Shown: positions 1 through 64,000 of the stretch, piece by piece
Position numbering within the stretch: position 1 is the stretch's first letter
How the letters are laid out: every line of letters begins with the position of its first letter
Source: Eukaryota sp. TZLM1-RC
Taxonomy: Eukaryota > Protista > Metamonada: BaSk clade
NCBI GenBank assembly: GCA_040285825.1
Contig: JAUPSS010000003.1
Span: forward strand, 2,728,001 to 2,792,000
Reading direction: 5' to 3'
DNA length: 64,000 nucleotides
The notes under the pieces: model-generated
The model's database searches: none
What the model was told of the DNA's origin: nothing
The model's input: the letters and a program-made list of their open reading frames with translations, nothing else
Translations under genes and position numbers: made by a program

Positions 1-879
1 ACAAATGTTGGCAGTACCATGGTTGACAAATAGTGATAAATCTCATGACTTATTCAAACATACATCTTGTTTTCAGAGTGTATTTTAAATTAATAAAAAT
101 ATTTGAAAGTCACCAGCAATCATATAGATGCGGCAGCGGTGAAACAGTTGATGACAAAAACAACACAGAAAGCTCTAGAAGGTCATAAATGCAGAAATAT
201 GTTGATACACAATCATTTAATTTAGGTCAACCATGATAATTTCAATCAAATGGTAGATTTACTGAGCCATCATTTCCATTGAATAATTTAGGAAACCATT
301 ATTATTTTTTGTATGTCGATCTTTCAATCTCTTCATCAAATGCAAAAATAAATGAACTGAGGGATCGTTGTTTGCTTATCACAATCTGCATCTGTTTTAC
401 ATAAACTTCTTTATATATGAATAACAACTATAATGAGTATGTAAGATATTAAGAATATAGCAAAAAAACAGTTTCAGAGTGTTCGTAGCTACTGGTTTAA
501 AAGAGCCTTAAGTATAGCACACCACACATTTTTTTATTATCTTTGTTTATTTATACATCTTTGGTATATCACATTTAAAAGCAAAGAAACAATGGTTATT
601 TACTGAACCCTCCTTAACAACAAATAGTCAGTTGCTCTGCTGCTTCTTTTTGAGAAACTCTTAATGTTTAAAATCTCGCTATAGTAGTAATAAAAAATTG
701 CAATTATTGATCTGATTTCATTGGATCTAATTGTGGCTGATACTTATATTATTTACACGAATTAACATTAGCAACGTAAATTGAAAACAAAATTTCAAAA
801 AGTTTATTAGGCGACAGTAAATGTGACCTTGATCCTCCTGCAATCGTGGTATTCGAAAAAACAATTCATTTTTTGTAAA

Positions 880-2130
880 ATGCAGCTTCTTGAAGTCTTG
901 GTTTATGCATATGTCTTTTATGAGGGCACTAGACTATTATCCTCTAGCATCCAACACCTCTCTGCTATCTGGTCATCTAAATTTGTTGGTGTAATTCTAT
1001 CACCTATCATCTCCTCTATTCCTCTCCTGACGTTTGTTATACTCCCTCACTTTCTCTTAGACGAATATGATCCTCACTTTTCATTTGCTCTTCTATCAGG
1101 AAGCTCTATTATGTTGCTAACACTTTCCTTCACCCTTGTCATCTGGGCAGGACGACAGACGGTCCAATACGACTTTATGTCTAGCCGCAGAACATGTATC
1201 TCTGAAGAATGCAGTGGCTTCTCTCTTGGCAGACGTCAAGGGATTGAAGTCCATCCCTCTGTACGACGTGAGGTTTCTTTCCTCTTTCTCAGTACATTAC
1301 CTCAAATCACTTACTACATTATCACTAAAGCTTCAATGACCTCCGCACATCGCTCTTCTTCCTTCTTCTACGTCTCCATTGCCACTGTCTCCCTCATGCT
1401 TATCTACATTATCTATTCTCTCCTTTCTCGATCCACCCTCTTAGTATTACGTGTCAAGGAACTACGGGAACGCTTGCTGTGCTCTTGGGTCATAAAGATT
1501 CTTTCCAATACAGTAAAAACGATGAATGCTGATTATGAATCTCTCAATGGGTCGGAACTCGCTTTCCATGTAGGATCACAGTTTGGAGGTCAAAATCTCA
1601 AAAGTCGTTCCAAGTCAAACAGAAATTTGGTGATTGGATCAGTTACCTCTGAAGAGGTTTGTTGCAAGATTCCTGTCTTGAAAACTTTTTTCTTTGCATT
1701 ATTGTATTTAGTTATTGGAGTCTCCATCATTGTGCTATCAACCAAACATTTGACGGAATTACTTACAAGTTTTAATAATTCTTTTGTTCTTGGATTTGTA
1801 TTTGCACCTTTTTTTACATCTTTGGCTGAGTTAATTTCTTCCTTAATATTAGCAAATAGAAAAACAATTACTGCACTTACAGCAGCAGTTTCCACTTTAT
1901 TGAAAACCATCTTAGTCAATGAATTGTTAATCTTTGGAATTTGGATTTATATGCAATATTTTACTAATGTAATTGTTGTTGATTTAGGTCTTGTATTGTG
2001 GGTCTTGGTTGCGGTTAAGATTTTAGTTGGAGGGTATTTAGTTGTAGGTGGTGTGTTGTCGATGCTTGGTAGTTTAATTGTATTTTTCATTTATGTTTGC
2101 TCTCTAGCAACAGTTTATTTTTGGAATTGA
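880..2130 (+). CDS. Sodium/calcium exchanger-like (NCL/EF-CAX-type, CaCA superfamily) membrane protein
   Basis: Intact ORF from ATG 880 with two clusters of hydrophobic helices. Motifs LLSGSSIMLLTL and SFVLGFVFAPFFTSLAELISSLILANRK resemble the alpha-repeat regions of NCL-type exchangers. Confidence 0.7.
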   Translation: MQLLEVLVYAYVFYEGTRLLSSSIQHLSAIWSSKFVGVILSPIISSIPLLTFVILPHFLLDEYDPHFSFALLSGSSIMLLTLSFTLVIWAGRQTVQYDFMSSRRTCISEECSGFSLGRRQGIEVHPSVRREVSFLFLSTLPQITYYIITKASMTSAHRSSSFFYVSIATVSLMLIYIIYSLLSRSTLLVLRVKELRERLLCSWVIKILSNTVKTMNADYESLNGSELAFHVGSQFGGQNLKSRSKSNRNLVIGSVTSEEVCCKIPVLKTFFFALLYLVIGVSIIVLSTKHLTELLTSFNNSFVLGFVFAPFFTSLAELISSLILANRKTITALTAAVSTLLKTILVNELLIFGIWIYMQYFTNVIVVDLGLVLWVLVAVKILVGGYLVVGGVLSMLGSLIVFFIYVCSLATVYFWN

Positions 2131-3962
2131 ATATATTTATTTTTTTCCAATAAAATGTATTTGTTATTCTTTATTGCTCGTTTTGTAATTAATTATTTTT
2201 ATTTTATTTTATTTTTTGAAAAATCAGAATGTTTTATTCTTAAGATAGTGAAAATTAGGTTGAGATACTGAAATGTATATCATTCTATAACAATGCGTGT
2301 AATTGCTCTTTCAATGATGAACCCTAGATTCAAAAAACGATTTTAAACCATTCCTTACCTTATGGTCAATTTGTTTAAACAGTTAAGAGATGTCTGAGCA
2401 TCTAGATCTGTCAATGTAGTGTGGTGAATGGTCGCTTTTCCATGAATATGTTTGATAGAATTGTAGCAAATCCTGAACAGTGATTGAATAGTACATTGAA
2501 TCACATGCACAATCTTCAGCATTTCTTCTTCTTACCATAGGTTCATTTTTCTATTTTTTTATTTCGAACAGCAACAATAGTTATGGCAATTTTTCTTTTA
2601 CAATGGACTTGATTAGTGGTAGAAGGTTCTTGTTAAAGTTCTTCCATTACATTGTTAAAAGTTTTCAATAATTTTTCTTTGTATTCAGGTAAATCAACGA
2701 AATCGATCTGCAGTGCTGTCCACTTCACTAGCATCTGTTGCGGAATAAGGAAATCTTCTGGGTGTTTCTATTCTTCGTTTTCTAGTGGACTAGATGAATA
2801 ACCATTGTCTTGTTTTGTTAGCAATCTGGAGGACATTTGAACTAATGGTCTATTTGAAAATCAAACAGCTTCAATTGGGAAGTCTTAATAAAGAGAATTT
2901 GTTGGACACTTTTTGAATTCTCAAACATCGTTGTTGTTAATACACAAACAATTTAAGAAGCTTGTAATTACTGATGGTGAATTTTGACAAGAACATCAAT
3001 TAGATTCAAAGAACAATCAGGTGCACAAAACACTGGTTTTCTGGGGTAAATTGTTAAAATTATTTTGAAAAATGAGTTTTAGTCTTAAAAACTTAATTGA
3101 AAACTATTTTATTGTTTCTAAAAAGTAGTTACAGTGGTCTTTTGAACAAAAATTATTGATGACCATCCCATTCAGTAACTTTTTATCATAATAATCTGAA
3201 TGAAACTTGAACAAAAAATGGAGTGGACTCGACTCAACTCAGATTTAAATATTCCAAAATATGTAGTATCAAATTACAGTTTAATTGAACATGTTGCTAA
3301 AAAGAATATGAGCCCTTGATTCAATTTTGTTAACTTCATCTTATCTCACCTGACAAAATAAACGAAGAGCTCTCTAATGCTCGAAAAACTTGATGGCTCG
3401 CCATTGTTTTCAAACAATGAAATTCATGAAATTCAGTAAATGCAATTCTAGATCAATACTGTTAATTTCAACAATTGAATGGAGATTCTATACAGCCCAC
3501 TGCATATTCTTGTATGGAATTGCTCAGCAACTGAATTCTTAAAGGTAAAACTATGCACAAAATTTATTAAGCAATGAAAAAATATAGCTTGATTTTATTG
3601 ACCTCTATTGTAAAGTTCACACAATATTCATTTTGTTAAATATTGTTACCTACCTAATCGTCGGATCCAGATTTATTTGCCAGATGCTTCAGTCCCAATT
3701 CTAGATTATGATAAACGGAAAACAAAGTTTTTCAATCCACAAAAGGAGTTGATTTAACAAAATGTCAAGTCAATTTTGTACCACCAAGAACTCTATCTAC
3801 ATGAACTTTTATAACATTTGCAAAAGCAAACTGCAGTGATAATTCATGATAACCAAGTCTTCCAAACAGAGAATAGTCAAAGGACAAAACCTGTATTTAA
3901 TAGAATCATCGTGCAGACTAGCCATAATTTTTAATGAATTAGCAGAATTAAAAACACAGTGT

Positions 3963-4690
3963 TTATAAAAAACAAATCAACTTTTCTTTGGATCTAGATG
4001 TACAAAGTGGGTTTTTCTCAGTTACATACAACCTACAACCACTGGGTAGACATTCAAACAGACCTGCAATTTCAGGTATAAAAGAGTTGGCGTCAATATG
4101 GACCTCCTGAAGCATGGGACATCGTTCTAATAGATACATTAATAAAGTACGTTTGAACTGTGGTGATATACTCTCGCGGTAAGTAAAGAGACTCCCCGTG
4201 AATAGGGGCAGTGAAATCACTGTTTTGGAGGTAAGAACAGAACATGCTGTGTTGGCATAGCTTCTAGAAACCTGTTTTACCTTCAATAGACATAGCAAAC
4301 TTTTGTCTAATATGGATGTGAGAACTTCTTCATTAACATTGAGTTTCCGTGGAGGTTTGTAAACAATACTGACCTTTGAAAGTGATAATTGGTGGTGTAC
4401 GATCTGCCGCAGACAATGTAGATCTTGAATGCAGCCGTGAAACGAAACATGCAAAGCATTCAACTGATTTGACCATTCTTTCAACCGATGAATGAAGCAT
4501 TCAAACGCCCTATTTATGTTCTTATCCCAGACAATGGTGGAGTTGGAACTGAGGAGGCTGGTTACTACAGAAAATCTATTTACCGATCTATCAACAGATA
4601 GTTCTACTGACATGGAGGACAAGAACTTTGTTGGAAGATTAAAGAAAACAGCGTTTACAGCCAATCAGGTTTCTAATTGATGACAGACAT
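3963..4690 (-). pseudogene. Uncharacterised Leu-rich ORF without a clean start, probably a decayed member of a lineage-specific family
   Basis: 233-codon open frame. The nearest ATG (4690) reaches TAG after 5 codons in another frame. No recognisable domain. Confidence 0.3.
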
Positions 4691-4764
4691 GTTAACAAAG
4701 ACAAAGACGAAGAGAGACAAATGTTTTGAACTTTCGCCTTCCACAAACAAAAATTTCTTGAAAT

Positions 4765-5340
4765 TTATTTTCAACGCTAACAAAACATTAAACAAAAAAA
4801 CTAGAACTCAATATCCTCAATACACACATCAACATCATCAAATCTTTTAAGCGCGCGATTTTCATACTCTATTCCTAATTGTAACAGTGCTTTGGTCAAC
4901 ATTTCTGGAATTGCTTTAAGAATACTAAAAACAATTCTATTGTGCCAGAAATTAAAGTTCAATTCATTTCCTGCTCTTTCTTTTATTAAACTTCTAAAAC
5001 CTTCATCAAATTTAATGTCAGATATTCCAATGTTACCAAAAAGAGAAACAGCAAATGGAACCAGCTGATACTTGACATGCTCAACACGTCCTAGCTGAGA
5101 TAAGGGTTCATTGTACTTTTTGATTTTGCTCTTTTCAGCAAAGCAAAGTGGAGTTTCATCTGTTTTAGCAAAATCAATTGCTGAGTCTTTACAAACATCA
5201 ACAGTGACAACATCAACAACATTGATCACACCATTAGACCCAGGGGTAATTAAATCAGCACGGCGTTTCCCAAAAGTATTTTCATCTTCATTTTCGGATG
5301 ACAACCTTCGTACAAGTGGTTCAACAAAAGCATCAACGAA
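4765..5340 (-). mobile_element. 5'-truncated RLE non-LTR retrotransposon, family B
   Basis: RRADLITP..VVDVVTVD..K.KKY PD-(D/E)xK endonuclease motif ending EDIEF*. Near-identical, including 3'UTR, to 20310-20880. Confidence 0.85.
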
Positions 5341-5770
5341 CACGTGCCTTGTTTTGTGCAGTATAGTTGAAGTTAAAACTTTTAACCATAGTTGAAACTT
5401 TCAACCATAGTGCACAAAACACGTGTTTATAATAGATCAACACTTATGCGGTGTTTTGTACACCATGCAGTTCTATGCAACTGTGTACTTGATGATATTT
5501 TACTAAAAACACCAAATTAGTGTAGTTTATATTTTGTACCCTTCTTGAACATAGTGCACTTATACATCAGGTCAAACTAACATTTATTATAAAGCAATAC
5601 TCTAAATTCTGGATTATTTTGGATTATTGAGATTTCTTCTAAGAAGGTCAAAGACAGGACCTCTTGTTGGGGACTTTGTTGGAGTTGAGGAGAGTAAGAG
5701 AATTGAGATTCAGTATGAAGTGTTTAACACGTGTTAAACACCGGTGTTCGAGCACGTGTTTGTGCACATT
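5341..5770. repeat. Inverted-repeat cluster, possible MITE or foldback ends
   Basis: TGTTTTGTGCAGTATAGTTGAA (~5350) is inverted relative to TTCAACCATAGTGCACAAAACA (~5400). GTGCACAAAACACGTG (5410) is inverted relative to CACGTGTTTGTGCAC (~5753). Perfect 22-bp palindrome at 5720-5741. Confidence 0.55.
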
Positions 5771-6431
5771 GCTTTGAACCGTTTCGCATTCAGGAGGTGC
5801 CTTCAATTACATCTACTTTCATTTTAACTGTATTTAATTAAGATTAACATGATTTGAGATTACAACAAAAGACATTGAACTTGAACTCCATAATCTTAAG
5901 AAAAAAAATTGGGTATACACGCCAACAATACCACAAATGTTCACATGTGTACAGCTGTCTGCTGCTTCTCCCCCAGCTGTTTTTATGATGTCAAGAAAAT
6001 TTGTTTGACTGCAAAATTGGTCCAAATGTAGTCACCTTTATCTTTGTTTGTAAACATTGTAAGTGTGAGTGTTAGAGTAATTTCAAGATAATTTCACAAT
6101 TTTGTTTTTAATTCTTTGTTTGTCCAATTCTCTGACTGTGTAGAATTGTGACACATACCTCTAAATAGAGAGTACAGATATCTGTGTTTCTTCAGCACTT
6201 TGAACTACGACATATATGTAAGGCAACCACAATTGAACAATTGTTGAACCCTTATCCACAGTTATCGTAAATGATGTTCGTTTGCAATATTTGACAAAGT
6301 CAGGTCGATTTATCAAAAGCACTACTAACAGCGTCACTTGCAATCGAATGTAAAAGGGGAGGAAAAATGTGTGGATATCACGTTGATATCACGGAATAAA
6401 ACGTTTTTTTGATTGACTCCCTCCTTCCCTT

Positions 6432-8102
6432 ATGGCAGTCATCACTCCCTATTCAGGAGAAGATGATCCACGAACCCAGGGGTGGACAAAGAACCGTTAC
6501 TTCATCCTTTTATGTGGTTTTGTGCTACAAGTGAACATCGGTATGCGTTGATCAGCTCTTGTTAATCTTTGGCACACTATATGGCTTAAGTGTTTTCTCT
6601 ACACCTATCAGAGAGCTTTATCCTCATTGGCGCGGAAATGTGTCGTTTGCCTATAGTGTTGGAGTAGCTGGTATGGGATTTCTTTGTCCCTTTGCTGGTC
6701 AACTTTTAGATAAGAAGGGACCTCGATGGACTGGTCGGCTAAGTTCTATTTTATTCTTGTTGGCTCATGTTTTATCAGGTCTATTCGTTAAGTTCGATGT
6801 AAAACATGCATTTTGGCTCTCCTACGGTATCATCGGTGGTCCAGCATTCGCTCTTGGGTACGATGATTTTCTTCATCTCATTTCAGCTATTGTACACCCG
6901 TAGCTCCCGTGATACAGTGGTTTCCTGAACTCAGAGGCTTTGCTGGGGGATTAGTCCTGGCAGGTTTTGGTATGGGATCTATGAAGATGGGTATACTAGT
7001 TGTACGTTTAATTGAGTTATTCGGCCCTGGACTTGCACTCATCACACTAGGAATTTATGGGGGATGCTTCATTTTCAGTACATCCTATTTTATATGTAAG
7101 CCACCTCCAGGATACTACCCTAAAAATGCCTCCACCAAACTTCAACAATCTGTAGCCTCAGAAAACAGCATTAATCTTGGCAAAGCTCTGAAATCTTTCA
7201 CTTATTGGAAAGTGTGGTTCACTATTCTTGGAACTACTTTTGCTGGTGTATCTCTTATCTCCTTGTCATCTCCTATTTTAGAGGATGTATTCTCATTAAC
7301 TGAAGTTCAGGCAGGGAGATATCTCGCCATTTTCAGTACCGTTGATATGTCTAGTCGTTTTTTCTATTCGATCCTTAGTGATGTTTTTGCCCGCTACAAT
7401 TTGTGCAGAAAATGGTTGTACATTTGGCTTTTAACTAGTCAGTTCATTGTTTGTCTATTTATGACATCAATTATGACCAACCAACTCCTGGGTCTTTACA
7501 TTGTTAGTGCCTCTGTGCTCGTCAGCGGTCTGTCTGGTGGTCTCGGCTCTCTTCCTGGTTTTCTCTCTGAAATGTTTGGTTCAAAGTCTCTTTCTTCATT
7601 GTTTGGAATGACCTTAGCAGCCTGGGCTACCAGTGGATTGGTAGGTTCTCAGATACTTGCTGCAGTTCAAGCCCATGGCCAAGATACAGGAGTGGAAGAC
7701 CATTTGGTGTATATCCCATTTTTCAAGTACATTCCAATTCTTATAGCCATTTGTTTGGTTGCTGCTTTAACGTTACGTCCTTATAAGTTTGCAAAAGAAA
7801 CTGTTCTTCCCACTAGTGCAGATAATGAGGATGGTTCTGAAAATCAAGAAGAGGAATCAAAAAAAGCACCTGATGATGAATTAGTTGAGAACGGACATGC
7901 GATTGAGATGGTGGAAGTAGTGAATTTACCTGCTAATGACAATGTTGACAGTGATTCACAAGATGTGGAAGGTGATGATTCCACGGAGAATGATAATGTT
8001 GAAACAATTGAACAGATTGATCAAGATCAATCAATTCCAACTGATCACTCTGAGGAAGATTCTTGTGCTGTGTCTGACATTGACATTGTTGTTGAGGATT
8101 AA
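6432..8102 (+). CDS. MFS transporter, OFA/OxlT (oxalate:formate antiporter)-like, with acidic C-terminal tail; 2 introns
   Basis: Exons 6432-6540, 6572-6857, 6887-8102 join to 536 aa (…LQVNIGTLYGLSVF…GQLLDKKGPR…LGYCTPVAPVIQWFPELRG…). Introns 6541-6571 (GT-TG) and 6858-6886 (GT-AG). Confidence 0.85.
6541..6571 (+). other. 31-nt intron with non-canonical GT-TG boundaries
   Basis: GTATGC donor, and TTAAT branch-like motif with A at 6565 followed by exactly 6 nt (TCTTTG). Removal restores frame and TM1. Retention reaches TGA, and the internal AG at 6554-6555 is out of frame. Confidence 0.75.
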
Positions 8103-8792
8103 GTAGATCATGTTTAGTCAATTTTAACACGTGTAATTTATTTTGCAATTTTAGATGACACTTTAATGTAGTTAATACAGTAATTTATTTTTCATAGTTA
8201 TCATATCACTCTGATAAGTTTGTCCTTTATGAGACACTTGAGCCAGGGTGATAGCTTGTCAAAGCCTAACCCTAACCAGTGTCATGTGGTCTTTATCATC
8301 TCTAGTATTTGTGTAGTTTTTTGTTATATACATAATAATAAAAACAATAATAAATGTTATGCCACTAAATAACCAAAATTTACCAGAACTTAATATGTTC
8401 ATTTATTATATTAAAAATGATTACTTTAATTAAAACCATGTGGACAAATACCATTGCTGATTGCAAGTTTTGGAAATCAGCTGTTTGCAGTATCATAAAT
8501 GCTTCATTTCAGTTCAGTTGGGACCTAGCAAAATATTGAAGGTTTCAAAATTCAATTTACGTGTCACCATTACGACGATGGGCTGCTCGTGTGGTACATC
8601 TTGTTGAGAGTCAGTACTTTGGGGTACTGTCATTCATTGCTCATTTCAAATAAACTCCTACAGAACATCCACTGAGAAAGTAAGTTATTCAATGCTGACT
8701 GCTGCATATTGCTTTAATTACGGGGTGTTGAGTCTGATCGAGCAAAAACACAGGGACATAAAGCGTTTATGGTGCAACATCTACATAGCTAT

Positions 8793-10108
8793 CTAATAGT
8801 ATTTACCCTTCTTCCAGTCCTTCTTGTTATTCTTCTTGTCATTATCATTATCGTAGTCATCGTCATCGTCATCAGTTTCTTCAAGAAGGTGTTCATATCG
8901 CTTGTAGCAGATGCGCTCGTATTTCTTTACACAAAGATTCATGCACATGTCCATGCGTTCCTCGTGATCATTCTCCGTTTCGGTTTCGGATTCAGTGTAT
9001 CGGTCTTTGCAACACTTATACTTTTTGCAGCAGTTACGACTACGACAGCATCGGCGGTATTCTTCCTCATCTTCGTCATCATCATCAGAATCGCTATAGT
9101 GCCTGCGTCTCCTGTCACGACGTTTACGATCACGCTTATTATAGAATTCATAATCGTTATCCTCATCTTCTTCATCATCGTCTTCTTCCTTGATCATTCG
9201 TTTACATTTGCGGTAGCATTTGCCGCTATACTTGGCAATACAGCGCTCAATCTTCTTTTCTGCTTCTTCCTTTTCATCTTTCTCATCTTCTTCTTCACGC
9301 TTTTTCCTTTCTCTTGTACCAGCCGCATTCTTCATCATAGATCCATTCAGGACACTCTTTGCGGGGACAAAGAGTTTCGCAGTCAAGGTCGCCTTGCTTG
9401 AAAGAAATGGTCTTTGGTGGTGCCTCAGCTTCTTCCATTTTGTTACAATGAATCCAGAGCTCACGGAGTTCGTTCATCTTTTGGAAGCCTTTTGGAAGCT
9501 TTCCTTCGAGTAAGTTACAATGAGCACGGAAAGTTTTGAGGGATTTGGTAAAACGTTCATCAAAACACTTGGGGATCTCGCCATGGAAGTCGTTATTGTT
9601 GAGGTAAAGGTATTGGAGGGAGAGATAGAGTTCACAGAAACCTTCAGGGATTTTTGCCATTAAACTTGTTGTTAGAAAGATCAACGTGCTTCAAGGCCAT
9701 CAAGCAGCTTATTCCTTCTACGATGAGTTGGGTTCAGAAACATACCACCTTGGCCATCAGGGATCTTTCCTTTAAGCTTGTTCTTTTGCAGGTACAAGGT
9801 TTGGAGCCTTGGGAAACATGCAAATTCTCGGGGAAGCTTTCCTTGGAGGTTGTTGTCTTGAAGGTCAATCACAGTGACAGAACCATCAACACATTCGATT
9901 CCATGCCACTTACAATGGTCCTTTTCCTTCATATCCCACTAAAGTTAGGTGATAAGGAGACACAAACTTTCTTGGTCCATGATTCACCATGAAGTTCTTC
10001 GTGAAGTTTGAGGAGGGCCTCTTTTTCCGTTGGTGGACAGAAGTGACCACAAGCAAACGTCAGAGCGACTATAGTTGAGAGTATTAGTAATTTGTACATG
10101 AGAAACAT
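8793..10108 (-). CDS. Secreted plant-type LRR protein with Cys-rich and Asp/Glu/Lys/Arg-rich C-terminus; 2 introns and two apparent +1 frameshifts
   Basis: Signal peptide MYKLLILSTIVALTFA, LRR N-cap (EKEALL…W…HCKWHGIEC) and LxxLxLxxNxLxGxIP repeats. Introns 9939-9967 and 9718-9745 (GT-AG). One extra A in A5 runs at 9651-9655 and 9301-9305. Confidence 0.7.
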
Positions 10109-10744
10109 GGCTTGATGCAGTTGTTTTCCCTTTTGAAGGGCAACTGTAAAGTTTTGAGGGTATCATGATGTAAGACAAGTGTCACTGTAGATAAGGTGGA
10201 GGGGGAATTTTGAGAACGTCAAAATCAACATTTGAAAATCTCAACTCGAATTCTGTAAAGATTCGTATCTTAATTCCATGTCTCCCTCAGACACTCAGAG
10301 TGTCGTTCATAAGTTAAGAACATGTTTAGTGACAAGCTGAAGAAATATTTCTGTTTGGTGAAAGTAACCTCTAGTTTCGATGTTTGAGCATTTTGAAGTT
10401 GTTATTGTTTGAAAGAATTTTATGGACTTCATTGAATAAAGATCATTATTGATACTGAATTACAGTCAGAAATTGAATGGTGACTAAGAAAACAATTAAT
10501 TATTTACAAAATAGGTAAACCGCAAGAATTTAGCGTAAACTAACCGTTATGGATTCACCCAATGAATAGCTCTTCTTGTCCTCCCAGAATGGGCCATTTT
10601 CCATTGCTTCCAACATACCTGATATTACGAAAATGATGACATTTCTGGACGTGAATAAATTGATCTTGTTGAAAGGTTGTCCCCAACAATAATATCGTTT
10701 CAACATAACAAAGATTAACGTCTTTGACACAAATTAAGTTCAAT

Positions 10745-11035
10745 GCATCACTCCTTTTGCTTTTTCTTTATTTGGAACCTTGGGTAAAATTGCGTTAACT
10801 TTTTTGGACGATTTCTCATCTGTTGTTAAAATTAGAACTGGAAGAATATTTGACCGAACCTTTTGGCAAAACAGAATTGTATTTTCTATTTTTAAGAGAA
10901 TGTATAGCCTTGTTTCTAGCTCGTTGTGGTCACTAGGAAGATTTTATGAAGAAAATGCTGTAGGTAAGTTTTCAATAGTAGATGTGGAGTTTGAGGAGAT
11001 TGATTTTTAGTTTTTTACAATTTTGTTTGAATAAA
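10745..11035 (+). mobile_element. 3' fragment of RLE non-LTR retrotransposon
   Basis: PFAFSLFG…FLDDF…RTGRIF…FWQNRIVFSIFK…EEIDF* is homologous to the C-terminus of the 43031 ORF. Confidence 0.75.
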
Positions 11036-11120
11036 AAATGTGTTTCATCACTCAAACAATGAAAGAATGCAAAATTCTCAATTATCCTCTACCTACAACT
11101 CTTTTCCACATTGTACATCA

Positions 11121-12215
11121 ATGGGAAGACATCGCAAAAAACGAACTCACCGCAAACCCACGGATGAACAATACGGTGAAGGGGTGCCTCGGGTTCTCAT
11201 CTCTGAAAAAGGAGAGGTCACTCGCTCTCTCAAGCATCTTATCACTGATCTCCGTCAAGTTTTCTCCCCAAACACATCAAAACAACTCAAGGTTCGCAAG
11301 AATAACACTCTCAATGATTTTCTCTCTGTCGCAGGTCCTCTCAACATATCACACCTTCTTTTCATCTCACAAACCGAAATCGCTCCATATCTCCGCATAT
11401 GTCGCCTTCACCAAGGCCCAACTCTAACTTTTCGCGTCAATTCCTTCACCCTCATGCGCGATGTTGCTTCCTTCCGAACTGCTAACAACCTCCCAAACGC
11501 TGCTGGAGGTACCAACTACACCAACCCCCCTGTTCTAGTAATGTCTGGCTTCTCTACCGGAAACATCGATTCTGCCGCCCTTGAGCTAATGTCTACTACT
11601 TTTCAACAAGTATTACCACCTCTTGACGTGTCAACAGTCAAGCTAAGTCAATGTAAACGTGTGCTTTTGGTCCACAAGACACCAGATGACCAAGTCGAAA
11701 TAAGACATTATTCAATAGCAAGTACTAAACCCTCTTCGAGTCGCATCTTGTCTTCATTAGCCAAAAACAGCTTACCAAAGAATATTGGCCAAGTTGAGGA
11801 CGTTGCTCAGATCCTGAATGATGCAGGATATCAATCTGAAGTAGAGGAAGAGGAGAAGGGTAAGAGTAGGGTGAAGTTGGTTGAGATTGGGCCCAGGTTG
11901 AGTTGCTCCTTGTATAAAGTGGAAGAAGGTGTTTGTGAAGGAGGGGTTTTGTTTCATGAATACCAGTCTAAGTCAGCTGAAGAAGTGCAAGAGCTGAAAG
12001 AGAAAGAGCAGATACGTAAGCAGAGGAAGAGGGAAATGGAGAAGGTCAGACAGAAGAGGAGAGAGGAGGCAGAGAGGAAGGTGCATGAGGAGAAGGAGAA
12101 GGCCAAGGAAGAGAGGAGAAAAGAAATGAAGGAGAGTGAGAAAGATGAAGGGGAAGAGGTTGGTAGTAAGAGGAGGAGAGGGGGAAAGGGAGGTAAAGAG
12201 AAGAGATCACGATGA
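11121..12215 (+). CDS. PPAN: Brix-domain 60S biogenesis protein Peter Pan/Ssf1
   Basis: MGRHRKKRTH start, DLRQVFSPNT…LKVRKNNTLNDF…GPLNISH, GPTLTF and LVEIGPRL…KVEEGVCEG.VLFH, with a charged tail. Intronless. Confidence 0.9.
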   Translation: MGRHRKKRTHRKPTDEQYGEGVPRVLISEKGEVTRSLKHLITDLRQVFSPNTSKQLKVRKNNTLNDFLSVAGPLNISHLLFISQTEIAPYLRICRLHQGPTLTFRVNSFTLMRDVASFRTANNLPNAAGGTNYTNPPVLVMSGFSTGNIDSAALELMSTTFQQVLPPLDVSTVKLSQCKRVLLVHKTPDDQVEIRHYSIASTKPSSSRILSSLAKNSLPKNIGQVEDVAQILNDAGYQSEVEEEEKGKSRVKLVEIGPRLSCSLYKVEEGVCEGGVLFHEYQSKSAEEVQELKEKEQIRKQRKREMEKVRQKRREEAERKVHEEKEKAKEERRKEMKESEKDEGEEVGSKRRRGGKGGKEKRSR

Positions 12216-13339
12216 AAATTTTGAGATTTTTTAGTTTTTTTAGTTTTTTAGTTTTCTCATTTGTTACATAATTTTGACTGTTTTAATTAAATAATGAACT
12301 TTTTTACTTCTTTCTATTTAAAATTACCACCTAGAATGGGTTTATTTCACGAGTGGGGAGTCAGCAAGTTTACACATATGTAATACTCTCTCGGGTTTCA
12401 ATTAAATTGGTTAAGATTACAACAACAATATGAGGAAAACTATTTCGACACAGCAACAAACCGTAAAATGTCGATGGCTTTTTCTTGTAAACACAATCAT
12501 CTTATTTTTCAACCATTTGGTGAGAGGCAGGGCCCTCGTCTTCCCAAAAAAGTGTAACAACAATGTCGTAATAGTGAATAACCAATTCAAAGGTCGCCAC
12601 CTGTGCATTTCCACTGCAATGACCAAAGGAAATAATTGCCACGTCATCGTGGGTGATTTGATGTGATTCAACGAGTAACACACGAATGTCACAGATGATC
12701 CAACTGCTGAACAACAAGTACTAGATAGATGGTGTTATCAAAAGTCAGATGAGAATCAAAATTGTTGGTAACACAATTTGTTTGAGGTTTGTAACAGAAG
12801 GATTTTCAAGAAATTCGTATTTTCGTTATTTAAAGCTCTTCCTCGTTATATTAACTCCATTTTGAATAACATTACGGAGTTTTAAAACAAGCGAGTTACT
12901 ATGCAAGTGAATAGCGAAAATCTCTCATCTTTCAAATGATGGAGTTTCAGTAGGGCAAAGCTACAGCCCCGCTGATCTCTTCGAAGCAAAGATCAATGGA
13001 TAGATTTCGAACCATCTTATATCGATCAACTCTACTGTTGATGCCATCAACTTTTACTACACAATTACCTTCACATGTTGGCTCTATCGGAACATCTTCT
13101 GACCTGTTTCTGGCAATTCACATTTAAGCCAAAGAGCAGTACTTTGCTGTTAATGAATCAGAAAAAGGGAACAATCCGTCATGTACCAATTTGATGAAAT
13201 CAGATAAACAATCTGTATCGAAACCAGTGCAGTCGATTGCAAATTTTGTCTAATCCCTTATTTATCAAAATAAAAAAAGGGTCAGCCATTTTATTATTAA
13301 AAAATTAAAACAAATGATGGTACAACCAGTGAACAACTA

Positions 13340-13751
13340 GGAAGAACAATGTTGTTGTGTTGAACCAACAACACTGGGAATCCCTTGTATTCAAACTGTC
13401 GAGGAACAATTATACTCATGCACTCCCTTTGAAGTGGAACAATTTCATTCTCATTGGATCTTACTTGATCCAGAACCTTCAATACCGCCCTGTGACAGCG
13501 ACGTCCCTGTTGATACTAGACAACAGCTATCTCGAGAATTTGTTTCAGAAACGGCCCAATTGACTGAAGCTCATTTGATGAAGCTCAGAGAGGTTTTACA
13601 TGAGCAACAAGCAACAATTGTTCAACAGTTGAACGAACCTCAACTTGTACAATCGTCTGACATTGTGGGTGCTAGGAGGGCTAGAAGAAGGCCAAGATGT
13701 GGTATATGTTTTCAGGAAGGGCACAATCGTTCTACATGTTCCAACAGATAG
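13340..13751 (+). mobile_element. MULE-like DNA transposase remnant (degenerate SWIM plus C-terminal CCHC knuckle)
   Basis: Frame reads CCCVEPTTLGIPCIQ…FHSHWI…RRRPRCGICFQEGHNRSTC* after an in-frame TAG. This SWIM plus knuckle layout is typical of Mutator-like transposase C-termini. Confidence 0.55.
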
Positions 13752-14129
13752 GTAATAAAAGATGTTGTTAAGGTTCTGTAAGTTTGGAGAGGTGAAGTCG
13801 AAGGTTTATGCACATGGATAACACAAATTTGCACACGTGCAACATTTTTGAAAAATTCTGGTTGAAATTTGCAAAATTTGCGGTTTAGCTGCCGATCAAC
13901 AATGACATGGAAAACAGTTGATAATCGTTGTTTGTTGCAAAAAACAGTATATTTATATTTGGTTCTCCATCTTATCCTTGTTATGGTTGTTACAATTCAA
14001 ACATGTCTAAAGGTGCTTCAATTCCCCCTCAAAGTTAAGTAGATCACCTTACCTTACTTTATTTTTCATCAAAGCCTGGTGCTGTTTGCAGAAAAGGAAC
14101 TTTATAGATTGAAATCACAAAATTAAGAT

Positions 14130-14582
14130 CTACAAGTTAAGAAAATGGTCAATAACGTCAGCCATTGGATGTTGGGGATCATAGTGCTTCTTCATGAAGG
14201 ACTTGTCTTCATCCAGATGTTTATCTACTGGGACGATACCAGGAAGATTGACTTCAGTGGAGTAGCGAAGAAGTCTAATCTCAATGTCAGTACTGTCCTT
14301 CTTGGCTGCATCGTTCATCAGTGCAAGGCCTTCTTTTACCATTTTGAGTTTAGTGTAGGGATTCCACTTGAATGAAGCAAGGATAGCTTTTGCTACTCCA
14401 TTGTAGGCACGGAGCAAAGGATCTTTTTGCTTGTTGGTCAACTTCAAAAGTTGATTGGCAATTCTTTCATTATTTTCAACATGGCGATAAAGATGACGGG
14501 CATCAGACAAAACACTGGCAGTAGTTGGCGTAACCAATGCCATCAGAACGGCAACGATAGTGGCTAGAGTTAGAAATCGCAT
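14130..14582 (-). CDS. Small secreted alpha-helical protein resembling Bacteroidetes hypothetical proteins
   Basis: Signal peptide MRFLTLATIVAVLMALVTPTTA. Pattern AY.G.A….A…WNP..KL…KEG..L…A..D….EIR.LR…..NLP……L.EDK recalled from bacterial TPR-like hypotheticals; no search was run. Confidence 0.6.
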   Translation of the reverse strand: MRFLTLATIVAVLMALVTPTTASVLSDARHLYRHVENNERIANQLLKLTNKQKDPLLRAYNGVAKAILASFKWNPYTKLKMVKEGLALMNDAAKKDSTDIEIRLLRYSTEVNLPGIVPVDKHLDEDKSFMKKHYDPQHPMADVIDHFLNL

Positions 14583-14895
14583 TGTGCAACAGAAATGGAA
14601 AGTGTAAACGAAAGTTGCCTTTTCACAGCTCAATCAAATGCCAGATCAAATGCCATTTCTACATATAAAGAGAATAATCGATGCACTGGTAACTATCAAT
14701 GTACTTGGCTGATGTAAGTAATCGAATTTTAAGGTTTAACTGCTGAAAAACGACATGTAGCTTTCTTTTGAACAGCATCTGTTATGGATATGACGACAAA
14801 GATTCAACCCGTGAAGACCTTCTATGTTAGCACGATACACATTCACAGTTGCTTTTATGTACATTATTCATTTAAAAGTGATGAAAATTACAGTC

Positions 14896-15132
14896 CTACA
14901 GCCATCCTCCACGTAGCCTTACCAACAAGTCAATGGTAGATTCATTTCTGATATCATAATCTGCAAGGTACCTGTCATCCTGGAGTGTTTTCCCGGCATA
15001 AACCATACGTTGTTGCTCAATCGGTATTTCGCTCTTTTCATAGACTTGCTGCTTGAGAGATCTCACATCAGCTGGTGGAAGAACAACAAGGGTGATTGTT
15101 TTACCAGTCAGAAGGCGAACAAAAACCTGCAT
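14896..15132 (-). CDS. Divergent monomeric ubiquitin-like protein (76 aa + WL extension)
   Basis: MQVFVRLLTGKTITL…QQRMVYAGK…LVRLRGG-WL*. About 40/76 identities to canonical ubiquitin by hand alignment. Confidence 0.85.
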   Translation of the reverse strand: MQVFVRLLTGKTITLVVLPPADVRSLKQQVYEKSEIPIEQQRMVYAGKTLQDDRYLADYDIRNESTIDLLVRLRGGWL

Positions 15133-15929
15133 GATTGCAAGAATGTGAAAGAGAGATTCAACTGACATAACATTTTCTCGATTGGAATTTGTGATCAAAC
15201 AAAAATATGAAAGTTTCGCCACATATATTTTTTAAACATACATATTTTATTCAAATAAAATAAAAATTTAACAAAAAATATGAAAACATAAAATTCGTTA
15301 CATATTCTTGTTCTTTTGTCAAAATTTATTGATGGGTGGGTGGAACTAGTTCAATATTAGAGAACTTCTATACAAAGTCAATAGAAATGCAATGGTTTTA
15401 ATGTTTCATTCTTGAACCATTTATCTACACTAAATCCAATTGAAACCATAATTTGTCAAGATACCCAGCATGAACTCCAAAGTGAAGCTAAGAGAAGACG
15501 ACCCGTTCTCCCCAGTAATTGAGACAAATATTTGTAATGTTCCTGAAAACATATTCAAATACAAGTGTTAAACAATGGTGATGTAATGTTCAAAAGAGCT
15601 GGCGATAATGGTGGTTTCTGTTGTTAGTCTGTTGATTGTCGATCACCTGATGACAATCTTCGCTATTTTATTGAATGCTTGAATAATTGAATTGAGAAGT
15701 CACTGATTGTAACTTAAGAAATAATCATTCACTTATTGGTTTAAATTCAAAAGATAAATTAAAAAAACGCAAGTTCAATAGTCAGGTAATCATTGGACAT
15801 CATTACTGGGCAATTGTATACAAGGTTGTAAAAGGTACAGGTTACAACCCATAACAAACACACTATAAGAGGTTACGACTGCTACACCATTAAATACTTT
15901 TTTATTGAAAAAATTAATTACAAAATAGT

Positions 15930-16520
15930 TCGTGATGTGACATATGAGATGTTCAAGTGTTACAATTTTAGTTGCAAAGTAGAACCGTTGTTGAAGCATT
16001 ATAGCGATAATAATCTGTTTAATTCACGTCGAGGTGATTTAATTGCTCTTTTTGTGGATTCCTCTCAAGTTGTTGTTGATTTTACTACAGTTGATCCCTT
16101 TGCTTTTATTTATCGTGATGATGTTTTACTTAGTAGTGCTAATGGTCATTTAAACAAGGCTGAAGATCGTAAAAGAGATAAATATACTGAGATATTAAAT
16201 GATTTAAATAAGAATCTTTACTCGAAGTTTTCGTTTGTTCCTTTTGCCTTTTCGATTTTTGGCAACATTGGACAGTCTGCCTTGAATTTTATCAATGATT
16301 TTGGTAATTTATGTCGTTCAAGTAGTAAGAATTTTGCAGGGAATTTATGGAAGAATCGTATCATTTTCGCTTTGTACAGAAGTGTTCCCAAGTACTTGAG
16401 TTTAATGATGTCTAAGCTGTATAAGGATTCATCAAGAGTTGGCGTGGAGAATTTTGTTTCTTATGTGTTTTAGTTTGTATTTGTTTTGTTTTGATTCTTC
16501 GTAGAAAATAAAATTAATAA
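15930..16520 (+). mobile_element. 3' fragment of RLE non-LTR retrotransposon, family D
   Basis: VEPLL…RRGDLIA…VVVDFTTVDP…AE.RKRDKY…PFAFSIFG…WKNRIIFA, followed by an A-rich 3' end. Confidence 0.8.
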
Positions 16521-17024
16521 ATAATAACAAAATAGTTTATTTAACTGGGTTTTTTAGGTTGAGCTCGAGCCTTTTTGCCAGTTGCAGTAGTTTTAATCTT
16601 TTTGGTCACCTTCTTTGATTCTGCAGCAGCTCTCTTTCCAGCATTTCGAGTATGTGCTTCTGTCTGTAGAGCAATTTCTTCGACTCGCTGCTCAGTTGTG
16701 CGGCTCTGGCTACGTGTACTGACAGGCATAAAAAGAGTGGATATAGTTGCATAAAATGTGTTCCCAACTAGTTGCTGTACCACTTAGTAGATATCATGCA
16801 AGCGGTGTTTAGCGGTTAACCGTGACCTTCCTATTACGGAAGGTGGATCACGTCATCATAGCGGTGTTTGGCGGTGTCACTAGAATTTAGCCAAATCGCA
16901 ATTTTGAGTGCCGCAGAGTCTCCTAACACCATAAGTTTGTGGGAAGAGCTACCTTCAGGATAATTATTTCCTTAATTCTAGGATTATGTGACCAACAAAT
17001 ACCAAAACATAATCAATTACAAAT

Positions 17025-17160
17025 AAATTAATCCTACAAACACTCTTGCATTCAAAGCAAAGGGGAAACAAAAAAAATATGATAAAGATATTAAAGAAGC
17101 TAATACTCATAGAAGTAGACAACTTGCCTTTATTGCATTCCCATTTTCATTAAGTGGTGG
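17025..17160 (+). mobile_element. Short decayed fragment of RLE non-LTR family C
   Basis: Nucleotide similarity to 61170-61300 (TTAATCCT…TATGATAAAGAT…GAAGCTAAT…TTTATTGC.TTCCCATTTTC). Confidence 0.6.
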
Positions 17161-17892
17161 GCGATCTTTAGATCTTTGCCCTTGAATTCAATTCACCATA
17201 AGTACAACAGGTCTTTCATAGAATAAGATAAAACAGGCGAGAAAACAAGCATATCATTATTGTGTGGAAGAATCTTGGTTGAAGGAATTTCGTCCCATTT
17301 GTTCTATGTCTCAATTTCTGAGCTTTCTTCAGTTTATTGAGTGTTGTAGCTCAATAAGATTAAACAATACTCGCCCAAATGCTACTGAATTCATTATTAA
17401 TGAAATTCAATATATATATACTATTTGCGTAATGGAACTCCTGATTTTGGAAATCAGGTGATCTCAAGGCTCTTTATCAGCTCCCAGGTGCCTCCATAAT
17501 GGGCTCTATTCTGTATGAGTTCTTATGTGGAGCCTGCAATGAAGATATTGCTAACTTTAGTTAACAAAAAGAAGAAAACATAGACACATTGAATCAGCTT
17601 GGGTTCAATAAGATGTTTAATCTGAGAAGTTCTCATAAATCATTTTTTCTATAAATTGTTACATAGATACCTTTTGAATTGCAAATAAACCAGAATTCAG
17701 AGGATCTATTTGCACAATTATACAGACAGTTTACCTTTTTTTAACTGATTGAATTCCAAGAATAGTCACGTTCTTACTTTGACATTTCAAATCTAGCCAC
17801 TTTGATTCTGTGGGCTTTTCAACGGTCACAATTTTTGTAATTTTCTCCTTTTTAATTTACCAATTTCAATTCATTTTTCCTCCTCATAAGCT

Positions 17893-19597
17893 ATGGTTGC
17901 CTCCCAGCGTTACATTTGTACTATTGATTCCGGCACCACCTCCAACCGGTGCATTCTTTTCGACACTGATGACCTCTCCATCAAAGCCATTCACCAAATT
18001 GAACATCGTCAAATCTATCGTCAACCCGGCTGGGTAGAACATGACCCTAAAGAAATCATCGCCAACGTAAAGCTCTGCATTAACCAAGCTGTCTCCCAGC
18101 TTTATTCTACCGTTCCTGCCTCAAAACCATCAGAAGAAGTCATTGCCATTGGTGTCACTAACCAAAGGGAAACACTTGTTGTTTGGGATTCATCTACTGG
18201 CGAACCTCTCTACAACGCTATTGTTTGGCTAGACACCAGAACTAAGGACTGTGTAGACCAACTGGTGACTAAGCTTGGTGGCGTAAGGGCTCTTTCGGAT
18301 CAAACGGGCCTTCCCTTATCTACTTATTTTTCTGGTGTGAAACTTCGTTGGCTACTTGACAATGTACCAGCTGTGGCTGAGGCTTCTGCGAAGAAAACAC
18401 TGTTATGGGGAACTATTGACTCTTGGATTTTATACTCCCTGAGTAGGGAAAGAGTACATGTTACGGATGTGAGTAACGCGTCGAGAACTCTTTTGTTTAA
18501 TATTAAATCATTAGAGTGGGATAAACAATTGTTTGATGCTTTGGATATTCCTTTTACCGGCTATCCAGAGGTTAAACTTTCCTGTTCTGAGAGCTATGGA
18601 ACAATGGATCAGGGACCTCTAGCTGATGTTCCTTTCTGTTCTATTCTGGGGGATCAGCAGAGTGCACTTTGTGGACAAGGAGGTGTTTCTCCGAGCTCTA
18701 CCAAAGTAACTTATGGTATGTTTATTGTATTTTAAATTTCACCGCATGAACTGGGGCTTTTTTGCTCAAGAACACCGGAAGTGTACCCATATCTAGCTCG
18801 CATGGTTTGGTTACCACTATTGGTTATCAGTTCAAGTCCAATGAAGTCATTTACTGTCTAGAAGGTTTGGTCTTGTATTAATTACCACTAACAATCAGGA
18901 AGTATAGCTGTTGCTGGCTCTGCCATTCAGTTTTGTCGGGATAATCTTTGTCTCTTTTCTGATGTATCAGAGGTTGAACCTCTAGCTCGTTCTGTTGATG
19001 AAGCCGAATGTGTATGTTCTCTGCAAGTCTTCTTCCTCACATTAGGTCTTTGTTCCGGCTTTCAGTGGTTTATTCTGTCCTGTATGTTCTCTCTTTTTCA
19101 TTCCCTTCTTACCCCAGCATTGGGATCAAACTGCCAGAGGTACCATTGTTGGGATGAGCCAATATACGACAAAAGCGCATATTGTTAGATCTGTCCTCTC
19201 TTCTGTCGCTCATCAAGTATGTGACGTTATTTACGCCATGAATGAAGACACAGCGCATGTCAAGGGATTGAAGGAGCTTTCAGATCTCAAAATTGATGGT
19301 GGAATGACTTCAAATACTCTTTTATGTGAAACACAAGCTTCCCTTCTCAACTGTCCTGTCTACGTTTCCCGTGTTGCAGCTCCCGGAGGAGAGCAAAAGT
19401 CTGAAGCTACTGCATTGGGAGCTGCACTTGCTGCTGGAGTTGGTATTGGGTTTTGGGATAGTATTGAAGAAGCAGTAGAGCATCAACAGAGACATGCAAA
19501 TGTTTTGCAATACATGCCGGTCTTGGAGGAGGAGAAGAGATTGGCTGCAATAAAGAGATGGAATAAGGCCTTGGACAAGGCTAGAGGTTGGATTTAA
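17893..19597 (+). CDS. glpK: Glycerol kinase (FGGY family); 4 introns
   Basis: Exons 17893-18715, 18748-18864, 18899-19011, 19046-19081, 19118-19597 join to 522 aa with IDSGTTS, GWVEHDP, GVTNQRET, TDVSNASRT, GDQQSAL, TYGTGAFLL, LEGSIAVAGS, FVPAFSGL and DGG. Introns 18716-18747 (GT-AT), and 18865-18898, 19012-19045, 19082-19117 (GT-AG). Confidence 0.95.
18716..18747 (+). other. 32-nt intron with non-canonical GT-AT boundaries
   Basis: GTATGT donor, and TTCAC branch-like motif with A at 18741 followed by exactly 6 nt (CCGCAT). Removal yields the conserved TYG|TGAF. Retention stops at 18733-18735, and the next AGs (18770, 18781) are out of frame. Confidence 0.8.
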
Positions 19598-20309
19598 TTA
19601 ATTAGTGATTATAGTGTAATTGTATAAACTGTATATTGTTAGATAAATGTGAATATTCATGGTGATAATAAATATTACTGAGCCGAACATCACATGATAA
19701 GCTGAGCAAATACTGCGATAAATGTGCAGTTTTGACTAATTTTTGGGTTTTTCTACAAGGGAATAATATGGTGATTTAGGCAAACTAATGGATTAACGAA
19801 TATGTCAAAAAACCGATGATTTCTACCGATTTTGATCGCCAAGATTTTGTTCTTACTTTTCAATAATGCGTCTTCAGGGCGGAAGCATCTTATCGATTTA
19901 CATCATTGGAAGGGAAAAGTTTATTCTCAATAGTTGTAATTTACCAAACAAGTATGCATATTTCTATCAAAGCAGAATAATGAAATTTTCCAAATACGGG
20001 TGCCTGTTTTAAAGCTAAAACATACAATTATTTAATTTTAGCAAGTCTAATGTTTTGCAGTCTAATAGTTTGTAGATCAGACTCATTTCTGTAATTTCCA
20101 CTCAATTCTGACTCAATTCTACACTTTATGAATGTCTTCCTTGAAGCTTCTATTTGCATTTGCATTTTTGTTTTTTAGCCTTCTAGCTTGATATTTTCTG
20201 GATGATGTCCGAAGAGATTAACAATGTGTCCTTCAAAGTGTTTGAGAAGTGATGAAATGATTCAGTAATTTTTGATATTTACTAATACTATCTATACCTA
20301 GAGACAATT

Positions 20310-21390
20310 TTATTTTTATTTTCAACGCTAACAAAACATTAAAAAAAGCTAGAACTCAATATCCTCAATACACGCATCAACATCATCAAATCTCTTAAGC
20401 GCGCGATTTTCATACTCTATTCCTAATTTTAACAGTGCTTTGGTCAGCATTTCTGAAATTGCTTTAAGAATACTGAAAACAATTCGGTTGTGCCCAAAAT
20501 TGAAGTTCAATACTTTTCTGCTCTTTCTTTTATTAAACTTCTGAAACCTTCGAGAAATTTAATGCCAGATATTCCAATGTTACCAAAAAAAGAAACAGCA
20601 AATAGAACCATCTAGTACTTTACATACTCAACACGTTCTAGCTGAGATAAAACTTCATTGTATTTTTTGATTTTGCACTTTTCAGCAAAGCAAAATGGAG
20701 TTTCATCTTTTTTAGCAAAAGCAATTGCTGAGTCTTTACAAACATCAACAGTGACAACATCAACAACTTTGATCACACCATCAGACCCAGGGGTAATTAA
20801 ATCAGCACGGCGTTTCCCAAAAGTATTTTCGTCTTCATTTTCAGATGACAACATTCGCACAAGTGGTTCAACAAAAGCTTCAATGTGATGACTTTTGCAC
20901 ATAGCATATAGTTGGTCTCTAACAGCATCGTGAACAACTGAGCGATATGTAATATTAAATTTGCAATTAAATACATGATTCAGATTGATGAGCTGACCAC
21001 AACGACAAATCAAACCATTTGGCACACTGCATGGCTACAAAAAGCACCTCATTCTTAAGGCAGTTGTCCATTGATGGTCATTTGATAATAAACCACAAAC
21101 ATATGGAATTTGGGAAATGAGACAATTTGAGCTACTTTTTTTAAGATCAATTAAACAATCAGCAAAAACGGGATTCTTTTCCTTAGCCAAGCTAAGACGT
21201 ACAGTAAAATTCTAGTTTTCAAAAACTTTTAGATCTTACAGGAAATCAAACTTCTGGTTGGAATTTCTTGATTATCGGCAGGAAATCACTTGGACTATAT
21301 TTGTGGAGAGAGGCATTCGATTTCTTTCTGTAAAGACACCAAATAATCACTTACACAACATTCTATTAGATGTTGGTTTTCAGGAAAACA
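20310..21390 (-). mobile_element. Decayed RLE non-LTR retrotransposon, family B (Zn knuckle + endonuclease)
   Basis: LICRCGQLINLNHVFNC, HDAVRDQL and RRADLITP. Near-identical to 4765-5340, with stops and frameshifts. Confidence 0.85.
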
Positions 21391-21484
21391 AGGATCAACA
21401 GACATTACATCCAATAAAATGAAGGTTCCATCCAATCCAGGTAATATGACATCACCTCTATTGTTCTTATGAAAAGCATCTTCA
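21388..21484 (-). mobile_element. About 100-bp fragment of non-LTR family A
   Basis: FHKNNRGDVILPGLDGTFILLDVMSVDPC matches 43425-43515. Confidence 0.75.
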
Positions 21485-21965
21485 CTCATTGTTATTGGAA
21501 AAGGGTGTTTGTGAAAATCAGTCATCGGATTCTTCACTGTTTCTAACCATTGTACCACGAAGATTTGGACTGTTGTTGACTTTGTCTCCTGTAATGTTGT
21601 AAATGACACTTTGGTTCAAAGAAGAAAATTTAATCCTGTAGGTGCTCTTGAATTTAAAGCTAAAGAAAAACATCGAAAATATGATAAAGATATCGAAGAA
21701 GCTGATGTTGATACAAATAGACCACTTGTTTTTATTGCTTTCCGATTTTCGATAAACGGAAGACTATCAGTACAAGCAGCAACTTTTTTGAATGACTTCC
21801 AAGAAATGGTTCAAGAAAAAACAATGAAAAGTTTTGATATTTTTTCATGGTGCTCTCGCATTCAGTTTGCCATTATTAATAAATTACCTCGTTTTTTCAA
21901 CCGAATTAGAGAAGCTTTAGCTAGACAGCAAGCAGATCAAGATTTTGTAGAGGAAATCTTGGTTA
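21478..21965 (+). mobile_element. Internally deleted fragment of non-LTR family C
   Basis: Matches 37835-37930, then jumps to 38235-38630 (KAKEKHRKYDK…FSINGRLS…ARQQADQDFVEEILV). Confidence 0.8.
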
Positions 21966-22915
21966 GCCAAGCCAAGTCTAACATCAAAATCCAAGCTTTC
22001 AAAAATCTTTGATAATTGTTTTTGAAGTTTTCTACAGCAAAACTGTAAATTAAAATGAGGTCGTTTGGAATTTCTTGAATTGATTGAGGAACACGTTTTG
22101 GTCCAAATTTGTGGTGGCAATCTTTCAAGTTCACAAGATAACTCATTCAAATATGGACTGCAACTGGGAACTAACAGATGAGAATCTTCAGGAAATCTAC
22201 GAGAAAATTCATAAATAAAATTCTTGCCTCCACCCAAAAATGCTGATTGACACAAAATAGAAGATTTAGTAAATCCAATGCCACCCAAATTTGCTGACGA
22301 AAATAAGTGAATGTTGAACATTCCAGGTTCCACATCCAATAAATCAGCAAAAAATTCTGTTCTCAATAAATTAAAGGAACGACCAAAATCTAATGCTATG
22401 GAAGAAGCACAAAATGTGGGTTAATCTCCCAAAAAAGCAAATTTTAAGCATGAAAAATTTAGTATATTTTTCTAAATCTAAAGAAGAAATTGAATCAAGT
22501 TCAATTTTCATTTTTTCCAAAAAAAAAACTTGTAATTCATTCTGAATTTGAGGCACATTTCCTCAACAGCAACCCAGTAATTTAAAAGAATCACTACAAT
22601 AGTTAGTAAAAGGGACAACAAAATCATTAATTACAAGGCCCTGAGAAGAAGAACCAATCAGAAGGCATTTGCTCGCATTAAGATGAAGTCCAATATTTTC
22701 ATATGAATCGGCACTTTCAGGAGCAACCAATTGTAACGAATCAAATGAACCAATCAAGGATACATCATTCGTATAAGCAACTATTTTTATAGAAAGGTAT
22801 TTTTGCTTAATCATAGCTAAAGTTTTGTGAATAGCTAAACAAAACAATGATGGACCTAAAGGATCACCTTGTTTTACACTTCAAGATGACTTTAGACCAA
22901 ATGAATTAAATAATA
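21963..22915 (-). mobile_element. Decayed RT region of non-LTR family A
   Basis: Collinear with 43860-44810 (VKQGDPLGP, AYTND as a mutated AYMDD, LGGIGF), with multiple frameshifts. Confidence 0.85.
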
Positions 22916-23519
22916 ACCCTGAACCTCCAAAATTGTGAACAAAATCCAATTGTTTTCCCTTCCCTTCAAGTCGCAATATGGCTGTTCTTGCAACTGTGTG
23001 CTGTATATTATTGGCACGTAAATACAAGGTGTTCCGTCCTCTTAAACTTCTTGTTAAACCTAAGTACCTTTTGGCTGAACAAATTGTCACATTTACTTCT
23101 TCCACAATGTTCAAGCGCAACACTGCAAGTGCTTCTGAGGAAGCAAAAGAGTCACCACAGAGTTAAACTACCCTTTTACTTCCTATGTTACACAGTCCAG
23201 TTTTGACTTGGTCATTAATCTGTTGGTTTTACCACTGTGCTATACACTGTACTTTCTCGCAATGGCAGTAATCACTTCCATCCACGTTTATTTTGTTATG
23301 GGGAAGTTACCACAACTGGTGCTTCGTTACCTCACACATCCACAAGGTTCAAGTCGTGGAGAAATCATTCGGTTTCTTGGTGAATTTCGTTGTTTAATTA
23401 GTGTGTTCTTTGTCAAAATAAACAGTTATCCATAGTATTTACAATTTAAAGTTAATCACTATCAGTACATTAAAAACATTATAAAATACAAAAACTACAA
23501 AAACTCTACCATCAATACC

Positions 23520-23924
23520 TTACAGCTTTTCATCACAGACCTCCATGAACTTATACAGGAGACTAGTCATTTCTGCAGAGAATGGTTCGTTGTTAACAAT
23601 GGAGGTGTAATCTGGCTCTGTTTTTGAGCAGCAAATGTTCATTTCACCAAGGTTGTGGATAAAGAGCTTCCAGTTTTCAATGTTGGTCCATTTGTTTGAC
23701 TTGACGTTGATATCAATCTTCTTGTCTGGGCGAAGAAGACGAACTAGGTGAAGCAGAGCTTGACCAGAACGGAGGTCCTTTGATGTTGCTGCAACGTCGG
23801 CGTAATTGTGAGGTAAGACTCTTCGTATAAGACGCATTAGAGCTACGAGCACTGCCAAACTGTCACGTTTCTCCCGCAGTTGTCTAATCTGAGTGAGAGG
23901 AGAGTCTGTTGAAGAAGGGGCCAT
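23520..23924 (-). CDS. Small calponin-homology (CH) domain protein
   Basis: 134 aa from ATG 23924. DLRSGQALLHLVRLLRP…NIENWKLF fits the CH consensus. Confidence 0.6.
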   Translation of the reverse strand: MAPSSTDSPLTQIRQLREKRDSLAVLVALMRLIRRVLPHNYADVAATSKDLRSGQALLHLVRLLRPDKKIDINVKSNKWTNIENWKLFIHNLGEMNICCSKTEPDYTSIVNNEPFSAEMTSLLYKFMEVCDEKL

Positions 23925-25082
23925 GGGTATTATTAAACTATTTATCAAATGTACAAAGCCGGCAATTCTGAATTTCAAAATTCCTGAAATTGTATACTCT
24001 GCAGCTTGACAACTTATACACAACTTATACAAAGCTGTAGAAATAACCGAGACGGCTGTACACGAAACCGTTTCCCCATAGTAATGCTAAGTAGTATGAA
24101 ATCATTACCCTTGCACATCTCATAACAACAATCGTGGCACCTATTGTGGATAATGTATATATGTTTTTGGCACAATTGACCACTTGGTGATAATTACTAT
24201 TATTTGCTTGTAGAACATCTTTTAAGACATTTACTAATATGAAGAAAAAGTTATTAATTTCAATTCTCATTTGCATGATTATATAAATTTCAGTCATTGT
24301 TTACACTATTGATTTGTTGTTCACGTGTGAAATGTTGTAGAAAATGGAATATAAAAGTTTTCTTTCAATAATTATTGATTATTGGGAATAATGTTATATA
24401 CAATAATTTTTGTTACAAACGCTAATCACAAAACCCAAAATTTCGAGGCACAGTGGTGACAAACAGTGTTGAAACAGATGTATTAGCCAATCAAAAACCT
24501 GTTAACTGTTTGTTTATGGGTATATATTTTGATCAAATACAGTTGATCTATATAAATATTCATTTTTAAGAATATTTTATAATATAATATTTTATTATTA
24601 ATAATATATAATATATATAAGATGCTTTTCGTGAATCTGATGCTGTATTAATCTAACGGCACTGATCAATTTACAATTGATTTATCGGTCCATATAATCT
24701 AAGGTTTCTCAATTAAACAGAAGCTTTATGCCTAAAAAACATTAAACATAAACAATTCTCTAAAGGCTTTTGAATAATTCTTCTATAAAACTTGTTGTTT
24801 CAAATCACACACTTCAAGAGAATTTGGTCTATAGGAATTTATTAATTTATTAATTTATTAATTGTTTATCTGTGTTGTTTTGTTTTAGCATATCAATATC
24901 ATATTATATCAACAACAGAGTCTGTCAATAGAAAGTTGAGGTAAAAGTTATCGAAATCAATCAAAAAATCAATCAAAAAGGTCTATGTATTCTTTGTGGT
25001 TTTCAAACCACATCATATTACATAAATTAATCCTCTGTTACCCTTTTTCAATTACTTATTCTATTGTTTTTATTCACAAGCA

Positions 25083-27330
25083 TTACCTGGAAAGCTCATT
25101 AAAAGCAGAAACCCAATCATCCCGCTTTCCTTCACCTTCACAACAAAATCTCAACACACACTCAGAGCCATTCACTATCCACGTAAACAAACCCTCTGAG
25201 CAACCCTCTGCTTGGGCAGAACACCCAAAGAGAGGGAAAGTGGTGGTTTCAGGTGAAAGACAGGTTGAATTGGAATGGGAAATGATTAAGGTTTGATTGT
25301 TGAGCGTAATAAATCGTTTATTCCAAATCCCATCAGAAGATAATATGAACACCCAGCCAGATTTATCAACGAATGACACGTCATCGGATGTCATTTGATT
25401 GTCGATTTGATTGGGGGAAGCAGCAACGAGTTCTTGGTTATGTGAAAAAGCCACGTTTTGGATACACCCCATCCATTTTTGCAAAAGTGCGGGTGTCGAA
25501 GCTGACAGAACAACACGTGGCAGTGACGTGTCAACTGACGAGAAGAGCTCGAAACAATTGGACCTTCCCTCATCCATAACATTTACAATCCTCACATCAG
25601 GGGTAATTGGTATCGAATTCTGAGGTACTGAATCCTTTTCATTATGATAATACGAAAGCAATCTACTCGCAGAGTCTAAGACAAACCACCTCTCCTTCCA
25701 CTTGCACTTTGAGGTTTTTTTAAACAACCACCCTTGAATTTCTATTTTTTGATGGGTTAATTCCACTTTTTTTTTCTTCGTAAACCAATTACTGACCAAG
25801 GATCTCCTTTTTCTACTAAACATGGACTGACTAGCTATAGGTTCACTTAATTGAACAGAGGAAACAGTAACTGCTTGCGGATTGACACTAGGTTGATTAG
25901 TATTTGAATTAGACAATTTATCTTCCAATTCAGTCACTTTTTTGGTTTTGGTTTGTAATGTCTTCATTAAAGCTGATAATAATTCACTATGTTGGCTTTT
26001 TTCTAAATGCAGACGATCTAGAACCTCCTTGCAGTTACTACAAGGGGAATCGGAAGTTGATTGGGGATGATTGACTGGGATTTCTGACCCGGTCAAGAAC
26101 TGATCAAATAAACTTTCCCATGCTGGATTGATGACAGTCAAGAACTCCCTCAACAAGGAAACCTCCAACGCCTTTTCCTCTACTTCATTTTTTAAGAGCA
26201 CTATTTGCTTATTCAAATCATCAATCGAATCAACCTTGTTGACCCTCACGAAATTGGAAACTCTCGACACTCGTGACGCGAACTGTAGAGTCGATACCGT
26301 CTCTTGTAGATCTTCCCTATCTAACGAAACATTACAGTAGACCAAGCAGTTACTGTTGCCCCCCAATGAATCCCGCAACGTCATTGTAAGTTTTGACTCT
26401 CTGTAAGGTATGTGTGGAGTTTGATCAACAATGGCTCGGATGACGTTACCCAAGGTCGATAACGACAGGTTGATCTTCTTTGCTTCCTCCAATCTTGCTC
26501 CTTCACATTCAGTCCGTGAAACACGTTCAGAGCCAGCCAAATCTGCCACATTTAACCTAGATGAAAGAGTGAAGACTCCAGTCGAAGAAGAGATTTTTTG
26601 AATAATGTTTATTATGGCGAGGACGTGTGATCGTGAGGAAGTCTTATTCATTCTGGTCGTAGCAGTTGATCTATTGGAGAGTCCGGAAGAAAGCAAAGAG
26701 ATGAGACTGGAAGAGGAGTCGACGAGATGTGTCGAGAGGTTCTGGACGAAGATACCCTAGAGTGAGTCATGTGCAAAACTGCCAAACCTTAACCACGTCT
26801 TCTCTTATGGCTAGAGGCTCACCATCGTGTAAGAGGTCCTGAAGAGATTCTTTGTATATCTGGAGAAGGGAGACAGAGACGGTAGTGTTGGATGAAGGGT
26901 TTGAATCAATTGTAGAGAAGATTTGTTCAGCTGCACGGGGGAGGATGCCTTTAAGGTCAGGATCAGTTAGAGCGCCGCCAGAAAGAATGGTATGGGTTTT
27001 ACCACTGCCAGTCAGGCCATAAGCAAAGACAGTAGCGTTTATGCCAGTGAAAACAAGATCAACTAATGACTCAACTGGAGTGTAAACATCTGCTTGTGTA
27101 GCTGAAGGTAGAAAGATGCCGTCCAGAGAGGTTTGGTGCAGAATTTTAGAAGAATTTTTAATAATGACAGTATGTGGATATTGGTTGGAATCAGGATCTA
27201 CTTGACCTTCGGAGTTGAAGAATTCTATTGCTGTATCATCAAGTGTAGATGAAGGTATACAGTTTTCAAATGCTGCAAGTTGACTGCGTGGGGGACGCAC
27301 ACGAAGAAAGACCTTGACTGTAGATTCCAT
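25083..27330 (-). CDS. Kinesin motor protein with coiled coil and two C-terminal PH domains; 1 intron
   Basis: VKVFLRVRP, P-loop AYGLTGSGKT, SSRSH, DLAGSE and HIPYRESKLT. PH1 IQGWLFKK…WKERWFVL…W; PH2 KSGWV…WNKRF…WVSAF. Intron 26757-26787 (GT-AG). About 738 aa. Confidence 0.9.
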
Positions 27331-27453
27331 AGTATAGGTACTGGTAGTATTTTGAGGGGTCGATTCAGTTTGAAAGTTGGGGGTAAATTTTCTTTTTTTT
27401 AAATCAGATTCATTCTCAACATTTTAATATACCCATTCATTGGAGCTGAGCAA

Positions 27454-27884
27454 ATGCCCTCTCTGCTTCTACAGATTGTTCTGTTTCTTCATGCATGGTC
27501 TTTACCCCTCTTTATCTTAATTTTTGGAGGTTCTATCTTCTATAAGCTGTACTACTTACCATCTATACCTGGTTGCTCTTCTGGTGCCTTCCCGTTGCTT
27601 GTCTACATTGTTTCTGAACTTTCTCGACTCTATTTTGCTTCTAGAGGCCATCGTAACTCCACTCCTGGCCCTCTACTCGCCGGACTTATCCTGAGCTCTG
27701 GTCCCCTGCTTATAATGTGGTACGTTCGGAGCTTTCAGTGCTTTGTGTATGTTTACCAGACCCCACTCACTCCAGTCTAAAGGTTGAGGATTACTCATCG
27801 TTAGTGATTATGGTTGCCGTGCTGATAGAAGTAATTCTCTTGATACTAGCTTATCTCAAGGTTCAAAAGGCTAAAAAGATTTGA
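27454..27884 (+). CDS. TMEM17/TMEM216-like ciliary transition-zone membrane protein; 1 intron
   Basis: SLLLQIVLF…K…LP…ELSRLYFASRGH…QCFV|LKVE, 4 TM segments, 133 aa after removing intron 27747-27775 (GT-AG). Head-to-head with the kinesin gene, 123 bp apart. Confidence 0.7.
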
Positions 27885-28267
27885 TTTCTTTGTGATAATT
27901 TGAAACTCTTTTTGAATTTGAATTTTTCTTTTTTGTTTTTCTCCATTTCGTATTTATTTATTTAATTTATTTTTCTTTTGTAATTAAACGGTATTTTGTT
28001 GCTTATCATTTATTGCATTTCCCATCATCAATATTTTTTGTCATTGTACCAGCTTGTGTTTTTTTTCATTAAACTCTACTATTCTTTTGTTGATTAATTA
28101 TACAGTTGGGTTCACATACAGAACTCACAGTACATCCCATGTGTCATAATGACTATGTACGTTTTGAATTTATTTAAAGATGCAAACAGGTTGGTCAGAT
28201 TGAAATTCTACAATGCAAATTTGCTCAAAACTTCCTCCAAGATTCATTAATCTAATACAATGTTTAA

Positions 28268-28939
28268 ATGAGTCGTCTTACTCTACGAGCGGTGGAACTG
28301 GAAAGAGATCTTCTCCAAAGTGAATGCCAAGCTCTGCGAGCAAAACTAAATCGTATGAAGACTACCCACGCTTCCGACGTTGAGTCCCTTCAACACATCT
28401 GTACTATTCAAGCAGAGACACTTCATGAAGCAGGCCTCGATCCACCAGTTGATACAACAATCCTACAATCATCAACCTCACCCATTATCCATTCAGAGGC
28501 TTTTGCTGTTCTAAACATGGAGAATACAGTCGAAACGTTGACAAATGACTTTTCAAAGGAATTATCCACTCTCCACACCGATTTAAACAATGTTATTGAT
28601 GAAAATGTTCGACTACGAGAGACTATCACGATGTCGGAAGCAGAAACACAGTCTACAAGGGAAGAACTAACTCGAGAAACTAACAACTTGTCCTCTCGTA
28701 TCTCTTCCTTGGAACTCGCTTTGGCAGTTTCTGAAGAGAATGTGCGAATGGTGAGGAGAGACCGTGATGATGCGATATCACATGTAGAACAATTGCAATC
28801 GGAGCTGAGAAGACTGGTTGGAAGTACTGATGTTGAAGGGAATGAAGCTTTGGTTCTGGATTTGTTTAATGTTTTGTCACTTTTGGGGGGTGAGTATGAG
28901 GATTTTGAAGAGGAGGCGGTTTCTTCTGATGATGATTAG
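28268..28939 (+). CDS. Coiled-coil protein of unknown function
   Basis: 223-aa intact ORF with heptad pattern, acidic end and coding-like composition. Confidence 0.7.
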   Translation: MSRLTLRAVELERDLLQSECQALRAKLNRMKTTHASDVESLQHICTIQAETLHEAGLDPPVDTTILQSSTSPIIHSEAFAVLNMENTVETLTNDFSKELSTLHTDLNNVIDENVRLRETITMSEAETQSTREELTRETNNLSSRISSLELALAVSEENVRMVRRDRDDAISHVEQLQSELRRLVGSTDVEGNEALVLDLFNVLSLLGGEYEDFEEEAVSSDDD

Positions 28940-29700
28940 TTTTTGATGATTTACTTGTATATAATTGTGTTTTGAATCATTTGGATAGGATAAAATTAAG
29001 TTAATCTTTTTTTATGTTTTTACATTCAAAGTCAATGCAGAAATTTGAACAAAATGAAGATGGTGGAAGTGTACCTTATCAATCTTAAAACAGTTGAACA
29101 TGACATATTGTCTTATAATGATTCGTTAGTATTTGAAAAACTTATAGATGTAGACAAATAGAAAAAATAAACAACTTGTTGGTTCGACAATAGATTGAAA
29201 ATGATGATGAAAGAAATGCAGTCTCATTTCATCAAGAATATGGATTACTTGATGTAGAGTTTCAACCAGAAATACTGTATTATCATTTCGCCACAATTCA
29301 GTAGTTTCGATTGGTTTTAAAAGCTGAACAAATTCTTTTTTGCAGAATGGACAACAAAGATTAATATTTTAATATTTTAGAATGCTTTTGTTAAGTATCA
29401 AATTTATGATGCTCATTACTAAATAATTTATTGAATTTGAAAATTTACATAAATAAACAACTCATTATTAATGAATAAAAAAATCGTAAAATGTCAAATT
29501 GTAGAAATTTGAACTACTCGTTAAAAAAGGTAGGGGTATTACTACCGTGATTTGTGGCATGACTTGAAAAGGATGTTTGAAGCATGAAAACAGCAGTGTG
29601 TGGAATCCTTATGATAGAGAAAGAAATTCACCTCAAATATGCTTTTGAAATGAACATTCACAGATGGAGAAAAATTCTCCATTCTCAAATTCTTCTTAAA

Positions 29701-30168
29701 ATGGGCTTTTTTGGTAGAAATAAAGAACCTTCTTTCCTAGATGACATTGGTGACAGTTTGCGCTTGAGCAAGAAGACACGCATGCGCGGTTTTATCATCT
29801 GCTTTTCTATAGGTCTATTGTGTACAATGGGATCTCTTTTCCTCCTCCCAATGGCAGTCATTAGCTCTACATTCTTCGCATTGGTCTATTCAGTTGGCCA
29901 CCTTATGTCTATTTCTGCCACATTCTTTTTGTTTGGACCCAGTAAGCAGCTCAAGAAGATGTTTAAGCCTAAACGGGCCATTGCTTCTATCTCGTACATT
30001 GGCTCTGTGTTCCTTGTACTGTTCTTGGCCCTTAAGGACACTCCGATGCCTGTTCTCATCTTCTTGGTAATTGTTTCGTTCTGTTGTCTCTTGTACTATG
30101 TTGCTTCTTACATACCCTTTGCTCAACGGTGTCTTCGAAGCACTGCTTCTTCTGTAATTTCTGTTTAG
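29701..30168 (+). CDS. SFT2: Vesicle transport protein SFT2 (Got1/Sft2 family)
   Basis: LSKKTRMRGFIICF…FALVYSVG…TFFLFGP.KQLKKMF…R…YVASYIPFA, with 4 TM segments. Confidence 0.9.
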   Translation: MGFFGRNKEPSFLDDIGDSLRLSKKTRMRGFIICFSIGLLCTMGSLFLLPMAVISSTFFALVYSVGHLMSISATFFLFGPSKQLKKMFKPKRAIASISYIGSVFLVLFLALKDTPMPVLIFLVIVSFCCLLYYVASYIPFAQRCLRSTASSVISV

Positions 30169-30758
30169 GACTTGATACTTATAAATTGATGTTGCTTCAA
30201 TCGCTTTTTGTATTTTCCTTTTTTCACAAAAATACAATATACCAAACATTTGCTTTGTAACAATGCACACATCCAACCCTAGGACATTTTCTTTTGGACA
30301 CCATACTGTTGCATATACTTTGAATCTAACAGCTCAGTTTGTCAACAATTTTTTTATCAAACAACAGCATGTTCTTGCAGTTCATAGTGATTGGATCTGA
30401 TTTTTTATAATGTATTTTAATTTTTGAGAATTGGTACATTTAATAAGCAAGAATAATTATAATTTTAAACGTACACAGTCACTGATTGGTAATTGTGATG
30501 TAATTCTTTTCATAACGCAGAAAGACAGAAAGAAGAAAGGAAAGGCGGTCTAAACCATATCTTTTGGTTTGCTGACTTTGTTACACAAAGGGTTCACAAC
30601 TACTAACTGACAAAAGTAATGCTTGATACTTACTTTTACATCCTGGTGACAAAGGGACTATTTGGATTAGGGGTCACGCTTGTGATGTTTAAAGAAACCT
30701 GAATTTAATGTGATGAATCACAATTCATAATTTTTGATAGGGTAATCCACAAAGTTCA

Positions 30759-33700
30759 ATGCCATCTGCAAGGACCACTGATTACAAGGAATTCGTTAAT
30801 GAGCTTGAAAACGGAGTGTCTTCATTGGGATGGCTGTACAACATTCAGCAATATTCAATAACAGATCCTGAACTAGGTGTTCAACGCTCTGCCATCTCTT
30901 GTTTTTTCGTCTCTGACACTGGCTCCAACTTCAAAGTTAACATTCCTTTCCAACCCTACTTTTATATTGAAGTCAACTCAGATTCTCAACATCATCCTTC
31001 TGCTTCTGTCCTTGCTGATGTAGAACACCTCCTCCGCCGTCGTCTAGATAACTTTGCCCATATTGAACAAGTGATCAAGGAAGATCTCACCAAAGCCAAC
31101 CACTTAATAGACAGAGGCGCTACCTTCTTAAAAGTCTCCTTTCACAATACACTGGAGCATAACACAGCTGTTAGAGAAGTCCAAAAACTTTTAAAAATAG
31201 ATTCCAATTCTAAATTAGGGGGGACAACCCGAAACATTATTGCTATCAGAGAATTTGACGTTTCTCTTACACAAAGAGCTACCATTGATCTTAATCTCCG
31301 CGTTGGTTACTGGTATAAAGTATTCACAGAACTCGGCCATCCAAGCGTTGAGTTGCAAAGTGATTTGGTTGAACGTGCACAATTGAGAGTGTTGGCGTAT
31401 GATATTGAAACAACAAAAGCCCCGCTCAAGTTTCCAGACGCTAATGTTGACGTGATAATGATGATTTCTTATATGATTGATGGTCACGGGTACTTAATTA
31501 CTAATAGAGAAGTTGTTTCTGAAGACATTTCTGATTTTGATTTTAATCCAATGCCGGAATATCAGGGGAATTTTAAAGTTTTTAATGAATTGAATGAGAA
31601 GTTATTAATTGAAAGGTTTATTGACCACATAAAAGAAGAAGATCCTCATGTTATTGTCACCTATAATGGTGATTTTTTTGATTTTCCTTTTGTTGACAAG
31701 AGAGCAGCTCACCATGGGATCAGTCTTGAAAATTTAACAGGTTTTTCAAACACTGGGACTGAAACCTCCAAACAGTACACGGCGAGGTCTATTCTTCATT
31801 TAGATTGTTTTTACTGGGTTAAAAGGGACTCTTATTTACCTCAGGGTTCTCATGGTTTAAAAGCAGTTACCAAAGCTAAGTTGGGCTTTGATCCTTATGA
31901 AATTGATCCAGAATTGATGGTTCCATATGCTAAAGAAAAACCCCAGTATCTGGCCTCTTATTCGGTATCAGATGCTCTCTGTACCTATTATCTTTATTTC
32001 AAGTATATTCATGGATTTATCTTTTCTCTTTGTAACATCGTTCCTTATTCCCCTGATGAGGTACTACGGAAAGGTAGTGGGGCGCTCTGTGAAGCGCTGC
32101 TTATGGCTAGAGCCTTTAATGATAACATTATAGCCCCTGACAAGCAATCGGATTTGGGATTAAAATATGGGGATGATGGGTTCATTATCGATACGGAAAC
32201 CTATGTTGGGGCTAGGGTTGAGGCTCTTACAAGTGGAGTGTTTAGGAAGGATATTCCAATCAAATTTGATTGTAATCCAGATGCTTTTGATGAGTTGATT
32301 GATAAGTTAGATGGTGATTTGCGGTTTGCACTGGAAAAGGAAGGTGGAATTCAGTTGTCCGATGTTGTCAACTATGAAGAAATTAGGGATCAAATAAGAC
32401 AAAAACTTGAAAATTTAAAAAATTCGCCATCCAGAACCGAGTGCCCTTTAATTTACCACTTGGATGTTGGTGCAATGTACCCTAATATCATTCTTACTAA
32501 TAGACTACAACCTTGCTCAGTGGTTTCAGAAAGGGATTGTTTGGGTTGCGGGTTTAATGAACCTGGTGCAAAGTGTAAAAGAAAAATGCAGTGGGTGTGG
32601 CGAGGGCAAATGTTTCCCTTGAAAAAGGGAGACTTTGTTCAAATTAAGAACCAACTATTGTCAGAAGATCCTGAATTTAATTCCAAAACAGATGCTGAAA
32701 AAGCTAGCTTGTACAGAAAAAGACTGTCATTAAAGTCAAGGAAAACCCATACTGCCATTCACAAGGTTGTGGAGGAGGTTCGTGACGTCACCATTTGCCA
32801 AAAAGAAAATCCCTTTTATGTCAATACGGTGCGAATGTTTAGAGATCGAAGATATGAATATAAGGCCAAGCAGAAACAATGGAAGGCTAAACTAAGTCAA
32901 TGCCAGAGTCCTTTGGAAATTGATCATGCAAAGGGAATGATTGTCATTTATGACTCTCTTCAATTAGCTCACAAATGTATTCTCAACTCTTTCTATGGTT
33001 ATGTTATGAGGTCAGGGTCAAGGTGGCATTCCATAGAGATGGCAGGGGTGGTAACGAATACTGGTGTGGAGATTATTACACAAGCAAGAAAGTTGGTTGA
33101 ACGAATAGGAGTTCCCTTAGAGTTAGATACAGATGGTATCTGGTGTATGCTGCCATCCTCTTTTCCTGAAGACCATAACTTTCAATTAACCAATGGTAAA
33201 TCCTACACAATATCTTACCCTTGTGTCATGTTGAATGCTGATGTCGACGCCACATTTACTAATCCTCAATACCACCATGAAGTCCTCGCTGAAGATCAAA
33301 AGCCCATGTTTGATAAGAAAGGTCGGCCCAAATATGAGTTAAAGCCCGAATGCTCAATCTTTTTCGAAGTTGATGGTCCTTATCGAGCAATGATTCTGCC
33401 AGCTAGTACTGAAGAAGGAAGGTTATTGAAGAAACGCTATGCCGTGTTCAATGATGATGGATCTCTCGCTGAGTTGAAGGGGTTTGAGATTAAAAGAAGA
33501 GGTGAATTACAATTAATAAAGCTTTTCCAACAAGAAGTTTTCAAAGTTTTCTTGGAAGGAAATACTTTGGATGAATGCTACAAAGCCGTCGGTTCAGTAG
33601 CAAACAAGTGGCTAACTGTGCTTCATTCAAAAGGAGAAATGTTACAAGATGAAGAGGTTGTAGATCTTTTATCTGAAAGTAAAAATATGTCAAAAAATCT

Positions 33701-36700
33701 CTCTGATTATGGAGATCAGAAAAGTGTTGCTATAACTACCGCCAAGAAACTCGCAGAGTGGTTGGGCAAGAGCATAACTGAAGATTCCTCTTTAGTTTGT
33801 AAGTTTTTCATTTCAAAATATCCAGCGGGGTTGGCTGTGAATGAAAGAGCTGTGCCTGTAAATATTTTCCACACCAGCACGGAAGTACAAAAAGAGTATT
33901 TAAGCAGGTGGTGTGGGGTTTTGGATTCCTACGAAATCAAGAGTTTAATTGACTGGGATTACTATCTGGACCGGTTTGAAACCACGGTTCGGAAGATCAT
34001 AACGATACCTGCTGCTTTACAGAAGATAAGCAACCCCTGTCCTTTAGTCAATCATCCTAGTTGGTTGCAAAAGAATTTAAAAGAAGAGAAGCAATCAAAA
34101 AATCAATTAAATTTGATTGATTTGTTTGCTGCTGGCAGAAAAAGAAATGCTGATCAGGAAGAAGAGCTCAAACGATCAAATATTGAATCATTTGACGAGT
34201 CAGTACCCGCTGCGGAATCCATCAACGATGAAGAGGTTATCGATCTTGAAGATGGTGATAATCAATCCTCAAACAAATCCAATCCAACCAAACTTAGTCA
34301 AATGAGTCTTTTTGGGCAAACAATGAAAAAGGTGCTGGTTTTTCCGCGAAATTCTTCTGAGGTTCCTGACTGGATCAAAAACATGAAGAAGTCTTGGGAG
34401 GTCAAGATAGAAAAACGAAGAGAGAGGAGGAATTTGTTCAAGAAGGCAAATTTTTCCTTCCCTGCTGGATGTGTTCATTCCAGGAAGCAGTTACTAAAAT
34501 TGGAGAGGGAGTCGACGTCATCAATGACCTCTATTCTCGGAGGGTCAAGTTCATCCAAAATTTCGTCAAATTCTACAGTAAGATCTTCTAGTCAACGTTT
34601 TGGATCAATCGAAGAAAGATTGGCTTCTGATACATGGAATATCCTTTCCTTAATCCCACTTGACAAATTCGGAAACTTCTCAGCCTGGGTTACAATTAAA
34701 GGTTCCTTAGTTTCAGTTAATATCACATTACCAAGAATTTTTTACATCCAATCTGGGTCTTCTGACTTCCCTCAAGGTCTTCCAGAATCTGTCGAGATTA
34801 AGAAGGTTTCCAAATCACCCCCAAGGGGAGATACTGGCCAGTCTTTTATGTTTGAAGTTGGAATGCCTGAGGAGCTTTTCCAAGAAAGAAGGGAAAAGGT
34901 GACTGGAATCAAGTATGCAAAAGATGTTTATGGAATTTTTGAAATTGACGTTCCGTTAGATTTTAGGGCAATTGTGAGGCTTGGGGCAAAATGCAGGGTC
35001 AACAATAACGTCAGCAGGTCATTAATCAGAGGACTTCGGTTGACTAATGATGGGTTTGCTTTAGGTGATTTAATTAAGGTGACTGGGGATCCCACCACAC
35101 CATTAGCACTTGAAAATTTGAGCATTCTTTATTGTACACTCGTCACTGCTGAGAAGAGATCAGTAGCTGCTGTGTTTTCGAGAAGATTTAAAAAATTACA
35201 TATTGTTTTTGCCAATGCAACTCTGAAAAGTGGTATAGCCGGAAATTTGACAGTGGATGACGTTATTGCGTGTAATCAATCATTTTCTGATTGGAATGTT
35301 TCGATTACAAACGCAAGATCCCATGCCGAAATTTTCGCAATCTTTGAAAAATTCATTCTCTCAGAAATTTCCTACAATTCTGGAACCAATTTTACCTTTC
35401 TTGTCAAACAAGGTGACGAATTAAGCTCAAAATGGAATGGTTCTACTTATTTTCCAAATATTACCCTCTCAAATTCCCCAAAAGATGTCAAGTCATTAAA
35501 TAATTCAGATTCCTTTACTTGGATGCCTAATGGGCTGCGAATGGTGATAGATCAACATAGTCAAGTAGATTCCCGACTGACATCAATGATTGATTACTCA
35601 CTGGGGGTCAACATTCCTTTATCAAATCTTTCAAATGATGTTGTTCTTCAATCATCTGATGTTTTCCTTGCTCGACTGCTGAATGACGATAACCATTTGC
35701 TTTGGACAAGTGATTCGTCAGTGGTAACATCCACAAGCTCAATTTTTAAAATTTTGAACCCCAATTCTGACCGTGTTCCTGTACAAAGTGGGGTTTTCAG
35801 GACAACAACAGTAGATATAAGACTATATTTCTTCTTTGCCAATGCCTTAATGACTCAGAGTGTGACGAATTCCAGTAATTCATTATTAGAAAACAATGAT
35901 TTACAATTACAACAATCGCCTTGTTATAGTCAGTTGACGAAAATCGTTAAATTTTTAAATTTTTGCAGTAATAGAGCTCAATCCAATTTAATTGAAAGCA
36001 CAATTTGTAATGAAATTTTAAAGAATTTCGGTCGTTATATTTCTTCAAATCGATCTCTTCTATACGATCCTGAGCTCTTCTCGATCTGTGAAAGGATCAG
36101 TGCCTTGTCCCTCCAAAATTTTTGCACTTTCATCAAAGAAACCAGAGCCACTGTATTATTAGCTTCAACTGACAGCATCAAAATAAACACAATGAAAGAT
36201 TCTCGTCAATCTGCCCAACATTACGTTGAATCTCTAACTGAAGCATTGGCAAAGAATAACGAATTTGCCAATATTGAACTCAAAGCCAAGCAGTATCTTT
36301 CACCATTATTGCTCATTGATGCCACCAGTTTCATCGGCATCATTCAATCAGATTCGATTACCCATGACGGTCGACCTACCGGTTACTTACATTTGCTTAA
36401 TGATTCAAGGTTTGCAGAAGTGGCTGATACCGTCACTAAATTACTGGGTTATTACCTTACGGTGTCGCAAAAACTTTTAAATTATGTGGAAGATTATTCA
36501 GTCAATGGAACAATGCCTCCTTTTCCATTTGATCCCACCATGCTTTTGTCATTTGTGCAGCCTTTTGAAGGTATTTCTGAGGATCACAAGCTTTCTGTCG
36601 GTGCCCTGCGTGGTCTTTTTCATGGTAGTTTTGCTGACAATTATGATTTTCGAAAGGTAGCAGGTTTGGTGGCCAGGAAATTTTTCAGGAAAAGTAAGAA

Positions 36701-37226
36701 ACAAGAAGTAGACCCTTGTTTGGGTTTTGTTTCAATCATATGTACTTTATTGGAACATGATCCAGCCATTTCCCCTATTATTTCTTCATTTAAAGATTCT
36801 TTATTGACTGAAATATATAAGTTCGTTCCAGAATTTGAGTTTACAATGGACTACCCATCACTTTTGATTTCAAATCTTTTGTGTACTACCTGTAATATGT
36901 CTACATCCTTGGATTTGTGTAGAGAACCTTGGAATTGTAAAGATTGTGGTGCCCCGCTGAATGACGGCCATATTGAGTCTTTTATGGTGAACACCCTCAA
37001 TTCAGTAATCACAGCCTATCAAAAGCAAGATCTCGTTTGTTCACATTGCAAACTTGGTTCTTCGAGTTTGATAAATTCCCTTTGCAGTAATTGTCAAGGC
37101 ACTCTCAAGCTTTCAGTTACAGTTGATGATGTGAAGCACTTGGTCAAGCCATATAGGTATATTTTACAAGCAAAGGATGGTCAAAGTTTCCCTGCTCTAG
37201 AGGAAGTGTTGCAACTTTTTCCTTGA
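30759..37226 (+). CDS. POLE: DNA polymerase epsilon catalytic subunit
   Basis: 2155 aa. Exonuclease motifs AYDIET and YNGDFFD; WVKRDSYLPQGS; polymerase motifs HLDVGAMYPNII, KCILNSFYGY and ELDTDG; CysX motif (CLGC…C…C); C-terminal Cys clusters. Intronless. Confidence 0.98.
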   Translation: MPSARTTDYKEFVNELENGVSSLGWLYNIQQYSITDPELGVQRSAISCFFVSDTGSNFKVNIPFQPYFYIEVNSDSQHHPSASVLADVEHLLRRRLDNFAHIEQVIKEDLTKANHLIDRGATFLKVSFHNTLEHNTAVREVQKLLKIDSNSKLGGTTRNIIAIREFDVSLTQRATIDLNLRVGYWYKVFTELGHPSVELQSDLVERAQLRVLAYDIETTKAPLKFPDANVDVIMMISYMIDGHGYLITNREVVSEDISDFDFNPMPEYQGNFKVFNELNEKLLIERFIDHIKEEDPHVIVTYNGDFFDFPFVDKRAAHHGISLENLTGFSNTGTETSKQYTARSILHLDCFYWVKRDSYLPQGSHGLKAVTKAKLGFDPYEIDPELMVPYAKEKPQYLASYSVSDALCTYYLYFKYIHGFIFSLCNIVPYSPDEVLRKGSGALCEALLMARAFNDNIIAPDKQSDLGLKYGDDGFIIDTETYVGARVEALTSGVFRKDIPIKFDCNPDAFDELIDKLDGDLRFALEKEGGIQLSDVVNYEEIRDQIRQKLENLKNSPSRTECPLIYHLDVGAMYPNIILTNRLQPCSVVSERDCLGCGFNEPGAKCKRKMQWVWRGQMFPLKKGDFVQIKNQLLSEDPEFNSKTDAEKASLYRKRLSLKSRKTHTAIHKVVEEVRDVTICQKENPFYVNTVRMFRDRRYEYKAKQKQWKAKLSQCQSPLEIDHAKGMIVIYDSLQLAHKCILNSFYGYVMRSGSRWHSIEMAGVVTNTGVEIITQARKLVERIGVPLELDTDGIWCMLPSSFPEDHNFQLTNGKSYTISYPCVMLNADVDATFTNPQYHHEVLAEDQKPMFDKKGRPKYELKPECSIFFEVDGPYRAMILPASTEEGRLLKKRYAVFNDDGSLAELKGFEIKRRGELQLIKLFQQEVFKVFLEGNTLDECYKAVGSVANKWLTVLHSKGEMLQDEEVVDLLSESKNMSKNLSDYGDQKSVAITTAKKLAEWLGKSITEDSSLVCKFFISKYPAGLAVNERAVPVNIFHTSTEVQKEYLSRWCGVLDSYEIKSLIDWDYYLDRFETTVRKIITIPAALQKISNPCPLVNHPSWLQKNLKEEKQSKNQLNLIDLFAAGRKRNADQEEELKRSNIESFDESVPAAESINDEEVIDLEDGDNQSSNKSNPTKLSQMSLFGQTMKKVLVFPRNSSEVPDWIKNMKKSWEVKIEKRRERRNLFKKANFSFPAGCVHSRKQLLKLERESTSSMTSILGGSSSSKISSNSTVRSSSQRFGSIEERLASDTWNILSLIPLDKFGNFSAWVTIKGSLVSVNITLPRIFYIQSGSSDFPQGLPESVEIKKVSKSPPRGDTGQSFMFEVGMPEELFQERREKVTGIKYAKDVYGIFEIDVPLDFRAIVRLGAKCRVNNNVSRSLIRGLRLTNDGFALGDLIKVTGDPTTPLALENLSILYCTLVTAEKRSVAAVFSRRFKKLHIVFANATLKSGIAGNLTVDDVIACNQSFSDWNVSITNARSHAEIFAIFEKFILSEISYNSGTNFTFLVKQGDELSSKWNGSTYFPNITLSNSPKDVKSLNNSDSFTWMPNGLRMVIDQHSQVDSRLTSMIDYSLGVNIPLSNLSNDVVLQSSDVFLARLLNDDNHLLWTSDSSVVTSTSSIFKILNPNSDRVPVQSGVFRTTTVDIRLYFFFANALMTQSVTNSSNSLLENNDLQLQQSPCYSQLTKIVKFLNFCSNRAQSNLIESTICNEILKNFGRYISSNRSLLYDPELFSICERISALSLQNFCTFIKETRATVLLASTDSIKINTMKDSRQSAQHYVESLTEALAKNNEFANIELKAKQYLSPLLLIDATSFIGIIQSDSITHDGRPTGYLHLLNDSRFAEVADTVTKLLGYYLTVSQKLLNYVEDYSVNGTMPPFPFDPTMLLSFVQPFEGISEDHKLSVGALRGLFHGSFADNYDFRKVAGLVARKFFRKSKKQEVDPCLGFVSIICTLLEHDPAISPIISSFKDSLLTEIYKFVPEFEFTMDYPSLLISNLLCTTCNMSTSLDLCREPWNCKDCGAPLNDGHIESFMVNTLNSVITAYQKQDLVCSHCKLGSSSLINSLCSNCQGTLKLSVTVDDVKHLVKPYRYILQAKDGQSFPALEEVLQLFP

Positions 37227-37451
37227 GTTTTAATTAATAAAATTTGAATTTTACTACCTTGAGGTCATTTTCTTCACAAATTTCTTTCAAATGGATGGGG
37301 TCAACATGATGCATGAATCTGATACATTTTACTGTTGAAAAACAATGCTCAGCAAGTTGTTTTAGTAGTCTTGAGTTTATTAGTGACGAATACATAATAT
37401 TTAAACATGGGAACAATTGATGGAATTGGTGAAGTACCCATTGCAGCAGAA

Positions 37452-37525
37452 GCTCTCTTAGCTCAGTTGGTTAGAGAGTCGTGCTAGTAACGCGAAGGTC
37501 ACAGGTTCGATCCCTGTAGTGACCA
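37452..37525 (+). tRNA. Aberrant tRNA: AGT (Thr) anticodon on a tRNA-Ile-like body with acceptor-stem mismatches (possible pseudogene)
   Basis: 74-nt cloverleaf with anticodon at 37486-37488, intact A box (TAGCTCAGTTGG) and B box (GGTTCGATCC), and T4 downstream. Mismatches C2:C71, T5:T68 and G10:A25. Confidence 0.7.
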
Positions 37526-37719
37526 ATTTTATATGTGTCGGGACACTCTCTGAACTCTGAGTGTTCCGATTGGGCAAGTATTGACACTGGATACCACTCT
37601 ACACGCGTTGAAATTAATGACATTGCTGTTGTAAGGTTTTATGTTGTGGAAGCTTGTTTTGAGATTTTTAGATTGTAGTTTTAGAACCAAGATTCAATCA
37701 TTCAATAACCAATATTCCA

Positions 37720-38695
37720 GAAAAAAATGTTTTAAATTTGAAGTACACTCTTCGAACATTACAGAAACGATTGACTGGATTGTATGAAAATGATCTTTAT
37801 AATAGTATATGCAGATCGGCTGTTTTAAATCAAGATCTTCACTCATTGTTATTGGAAAAGGGTGTTTATGAAAACAAGTCATCAGATTCTTCACTTTTTG
37901 TAACCATTGTACCACGAAGATTTGGATTGTGTGCCACTAATGAAGCATTTGTAACAAAAATGAGATTTTATTTGAATATTCCCATTAATCAATTATTATC
38001 AAAAAAAATGTATTTGTTCGAATTCACCTCAACTCAATTTGCGCCATGCTCTGAATTGATAACTTATCGTTCTTCATTACATGATGCTGTTAGAGACACT
38101 GTTTTCAATATGGCACAAACTGCAAGGATATCGTGTATCAAAGAGCCCCTGCTGAAGGAAACACTTTCTCTGAATAATTTTGGTTCTGATGATAGAGGTG
38201 ATGTATACTGTGATTGGATTGATAACTCTGAAGCTATTGTTGACTTTGTCTCATGTAATGTTGCAAATGATACTTTGGTTCACAGAAAAAAAAACTTAAT
38301 CCTGTGGCTGCTCTGGATTTTAAAGCAAAAGAGAAACATAGAAAATATGATAAAGATATTGAAGAGACTAATGTCGATAGAAATACACAGCTGGTTTTTA
38401 TTGCTTTCCCATTTTCGATAAATGGAAGATTATCAGATGAAGCAGAAACTTTTTTGAATGACTTCCAAAAAATGGTGCAAGAAAAAACAATGAAAAGATT
38501 TGATATTTTTTATGGCGTTCACGGATTCAATTTGCCATTATTAATAGATTACTTCGGTTTTTCAATCGAATAAGAGAAGCTTTAGCTAGACAGCAAGCAG
38601 ATCAAGATTTTGTAGAGGAAATCTTGGTTCAATGATAGTCGTCCCATTAGTATTGAGTTAATTTAATTAAGTGTGCAAATTCAATCAATTAAATA
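37720..38695 (+). mobile_element. 5'-truncated RLE non-LTR retrotransposon, family C
   Basis: HDAVRDTVF…KEPLL…DRGDVYCD…IVDFVSC…KHRKYDK. Shares 3'UTR with 60870-61570. Frameshifted. Confidence 0.85.
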
Positions 38696-38734
38696 AGTTT
38701 TAGAAATAACTACAAAAAATTGTTTAAAAAAATA

Positions 38735-38782
38735 AATAGGCGCCCAAGTTTTTTGGCGCCCAACATTTTAGGATACACTGTA
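38735..38782. mobile_element. Isolated Tc1/pogo-type terminal inverted repeat end
   Basis: Ends …GGATACACTG|TA (reverse complement TA|CAGTGTATCC), with duplicated GGCGCCCAA subterminal motifs. Confidence 0.4.
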
Positions 38783-38879
38783 CAATCTACACGAATTTTT
38801 TTCTGTTCAGAACAGTGTTCGGATTTACCCTTTACACGTGTCATCACGTGTCCAGCTGTTTATTCGACAAAATCGTTGA

Positions 38880-39410
38880 TACAGTCTGCTTGCACTTTTA
38901 ATATGAGATTTCGTTCCTATATCTGGTAACTACGTGGCACTTGTTCAAGAATTAGTATCTTTATTATTTATCTCTTTTCTTCTTTTCACCTTTGGTATTT
39001 CTACCTAAAGGCATCATTTGCAGCTCTGTTGTAAAAAAACTTAAAAAAAATGTCAAAGTTTTGTGACAGCTTGGATTTTGATGTTAGACTTGGCTTGGCC
39101 AAGAAATGAATCCCGCTTTTGCAATTCCTTTACAAGAAATGTGATAGGGCATTTTCTGCCTTAGCAACATTAATTCCTCAAGTTAAAAGATTACATTTGT
39201 TGGGATGAATTAAAACCAACACCACCTAGCTGAACATCAGCAAAAATATGATTTTTCAAAATTGATGGATCAATTGACATTAAATAAGCCATAAAATTTG
39301 TACATAATTTGGTAAATTTTCTACAAAAATTGTACGTTAGGGATGGAAATAGTGTCCGAAGTAAATGGATAATTTTTCCAGCATAACATATTTTCAAAAG
39401 AAAAGATTTA
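38880..39410. mobile_element. Scrambled non-LTR fragments (family A on +, RT-distal region on -)
   Basis: AATATGAGATTTCGTTCC and TTGGATTTTGATGTTAGACTTGGCTTGGCCAAG match family A. The minus ORF KICYAGKIIHLLRT…LGGVGF matches the post-RT region. Confidence 0.65.
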
Positions 39411-39526
39411 AGATCAATGGCCTATAGAACAGGCGCAACCTGATTGTACAATTGAAATTTGTCCCAGTATCAATTCATCATTTTTTGGATCAACGAAAGT
39501 GGATAGCTTTGAGTTACACATAAGAT

Positions 39527-39528
<2 letters not shown>

Positions 39529-39560
<32 letters not shown>
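39529..39560. repeat. (TAA)n microsatellite
   Basis: About 10-11 perfect TAA units. Confidence 0.9.
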
Positions 39561-39561
<1 letters not shown>

Positions 39562-40544
39562 GGAATATCAACAATGGGCCTTCAAAACAGGGTTCAGTTT
39601 ACAGGGCTTTCCCCAAGAAGTATAATTTAAAATATAATATCAGAGTCTTGAATTGTTATTGTAAAATTTAAATTTTTTGGTTGAATCATTTCCTTTTGAA
39701 GTTTCAGCAAGAAGAATAGTTGCTAATAGCTGCATTTTATTGATGAAAAGTTCACTCATTTCAAAGACTACAAAACTGTCTGTAAAAAAATGGCATTTCA
39801 AGGTCCCAAATGATCGTACCGCTTCTTTTCTACTAGAGAATCTCGTATAAAGTTGTCTAAAGAAGAAGAATGATAGAAACGTCATACGCGGTGACTCAAA
39901 GTGTTGCAAGCTCAGATCTTTCACGTTGGTTGTTAATAGGCAAATTCTTTCTTTTGTAATTAACAAAACGTATTTTATATATATTCGTTTATGAAACATA
40001 CAATTCTGAGTTTGTCAAATATTGGGCCCAAAAACTTTAGCATTTTTGCATTTGTAACCCAAAATTTGACGGGTCAATGTTTTTGGCTCTAAAAACCATT
40101 CTAGCCATTACAATGTTGACAGTAGCTAAACTTGACTTTCCTGTTATGGATAGTGTATCACGTCATCATTAGTTTAATTAGAAATATTTTATTTTATCTC
40201 TTGATTGCTTTCATTCTGTCCATAATCTTCCTGTCATTTTGTTTATGTTGAATAGTGCATGAAAAACAACAGTATATACCGGCACCCGTAACGGATCTGT
40301 CCTACTTCCGGCTCATGTCCAGAACTCCATACACTTGATAGCTCCCTACTTAAGTCATACCGGTCGATGTTCCGTCTCCCGCTATGTGGATGCCTTTAAA
40401 GTTTATGCGCAACGTAAGTCGGCTCATGTCTTGTCAGACATAACAAAATACCCGTCTGCCCCTCACTCGCAGTGCTCCCCCTTCAGAGATGTCGTAAAAC
40501 CCTCTTCCACCCCTGAGCAGAATAAAACCATTGTTGCTCTCTTT

Positions 40545-41670
40545 CTATTATCGGTTCTGTTGAAAGCATTTGTACGGTTTCTGAAGGCATTACTGCTAAA
40601 TACAACGATATTGGATTTGCTTTGAATCCATCTATATGTCTCTTGGTTGGTAGAGAAAAAACAATCTTTAGTGATTAGTGGTGCTCAGATTCCTAAGATA
40701 AAACATGACCAACAATCGTTTAAGTTTCTTGGATGTTGGCTTGGTAATTGGGATAAAATTTATTTTTTAGTTAAACAATTTATTGGAGAAATTTGGCCAA
40801 AATCTTAGATTTATTGCTGAATGCCACATTGAAAAACACATCAAATTCTTAATTTCAGAAATTTGTTATTCGGGAAAATTCACTCATATTTGAGGTCAAA
40901 TCCCCCCTCGGTATCTCTTAGTTTTTGCAGGTCTTTCAACGAACTTGGGGTCAAAATTTTTTCTTTATTGGAAGTAAATGAATCTTTGATTCATTGATTT
41001 TTGTTTACTCATCTTTTGAACTGTAAACATTTTATATCATTTAGAAGTAAAGCGCATAATAATGTCAGTGACCAAATTTATGTAATGTGTAAATCATATC
41101 GAGTAGATTCCTTTTCAGAGCCTTTGTTATCAAAATTAATTCTTGATGACCCCAATATTGATAGTACGCGCTACAACTCAGCTTCTACGGGTCTGACAAG
41201 AGATGATTTGGTTGTTCCTGGCTTAAATGGTAGTTTTACCTTTTCAGATGTCATGTCCATAGACTTTTATAATTGATCTAACGATCATTTCATTAATTCA
41301 GATGTCAATAATTCCATTCTTGCTGGCAAAACTACAAAATTGCCAAATATGCAAAACCTATTTCTTCTGTCACTAAAAATTATCATGTTCAATATAATCT
41401 ATGTCCCATGATGTTTTCCTTGCTTGGTTCTTGAGGTAAGGCTGCTATGGCTTTCCTCGAGGATTTTGATGCAGTTGTGAAAAAAAGAACTGGAAGAATT
41501 TTGAATCTTGTATAATGGCAAAACAGGATTGTATTTTCTATTTTTAAGGAAAAATGAAATTAATTCTGATTCACTCTCTTCTTTTGGGAAATTTTTTGAA
41601 TCTTTAGTAATTAATTGTTTTGATTTAGGGGAGGCAGATTTTGAGGATGTGGAGCTTTTGTTTTGTCTTT
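40545..41670 (+). mobile_element. Decayed, internally deleted RLE non-LTR retrotransposon (further family)
   Basis: IIGS…YNDIGFALNPS.CLLVG, FKFLGCWLG, IEKHIKF, HLLNCKHF…EPLL…R.DLVVPGLNG…DVMS, and WQNRIVFSIF. Confidence 0.75.
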
Positions 41671-42494
41671 CATGATTTTTATTTTTTATTAGATAAATAA
41701 ATGACGTTTTTATAAAAAGAAATATAAGCTGAAAGAAGTCTTCGCAAAACATTGATTAATTTTCTCATATTACCAAAATTTTTGGACCAAAATTTGTCAC
41801 AAACGCGGTGGATATTGGATAAAACATTGGTGTAGAACCCCTTTTGTCAATTAACGTAGGTATCTCACCGGTGAGTACCTGTATATAAAATTGGTTTAAA
41901 TAGAATTATCTTTATCTGAACTTCTTTACACGATACACAATGTAACCACAACCAGCATGCCTTCTGGTCACATAACATAAACGGTAACTGAAGAGAGACT
42001 TTTGTAACTGAATAAACGCTAAATTTACTCAAATAAAAAGGAAAAGATCGACCATAAAATACTGACATTCGCTGTATATAAGGTGATTACAACACATCTA
42101 GAGATAGGAATTTGCCATCTAGGTTTAGTTCATGTTATTACCATTGTTTCTGTTATTCTACTTACTTCATTGTTGAGATTTAATAAAATAAGCCTTTTCT
42201 ATGAATGAAGGGGCTACTATAACGAGGGGGCTATTAATCCGTCAAGGGGCTTCAATTTCTATTTTACTTTAGTTTATCAATGTTCAAAAATTCCAATCTC
42301 TTAACTTATCCACAAAACATTCTGAAAACAACGCAAATTTGGATGCTTTTTGGATGTAAAAAATCCTTCTATCAATGTTTGGAATACAACCAAATCAGTA
42401 GTTTTCAACACAGCACCGTAAAAGTTTTGCTACAATTTTACACAATGGGCAAATAACCAGAATGTAACATCATTTCAAGTGACTTTTACAACAC

Positions 42495-42940
42495 TACCGT
42501 GTTTCGAAAAATTATGGACCCACAAAAATAGGCGATTCAAAAGATTGGCGAATTTTCAAAGGTATTCAAAAATTCGCCATTATTTTTCGCCCATTATTTA
42601 TTTTGAACAATAAAAAAAATCAAAAATACCAGATTTACTTAAGAATCAATACTATAAAATTCAACAATAATGTAGTCCTCTTCTGAAGACAAATCATCTG
42701 CATCAATCCATTCAGGTCGATTTAATGCTTCAATTACAACTTCATTACCACCAGGATTCATCAAACTCTGCTCAATGGTTTCATTAATCTTTCTCCAGCC
42801 TTCTTGATGATATTGGAGACAATTTGATTTATATTGCCATGCCTCAATAATCCATTCTCCAATTTTGGGCTTAATAATGGAGGTGGCTACATCTAATATG
42901 AACAAAGGAGCTTTTAAATTGAAATTTGTATTTTGCATTC
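42495..42940 (-). mobile_element. pogo/Tc2-like DNA transposon 3' remnant
   Basis: ORF IIKPKIGEWIIEAWQY…GWRKI plus acidic tail resembles the C-terminus of DDE_1 transposases. TA|CCGTGTTTCGAAAA TIR-like end at 42495. Confidence 0.45.
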
Positions 42941-43000
42941 AATTTACATTCTTTATTTATAATTATTTATATATTTTAATTTTAATTACAAATTATGTTG

Positions 43001-46000
43001 TTTTTTTTTAAATTTAATTTTATTCTAAACCTATAAATCAACATCTAAAAAATCCATCTCTCCCAAAACAAAAACACTAGATGCAACTCTCTCATAGTGA
43101 GATCCAAGAGAAAGCAAAGCATCAGAAACCATCTTCAACATCCCCTTAAAAATAGAAAACACAATTCTATTTTGCCAAAACAATCTGTGGAAATTTCTGC
43201 CAGTTCTTCTCTTTACAATCATTTCAAAATCATCCAAAAAACGTAAAGCAGTTGGTGCAAGTGAACCAAAAAGGGAAAATACAAATGGATACAAATTGTA
43301 TTTTGCATGCTGTAGACTGGCCAATTTGGACAAAGGTTCATTGTATTTTTTGAATTTAAAATTTTCAGCATTTGAAAGGGGATTATGAATTTCAGAATTA
43401 ACAAGCCTTTCATTTGAGGCATTACAAGGATCAACAGACATTACATCCAATAAAATGAAACTTCCATCTAATCCAGGTAATATAACATCACCTCTATTGT
43501 TCTTATGAAAATCATCAGTATCAAACAGATTTGACAACAAAGGTTCCAAGAAGGATTCAATTCTATGAGATTTACACATACAATATAACTGGTCTCTTAC
43601 AGCATCATGAACCTTGCTTCTAAAAGTAATAAAATGTTTACAATTTAACAAATGAGTAGTTGTAATTTCTCGAGAACATTTACAAATTAAATTATGAGGT
43701 AAATTATCAGGCCAGATAAAGGAACGAAATCTCATATTCAGAGTCCAAGCAGAATCGGATAAGAGAGTACCATAAACTTGTGGAATTGTTGTTACTAAGG
43801 CAGAAGAAGTACTGTCACACATATCTTGTAAAAGATTTGCAAAAGCGGGATTCTTTTTCTTGGCCAAGCCAAGTCTAACATCAAAATCCAAGCTTTCAAA
43901 AATCTTTGACAATTTTTGTTGAAGCTTTTTACAGCAAAACTGTAAATTAAATAGAGATCGGTTTGGAATTTCTTGAATTGATTGAGGAAAACAATTGGTC
44001 CAAATTTGTGGCGGTAATTTTTCAAGTTCACAAGATAACTCATACAAATAGGGACTACAATTGGGGACTAACAGATGAGAATCATCAGGAAATCTACGAG
44101 AAAATTCATAAATAAAATTTTGCCACCACCCAAGAATGCTGATTGACACAAAATTGAAGATTTAGTAAAACCAATACCACCCAAATTTGCTGAAGAAAAT
44201 AAATGGCTTTTCAACATTCCTGGTTCTACATCCAATAAATCAGCAAAAAATTCTGTTCTCAATGAATTGAAAGAACGACAAAAATCTAATGCTATGGAAG
44301 GAGCACAAGATCTCAAAATGTGGGTTATTCTCCCAGTGTAGCAAATTTTAAGCATGAAAAATTTAATATGCTTTTCTATATCTAAAGAAGAAATTGAATC
44401 AAGTTCAATTTTCATTTTTTCCAAAATAACTTGCAATTCATTCTGAATTTGAGGCACATTTCCTAACCAACAACCAAGGAACTTAAAAGCATCACTACTA
44501 TAATTAGTAAAAGGGACAATAGAATCGTTTATCACGAGGTCTTGAGCAGAAGAGCCAATCAGAAGACATTTGCTGGCATTAAGATGAAGCCCAATATTTT
44601 CATATGAATCGGCAATTTCTTGAGCAACCAATTCTAGTAAATCAAATGAACCAATCAAGGATATATCATCCATATAAGCAACTATTTTTATAGAAGGGTA
44701 TTTTTGCTTAATGATATTTAAAGTTTTGTGAATAGCTAAACAAAACAATAATGGGCCTAAAGGATCTCCCTGCTTCACTCCAGAAGATGATTTAAGACCA
44801 AATGAATTAAAAATTAAATCTGATTCTTTCCCATAAAAATGGTAGAAAAAAACTCGATAGCTCAGGAAAATCAGATTTAATAACTTCAAAAATTGCTTCT
44901 CGCTTTACAGAATTAAAAGCATTTTTAAAGTCGAGATTAAAAATAAAATTATTTTTCTCTGCATTAAAAAAGGTATCAGAGGCAATAGCAGCAACAGAAG
45001 CACCATCAATTGTTTTGATTCCAAATTGATGAGGATTCAAAAATGTAGAAGCTTTGTCTTTGACACGATCGAAGACAATTGATGCTAGCAAACGAGAAAG
45101 AGATTCACCAACAGCAATTGGGCGTATTCCATCAGGTTTGATTCCGTTTCCAGGCTTTACTAAAGCAATCAGACGTGCTGCGAGTAATTCAAATGGAGGA
45201 TTAATTTTCAAAACAATCAATTGTTGAAAATAGTGGGCTAGATCATCAGCAATTTCGGGAGCACTGGAACACGCTATTTTTAACAGATCAAAAGAAATTC
45301 CAGATGGGCCTGCTGCTTTCCCCTTTGGCAATTTTTGAATAGCTTTAAGAACTTCCATTGCAGTAATAGGATTTTCAATCCAAAAAGGACACACTTCAGG
45401 CTTGCTGCACTTGAAATTTTCTTGAGGATGCAACTTTTGAAGTTTTTCAAGGGTATCAGAGTTTGCATCAGCCAAAGAAGAGGAAAACAAAGACTGCTTT
45501 GCGGCACCATAACGACCACGTAAGCACAATTTACGGCAAATTTTTGATTTTACAATTTTTCTATTTCCAAATTTTTTCTTAAAACAATTTTTGTTTTTTC
45601 TAGCAAAATATTTCCAGAAGGATGAAATATTCCACTTATTATTTTTCAATTCAGAAGTAAAATTTCTCATTTCCATTGAGAAGGGGATTGTGCTGGCGGG
45701 ACTTATTTCTACTGGGATCCGGATCGGGGGTCTTACGGTATCAACGGCTTTTACAATTCGTACAAAACAGAAGTTTTCGACCATTTCGTGAATCTGCAAC
45801 ATCTTTTTTGCAAAATGGACAACAAAAATTACTGTTTTCAGAAGGGGAAGAAGAGGGAACACTAGAAGCATTTAACTGTTGATCGTCAGAAACATTATTT
45901 TCAGCACCTTTCACAACGGCAACAGCTGGAACAGAACATTTGAGAATTTGTTGAGCAGATTTTAATTCAAATTCTCTTTTTGTTTCTCAGGGCACGTTCT

Positions 46001-46480
46001 CGAATTATGACCACTGATACCACAAATCGAACATTTTTTTAGAACCTTTTAATGGCAGTGGTTTCATTTTTTTCAGTTCTTTCAATTTTGTCAATTTTTG
46101 AGTTAAAAGTAGAAATAGACTTTTGACTTTTTGCAGTTTCAGCTGGAGAAAACAAATTTCGAGAAACGGAGTTGTTAATAGAACGCGCAACAGAACGCAA
46201 GGAACGTAATGGTGGTTTTTCTGTGTTTTTTCTGGTACAATGATCAGTTTTTGAATGAAAATTTTTTTGAGATGAATTTCGAGCATAGCTTGTATTGTGG
46301 GGAGAGTGGGGAAGTGGAGTGGATGAGCTTGATCTGACTGGTAGAATCTTTGCTTGGGCGTTCCAATCAGTATCAGAGTCACTATCAGCCAAAGGCATCG
46401 TTTTGACAGAGAAACAGTACGACTTTGACGCCTTGACAGAAAGTGAAATATGAAAGGGTTGACTAAGGGAGGGAGAAAAA
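43001..46480 (-). mobile_element. CRE-like RLE non-LTR retrotransposon with both ends, family A (frameshifted)
   Basis: One interrupted ORF from 46398 to 43031: N-terminal CCHC knuckle, RT (GIRPIAVGE, LDFKNAFN, GVKQGDPLGPLLF, AYMDD), CKC-x7-H-x3-C finger, and RLE (RGD…LLDV…K..KY). Short 3'UTR and A9 tail (43001-43009). Flanked by direct repeat AAATTATGTTG(TT) at 42990-43000 and 46481-46491. Confidence 0.92.
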
Positions 46481-46554
46481 AAATTATGTTGTTCAAAGTG
46501 TTATTAAATTCATATTTTATGGGTTCATAATTTTCAGGAACGTTTAAATTCATA

Positions 46555-46628
46555 GTTTCTGTGGTCTAGTTGGTTAGGATATCTGTCTAACACACAGATG
46601 GTCCCGAGTTCGAGTCTCGGCGGAAACA
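46555..46628 (+). tRNA. tRNA-Val(AAC)
   Basis: Cloverleaf with acceptor GTTTCTG/CGGAAAC, anticodon stem TCTGT/ACAGA, anticodon AAC at 46589-46591, T arm CCGAG-TTCGAGT-CTCGG, and T5 terminator immediately downstream. Confidence 0.95.
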
Positions 46629-46699
46629 GTTTTTGAAATTTTGCGAGACAATGGACAGATTTCCTATTTATTTATTTATTTGCAATTTAGGTTTTCAGT

Positions 46700-47885
46700 T
46701 GCTATCCTGGAATGCTCAATCCCATACTCTTTGTGTCCTTTGTCCATTTGCTTTTTCCTTACATGACACGCTTGAAACCACTTGCTTTATCTTTCTTGGA
46801 TTATTTTGTTGAAATAGTAAAAGAACGTACAGGAAGAATTTTTGACAAAATTTGTTGGCACAACAGAATTGTATTTTTCATTTTTAAGGGTGTTGTTGTG
46901 CTGTTTCCTTCTTATTTTCTGCTTTATTATCTCTTGGTCGTCTTTATAAAAGAAAAACATTCAGTCAATTCTATTTGACTGACTTGGGATATGAAGATTT
47001 AGATTTTTAAGTTTGAGGATTAGTTTTTGGGTCGAATAATTTAAAAATACCAAAAAATAGTTTGCAGTTTAACTGTAAAAAGCTTCAGCAAAATTTGTCA
47101 AAGTAATTGTTTTAGTAACAACCATTCCTCAAGTCTATGGCACTCTTTTAGCTAATTTTGCCTAGACTTTCAATATGAGACTTCCGATATTAAGCCTGGT
47201 AATTTGCCTCATAATTAAATTTGTAAATTTAATCGATAAATTACAATTACTCATTGGTTAAATTGTAACCATTCTACTACCTTTAGAAGCAATGTTCATG
47301 ATGGTGTAAGAGACCAATTATTTTGTATGTGCAAGACTCATAGAATTTAATGTTTTTTATAACTTTGTTGTCAAATATGTTTGATGCTGAACATAATGTT
47401 CATAAAAATAGTAGAGGTGATGTCATATTACCTGCATTAGATGCAACCTTCATTTTAGTAGATGTATTGTCCATTGGTCCTTGTAATGTCTCAAATGAAA
47501 GGCTGGCTATCTGTGAAATTCATAATCTTCTTTCTAATGCTAAAAATTCCAAAATCAAATAATACAATGAACCGTTGTCCAAATTGTCCAGCCAACAGCA
47601 TGCAAAATAAAATTTGTATCCATTTGTATTTTCTTTGTTTGGTTCACTTGCTCCCACGGCTATTCGTTTTTTGACAGACTTTAAAATGATTGTAAAGAAA
47701 AGGATTTGATAGAAATTTTAACAGACTGTTTTGGAAAATAGAAATGTATTTTCTATTCATAAGGGAATGTTGAAGATGGTTTCAGATGCTTTGCCTTCAC
47801 TTGGATCTCACTCTGAAAGAGTTGCATCTAATTGTTTTGTTTAGGGAGAGATGGATTATTTAGAGGTTGATTTAAAAGTTGCTTA
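46700..47885 (+). mobile_element. Two tandem decayed 3' fragments of RLE non-LTR elements (second is family A)
   Basis: FLDYF…RTGRIFD…WHNRIVF at 46790-46890, and HKNSRGDVILP…PFVFSLFGSLAPTA at 47350-47880. Confidence 0.8.
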
Positions 47886-48184
47886 GTAAATAAATGTTGC
47901 TTAAACAAAGTAAATTCTAAATTTTAGTATTATTTCTGCTACTGAACTTTCAGATCTTAGGACTTTGTTATCTTTGTGTAGTTACACTCACTTCTGATTC
48001 CTTATTTTCTGATTAGTTTAATTTTTTGTTCTGCCGCTAAAGGTTAAAACTGCAGAAATCACATCTTAGTTGCTAAAATTGAAACAAATGTCACAATTAT
48101 CACTCTGCACTTTCAACTAAACAGATTTTGTAATAACAACACAGAATAAAGGAGATGATTAGATGCAACTTTAAAAACTAGTTT

Positions 48185-48265
48185 TGTTGCATTAGGTTGC
48201 AAAAGTGGTTGAGATAAAGATAATTTATTTTTTATTCATATTAGAAAAGCCTAAGGGCGCAAACA
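48185..48265 (-). repeat. 3' LTR (81 bp)
   Basis: TGTTGC…AAACA, with 5 substitutions versus 55114-55194. Confidence 0.9.
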
Positions 48266-48378
48266 CTGCTTCTTCCCCGTTTTCAAAGATAATATGCTTA
48301 TATAAATATGAATTAAACTATAAACCAATAACTAAATAACTACAAATAATCTAAACTAATCTAAACTAAGAATTGGCA

Positions 48379-51300
48379 TCACTTCCGAATTCTAGTACTG
48401 CGTCTAGGCCTCTTGTAAGGCGTAGAGTTATTGGAGGTACTTTTACGTTGACTAGTAGTACGTTTACCAATTTTCTTGTTATTCCTACTGAACAACTTGT
48501 AAGCTTCTGAATGTTTAACTGAATGGAGAGGCTTTTCTGTTGTCTCACCGCCAAACCATTGAACAGTACAGAAACTACCTGAGTCAGAATTATTTTCTGA
48601 GAGGATTTTCTCTATAACATGTTTCTCATCATCGCCTGCTGCGACTGCCTTAAGAAATTCGATATCCTGTGGATTCTCAGCGTTATAGATTTTGCAATCT
48701 TTCTTAGCAGCCTTTAATTCGGTGCCAGTGATAAGATTTTTCAATAATAAAGTAGAGTTGGAATGACGGTCTATTACTAAAAAGGGTCTGTTCCAAGATC
48801 CATGTAATTTATTATTCTGTTTGGTTTTACGTAGGACATAGTCACCAATATTAAATACTATAGAGCGCGAATTAGTATTGTCTACTGAAATCGGAGTATT
48901 TGATAATTGATGACGCTCTGCTTCTTCCCTTTTTTCTTGCAGACGAGTATTTTTCATTTTAATGTCGTCTAATAAAGGTATATTGGAATCAAATTTTGAT
49001 AAGTTTCCTAATATGTTTGCAGGGTCCGATCTTGGACTAATCGAAGATCCGAACATTAGTTCGTAAGGTGTAAAACCTGTCTTTCTGCTTTTAGTGGAAT
49101 TTATTAATAGTTGGGATATGGGTACATAAGTAGACCAATTTCCATAATCATTAAAATCTATTGATAATTTCCTCAAGCATTGTAGAACGTCTCTATGTTT
49201 TCGCTCTACGAGTCCATTACTTTCAGAGTAGTGGGGTATTGAGTTACTCATCTCAATAGCTAATCTATTACACACTATCTTAAAAGTCTCATAGGCGAAC
49301 TCAGGACCATTATCACTATGAATTAACATAGGTATGCCAAAAATTGCGCAAACGTTCCAAATCAAAGCGTCTGCGGTCTCTAAGGCATTGAGTTCCTTCA
49401 GAGGGACTAAAATTGAATATCCAGTAAAAGAATCTACAAATACTAATAAGTATATATTACCATCATTATCAGTATTCAGAGGTCCAATTGTGTCGACATT
49501 TAATCTAGCAAAAGGACGATCTGCCCAAAGGGTACCTGTGGAAGGTGTTTTTATTCTTTTAACTGGTGCCGTTTTTTGACAAGTTGGGCATCTTTTGATG
49601 TGGTTTATGAGGTCCTTTCTCATATTAGGCCAGCAAAAGTCGCTTTTGGACAGTTGATGTAGACTGTCGTTTTTGCTGGGGTGGCCTGATTGAACCAATC
49701 CATGTATTAATAGTAGGGCCTGTTTTCTGAGGCTTTTTGGAATTAAAATTTTATATTTATTGTTTTTCCAAATTTGAGTATTTTCATCTAGAATTGCATT
49801 CTCAAATAGAGGGTCATTATTATTTTTTGCTATTTGTTGTTCAGATCTTATTTTAGAGAACCAAGAAGAAAAAATAGGTAAGTCCTGGTGTCTACTTAGG
49901 GATGAAATTGATGGGATGTCTTCGAAGTCCGAATCAGAATCATCGTCTATTGGAGGTATCTCGTAATTCGAAAGTAAAGTATCTGGTATATTTATACTAC
50001 ATATAGAAGGAGTTTTCTCGTTTTGATCTAAATCAATATTCCTTGATAGCATATCTGCCAAGTGGTTATCTTCACCTGGTTCATGGACTATATCAAAACC
50101 GAATTCAGATAGTGTCGGCAGCCATCTCTTTACAATTCTGTTTTTCTCTAGGGCTGTGGCCAGGAATGCAATATTTTTGTGATCATTGAAAATTGTTAGA
50201 TGTCTAGTCAAAAGGTAGCTTTCTAAACAACTTTCAGTTAAAATCAGAAGTATTGCGTATAATTCCTTTTGTAAGGTGGACCATTTTGATTGTGTTTCTG
50301 TAAGTAATCTACTATAGAATGACAAAGGTTGCACTTTCCTTTTATTTAGCGGGGTTCCTGCAGGGGAGTAGGGTTCAATTTCTTGCCAAATTACACCTCC
50401 TACTGCTACATCTGAAGCGTCAGTACTTATTAATACTCGCTTGCCCGGAGCTGGTAATTCAAGAGGCATGTGGTTTACTATTAAATCTTTGATTTGTTTA
50501 AGATACTCGTCATGCACATTGGTCCATTTGATAGTTCTAGGTTTTCCTTTTATTAACTCGTTAATTGGAGCTATTAATTCAGAAATTCCAGTAAGCCAAT
50601 CTCTTATGTAATTAATTGATCCAACCCAGGAGCGAACCTCTTTCAATGTTTTTGGTCTGGGTATTCTCATAAGGGCTTCTATTTTTTTCTTGCTGATGAA
50701 CCTAGTTTTGTTCTGGAAGGTACTTCCTAATATGTCAATGGGGTGTTTGGCTGTGACGAATTTGCATTTTCGTAAACCAATGTTGACCCGTCTTTTCCTG
50801 GCGCATTCGAGGACTCTTTGTAGTTGTTTGCAGAATTCATCAAATGAAGAACCGACTATTATAATGTCGTCTATGTATATGAAAACGCCGTCTATTGAAA
50901 AATTTCCATCATTACATTTTGAAATACTGCTGGGATATTCTTTAAACCGAAGCAGGCTCTTTTGAACATAATGGACCTTCCAGGTATTGAAATTGATGTT
51001 TTTTCAATACCCTTTTTTGCTACATTCATTTGCCAGAAAGCTTTTGGTAAATCAAGCGTGGCAATGTAGTCAGCTCTGCTCAAAAATTCTAATATGTCAC
51101 TAATCCGCGGTAAATTTGGTTCGACAGAAATTGTATGGGCATTAACACCGTCTGTACCACTAAAGTCGCCAGTTAATCTAGGTTAATCTAGGTCATCTGG
51201 GTAGATAACTAGGACAATAGGAGAGCTGAATCTATAATTGGATTCAACTGCATAACCCATTTCTATCAATTCGTCGAATATTTTGTTGGCTATTTCTAGA

Positions 51301-51990
51301 TTGCTTGGGTTTAACCGTCTAGCAGGTTTATGTACAATAGCGTTTTCATCGCGAAAGGGGATTGTAAGAGGACTACAATCAATACCTTTTTTACTTGGAG
51401 TTTCACTAAAAACATCGCTGAACAATTTCAATAAACTCGTTAATTTTAATTTATTATTACTATCATCTAAATTTATCTCACAACCAGATCTAGTTAACTG
51501 CTCCTCAAAATCGGAAGGACTCGATGATTGGTTATCTAAGTTCCCAATCGAATGTTGAGCGATTCTAGAGTCGAATTCAGATTCTTCATTTAACAAAATG
51601 CGGTGTTCTTTGTCTAATCTAATGAAAAAACCATCATCCTTCTGAAGCCCAAGTGTTTTTAACATGTCTATCCCTATTAATAGTTTGTTCGAACCCAGAA
51701 TTATGGGAAGAGTATGTCTATAATGTACCTGGTGCGCAATGCTTCCTACGTTGAACGACAGATTACCATTTGCACTCCCTAGCGATTTACTTGATACGTT
51801 ATTGGCTGGTAAGAAATCAATTGTATCATCTCTAATAATTGACATGTTGCATTTGTTAGCCAAATCTTCTTTTTTAACCGAACAAAACGCTGCCGAATCA
51901 ATAGTTACAATCATTTTTATATTATTTATTAAAATCTCCAATCTTAGAAATGGAGAACGCTGGGATCTGATGTGGTTCTCACTAACCGTA
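48379..51990 (-). pseudogene. gypsy pol (protease, RT, RNase H, integrase, chromo-like tail), frameshifted
   Basis: IDSAA, LDLPKAFWQ, FGLKN, YIDD (~50870), TDASD, ELYAI, ADMLSR, HHCC, VDT/SDNG/VER and a C-terminal VIEKIL…VQW segment. Frame breaks near 51185, 50895 and 50685. Confidence 0.9.
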
Positions 51991-52047
51991 GAATTTATAC
52001 CAAAAATACTATTGAATCAGAGCTGGGTTTGTGGAATTGTAGAGGAT

Positions 52048-54925
52048 TTAGTAAGAATTGTTGAGCTGTTGGGGAGTTGTTGACTGGGTTTCCGAAATCG
52101 GCAATTGATTGATTATGTTGATTGCGTTGATTTGTTTCCGATTGGGAAAGTTTCCTGTGTTTCTGACCCTGTTGCTGAAACGGTCAATCCGTCTGTGAGA
52201 GGTCATGCTCGAACTAGGTGACACGTTCTCAGAAGGGGATGATGTTGATGATGTATCCTCTTGTGTGTTTATGTAATAAATAGGTCTATACTGACCTCTG
52301 CCTTTATGTCCTCTTAAATGGCCACCTCGGCCCCTACCTCTAAACCTAGATACACGTCTACCACGGCCACCTCGGCCTCTAACTACGCTGCCACTTCTCG
52401 CAGGCTGATCAGCCTCGCCGATCTTAAACCTTAATTCTTTTGGTACCTTGCTCCTGGTACAACGGGGGTCTTTACATTCAAAAACCGTGTGACCAATAGG
52501 GTTATATCTCTCGGTGACGTTGCTGAATGTACAAAACTTAGATCCCTCCCGTTCATGTCTTTCTGGGACATATTTGTTTTGGGGAGTTCCTTTGGATCCG
52601 CCTCCCGAGCGACGTTTAGCACCTGGACCAAATAGAATTGCTCCTCTAGAGTACGTTCTCATGGTCGAAAGGCCTAATGGAATATCTTCTTCTCTTTCAG
52701 CTTGTTTTCTCAAAAGTTCCATGGTGTGCCTATTTCCTGTTGTTTGGCACCAAGCTAAAAAGTGTCTTCTGGTGGTCGAAATCAGGTCTAACAAAGTTGT
52801 ACCTGTTGAAGGGTCCCAGAGATCTTCTCTTGTCCAATGGCTTGCCAGCTCCTGGGTAATGGCGAAATTATCTATACCCAAGAGAAAATATTCTGCAATG
52901 AGGGCGGGTGAGGGGGTTATTAAACCGCTGCTTCCCCGAATCGATGCAGATATAGAGTGATCAACCATGTAAGTGGTCATCCTCAGGACGTCTCCAAAAT
53001 CTTCGACGAACCTAGCAAATTCGTTGTCCGCATCCTTTTTGTTGTGAATGTTTCTCCAATTTATACAAGGTTTTGCTAGGGCAGAGCAAGCCTCATGATA
53101 TGAGGTAAATTGTGTCCTGCGTAACAGAAAAACCATTAGATCTGCGTCTGAGAAGTCCGGTCTCAGAAATTCTTGGCCTTGCCATCTAGAGATGAGATGA
53201 GGGTCAACCATGCTTGATAAGCCGGACGGACAAGTACTAACCATCATACTTCTAAATAAGTCATAATGATGAATAGGAGGTCCCAGACGTTTCGTCAGTT
53301 CTGGGTCGATTCTTAAAAGTGGTTGCTTCATGTCCCTATCGATTTCTTCTCTGATGTGAGATGGGAGAGATGATAGGAGCTCAGGGATAATCTGGGTTTT
53401 TCCTTCGCCAAATATCTGGGTTGCTATCAACATAGCATGAGACCAAACAGATTGACCAGGAACTTGGAAGCTTCTATCAGCTATCTTACGCCCGTATTTA
53501 TCCCATGTTTGGAACTTGAGGAGGAAGGAGACGAGAGACATCTTGTTGAGTGGGTCCTTCTCAGATAGGTGAGGAGCTTTGTATTCAGCTGACCTAGGCT
53601 AAGAATCCACATATCTCTGAAAACTACTCGATATACTCATGTCCAATATATTTCTTGAAGCTTGGAGGACTTCCAAAGGGAGAGGCTCCTCAGAAGAAAC
53701 TCTTCTACGAGGGGGTTGAGGAGGAGGTGTTTCATCTAAACTAGGTCCTCTCAACTCGACTTCGTCTTCTGATGCACTAGTGAGCATAGGTTGGGAGGAA
53801 CTTGATGGTTCCTGAACCACTCTGGTAGGTCTGTTTACTCGTTCTGTTACATCTACTGTTGAGATGTGGTCAGGAAGTACATCGATGGAACAGACTTGTA
53901 CCGGTTGCTCTTTTTCTGATATTATGGGGGCAATTACTGGAAGTTTTGGTCTCTGGTGGAGTTCTGTTGATTGATCGCCCGTGACCAAGAATCTGAACTT
54001 CTTCTTCCTTGTTGTAGATTCCCCGAATTGCTGAATAAAGTTATTTGGGCGGCTCCTAAATGTGGATACGCTTAAACGTTCCGTAAGTATACTATTTAGG
54101 GCGTCCGCGTCAAAGAAGTCGCTGACGGGTTCCAACTTACTTGGATTTATGCTGACTGCTTGTTCCATGTATTCTCTGAAACAAGTAGGAGCCCCGTCCG
54201 TTACCTCCGAGTAGTTATGGATGATCGTATCAAAGTACGAGTCCATCCATGCCGGCATTTTGGTTTTCAGGATGTCGTCGGTATCGGTTATGCTCCTTTG
54301 TTCGATGGCCAAGAACCTGATCCTTCTCCCAAACTGGTCCAAGTGAATGGCTTCCCAATCAGGTCTATCTTTGATTGGTTTTGCCAGAATCACATGGATT
54401 TCTCTGTCCATACCGGTTATCCTAGGACGGCGTTCTGCCCCGCGTCCGAAGGTTTCTCTACTCAAGGCGTCCAACGCGTTAATTAGTTCTCTTCTCTCGC
54501 TTTGGGAATATTCGTAGACTCTATGAGGGTCCCCTTTATGGCCCAGAGTCTGGAATCCCACATTTTTACCAGATTTTGTCATTTGTTTCCAAATGGGAGG
54601 GAGCTGCTCGAACAAACAGTAATCTGTAGGTTCGAGGTGGGCTTCCGCGTCCTTCATTCTCTGTTGGCTAAGCTCTTTCTCTTCATCGTCCATTTCCTTT
54701 AAAACGGACTGAAGTTCTTCGTAGTCCTTCAGAACAGACGAAGTATCTGAGCTTGACCCAACATTTTTATCTTTAGGTGAGGAGGGGGGTGGTATTCGTT
54801 CCTGAAACCTTTTCTGGTTTGTTGGACTTGGAAGAGGCGGGAGGTGGTTCTGTGCCTGGTTCCATTGGTTTCTCTTGAGGAGGGGCGGAGGGTGGTCTCG
54901 AGCCCGAATCCTCTTCTTTATTCGA
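52048..54925 (-). pseudogene. Very long gag-like ORF, interrupted
   Basis: ORFs 53599-54693 and 52048-53541 are in the same frame, separated only by a TAG at 53599-53601. Pro-rich N-terminus beyond a C-run shift near 54785. Degenerate Cys/His knuckle and RGG-rich region near the C-terminus. Confidence 0.7.
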
Positions 54926-55113
54926 CTATTCTATTCCTACTGATGTTGTATGTATGCTAAAATCATCTCTGTCGTACTGTTGCATGAAAATTTGACAAGG
55001 GTCAGTGTCCTGGCTAGGAGACACTGACATGATATCTGCTAAAGATATCCTCTGTTTGATAGCTGTAAGTTGTGTGAGTGGTATACCTATAACCTAATAC
55101 AAACAATTATTAT

Positions 55114-55194
55114 TGTTGCCTTAGGTTGCAAAAGTGGTTGAGATAAAGATAATTTATTTTCTATTCATATTATAAAAGCCTAAAGGCGCCAACA
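55114..55194 (-). repeat. 5' LTR (81 bp)
   Basis: TGTTG…CAACA terminal inverted pentamer; direct repeat of 48185-48265. Confidence 0.9.
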
Positions 55195-55847
55195 GTTTGT
55201 TGAACTTTGCAGAAATTTCTTCACCTCAAAGTGCAACAATGTTTAAAGGTTTTTTGGGAACAACTGAAATTTGGAACAAATTTATAACAGTCAACAACAA
55301 GGATAACCATTCAGTTACATGCTGGAGCAAAGACGTCCTTGGAACAGTGGTTGCAATACTCAAAAAATCAAGCATAATATGGTTCATTGTAAACAAATTG
55401 AAAATTTTGATCCCAACAGAAAATCAGAAAGTGTCATCCAAAAAGGATTATTGGAAAATTGTGGGTAACATTACAGGTAAACAATCAGGGCAGGTTTCAT
55501 CAATAGTAACAAAAGCTCAACAAGTTTCCAAGTTATTGCTGTTTGTACACTAGGGATTATCTTCGTGCATATGTTGCACTACTTGGTAGTACGAAATTCG
55601 TACTGTTATGTCATAGATTATGTGTTGTTCTACATAAACAGCTACAGAAGAATTCGCAACAATTGAAATCTAGATTTCTGTATCAGTGCTTAAATTCAAG
55701 CACACAATGCCTTCCTGATTAGTCCCTTGAGGGAGGCACTTACTGAATTGTTTGGCTCAAATTACGAAATCTTTCTCGAGAAGTCAAATTGCTTTGTGAA
55801 GAGGAACAAGTTCATTCAATTGGATATTTTCTGTAGTGTCTTGAACT

Positions 55848-57404
55848 ATGACCATCTCCACACCAGAAGTCAACCAGGCTATTGTCAACAAAGCTGTTAA
55901 CCGTTTCCGTGAACGTGACATTCTCTTGCCCACCTTCGACCAACTTCGTAATCCTGAATTGATCCCTCAATCTGTCAAGGATGAATTGAAGAAGATTGAT
56001 CCTCAAGCTATCCACCCTCTCAATCTCTTCAGAATCACTTGGAAGAATGATGTTGAAACTAACATGTTTGGTGAAATCAATCATGTCGAAATTCCATCAT
56101 GTATTAGTGGTGTTAAAACCAAAATCTTCTTGCTTGTCGGAAAGTATTTCCCTTCAGGAAGTCACAAAATTGGTACGTAGCCATTTAAGTCTAACCAAAG
56201 GTGCCGCTTACGGTCCTCTTGTATCCAGAGTAACTACTGGTACTTTTGATCCTGAAACCCAAGCAGCCTTATGGCCATCCACGGGTAACTATTGTCGTGG
56301 TGGTGCTGCTCTTTCTAAAATGATGGATTGTAAAGCTATTGCTGTTTTACCAGAAGAAATGTCTCCTGAACGTTTCAATTGGCTCAAAGATATTGGTGCT
56401 ACAATTTACGCCACCCCGGGCTGTGAATCCAACGTCCGTGAAATTTTTGAAAAGACAGAAGAGTTGGTCAGTGAGGGTAAAGGCGATGTTGTTGCATTCA
56501 ATCAATTCAATGATCTCAGCAATCCTCTCTTCCAGTATGTTCGTTATCCACATTAACCATAGTTATTACTGTACTGGTGACGCAATTCGTGAGGTTTATG
56601 AAGGTCTTGATGATCCTAACCTCCGTTTGAGTGGTGCTTTCTTTACCACAGGATCTGCTGGAACAATTGCAGCTGGCGATTATCTTAAGGAGAAATACCC
56701 TACTCTCAAACTTGCTGCTGGTGAAGCACTTCAATGTACCACTTTGCTCAACAACGGTTTTGGTGGTCACCGTATCGAAGGAATTGGTGATAAGCATGTG
56801 TATGTTTCATATTTAGATGACTAATTTTAGTCCATGGGTCCACAACGTTCGTAACACTGATATGGCTGTCGCAATTGATGATGAAGATGCCTATAGAGTA
56901 TTGCGTCTCTTCAACACTAAGGAAGGCCAGGACTTCTTAGTTTCTCAAGGAGTTGAGCCCAAGGTTGTCAACCAACTCTCTCTTTTAGGTGTTTCCTCCA
57001 TCGCCAACCTTATTGGTTGTATTAAGATGGCCAAATACTATGAAATGGATGAAAATGACTGTCTGTTCACTGTTGCCACTGACTCTGCTGTCATGTACAA
57101 GTCCCGTGTTGAATCCGAACAAGAAAAGTATGGTGATATGACTGTTGCCGAAGCCATGTCTATCTTGAAGAGCAATTTGCACGGAATCAAGATTGATTAT
57201 GTTGAGGAGCTCACTCATTACGGAAAGAAGAGAATCCACAACCTCAAGTACTACACCTGGATTGAACAAAGAGGAATGGAGCAAGAAGAACTTGAAAGAC
57301 AATGGTATGATCGTCAGTACTTCTATGATCATTGGCATTTAGTCGATTTTTATAACAAGAAGATTGTTGAATTCAACAAGGCAACTGGTCTTTACAAGGA
57401 GTAG
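55848..57404 (+). CDS. Bacterial-type fold-II PLP-dependent enzyme (PALP / tryptophan synthase beta superfamily); 3 introns
   Basis: Exons 55848-56172, 56201-56534, 56563-56799, 56831-57404 join to 489 aa. PLP lysine in GSHKIGAA, plus WPSTGNYCRGG, TGSAGT, HRIEGIGDKHVPWVHN and RIHNLKYYTWIEQ. Introns 56173-56200, 56535-56562, 56800-56830 (GT-AG). Confidence 0.88.
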
Positions 57405-58183
57405 TTATTTATTTTTTTGTTTATCGTATAAATTCTTGTAAACACCTTTTTTCTACTAACATTTACAATAATGTTGTGTATTGGGAAAAATGTAGATGTT
57501 GATTCTATTTAACTTCATTAGCTTTGAAACAACTAACTATTGAGTCAGAAATTCCAGACAATTGGCTACAACTAATATCAATCTCAGAGGAGGGGAATTT
57601 ATTCAAAATTGACCTAGAATTAAAACTTTCCAACATGTTGGTCCATTTTTAATGCACGCATGGTCTTTAAGTTAAAGAACTACTGAAGTGTTTCTCAGAA
57701 TGAGAAAACTATACTTGAAAACATTTTAGTAGATGAGACTAGACTATAAATATTGATTAGTTTGCTTTTTTTCCCTCAAAATGAAGACATGTGTCAATAA
57801 CTTTTAAGGAGTCGGAAAAACTAGAATGGTCATGTTGAAGGATAAACAGGTGTTTTTATAGAAGGTGAATTATTGGCATCTATATGTCACCAATAGATGA
57901 TTGTTTGAGCCACATAAAAAATTACAAAACTTTTTATTGAGATAATTTTTTGCAAAAGAAAGACTGAAATTATGAAACAATTCATCAAACTGTTTTAATC
58001 TTAACCATTCAGGAATTTCCCAAATTAACCCCTAGTGAAAGTTGATCAGTGTAAACCACAAAAAAATTATCAAAACAAGTGGGAATTGACACGAATCACC
58101 CAATCATTGATACAAACAAAGAAGACTAAAGCGATTTATAGGTCTGAGAAAAAAAAATAAAAAAAATAGAATTTTAAAACAAT

Positions 58184-58609
58184 TCACTGTTCGATAAACT
58201 CAAAAGCATCAATAGGGGGTGACCGAAGTTCCAAAGGAAAACGGTTAAATACCAGAGAGTTAGGGCATGTCTCACCAGGAATGGGAATAAGTAACGGAGG
58301 AACGCGTCTTGGAGGTGGTGATAGTACACGTTTCAGAAGGGGAGACCCACACTTGCTAGATTCAGAAAGGGCCGACACCCATGATTCAATGTTTTCTGCG
58401 ACATGAAAACGAAGCTGTTCATTGGTTGATAAATCTTTTATGAGAAGAAAGTTTCCTTGACTGTGAAAAGAAAGAAACGAGGTTGAAACACGAGAGCAGC
58501 CGTAATTGAAGAAGGAAGACGACACAGCACAGTGTACCAGCTCTACAGATCTTGGAGGACCGTCGTGGGGCGTCGTGAGACCAAGACTACCCTGAATTGT
58601 TATAGTCAT
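58184..58609 (-). CDS. Small hypothetical protein, possibly PH-like fold plus Pro-rich tail
   Basis: 141-aa ATG-initiated ORF, GC-richer than its flanks, with IQGSL…LRFHV…ESWVSAL. Confidence 0.5.
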   Translation of the reverse strand: MTITIQGSLGLTTPHDGPPRSVELVHCAVSSSFFNYGCSRVSTSFLSFHSQGNFLLIKDLSTNEQLRFHVAENIESWVSALSESSKCGSPLLKRVLSPPPRRVPPLLIPIPGETCPNSLVFNRFPLELRSPPIDAFEFIEQ

Positions 58610-59614
58610 TCATCAACTAAAAAAGCATCTCACTTTGGTTGCACTTGGTGAAATTTTTTCTTTCGCCAACTGTTTCGTTCACCAACTCAAATAACTACCT
58701 TTTGTCTTGTATGGGTCTTACATTTCAAATTTCAGCATTATGTTTGAGTAGACAGGACTCAATTTCAGACCACAAACAATTCAAGTAGAAAATGTATACG
58801 TTTAGTCTATTTTTTAGATGTGGTTGAGTCAGTTGCCCTTTATTTGCAATTATATTCAAGACAATAATTTGAAATTATCGAAGCGGCTGAAGCTTGAAGC
58901 TGGTGTGTACCAGTCAGATCCTAGAATTAATAACATTATTGTGTTAATTTTAAAAGAGGAGTATTAGATTCTATTCATTGAACAGGTAAAACTTTCTCAA
59001 TCTTCACCTTAATTATAAAATCCTCTTTCACCACACGACTTCTTTCACCAACACTTGAACGAACACTTTAATAAAACTTGAATCGATAATATTTTATTTT
59101 AGAACTATTAGTTATGCGGTGAGTATTAGCACTTTTAGTTACAATTTAAATCACCTATAATACTACCGTCACTAATATTATATATTATTATATATATTTA
59201 TATTATTATATAAATATTAATCACTAGTATTTACACAAATAATTATCAACCACGCACATTCAAAACAGTGGAGGTTCAAAAATAGGTTATAAACCAGAAA
59301 ATCTGCTTAACAATCAACGTGAAATACTGAGCTTGCAACACTTTTAAGCCCCCGCCTATGGTGTGTTTCTATCATTTTACTCCATGAGACAACCATATAC
59401 GAAATTCTATAGTAGAAAAGAGTCGGTACGAGCAATTGAGAGCCTGAATTGCTAATTCTCTAAAGATGGTATTCATTTTGGACTTTGGAATGGATCATTT
59501 CATTAATGAAATTCAGCTATTAGCAACTTTTTCTCTTGCTAAAACTTCACAAGAATAATGATTCAACCAAAAAATCCAAAATTAAATAACTTATATTGAT
59601 TTATTAGATAACTT

Positions 59615-60250
59615 ATCAATCATCATCTAAATAAACCATCTCTCCCAAAACAAAACAATTAGATGCACCTTTTTCATAGTGAGATCCAAGTGAATATAAG
59701 CATCAGAAACCATCTTCAACATCCCCTTAAAAATCGAAAACACAATTCTATTTTGCTAAAACAATCTGTTGACATTTCTGTTAGTTCTTCACTTTACAAT
59801 CATTTCAAAATCTGCCTTAAACCGAATAGCCGTACGAGCAAGTGACCAAATAGAGAAAATACAAATGGATACAAATTGTAATTTGCATGCTGTTGGCTGG
59901 ACAATTTGGACAAAGGTTCATTGTGTTTTTTGATTTTGAAATTTTCAACATTTAAAAGAGGATTAAGAATTTCGGAATTCGCAAACCTTTCATTTGAGGC
60001 ATTACAAGGATCAACAGACATTACATCCAATAAAATGCAGGTTCCGTCTAATCCAGGTAATATGACATCAACTCTATTGTTCTTATGAAAATCATCTTCA
60101 GTATCAAACAGATTTGACAACAGAGGTTACAAAAAAAGCTTCATTTCTATGAGACTTACACATACAATAAAATTGGTCTCTTACACCATCGTGAACCTTA
60201 CTTCTAAAAGTAATCAAATGTTTACAATTAAACCAATGAGTATTTGTAAT
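59615..60250 (-). mobile_element. Decayed 3' fragment of non-LTR family A
   Basis: Collinear with 43030-43670. Confidence 0.85.
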
Positions 60251-60869
60251 TTAACCAAAAAATCCAAATTTGACAATAACAATTCAAGACTCTGATAGTT
60301 CGTACTTTTTAATGTATGTCTACTAATATTTTAGTAATATTTTTCCATCAGTGATGTTAACTCCCAAATCAGGATTGTCTTCCTTTTCATCTGTATTGTT
60401 TGAGATAAGAATAAGATCATGTCTTAATTCAGTCACAACCAAAGGACAATTGATTTGTGTTATAAGGTAAATCGCAGTAAACATCGTAATGATTTAGGCA
60501 AGGAAGTAAGAGCTTATCAAAATTATTTAAAATTGAATAATGTCTCAATTTAGGTTTATTGTGTATTTTGGGGATTTGAAACTTAAAATCAATTAGAAAA
60601 TAAAAAAAATAAAATTTTTAAAATAAAACGTGATACAACGTAGCAGATCCAGATTGACATAAGAAACATATAAAAGGCAAAAGTTTAAATCCGTTTAGGC
60701 ATTTTGGGACAAATTTTGCGTCAATAAAGGTTATCAGCAGTAGGTAATACATGCAAGAACAAATTAATTGCAAACTTGATGCTTCTAGGAGGTAAATCAA
60801 TCAACATGGACAGCCAATGATGATCAGCATTCATATTTTCCGAGTCATTAATAATAAGCAACTGTTCAA

Positions 60870-61570
60870 AAGAAAAATGTATTTGTTCGAATTCACCTCA
60901 ACTCACTTTGCGCCATGCTCTGAATTGTTCTAAATTGATAACTTATCGTTCTTCAATACATGATGCTGTTAGAGACACTGTTTTCAATATGACTCAAACT
61001 GCAAGAATATCATGTATCAAAGAGCCTCTGCTGAAGGAAACATTTTCTCTGAATAACTTTAGTTCTGATGATAGAGGTGATGTATACCGTGATTGGATTG
61101 ATAATTCTGAAGCTATTGTTGACTTTGTCTCATGTTATGTTGCAAATGATACTTTGGTTCACAGAAGAAAACTTAATCCTGTGAGTGCTCTTGATTTTAA
61201 AGCAAAAGAAAAACATAGAAAATATGATAAAGATGTTGAAGAAGCTAATGCTGATAGAAATACACAGCTGGTTTTTATTGCTTTCCCATTTTCGATAAAT
61301 GGAAGATTATCAGACGAAGCAGAAACTTTTTTGAATGATTTCCAAAAAATGGTTCAAGAAAAAACAATGAAAAGATTTGATATTTTTTTATGGCGTTCAC
61401 GGATTCAATTTGCCATTATTAATAGATTACCTCGGTTTTTCAATCGAATAAGAGAAGTTTTAGCTAGACAGCAAGCAGATCAAGATTTTGTGGAGGGAAT
61501 CGTGGTTCAATGATAGTCGTCCCATGAGTTATGAGTTAATTTAATAAAGTGTGCATGTTCAATAAATAAA
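60870..61570 (+). mobile_element. 3' fragment of non-LTR family C
   Basis: Open frame HALNC…HDAVRD…RGDVY…KHRKYDK…FVEGIVVQ*. Highly similar to 38000-38695. Confidence 0.88.
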
Positions 61571-62069
61571 TGAATATGAATGTGTCGATTTTACTTTGAA
61601 TTTCATCATTTTTAAAATACGAAATTAATTTTCTTTCGAATTTGGGTATTTGTCAATCTATTTCTTTCTTCAATTGAAAAAGAATATTACTCGAACTTTT
61701 TAATTGGATTAAATTTCCGTTTACAAAAGATATTTTTTGATTTTTTATAAAGAAGCTCTGTGTTTGTATTATATAGTTTATTATAGTTTATTTATATTTG
61801 TGCCCTAGCGCTTAAGTCGAAGGAGTCCTTTTTGGTTTCGTATAAGATAACTTGATGAAAATTAGTGAAATTACTGTTCCTATGATGAACAAAGAAATAA
61901 CATTAACGATGCTTAATAACAGCATATGGACCATTACGCAAGAGCTAACCCTAAAGACAAGAAACGTATCGGAAAATGCAAATTCGTGAAATCCGGTAAC
62001 ATCTCTCTAAGTCATCGAAGTAAACGCCAGAAGAACCAGATCAATAAGGGTTGTACATGACAATTTTCT

Positions 62070-64000
62070 GAGGTTGAATTTGACCATCGAATTTCCCAAG
62101 TTTCAAATGTCATCAACGTTGCCAAACGTTGTTTGGATCACATTCAGTCAACTGTTGTTTCTATCAACCTTGACAATGATAACGATAACAAGACGTTGTT
62201 TTTTGTACTCAAAAAGGTCGAAAAGACATTCACGTTAAAGTTGCATGAGGACGGGATTGATTGTCCACCCATGGAAATCAACTTTTATAATGAAAGTGTT
62301 CGAGTCAGGAGACCACCTCGTAGGTTAAACCCTGAGAAGCAGAAAGTCGCTAAAAAAATTTTCGTCTAACTCGTCCAATCTGGATTCGCTGTTCAATAGA
62401 ACCATAACTTCAGCTTTCCAGTGTGTTTAGTGGTATACCTATTGATCGTAAGCTTCGTTTTATCAAGTGTTTACAGTGGGAAATACGGCATCAATGCTGA
62501 CAGCATACCCGTTAAATAAAATTTTTCAAGAATATCTGATGTGCTTGTCTTCCTTTCGGAAGCAAACTATATAGGCACCTTAGATCTCGACAAAGCCTTC
62601 TTGCCAGTGAAGATTGTAGAGAAGAGCATTGAGAAAACAGCACTGAACAATCCTGGCAATAGCATTATGTTCAAACGAACAGCTTTTGGCCTCAAAAACG
62701 TGCCAGTTGTGTTTCAAAACGTCATGTCTGAAAACTTTTTCCGGTGATGGAATTTTAATCTTGATAGACTATCATCATTATCGGTAGTTACTTCAATGAG
62801 CTCGTCGATCGTTTAAGACGTTTCTTCGAGCAAGATCGTATTTATAGAGTTAGGTTTGGCCTGATCAAGTGTCATTTCGTGTCTTCAAGACACCCAATAT
62901 ATATTTGGCAGCAGCTTCCAAAACAAGACCAGAAAGAAAGACCCTACACACACTGACTTTTTTCTGAATTTTCCAAGACCGAAGACATTGAGAGACGCCC
63001 AAAGACCTATTGGTTCAGTCAACTTCATTAGGGAATGGCTTCCTCAAGTAACGAAGCATCTTGCACCTATCATCAAATTAACCCATGGAAAGCACCTGTC
63101 GCCTGCAGTGGACAGACACCTGGGAAATATCAAACGCCTATTAACTGAGCACATGCCCCTCAACTTACCTCTTACAGAGAACCAAGTCTCGATTAGTTGT
63201 GAAACTTCCGATAACGCTGTTCGCAGTGTCATTTGAGAACAAATCGAACTTGTAGAGTACCCTGATACAACCTTGTTTAACAAGAAATGCAGGCCAATCA
63301 GCTTTTTCAGCCATTAGTTAACAAACTCACAACAGAACTGGCCTTAAAGTTAGAAAAAGCTTTACGCTATATTTCGGTTGTTGACCGAAAATAGCTTCGA
63401 AAACTGCCTCAAAAAAAGGCGACTGATCATGTTTACATGTAATCAACACCTGATTTACAAGGTCACCGCACACAACAATCCAACAAGAACAGAGTAGTAA
63501 AAGGGTGGCTACCAATCTTCTCTGTGTTTCTATTCGACATTGTTCACACCAAAGGGGAAGAAAATCACTGTGTTGATTTGTTATCTAGAATAGTCCCGCC
63601 CCAAGACACGCACTCGGAAAAGATTGGCTCAGTGAACGAGATGGAGTTTCATCCAATCTTTTACACTGAAAGGATTGACGAAACAGTGCCCGAAACATGC
63701 TTCGTGAAAATCCTCGACACCTTCGAGAAGGTTTTTATCCTTCAAGACAGATGCTCCAACGGCCTTCCGCTATTTGAGCCATAGCTACGCAGGATCAGGT
63801 CCGAACAACAGCGCGCTGCCCCTTCTAAGGACACCTAGTTCAACAACTGTACTCTGTACAGCCGTTGAGGTCTTTATCTAACCCCCGAACACAAGATAGT
63901 GATTCCGGAATCACTGGGCGAGGAAGCGCTTAATTTTCTGAACGGACTCCCTTATGATTATTACCCCAGCAAATCTGAGTGTCTTTTCAGACTTCAAAAC
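62070..64000 (+). mobile_element. Second, heavily decayed Ty3/gypsy pol (runs off the window)
   Basis: GIDCPP…RRLNP, LDLDKAF, FGLKNVP, GSVNFIREWL, HMPL and FDIVHTKGEENH.VDLLSR are collinear with the 48379-51990 pol. Many stops. Confidence 0.85.

What the first reader, a model, noticed from the sequence alone, without database searches (positions are those of the whole stretch)
6541..56830. Tiny introns with a fixed branch-A-to-3'-end spacing: candidate ruler-type 3' splice-site selection
Seen: 13 introns reconstructed from protein motifs in 6 genes are all 28-36 nt and start GT(A/T)(T/C)G. They are 6541-6571, 6858-6886, 9718-9745, 9939-9967, 18716-18747, 18865-18898, 19012-19045, 19082-19117, 26757-26787, 27747-27775, 56173-56200, 56535-56562 and 56800-56830. 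Twelve end YTNAY-NNNNN, i.e. a branch-like A followed by exactly 6 nt (CTCAT-TTCAG, CTAAC-TTTAG, CTTAC-CCCAG, CTAAC-CAAAG etc.). The exception, 18865-18898, has 7 nt. There is no room for a polypyrimidine tract after the branch site. Established: fused branch/3' splice sites at a fixed distance occur in Giardia and Trichomonas, there with a much stricter sequence (ACTAACACACAG-like). Inference: here the sequence is degenerate but the distance is rigid, which would explain why two introns tolerate non-AG ends.
Basis: partly seen in the sequence, partly recalled or inferred. Interest (0 to 1): 0.85.

Follow-up and report, generated by a model that had tools for sequence, protein, structure and literature searches.

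The report
Tiny introns with anchored branch site
The soda-lake flagellate Skoliomonas litria has 26-36-base introns whose branch-like A sits 6 bases (rarely 7) from the intron end, even in introns ending in AT or TG, which extends a rule known from Giardia and Trichomonas to a looser form that needs RNA proof.

Summary
Observation confirmed. The window is Skoliomonas litria TZLM1-RC (GCA_040285825.1, contig JAUPSS010000003.1).

- All 13 introns lie at the stated coordinates. Seven are fixed to the nucleotide by homology. The other six are the only, or the favoured, GT..AG placement that gives the annotated product length.
- Twelve have YTNAY with its A 6 nt from the intron end, and one has 7 nt.
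- I added 8 introns from a paralogue and from two sister species. Of the 21 in total, the spacing is 6 nt in 19 and 7 nt in 2, while the distance from the 5' splice site to the A varies from 19 to 31 nt.
- Four introns do not end in AG (three AT, one TG), and all four keep the 6-nt spacing.
- In a sister species' H3-like gene, the spacing rule gives a better gene model than the public GT-AG model.

Interpretation partly supported. Distance-limited choice of the 3' splice site fits the data, but AG is still preferred. No RNA or lariat data could be checked.

This is not a new kind of system. A branch site fused to the 3' splice site at a fixed 7 nt is established in Giardia and Trichomonas, and moving the branch motif abolished splicing in Trichomonas. 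The new elements here are the 6-nt spacing, the degenerate motif and the roughly one in five non-AG ends.

This scan has already flagged the same rule in other windows of this genome.

The parts
6541..6571 (+). MFS transporter intron 1. 31 nt, GTATGC..TTAAT-CTTTG, ends TG, A followed by 6 nt, phase 1.
   Evidence: Homologues read ..INIG|TLYG.. with no gap across the junction. No AG is available nearby. The public gene model starts at 6887 and so does not include this intron.
6858..6886 (+). MFS intron 2. 29 nt, GTACGA..CTCAT-TTCAG, A followed by 6 nt.
   Evidence: The junction ..ALG|YCTPV.. aligns with homologues without gaps. The public model begins at 6887, which is this intron's end plus 1.
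9718..9745 (-). LRR gene intron 2. 28 nt, GTATGT..CTCAT-CGTAG, A followed by 6 nt.
   Evidence: Gene 9644-10099, 132 aa, leaves 57 nt of intron, which equals 28+29. The frame is open. This is the only GT..AG placement.
9939..9967 (-). LRR gene intron 1. 29 nt, GTTTGT..CTAAC-TTTAG, A followed by 6 nt.
18716..18747 (+). Glycerol kinase intron 1. 32 nt, GTATGT..TTCAC-CGCAT, a GT-AT intron, A followed by 6 nt, phase 1.
   Evidence: The spliced model equals public protein P0160. The conserved TYGTG motif spans the junction.
18865..18898 (+). Glycerol kinase intron 2. 34 nt, GTTTGG..CTAAC-AATCAG, A followed by 7 nt. This is the exception.
19012..19045 (+). Glycerol kinase intron 3. 34 nt, GTATGT..CTCAC-ATTAG, A followed by 6 nt.
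19082..19117 (+). Glycerol kinase intron 4. 36 nt, GTATGT..CTTAC-CCCAG, A followed by 6 nt. It is the only intron whose length is a multiple of 3.
26757..26787 (-). Kinesin (PH-domain) intron. 31 nt, GTTTGG..CTCAC-TCTAG, A followed by 6 nt, phase 0.
   Evidence: Gene 25083-27330, 738 aa, leaves 31 nt. The exons abut in the Pfam Kinesin profile. Only GT..AG placement.
27747..27775 (+). TMEM17 intron. 29 nt, GTATGT..CTCAC-TCCAG, A followed by 6 nt.
   Evidence: Gene 27454-27884, 133 aa, leaves 29 nt.
56173..56200 (+). PALP-enzyme intron 1. 28 nt, GTACGT..CTAAC-CAAAG, A followed by 6 nt.
   Evidence: Gene 55848-57404, 489 aa, leaves 87 nt, which equals 28+28+31.
56535..56562 (+). PALP-enzyme intron 2. 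28 nt, GTATGT..TTAAC-CATAG, A followed by 6 nt.
   Evidence: The alternative placement 56434-56461 would cut a contiguous Pfam PALP match.
56800..56830 (+). PALP-enzyme intron 3. 31 nt, GTATGT..CTAAT-TTTAG, A followed by 6 nt.

Best explanation
These are ordinary U2-type spliceosomal introns of Skoliomonas litria, built on the metamonad plan in which the branch site is fused to the 3' splice site. The layout is an extended 5' site (GTATGT-like), a variable spacer of about 13-25 nt, a degenerate branch motif YT(A/C)AY, and then a fixed 5-nt tail.

Inferred mechanism. After the first catalytic step, only the phosphate 6 nt (occasionally 7 nt) downstream of the branch A can reach the catalytic centre, because the tether is so short and there is no room for a pyrimidine tract. 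The 3' cut is therefore set mainly by distance. A YAG at that position is preferred, and the spliceosome will take an AG at 7 nt. One-base departures (YAT, TTG) are tolerated.

Shown: the anatomy, its recurrence across genes, paralogues and species, and the fact that conserved proteins require these exact excisions. Inferred: that the A at -7 is the branch point, and that the introns not ending in AG are spliced efficiently.
For: - Of 21 validated introns, 19 have the A followed by 6 nt and 2 by 7 nt. The distance from the 5' splice site to the A ranges over 19-31 nt.
- Position table for the 15 S. litria introns: -10 is Y in 15/15, -9 is T in 14/15, -7 is A in 14/15, -6 is Y in 14/15, -2 is A in 14/15 and -1 is G in 13/15.
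- The pattern scan shows an excess only at the d=3 spacing.
- Paralogous MFS introns share site and phase and keep the 6-nt tail, while length (31 against 26 nt) and end dinucleotide (TG against AG; AG against AT) differ.
- GT-AT introns are part of the public proteins P0160 and P0004.
- RCL H3-like gene: the 32-nt GT-AT intron makes the exons map to H3 residues ..85 | 86 | 87.. with the split codon reading Gln. The annotated 41-nt GT-AG intron removes three residues.
- Precedent: a fixed 7-nt spacing in Giardia and Trichomonas, with splicing lost when the branch motif is moved 2 or 7 nt.
- GT-AT and GT-TG are the rare non-AG termini also recorded in animal U2- and U12-type introns.
Against: - No RNA-seq, cDNA or lariat data could be read, so the junctions rest on protein conservation and on the public models.
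- AG is still present in 17 of 21 introns.
- Both 7-nt cases end in AG, so nucleotide identity matters as well as distance.
- The sample is small (15 S. litria introns from about 85 kb).
- Three longer annotated introns in the window do not fit the rule. They may be annotation artefacts or a second intron class.
- The MFS copy whose intron ends in TG could be a very recent pseudogene, although its 536-codon frame is intact.
Confidence: 0.65

Rival explanations
1. The 3' end is one composite sequence signal (YTNAY-NNYAG) that is read as a unit, and AG is required as in Giardia. On this view the AT- and TG-ending introns are mutated sites that are spliced poorly or not at all, as leaky alleles or young pseudogenes. 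The spacing would then be part of a motif rather than a measuring device.
For: AG is the end in 17 of 21 introns, with a pyrimidine-rich -5..-3. Each non-AG end is one substitution away from YAG. The public MFS model stops short of the TG-ending intron. The one GT-AT type A intron reported in Giardia is spliced in only about 1.3% of reads.
Against: All four genes with non-AG introns have fully open, conserved frames. Two GT-AT introns sit in public protein models produced by an RNA-seq-guided pipeline. Four of 21 is too many for chance decay in essential-looking genes. Other windows of this genome were noted to hold more GT-AT introns (unchecked notes).
Confidence: 0.15
2. The conserved A at -7 is not the branch point. 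YTNAY-N5 would instead be a binding site for a 3' splice-site factor, and the lariat would form at another A further upstream.
For: The third motif position is C in 6 of 15 introns (CTCAC/CTCAT), which pairs badly with a canonical U2 GUAGUA (U2 pairing from established knowledge). Most introns have other A residues upstream.
Against: YTNAY is the general eukaryotic branch consensus. In related metamonads the CTAAC A at the equivalent place is accepted as the branch adenosine, and mutagenesis of the motif's position in Trichomonas supports this. No other conserved position exists upstream of the motif apart from the 5' splice site.
Confidence: 0.1
3. The constant tail is inherited rather than selected. 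The introns would be recent copies of one short source sequence, since they look lineage-specific, and would simply not have had time to accumulate indels in the 5-nt tail.
For: The GK, MFS and kinesin introns are absent from sister-species orthologues. Many introns share GTATGTT at the 5' end.
Against: The inner segments are no more alike than shuffled controls (mean longest shared run 3.60 against 3.46 +/- 0.09). The tail letters themselves differ between introns. Independent introns in three species obey the same spacing. Length differences between paralogous introns lie only upstream of the motif.
Confidence: 0.05

Closest known systems
Giardia lamblia and Trichomonas vaginalis type A introns (branch site fused to the 3' splice site, [A/G]CTAAC-ACACAG)
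   Same: Same supergroup (Metamonada). GTATGT(T)-type extended 5' site. No pyrimidine tract. Branch A at a fixed short distance from the intron end. Short introns of uniform size.
   Different: The spacing there is 7 nt after the A, against 6 nt here. Their 12-nt motif is nearly invariant, whereas here only YTNAY plus a preferred YAG is kept. Those genomes hold a handful to a few dozen introns, whereas this window alone has 13. Non-AG ends are not a regular feature there.
Trichomonas vaginalis type B introns (25-26 nt, TCTAAC-H1-2-AACAG)
   Same: Very short length, weaker 5' site conservation, and a branch A 7 or 8 nt from the end with a 1-nt tolerance.
   Different: Their branch motif and tail sequence are still strict. 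Their spacing is 7-8 nt rather than 6-7 nt. All of them end in AG.
Yarrowia lipolytica and other intron-poor yeasts with anchored branch-to-AG distance (Irimia and Roy 2008)
   Same: Convergent loss of the pyrimidine tract and anchoring of the branch motif a set number of bases from the AG.
   Different: Strict ACTAAC motif. Introns are long (median about 200 nt in Yarrowia). The preferred spacing differs. Unrelated lineage.
U12-type (minor) introns
   Same: [quoted passage not shown]
   Different: The defining 5' RTATCCTT and TCCTTAAC branch motifs are absent here. The 5' site here is U2-type GTATGT.

Membership tests
U2-type spliceosomal intron | Interrupts a coding frame, and exact removal restores a conserved protein | tested here: met
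   GK equals public protein P0160. The MFS, kinesin and GK junctions align with homologues or the Pfam profile without gaps. The other six introns fit the annotated product lengths.
U2-type spliceosomal intron | GT (or GC) at the 5' end with a GTRNGT-like extension | tested here: met
   GT in 21 of 21 introns. G at +5 in 15 of 15 S. litria introns. GTATGT in 8 of 15.
U2-type spliceosomal intron | AG at the 3' end | tested here: inconclusive
   AG in 17 of 21 introns. The other four end in AT (three) or TG (one).
U2-type spliceosomal intron | Removed from RNA through a lariat at the branch A | not testable with these tools
   No tool for RNA reads was available. The public annotation was RNA-seq guided.
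Giardia/Trichomonas type A fused branch and 3' splice-site intron | Branch A exactly 7 nt from the 3' splice site | tested here: not met
   6 nt in 19 of 21 introns and 7 nt in 2 of 21.
Giardia/Trichomonas type A fused branch and 3' splice-site intron | Near-invariant [A/G]CTAAC-ACA[C/Y]AG motif | tested here: not met
   CTAAC occurs in only 5 of the 15 S. litria introns. The tail letters vary.
Giardia/Trichomonas type A fused branch and 3' splice-site intron | Extended GTATGT(T) 5' splice site | tested here: met
   The consensus is GTATGTT. +3 is A in 12/15, +4 is T in 12/15, +6 is T in 10/15 and +7 is T in 9/15.
U12-type intron | 5' RTATCCTT and a TCCTTAAC branch motif 10-15 nt from the end | tested here: not met
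   None of the 21 sequences has either motif.

The most novel reading that the evidence does not exclude
The Skoliomonas spliceosome sets the 3' cut purely by counting 6 nt from the branch adenosine, so the terminal AG has become dispensable and about one intron in five naturally ends in AT or TG. This relaxed system would be operating during a recent burst of tiny-intron gain in S. litria. That would make the organism a natural model for asking what the AG actually contributes to the second catalytic step.
Probability: 0.4. Interest if true: 0.75.

Novelty: new variant of a known kind. Interest (0 to 1): 0.55.

Why it matters
- Lineage. If RNA data bear it out, Skoliomonas would carry the metamonad fused branch and 3' splice-site design into the BaSk clade, the free-living sister group of Fornicata, in a looser and more informative form. 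The distance is kept while the sequence, including the terminal AG, is allowed to drift.
- Mechanism. That pattern separates the contribution of distance from the contribution of AG identity in the second step of splicing. In other organisms this has needed mutagenesis.
- Annotation. Gene finders that insist on GT-AG truncate or distort models in these genomes. Examples are the MFS gene here, which is cut at 6887, and the H3-like gene of strain TZLM3-RCL, which loses three conserved residues.
- Literature. The genome paper says nothing about intron architecture, and I found no paper that describes it.

Tried and rejected
- Full enumeration of all intron sets compatible with each gene model. 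I replaced them with per-intron placement tests.
- Exact mapping of P0160 with any donor dinucleotide timed out. I replaced it with a direct equality test.
- An ORF-restoring scan for further non-AG introns in the window. The background was about 23-25 hits at every spacing, so it has no power for non-AG ends. AG ends were enriched only at 6 nt.
- Repeating the spacing profile on 131 kb of other Skoliomonas loci gave no signal. Introns are too few there and several have other 5' variants. Two earlier attempts failed on time or memory.
- Looking for orthologous introns to compare. The GK, MFS and kinesin orthologues in GEM-RC1 and RCL are intronless or have the intron elsewhere. Only the H3-like gene and the MFS paralogue gave intron pairs at the same site.
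- A kinesin family search to reach more S. litria loci returned no S. litria paralogues among the listed hits.
- An introner-like common origin was rejected.
- U12-type membership was rejected, because the motifs are absent.
- Three annotated long introns (161, 52 and 110 nt) could be neither confirmed nor refuted.
- The first look-up of the Brix gene with the second ATG failed. The annotators used the first ATG.
- The genome paper's supplements are not held as text.
Full report
**Source**

The window matches GCA_040285825.1, contig JAUPSS010000003.1, positions 2728001-2792000. Its proteins are labelled "Eukaryota sp. TZLM1-RC", the type strain of Skoliomonas litria. This is a free-living anaerobic metamonad of the BaSk clade, the sister group of Fornicata. 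The window is 36% G+C and compact. It holds Pol epsilon as a single 2155-codon frame, glycerol kinase (GK), a PH-domain kinesin, an MFS transporter, a Brix protein, a PALP enzyme, Ty3-like retroelement frames and two tRNAs.

- *Annotated lengths.* Public gene ranges and product lengths give the total intron length for each gene: kinesin 31, TMEM17 29, PALP 87 (28+28+31), LRR 57 (28+29) and GK 136 (32+34+34+36).
- *GK.* The spliced GK model is identical to the public protein P0160. GK homologues fix each junction: TYG|TG, LEG|SIA, EC|VFVP and FCP|HWD.
- *Kinesin.* The two exons abut in the Pfam profile.
Two GEM-RC1 homologues and an S. litria paralogue show that the gene continues upstream. A 536-codon frame runs from the ATG at 6432, and there is no gap within 10 residues of either junction.
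PALP intron 2 has one alternative, which would cut a contiguous Pfam match.

**The two non-AG ends are real features of the DNA and are required by the proteins**

- *Intron 18716-18747 (GT..AT).* It splits the glycerol-kinase TYGTG motif. Any excision other than these 32 nt, or the equivalent TA..TG shift, breaks the motif. The public protein already assumes this excision.
- *Intron 6541-6571 (GT..TG).* It joins ..VNIG to TLYG.., exactly as in the homologues. No AG lies downstream of the branch motif within reach.

**Extending the sample**

- *S. litria paralogue.* The paralogous MFS gene (L004) has introns at the same two sites and phases. One is 26 nt (CTAAC-TTAAG). The other is 29 nt, GTATGT..CTAAC-TTTAT, which is another GT-AT intron and is required by the public protein P0004.
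- *GEM-RC1.* I found CTCAC-ATCAG (28 nt), CTCAT-ATCAG (28 nt) and an H3-like gene intron with CTAAC-CTATAG, which has 7 nt after the A.
- *TZLM3-RCL.* I found CTAAT-CTCAG (33 nt), TTAAC-CTTAG (38 nt, exact mapping to P0281) and the H3-like intron.
- *The RCL H3-like intron is the most telling case.* The public model uses a 41-nt GT-AG intron. The spacing rule instead predicts a 32-nt GT-AT intron (TTAAC-CTTAT). With the 32-nt version, exon 1 maps to H3 up to residue 85 and exon 2 from residue 87 of the same solved chain. The split codon between them reads Gln, as in H3. The 41-nt version deletes three residues.
- *Totals.* There are 21 introns. The A is followed by 6 nt in 19 of them and by 7 nt in 2. 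The distance from the 5' site to the A varies from 19 to 31 nt, so all length variation lies upstream of the motif.
- *Paralogous pairs.* The MFS introns keep the tail while their length (31 against 26 nt) and their end dinucleotide change.

**What speaks against a pure ruler**

- AG remains the end in 17 of 21 introns, and -3 is mostly a pyrimidine.
- Both 7-nt introns end in AG. In the GEM-RC1 H3-like gene a cut at 6 nt would shift the frame, so an AG one base further along is taken in preference.
- The best reading is therefore a narrow reach of 6-7 nt, within which AG is preferred but not essential.
- Three longer introns implied by public models (161, 52 and 110 nt) lack the motif. One has a 13-nt first exon. 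One lies in an orphan gene that has an alternative start codon. One bridges overlapping retroelement frames. I could neither confirm nor dismiss them.

**Comparison with what is known**

- *Fixed spacing in intron-poor species.* Irimia and Roy (PMC2483917) described anchoring of the branch motif at a fixed distance from the AG in intron-poor species. The gap is 4 nt (ACAC) between CTAAC and AG in Trichomonas and Giardia, and 2 nt in Yarrowia.
- *Experimental support.* Hudson et al. (PMC6679479) summarise that moving the Trichomonas branch motif 2 or 7 nt upstream abolished splicing. Spironucleus has its own fused motif.
- *Short Trichomonas introns.* Wang et al. (PMC6260720) confirm the 7-nt rule for type A introns. 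They also describe 25-26-nt type B introns with a 7-8-nt spacing.
- *Non-AG ends elsewhere.* A 30-nt GT-AT type A intron, rarely spliced, is listed for Giardia (PMC10711314). GT-AT and GT-TG are also the rare non-AG ends recorded for animal U2- and U12-type introns (PMC1557818).
- *Verdict.* Skoliomonas is thus a new variant of a known design. It has 6 nt instead of 7, a degenerate YT(A/C)AY instead of ACTAAC, no conserved tail letters, more introns, and a high share of non-AG ends. The genome paper does not discuss introns, and I found no paper that does.

**A common-origin explanation is unlikely**

The GK (x4), MFS (x2) and kinesin introns are absent from the GEM-RC1 orthologues and, where checked, the RCL orthologues. 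Those orthologues are single-exon or carry an intron elsewhere. The introns therefore look lineage-specific. However, their inner segments are no more alike than shuffled sequence.

**Limits and housekeeping**

- *No RNA data.* No tool for RNA reads was available to me.
- *Spliced models.* Spliced models were searched exon by exon, by reference. Joined frames were built only inside local scripts, for frame, length and equality checks, and were not printed or sent to any search.
- *Earlier scan notes.* Notes on other windows of this genome state the same rule, and one follow-up reports AT-ending catalase introns. I treated them as leads only.

Noticed in passing
window 17893-19597, 6432-8102, 25083-27330; loci L005, L006, L007, L008, L009: The four GK introns, two MFS introns and one kinesin intron of S. 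litria are absent from the orthologues in strain GEM-RC1 (its sister) and, where checked, TZLM3-RCL. Those orthologues are single-exon, or in the case of RCL kinesin carry an intron at another site. By parsimony this points to recent intron gain in S. litria. The intron interiors show no shared source sequence.
   Followed up: partly
L009 21193-21842 (-): The public model of the TZLM3-RCL H3-like gene uses a 41-nt GT-AG intron (21360-21400) and so lacks three conserved residues. A 32-nt GT-AT intron (21369-21400) restores the H3 reading ..RFQS.. with contiguous coordinates in solved H3 chains.
   Followed up: yes
window 6432-8102 (+): The public MFS transporter model is truncated at its 5' end, at 6887. 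A complete 536-codon frame exists from the ATG at 6432 if the GT..TG intron 6541-6571 and the intron 6858-6886 are removed.
   Followed up: yes
window 5379-5539 (-), 54926-54977 (-), 44068-44177 (-): Three longer introns (161, 52 and 110 nt) are implied by public gene models and lack the YTNAY-N5 ending. The 110-nt one bridges two overlapping retroelement frames and may stand in for a frameshift site. The other two lie in orphan genes with doubtful start codons.
   Followed up: partly
window, all 13 introns, plus L004 10122-10147 and 10434-10462: Only 1 of the 15 S. litria introns has a length divisible by 3, against about 5 expected (binomial p of about 0.02). This resembles the bias against 3n lengths seen in other tiny-intron organisms, where a retained intron must break the frame.
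   Followed up: no
window 43031-50670 (-): Ty3/gypsy-like retroelement frames with reverse transcriptase, RNase H, an integrase zinc-binding domain and an integrase core. A tRNA-Val gene (46555-46628) lies between them.
   Followed up: no
window 8483-8512 (+), 17513-17560 (+): Two further matches to the full intron pattern (GTTTGC..TTCAT-TTCAG, 30 nt; GTATGA..CTAAC-TTTAG, 48 nt) lie outside annotated coding sequence. One follows the MFS stop codon and the other lies 330 nt before the GK start codon. They could be UTR introns or chance matches, since about 16 pattern hits per spacing are expected by chance.
   Followed up: no

Follow-up and report, generated by a model that had tools for sequence, protein, structure and literature searches.

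Few signals in eukaryotic genes are as constant as the AG dinucleotide at the 3′ end of introns, which in current structures is read through RNA contacts in the catalytic centre. In the metamonads Giardia, Spironucleus and Trichomonas, introns have a fixed spacing between branch site and 3′ end, and displacement of the branch motif kills splicing in Trichomonas (PMC6679479). The DinF gene of Giardia contains a single 30-nt type A intron with GT-AT termini, which was detected by RNA-seq and is spliced in just 1.3% of reads (PMC10711314). In yeast lacking Prp18, branch-proximal non-YAG sites come into use, falling mainly into the classes HAU and BG, with CAU and UAU as the best sites not ending in G; pairing between G(+1) and U(-1) was proposed by the authors, with Prp18 acting as a ruler for the minimum distance between branch and 3′ splice site (PMC10711555). 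In the literature searched on GT-AT and other non-canonical metamonad introns, the Giardia GT-AT intron (PMC10711314) was the only relevant case, and the introns of Skoliomonas litria considered below were undescribed.

The DNA analysed here (the window, 64,000 nucleotides) originates from S. litria TZLM1-RC, and the locus fetched from contig JAUPSS010000003.1 of assembly GCA_040285825.1 was identical to it. S. litria is a free-living, anaerobic metamonad of soda lakes, placed beside Fornicata (PMC11603281, PMC13087550, PMC11316075). Its glycerol kinase gene, divided into five exons (Table 1), encodes a protein with matches to the Pfam domains FGGY_N (1.4e-62) and FGGY_C (9.2e-20) and with the conserved TYGTG.F motif. 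The protein is 45-47% identical to bacterial and fungal glycerol kinases and retains the invariant columns of the alignment; no second glycerol kinase of S. litria appeared among the 120 best relatives. The description of the gene outside its first intron as open and conserved, given in the initial annotation, thus stands.

Two further features of the gene were noted. Introns 3 and 4, which lie on either side of the 36-nt micro-exon (19012-19117), have their first 11 bases in common (GTATGTTCTCT), and this common start could have originated by local duplication. Moreover, an 8-residue insertion (AAPGGEQK and variants; residues ~450-458 of the deposited protein P0151, window ~19380-19405) is common to three Skoliomonas glycerol kinases and missing from the aligned kinases of bacteria and fungi.

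Table 1. Coordinates of the glycerol kinase and MFS transporter genes and of their exons, introns and splicing signals (window positions, except those marked L007)
Feature	Position	Strand	Details
Glycerol kinase gene (CDS including stop)	17893..19597	+	522 aa in five exons; GenBank entry "hypothetical protein P9112_005334" (P0151), same range in GCA_040285825.1 (contig positions 2745893-2747597)
Glycerol kinase exon 1	17893..18715	+	274 codons and first base of Gly275; P0151 residues 1-274; ends ...ACT TAT G
Glycerol kinase intron 1	18716..18747	+	32 nt, GT..AT (GTATGT ... TTCACCGCAT)
Intron 1, 5′ splice site GTATGT	18716..18721	+	hexamer opens 8/15 catalogued introns
Intron 1, branch-like TTCAC	18738..18742	+	putative branch A 18741 = -7; six bases from A to last intron base
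Intron 1, non-canonical 3′ dinucleotide AT (trinucleotide CAT)	18746..18747	+	read from sequence
Glycerol kinase exon 2	18748..18864	+	P0151 residues 276-313 and split codons; opens GA ACT GGG
Glycerol kinase intron 2	18865..18898	+	34 nt, GT..AG, CTAAC with A at -8
Glycerol kinase exon 3	18899..19011	+	P0151 residues 315-351
Glycerol kinase intron 3	19012..19045	+	34 nt, GT..AG, A at -7
Glycerol kinase exon 4 (36-nt micro-exon)	19046..19081	+	P0151 residues 352-363
Glycerol kinase intron 4	19082..19117	+	36 nt, GT..AG, A at -7
Glycerol kinase exon 5 and stop codon	19118..19597	+	P0151 residues 364-522
MFS transporter gene (oxalate/formate antiporter-like)	6433..8102	+	exons 6433-6540, 6572-6857, 6887-8102
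MFS intron 1	6541..6571	+	31 nt, GT..TG, TTAAT with A at -7
MFS intron 2	6858..6886	+	GT..AG
MFS paralogue (P0273) introns	L007:1622-1647 (AG), L007:1934-1962 (AT)		same contig, ~200 kb from window

Judged from sequence comparisons alone, the most probable account of positions 18716-18747, to which a probability of about 0.76 is assigned, is that they would be a true spliceosomal mini-intron, removed at ...CAT/GA (here and below a slash marks the junction) from the single glycerol kinase gene of S. litria. The sequence of this intron, read directly and checked by script, is GTATGTTTATTGTATTTTAAATTTCACCGCAT. Its excision joins a split codon, G/GA, into Gly275 and restores the reading ...K V T Y G T G A F L L, with a predicted spliced junction of ...ACTTATG/GAACTGGG... 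The core of the initial annotation, namely that the TYGTG.F motif is regained by cutting out an intron that starts with GTATGT and ends in CAT, was thereby reproduced at the same positions. Retention of the intron leads to a stop, as had been claimed, with TAA at 18733-18735. Neither do neighbouring AG dinucleotides offer a way out, in agreement with the earlier statement that they are out of frame: the next four end at 18770, 18781, 18796 and 18830, none of them in frame with the donor at 18715, and there is no AG within the intron itself. When measured against the criteria for U2-type introns, intron 1 meets those of a shared GT donor, a branch motif and restoration of the frame, while that of an AG at the 3′ end is not met. 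One ambiguity of the borders, not raised in the initial annotation, is that shifting both by +1 (18717-18748, TA..TG) yields an identical mRNA; preference was given to GT..AT, which retains both the GTATGT donor and the -7 position of the putative branch adenosine.

The placement of the junction was assessed against the deposited protein and against orthologues. In an exon-by-exon comparison, every exon translation proved to be an exact substring of P0151, and the GenBank model therefore already removes 18716-18747. The deposited model may have been made without junction reads as its basis; annotation in the genome paper followed a pipeline guided by RNA-seq, and non-canonical introns go unmentioned there (PMC11316075; pipeline details in PMC8516963). 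The orthologues of two sister isolates are uninterrupted open reading frames, of 1566 nt and 521 aa in TZLM3-RCL (P0001; L001:3001-4566) and of 1563 nt and 520 aa in GEM-RC1 (P0152; L003:3001-4563). Where S. litria has KVTYG/TGAFLLKNT, these orthologues read KVTYGTGAFLLMNT and KCTYGTGSFILKNI, without a gap. An alignment of eight glycerol kinases (S. litria, the two sister isolates and five others) was likewise gapless at the junction, and residues K271, T273, Y274, G275, T276, G277 and F279 were invariant throughout. On the evidence of the deposited protein, the intronless orthologues and the invariant alignment, the predicted junction of intron 1 is fixed to the base. The comparison of the orthologous intron in related isolates, which had been suggested as a check, could be carried through only in part: the orthologues were compared and are gapless across the junction, but both are intronless and so lack a counterpart of intron 1. 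Of the three isolates, S. litria alone carries the four introns of this gene, which were either gained there or lost from the other two.

A catalogue was compiled of 15 introns fixed by deposited proteins or by homology, 13 of them in the window and two at the locus of an MFS paralogue (L007). Enumeration of intron sets by the length of the deposited product was too permissive, giving hundreds of solutions, and exact mapping of the deposited proteins was used instead. The catalogued introns are 26-36 nt long, and all have a YTNAY motif with its A at -7 (14 introns) or -8 (one); at the 3′ end this motif is the only element they have in common, with the four following bases varying. Twelve end in AG, among which the A lies at -7 in 11 and at -8 in one. 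The remaining three do not end in AG (CAT in glycerol kinase, TTG in the MFS gene, TAT in its paralogue), and the A is at -7 in each of them. The probability of finding YTNAY by chance at a fixed place is 0.026 per intron, or 1.8e-5 for three of three. The claim that the branch-like A at 18741 occupies the same -7 position as in the canonical introns of the gene accordingly holds for introns 3 and 4 and fails for intron 2, where it is at -8. In a window-wide census of candidates by 3′ dinucleotide, AG was enriched only at a branch spacing of 7 (7 candidates, versus at most 1 at other spacings), while AT and TG ends were at background level. The census therefore cannot carry the claim of non-AG ends, the support for which rests on homology.

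Left out of the catalogue were the introns of two deposited models at 43031-44673 and 53599-55030, which are without Pfam matches and lie beside retroelement genes. No solution with AG and the branch motif was found for them; the introns they imply match neither AG plus branch motif nor the usual size, and both may be mis-modelled. A candidate GT..CG intron at 60885-60912 was also dropped, as the downstream open reading frame had no family match. Elsewhere in the window, an intronless gene for the catalytic subunit of DNA polymerase epsilon (30759-37226, + strand; 2155 aa, with DNA_pol_B, POL2_thumb and DUF1744) is identical to the deposited protein, retroelement genes occupy 43031-45871 and 48379-50670 on the - strand (RVT_1; RT_RNaseH and integrase), and a tRNA gene at 37452-37525 (+ strand) is the only Rfam match.

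The other two non-AG introns belong to a pair of MFS genes. At intron 1 of the copy in the window, the junction ...LQVNIG/TLYGLSVF... is gapless against GEM-RC1 proteins P0271 and P0272 (...LQINIGTLYGFSIF...) and against the S. litria paralogue P0273; the gene of the GEM-RC1 orthologue P0271 is intronless. The deposited model of P0273 in turn requires the 29-nt intron L007:1934-1962. Eight placements of this intron are equal in the mRNA, none of which ends in AG, and the one with a GTATGT donor ends in CTAACTTTAT (TAT). Comparison of the two copies revealed a swap of intron ends, with the first homologous intron position ending in TG in the window copy and in AG in the paralogue, and the second in AG in the window copy and in AT in the paralogue. 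As the paralogues are 62% identical and both intact, such an exchange of AG and non-AG ends cannot in general be explained by an isolated error or a recent lesion, and it fits a splicing system that would have tolerated non-AG ends over evolutionary time.

The deposited model of the MFS gene in the window (P0270, 404 aa) covers only 6888-8099, opens with YCTPVAP and has no start codon. As it begins at 6888 without a methionine, both upstream exons and the GT..TG intron are missing from it, a truncation at the 5′ end. The GT..AT introns, unlike the GT..TG intron, are kept in the deposited models of P0151 and P0273. Read on the opposite strand, GT..AT becomes AT..AC, and introns of that class pass aligners and validators. 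It can be speculated that this is why the GT..AT introns survived annotation and the GT..TG intron did not.

Independent reads were sought for the decisive base. The run search returned one DNA run with the gene (X1, at a depth of 2-4) and two sister runs without it, and found no RNA run containing the glycerol kinase gene. Contigs of X1 cover 17968-18118, 18133-18447, 18542-18706 and 18761-19287 without a single difference from the window, leaving 18707-18760, and with it base 18747, uncovered. The last of these pieces is unspliced across introns 2-4, which identifies X1 as DNA. Metagenome scans, one with the genomic site (18747 set to N) and one with the spliced junction, gave 0 matches each. 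Two further fetched loci (L002 and L004) stem from the same assembly as the window and thus provide no independent evidence on base 18747.

Several other explanations have to be set against genuine splicing at ...CAT/GA. The T at 18747 could be real and intron 1 poorly or never spliced, in which case the gene, though intact in appearance, would be an allele that has recently become null or lost much of its function. The base is one substitution away from CAG, a retained intron would reach TAA after seven codons, RNA data for the gene are lacking, and the Giardia GT-AT intron has a low proportion of spliced reads (PMC10711314). Such an allele is nevertheless unlikely in view of a gene that is single among the 120 best relatives and retains all invariant residues, of the exact -7 branch spacing in three independent non-AG introns, and of a non-AG intron in each of the two long-diverged, intact MFS paralogues. 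An error of consensus or assembly, with G as the true base at 18747 and an ordinary GT-AG intron 1, would likewise involve one base only; the assembly was built from long reads, and X1, the sole other data set found, is silent on the position. This is quite improbable, given that 3 of the 15 catalogued introns end in something other than AG, when random errors on the last two bases are expected to be far rarer (an inference made without an assembly error rate). The other two non-AG ends are also of different kinds, one of them 200 kb distant, and the X1 contigs overlapping the gene agree with the assembly wherever they can be compared. Because of the deposited protein, the sister isolates and the additional non-AG cases with their paralogue swap, an erroneous base or a newly arisen null allele at 18747 is thus unlikely; formally, the caveat of the initial annotation that the site is one substitution from CAG remains open.

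The remaining alternatives leave the base as it stands and reinterpret the intron. A canonical GT..AG intron can be drawn from a donor GTAACT at 18706 to an acceptor AG at 18769-18770, which removes 65 nt and is compatible in frame with the downstream exon. However, it deletes VTYGTGAFLLK, and hence seven residues invariant in the eight aligned kinases, including the TYGTG motif, lacks YTNAY at both -7 and -8, is about twice as long as any catalogued intron and conflicts with the deposited P0151. It was rejected on these grounds and can hardly be entertained. The same low standing applies to the idea that intron 1 is of the U12 type, handled by the minor spliceosome and merely unusual in its termini. 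In U12 introns, the consensus donor is [AG]TATCCTT and the consensus branch site, TCCTTAAC, lies roughly 10-15 nt before the end of the intron. Intron 1 instead has the donor GTATGTTT, the branch region TTCAC and a spacing of 6 nt, below the U12 norm, so that all three criteria are unmet and the U12 reading was rejected as scarcely credible. Fixed spacing between branch and 3′ end together with non-AG ends are indeed features of U12-type introns (discussed in PMC6679479), and GT..AT has the opposite-strand equivalence to AT..AC mentioned above, but the gene lies on the + strand, and the donor and branch features are common to the three neighbouring GT-AG introns.

The reading of 18716-18747 as a spliceosomal mini-intron, and with it the claim of the initial annotation that the spliceosome accepts AT at 18747, was supported by all indirect tests that were run (deposited protein, intronless orthologues, further non-AG introns and paralogue swap), although without RNA proof. 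A possible mechanism is that recognition of GTATGT as donor and of TTCAC as branch site would proceed as in the other 26-36-nt introns of S. litria, and that after branching at A18741 mainly geometry would set the site of exon ligation. With a spacer of six bases from branch A to cleavage site, only the phosphate after -1 may be able to reach the catalytic centre, and the last two intron bases would then be an aid to efficiency, not a requirement. In an intron ending in ...AU, the contact of A(-2) with the branch A would be kept, with U(-1) taking the place of G(-1) and facing G(+1). Actual splicing of intron 1, its efficiency, the identity of the branch point (the lariat being unmapped) and the ruler mechanism are all inferred, without RNA evidence. 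Judging from the Giardia GT-AT intron, the efficiency could be low.

Extended to the organism, the hypothesis states that S. litria would measure a constant six bases from the branch adenosine to place the site of exon ligation, with no further need for AG, and that approximately one in ten of its introns would end in HAU or BG, as in yeast without Prp18. It would owe this to a natural loss or remodelling of Prp18, Slu7 or the Prp8 surface bound by them, and would be the first wild organism with productive, routine non-AG acceptors of the U2 type. In the absence of RNA, Prp18 or Slu7 data, this wider proposal is given little better than even odds. If true, routine and productive ligation after AU or UG six bases past the branch A would amount to a natural experiment on whether geometry can replace base identity, and the state of Prp18 and Slu7 in Skoliomonas would tie the case to the yeast Prp18 work. 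There are also practical consequences, as standard gene finders miss non-AG introns and the MFS model in the window is cut short just after the GT..TG intron. The proteomes of the Skoliomonas lineage, which are used in arguments on mitochondrial reduction, may hold systematic truncations of this kind. Intron 1 of the glycerol kinase gene offers a well-anchored test case for splicing.

Among described systems, the S. litria introns resemble the fused-branch introns of Giardia, Spironucleus and Trichomonas, likewise Metamonada, in being short and uniform and in combining a GTATGT-like donor with a CTAAC-like motif at invariant spacing. The criteria of short length and invariant spacing are thus met, whereas that of an extended, AG-ended motif (ACTAACACACAG or RCTAACAARHTAG) is not. 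In those three genera the extended motif (ACTAACACACAG) carries its A at -8, while S. litria has only YTNAY with the A at -7, AT and TG ends being possible, and its spacer, which counts six bases from the branch A up to the end of the intron, is shorter by one. Introns are also present in many S. litria genes, the glycerol kinase gene alone having four, unlike in the fused-branch metamonads compared. With the DinF intron of Giardia, which has type A motifs in its first and last 15 bases, intron 1 shares a similar length and the GT..AT termini. The DinF intron, however, stands alone, and no conserved core motif depends on its removal, while in S. litria such introns occur repeatedly and split invariant residues of genes that are intact.

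The AT-AC introns of the U2 and U12 types also have natural termini other than GT-AG, and in these the first and last bases co-vary. Intron 1, in contrast, begins with G and ends with U without a compensating change at the donor, and neither its donor nor its branch site matches the U12 consensus. A close functional parallel is provided by yeast without Prp18, as the CAU, UAU and UG ends of S. litria fall into the very classes used there. In yeast, a mutant uses such sites erroneously and at a low level, and the authors count a minimum spacing of 7 nt, whereas in S. litria they would be normal, productive sites at 6 nt. Still without RNA proof, the S. litria introns can be viewed as metamonad fused-branch introns that tolerate non-AG ends; the present analysis contributes the anchored glycerol kinase intron, the exchange of ends between paralogues and the correspondence with the spectrum of Prp18-deficient yeast.
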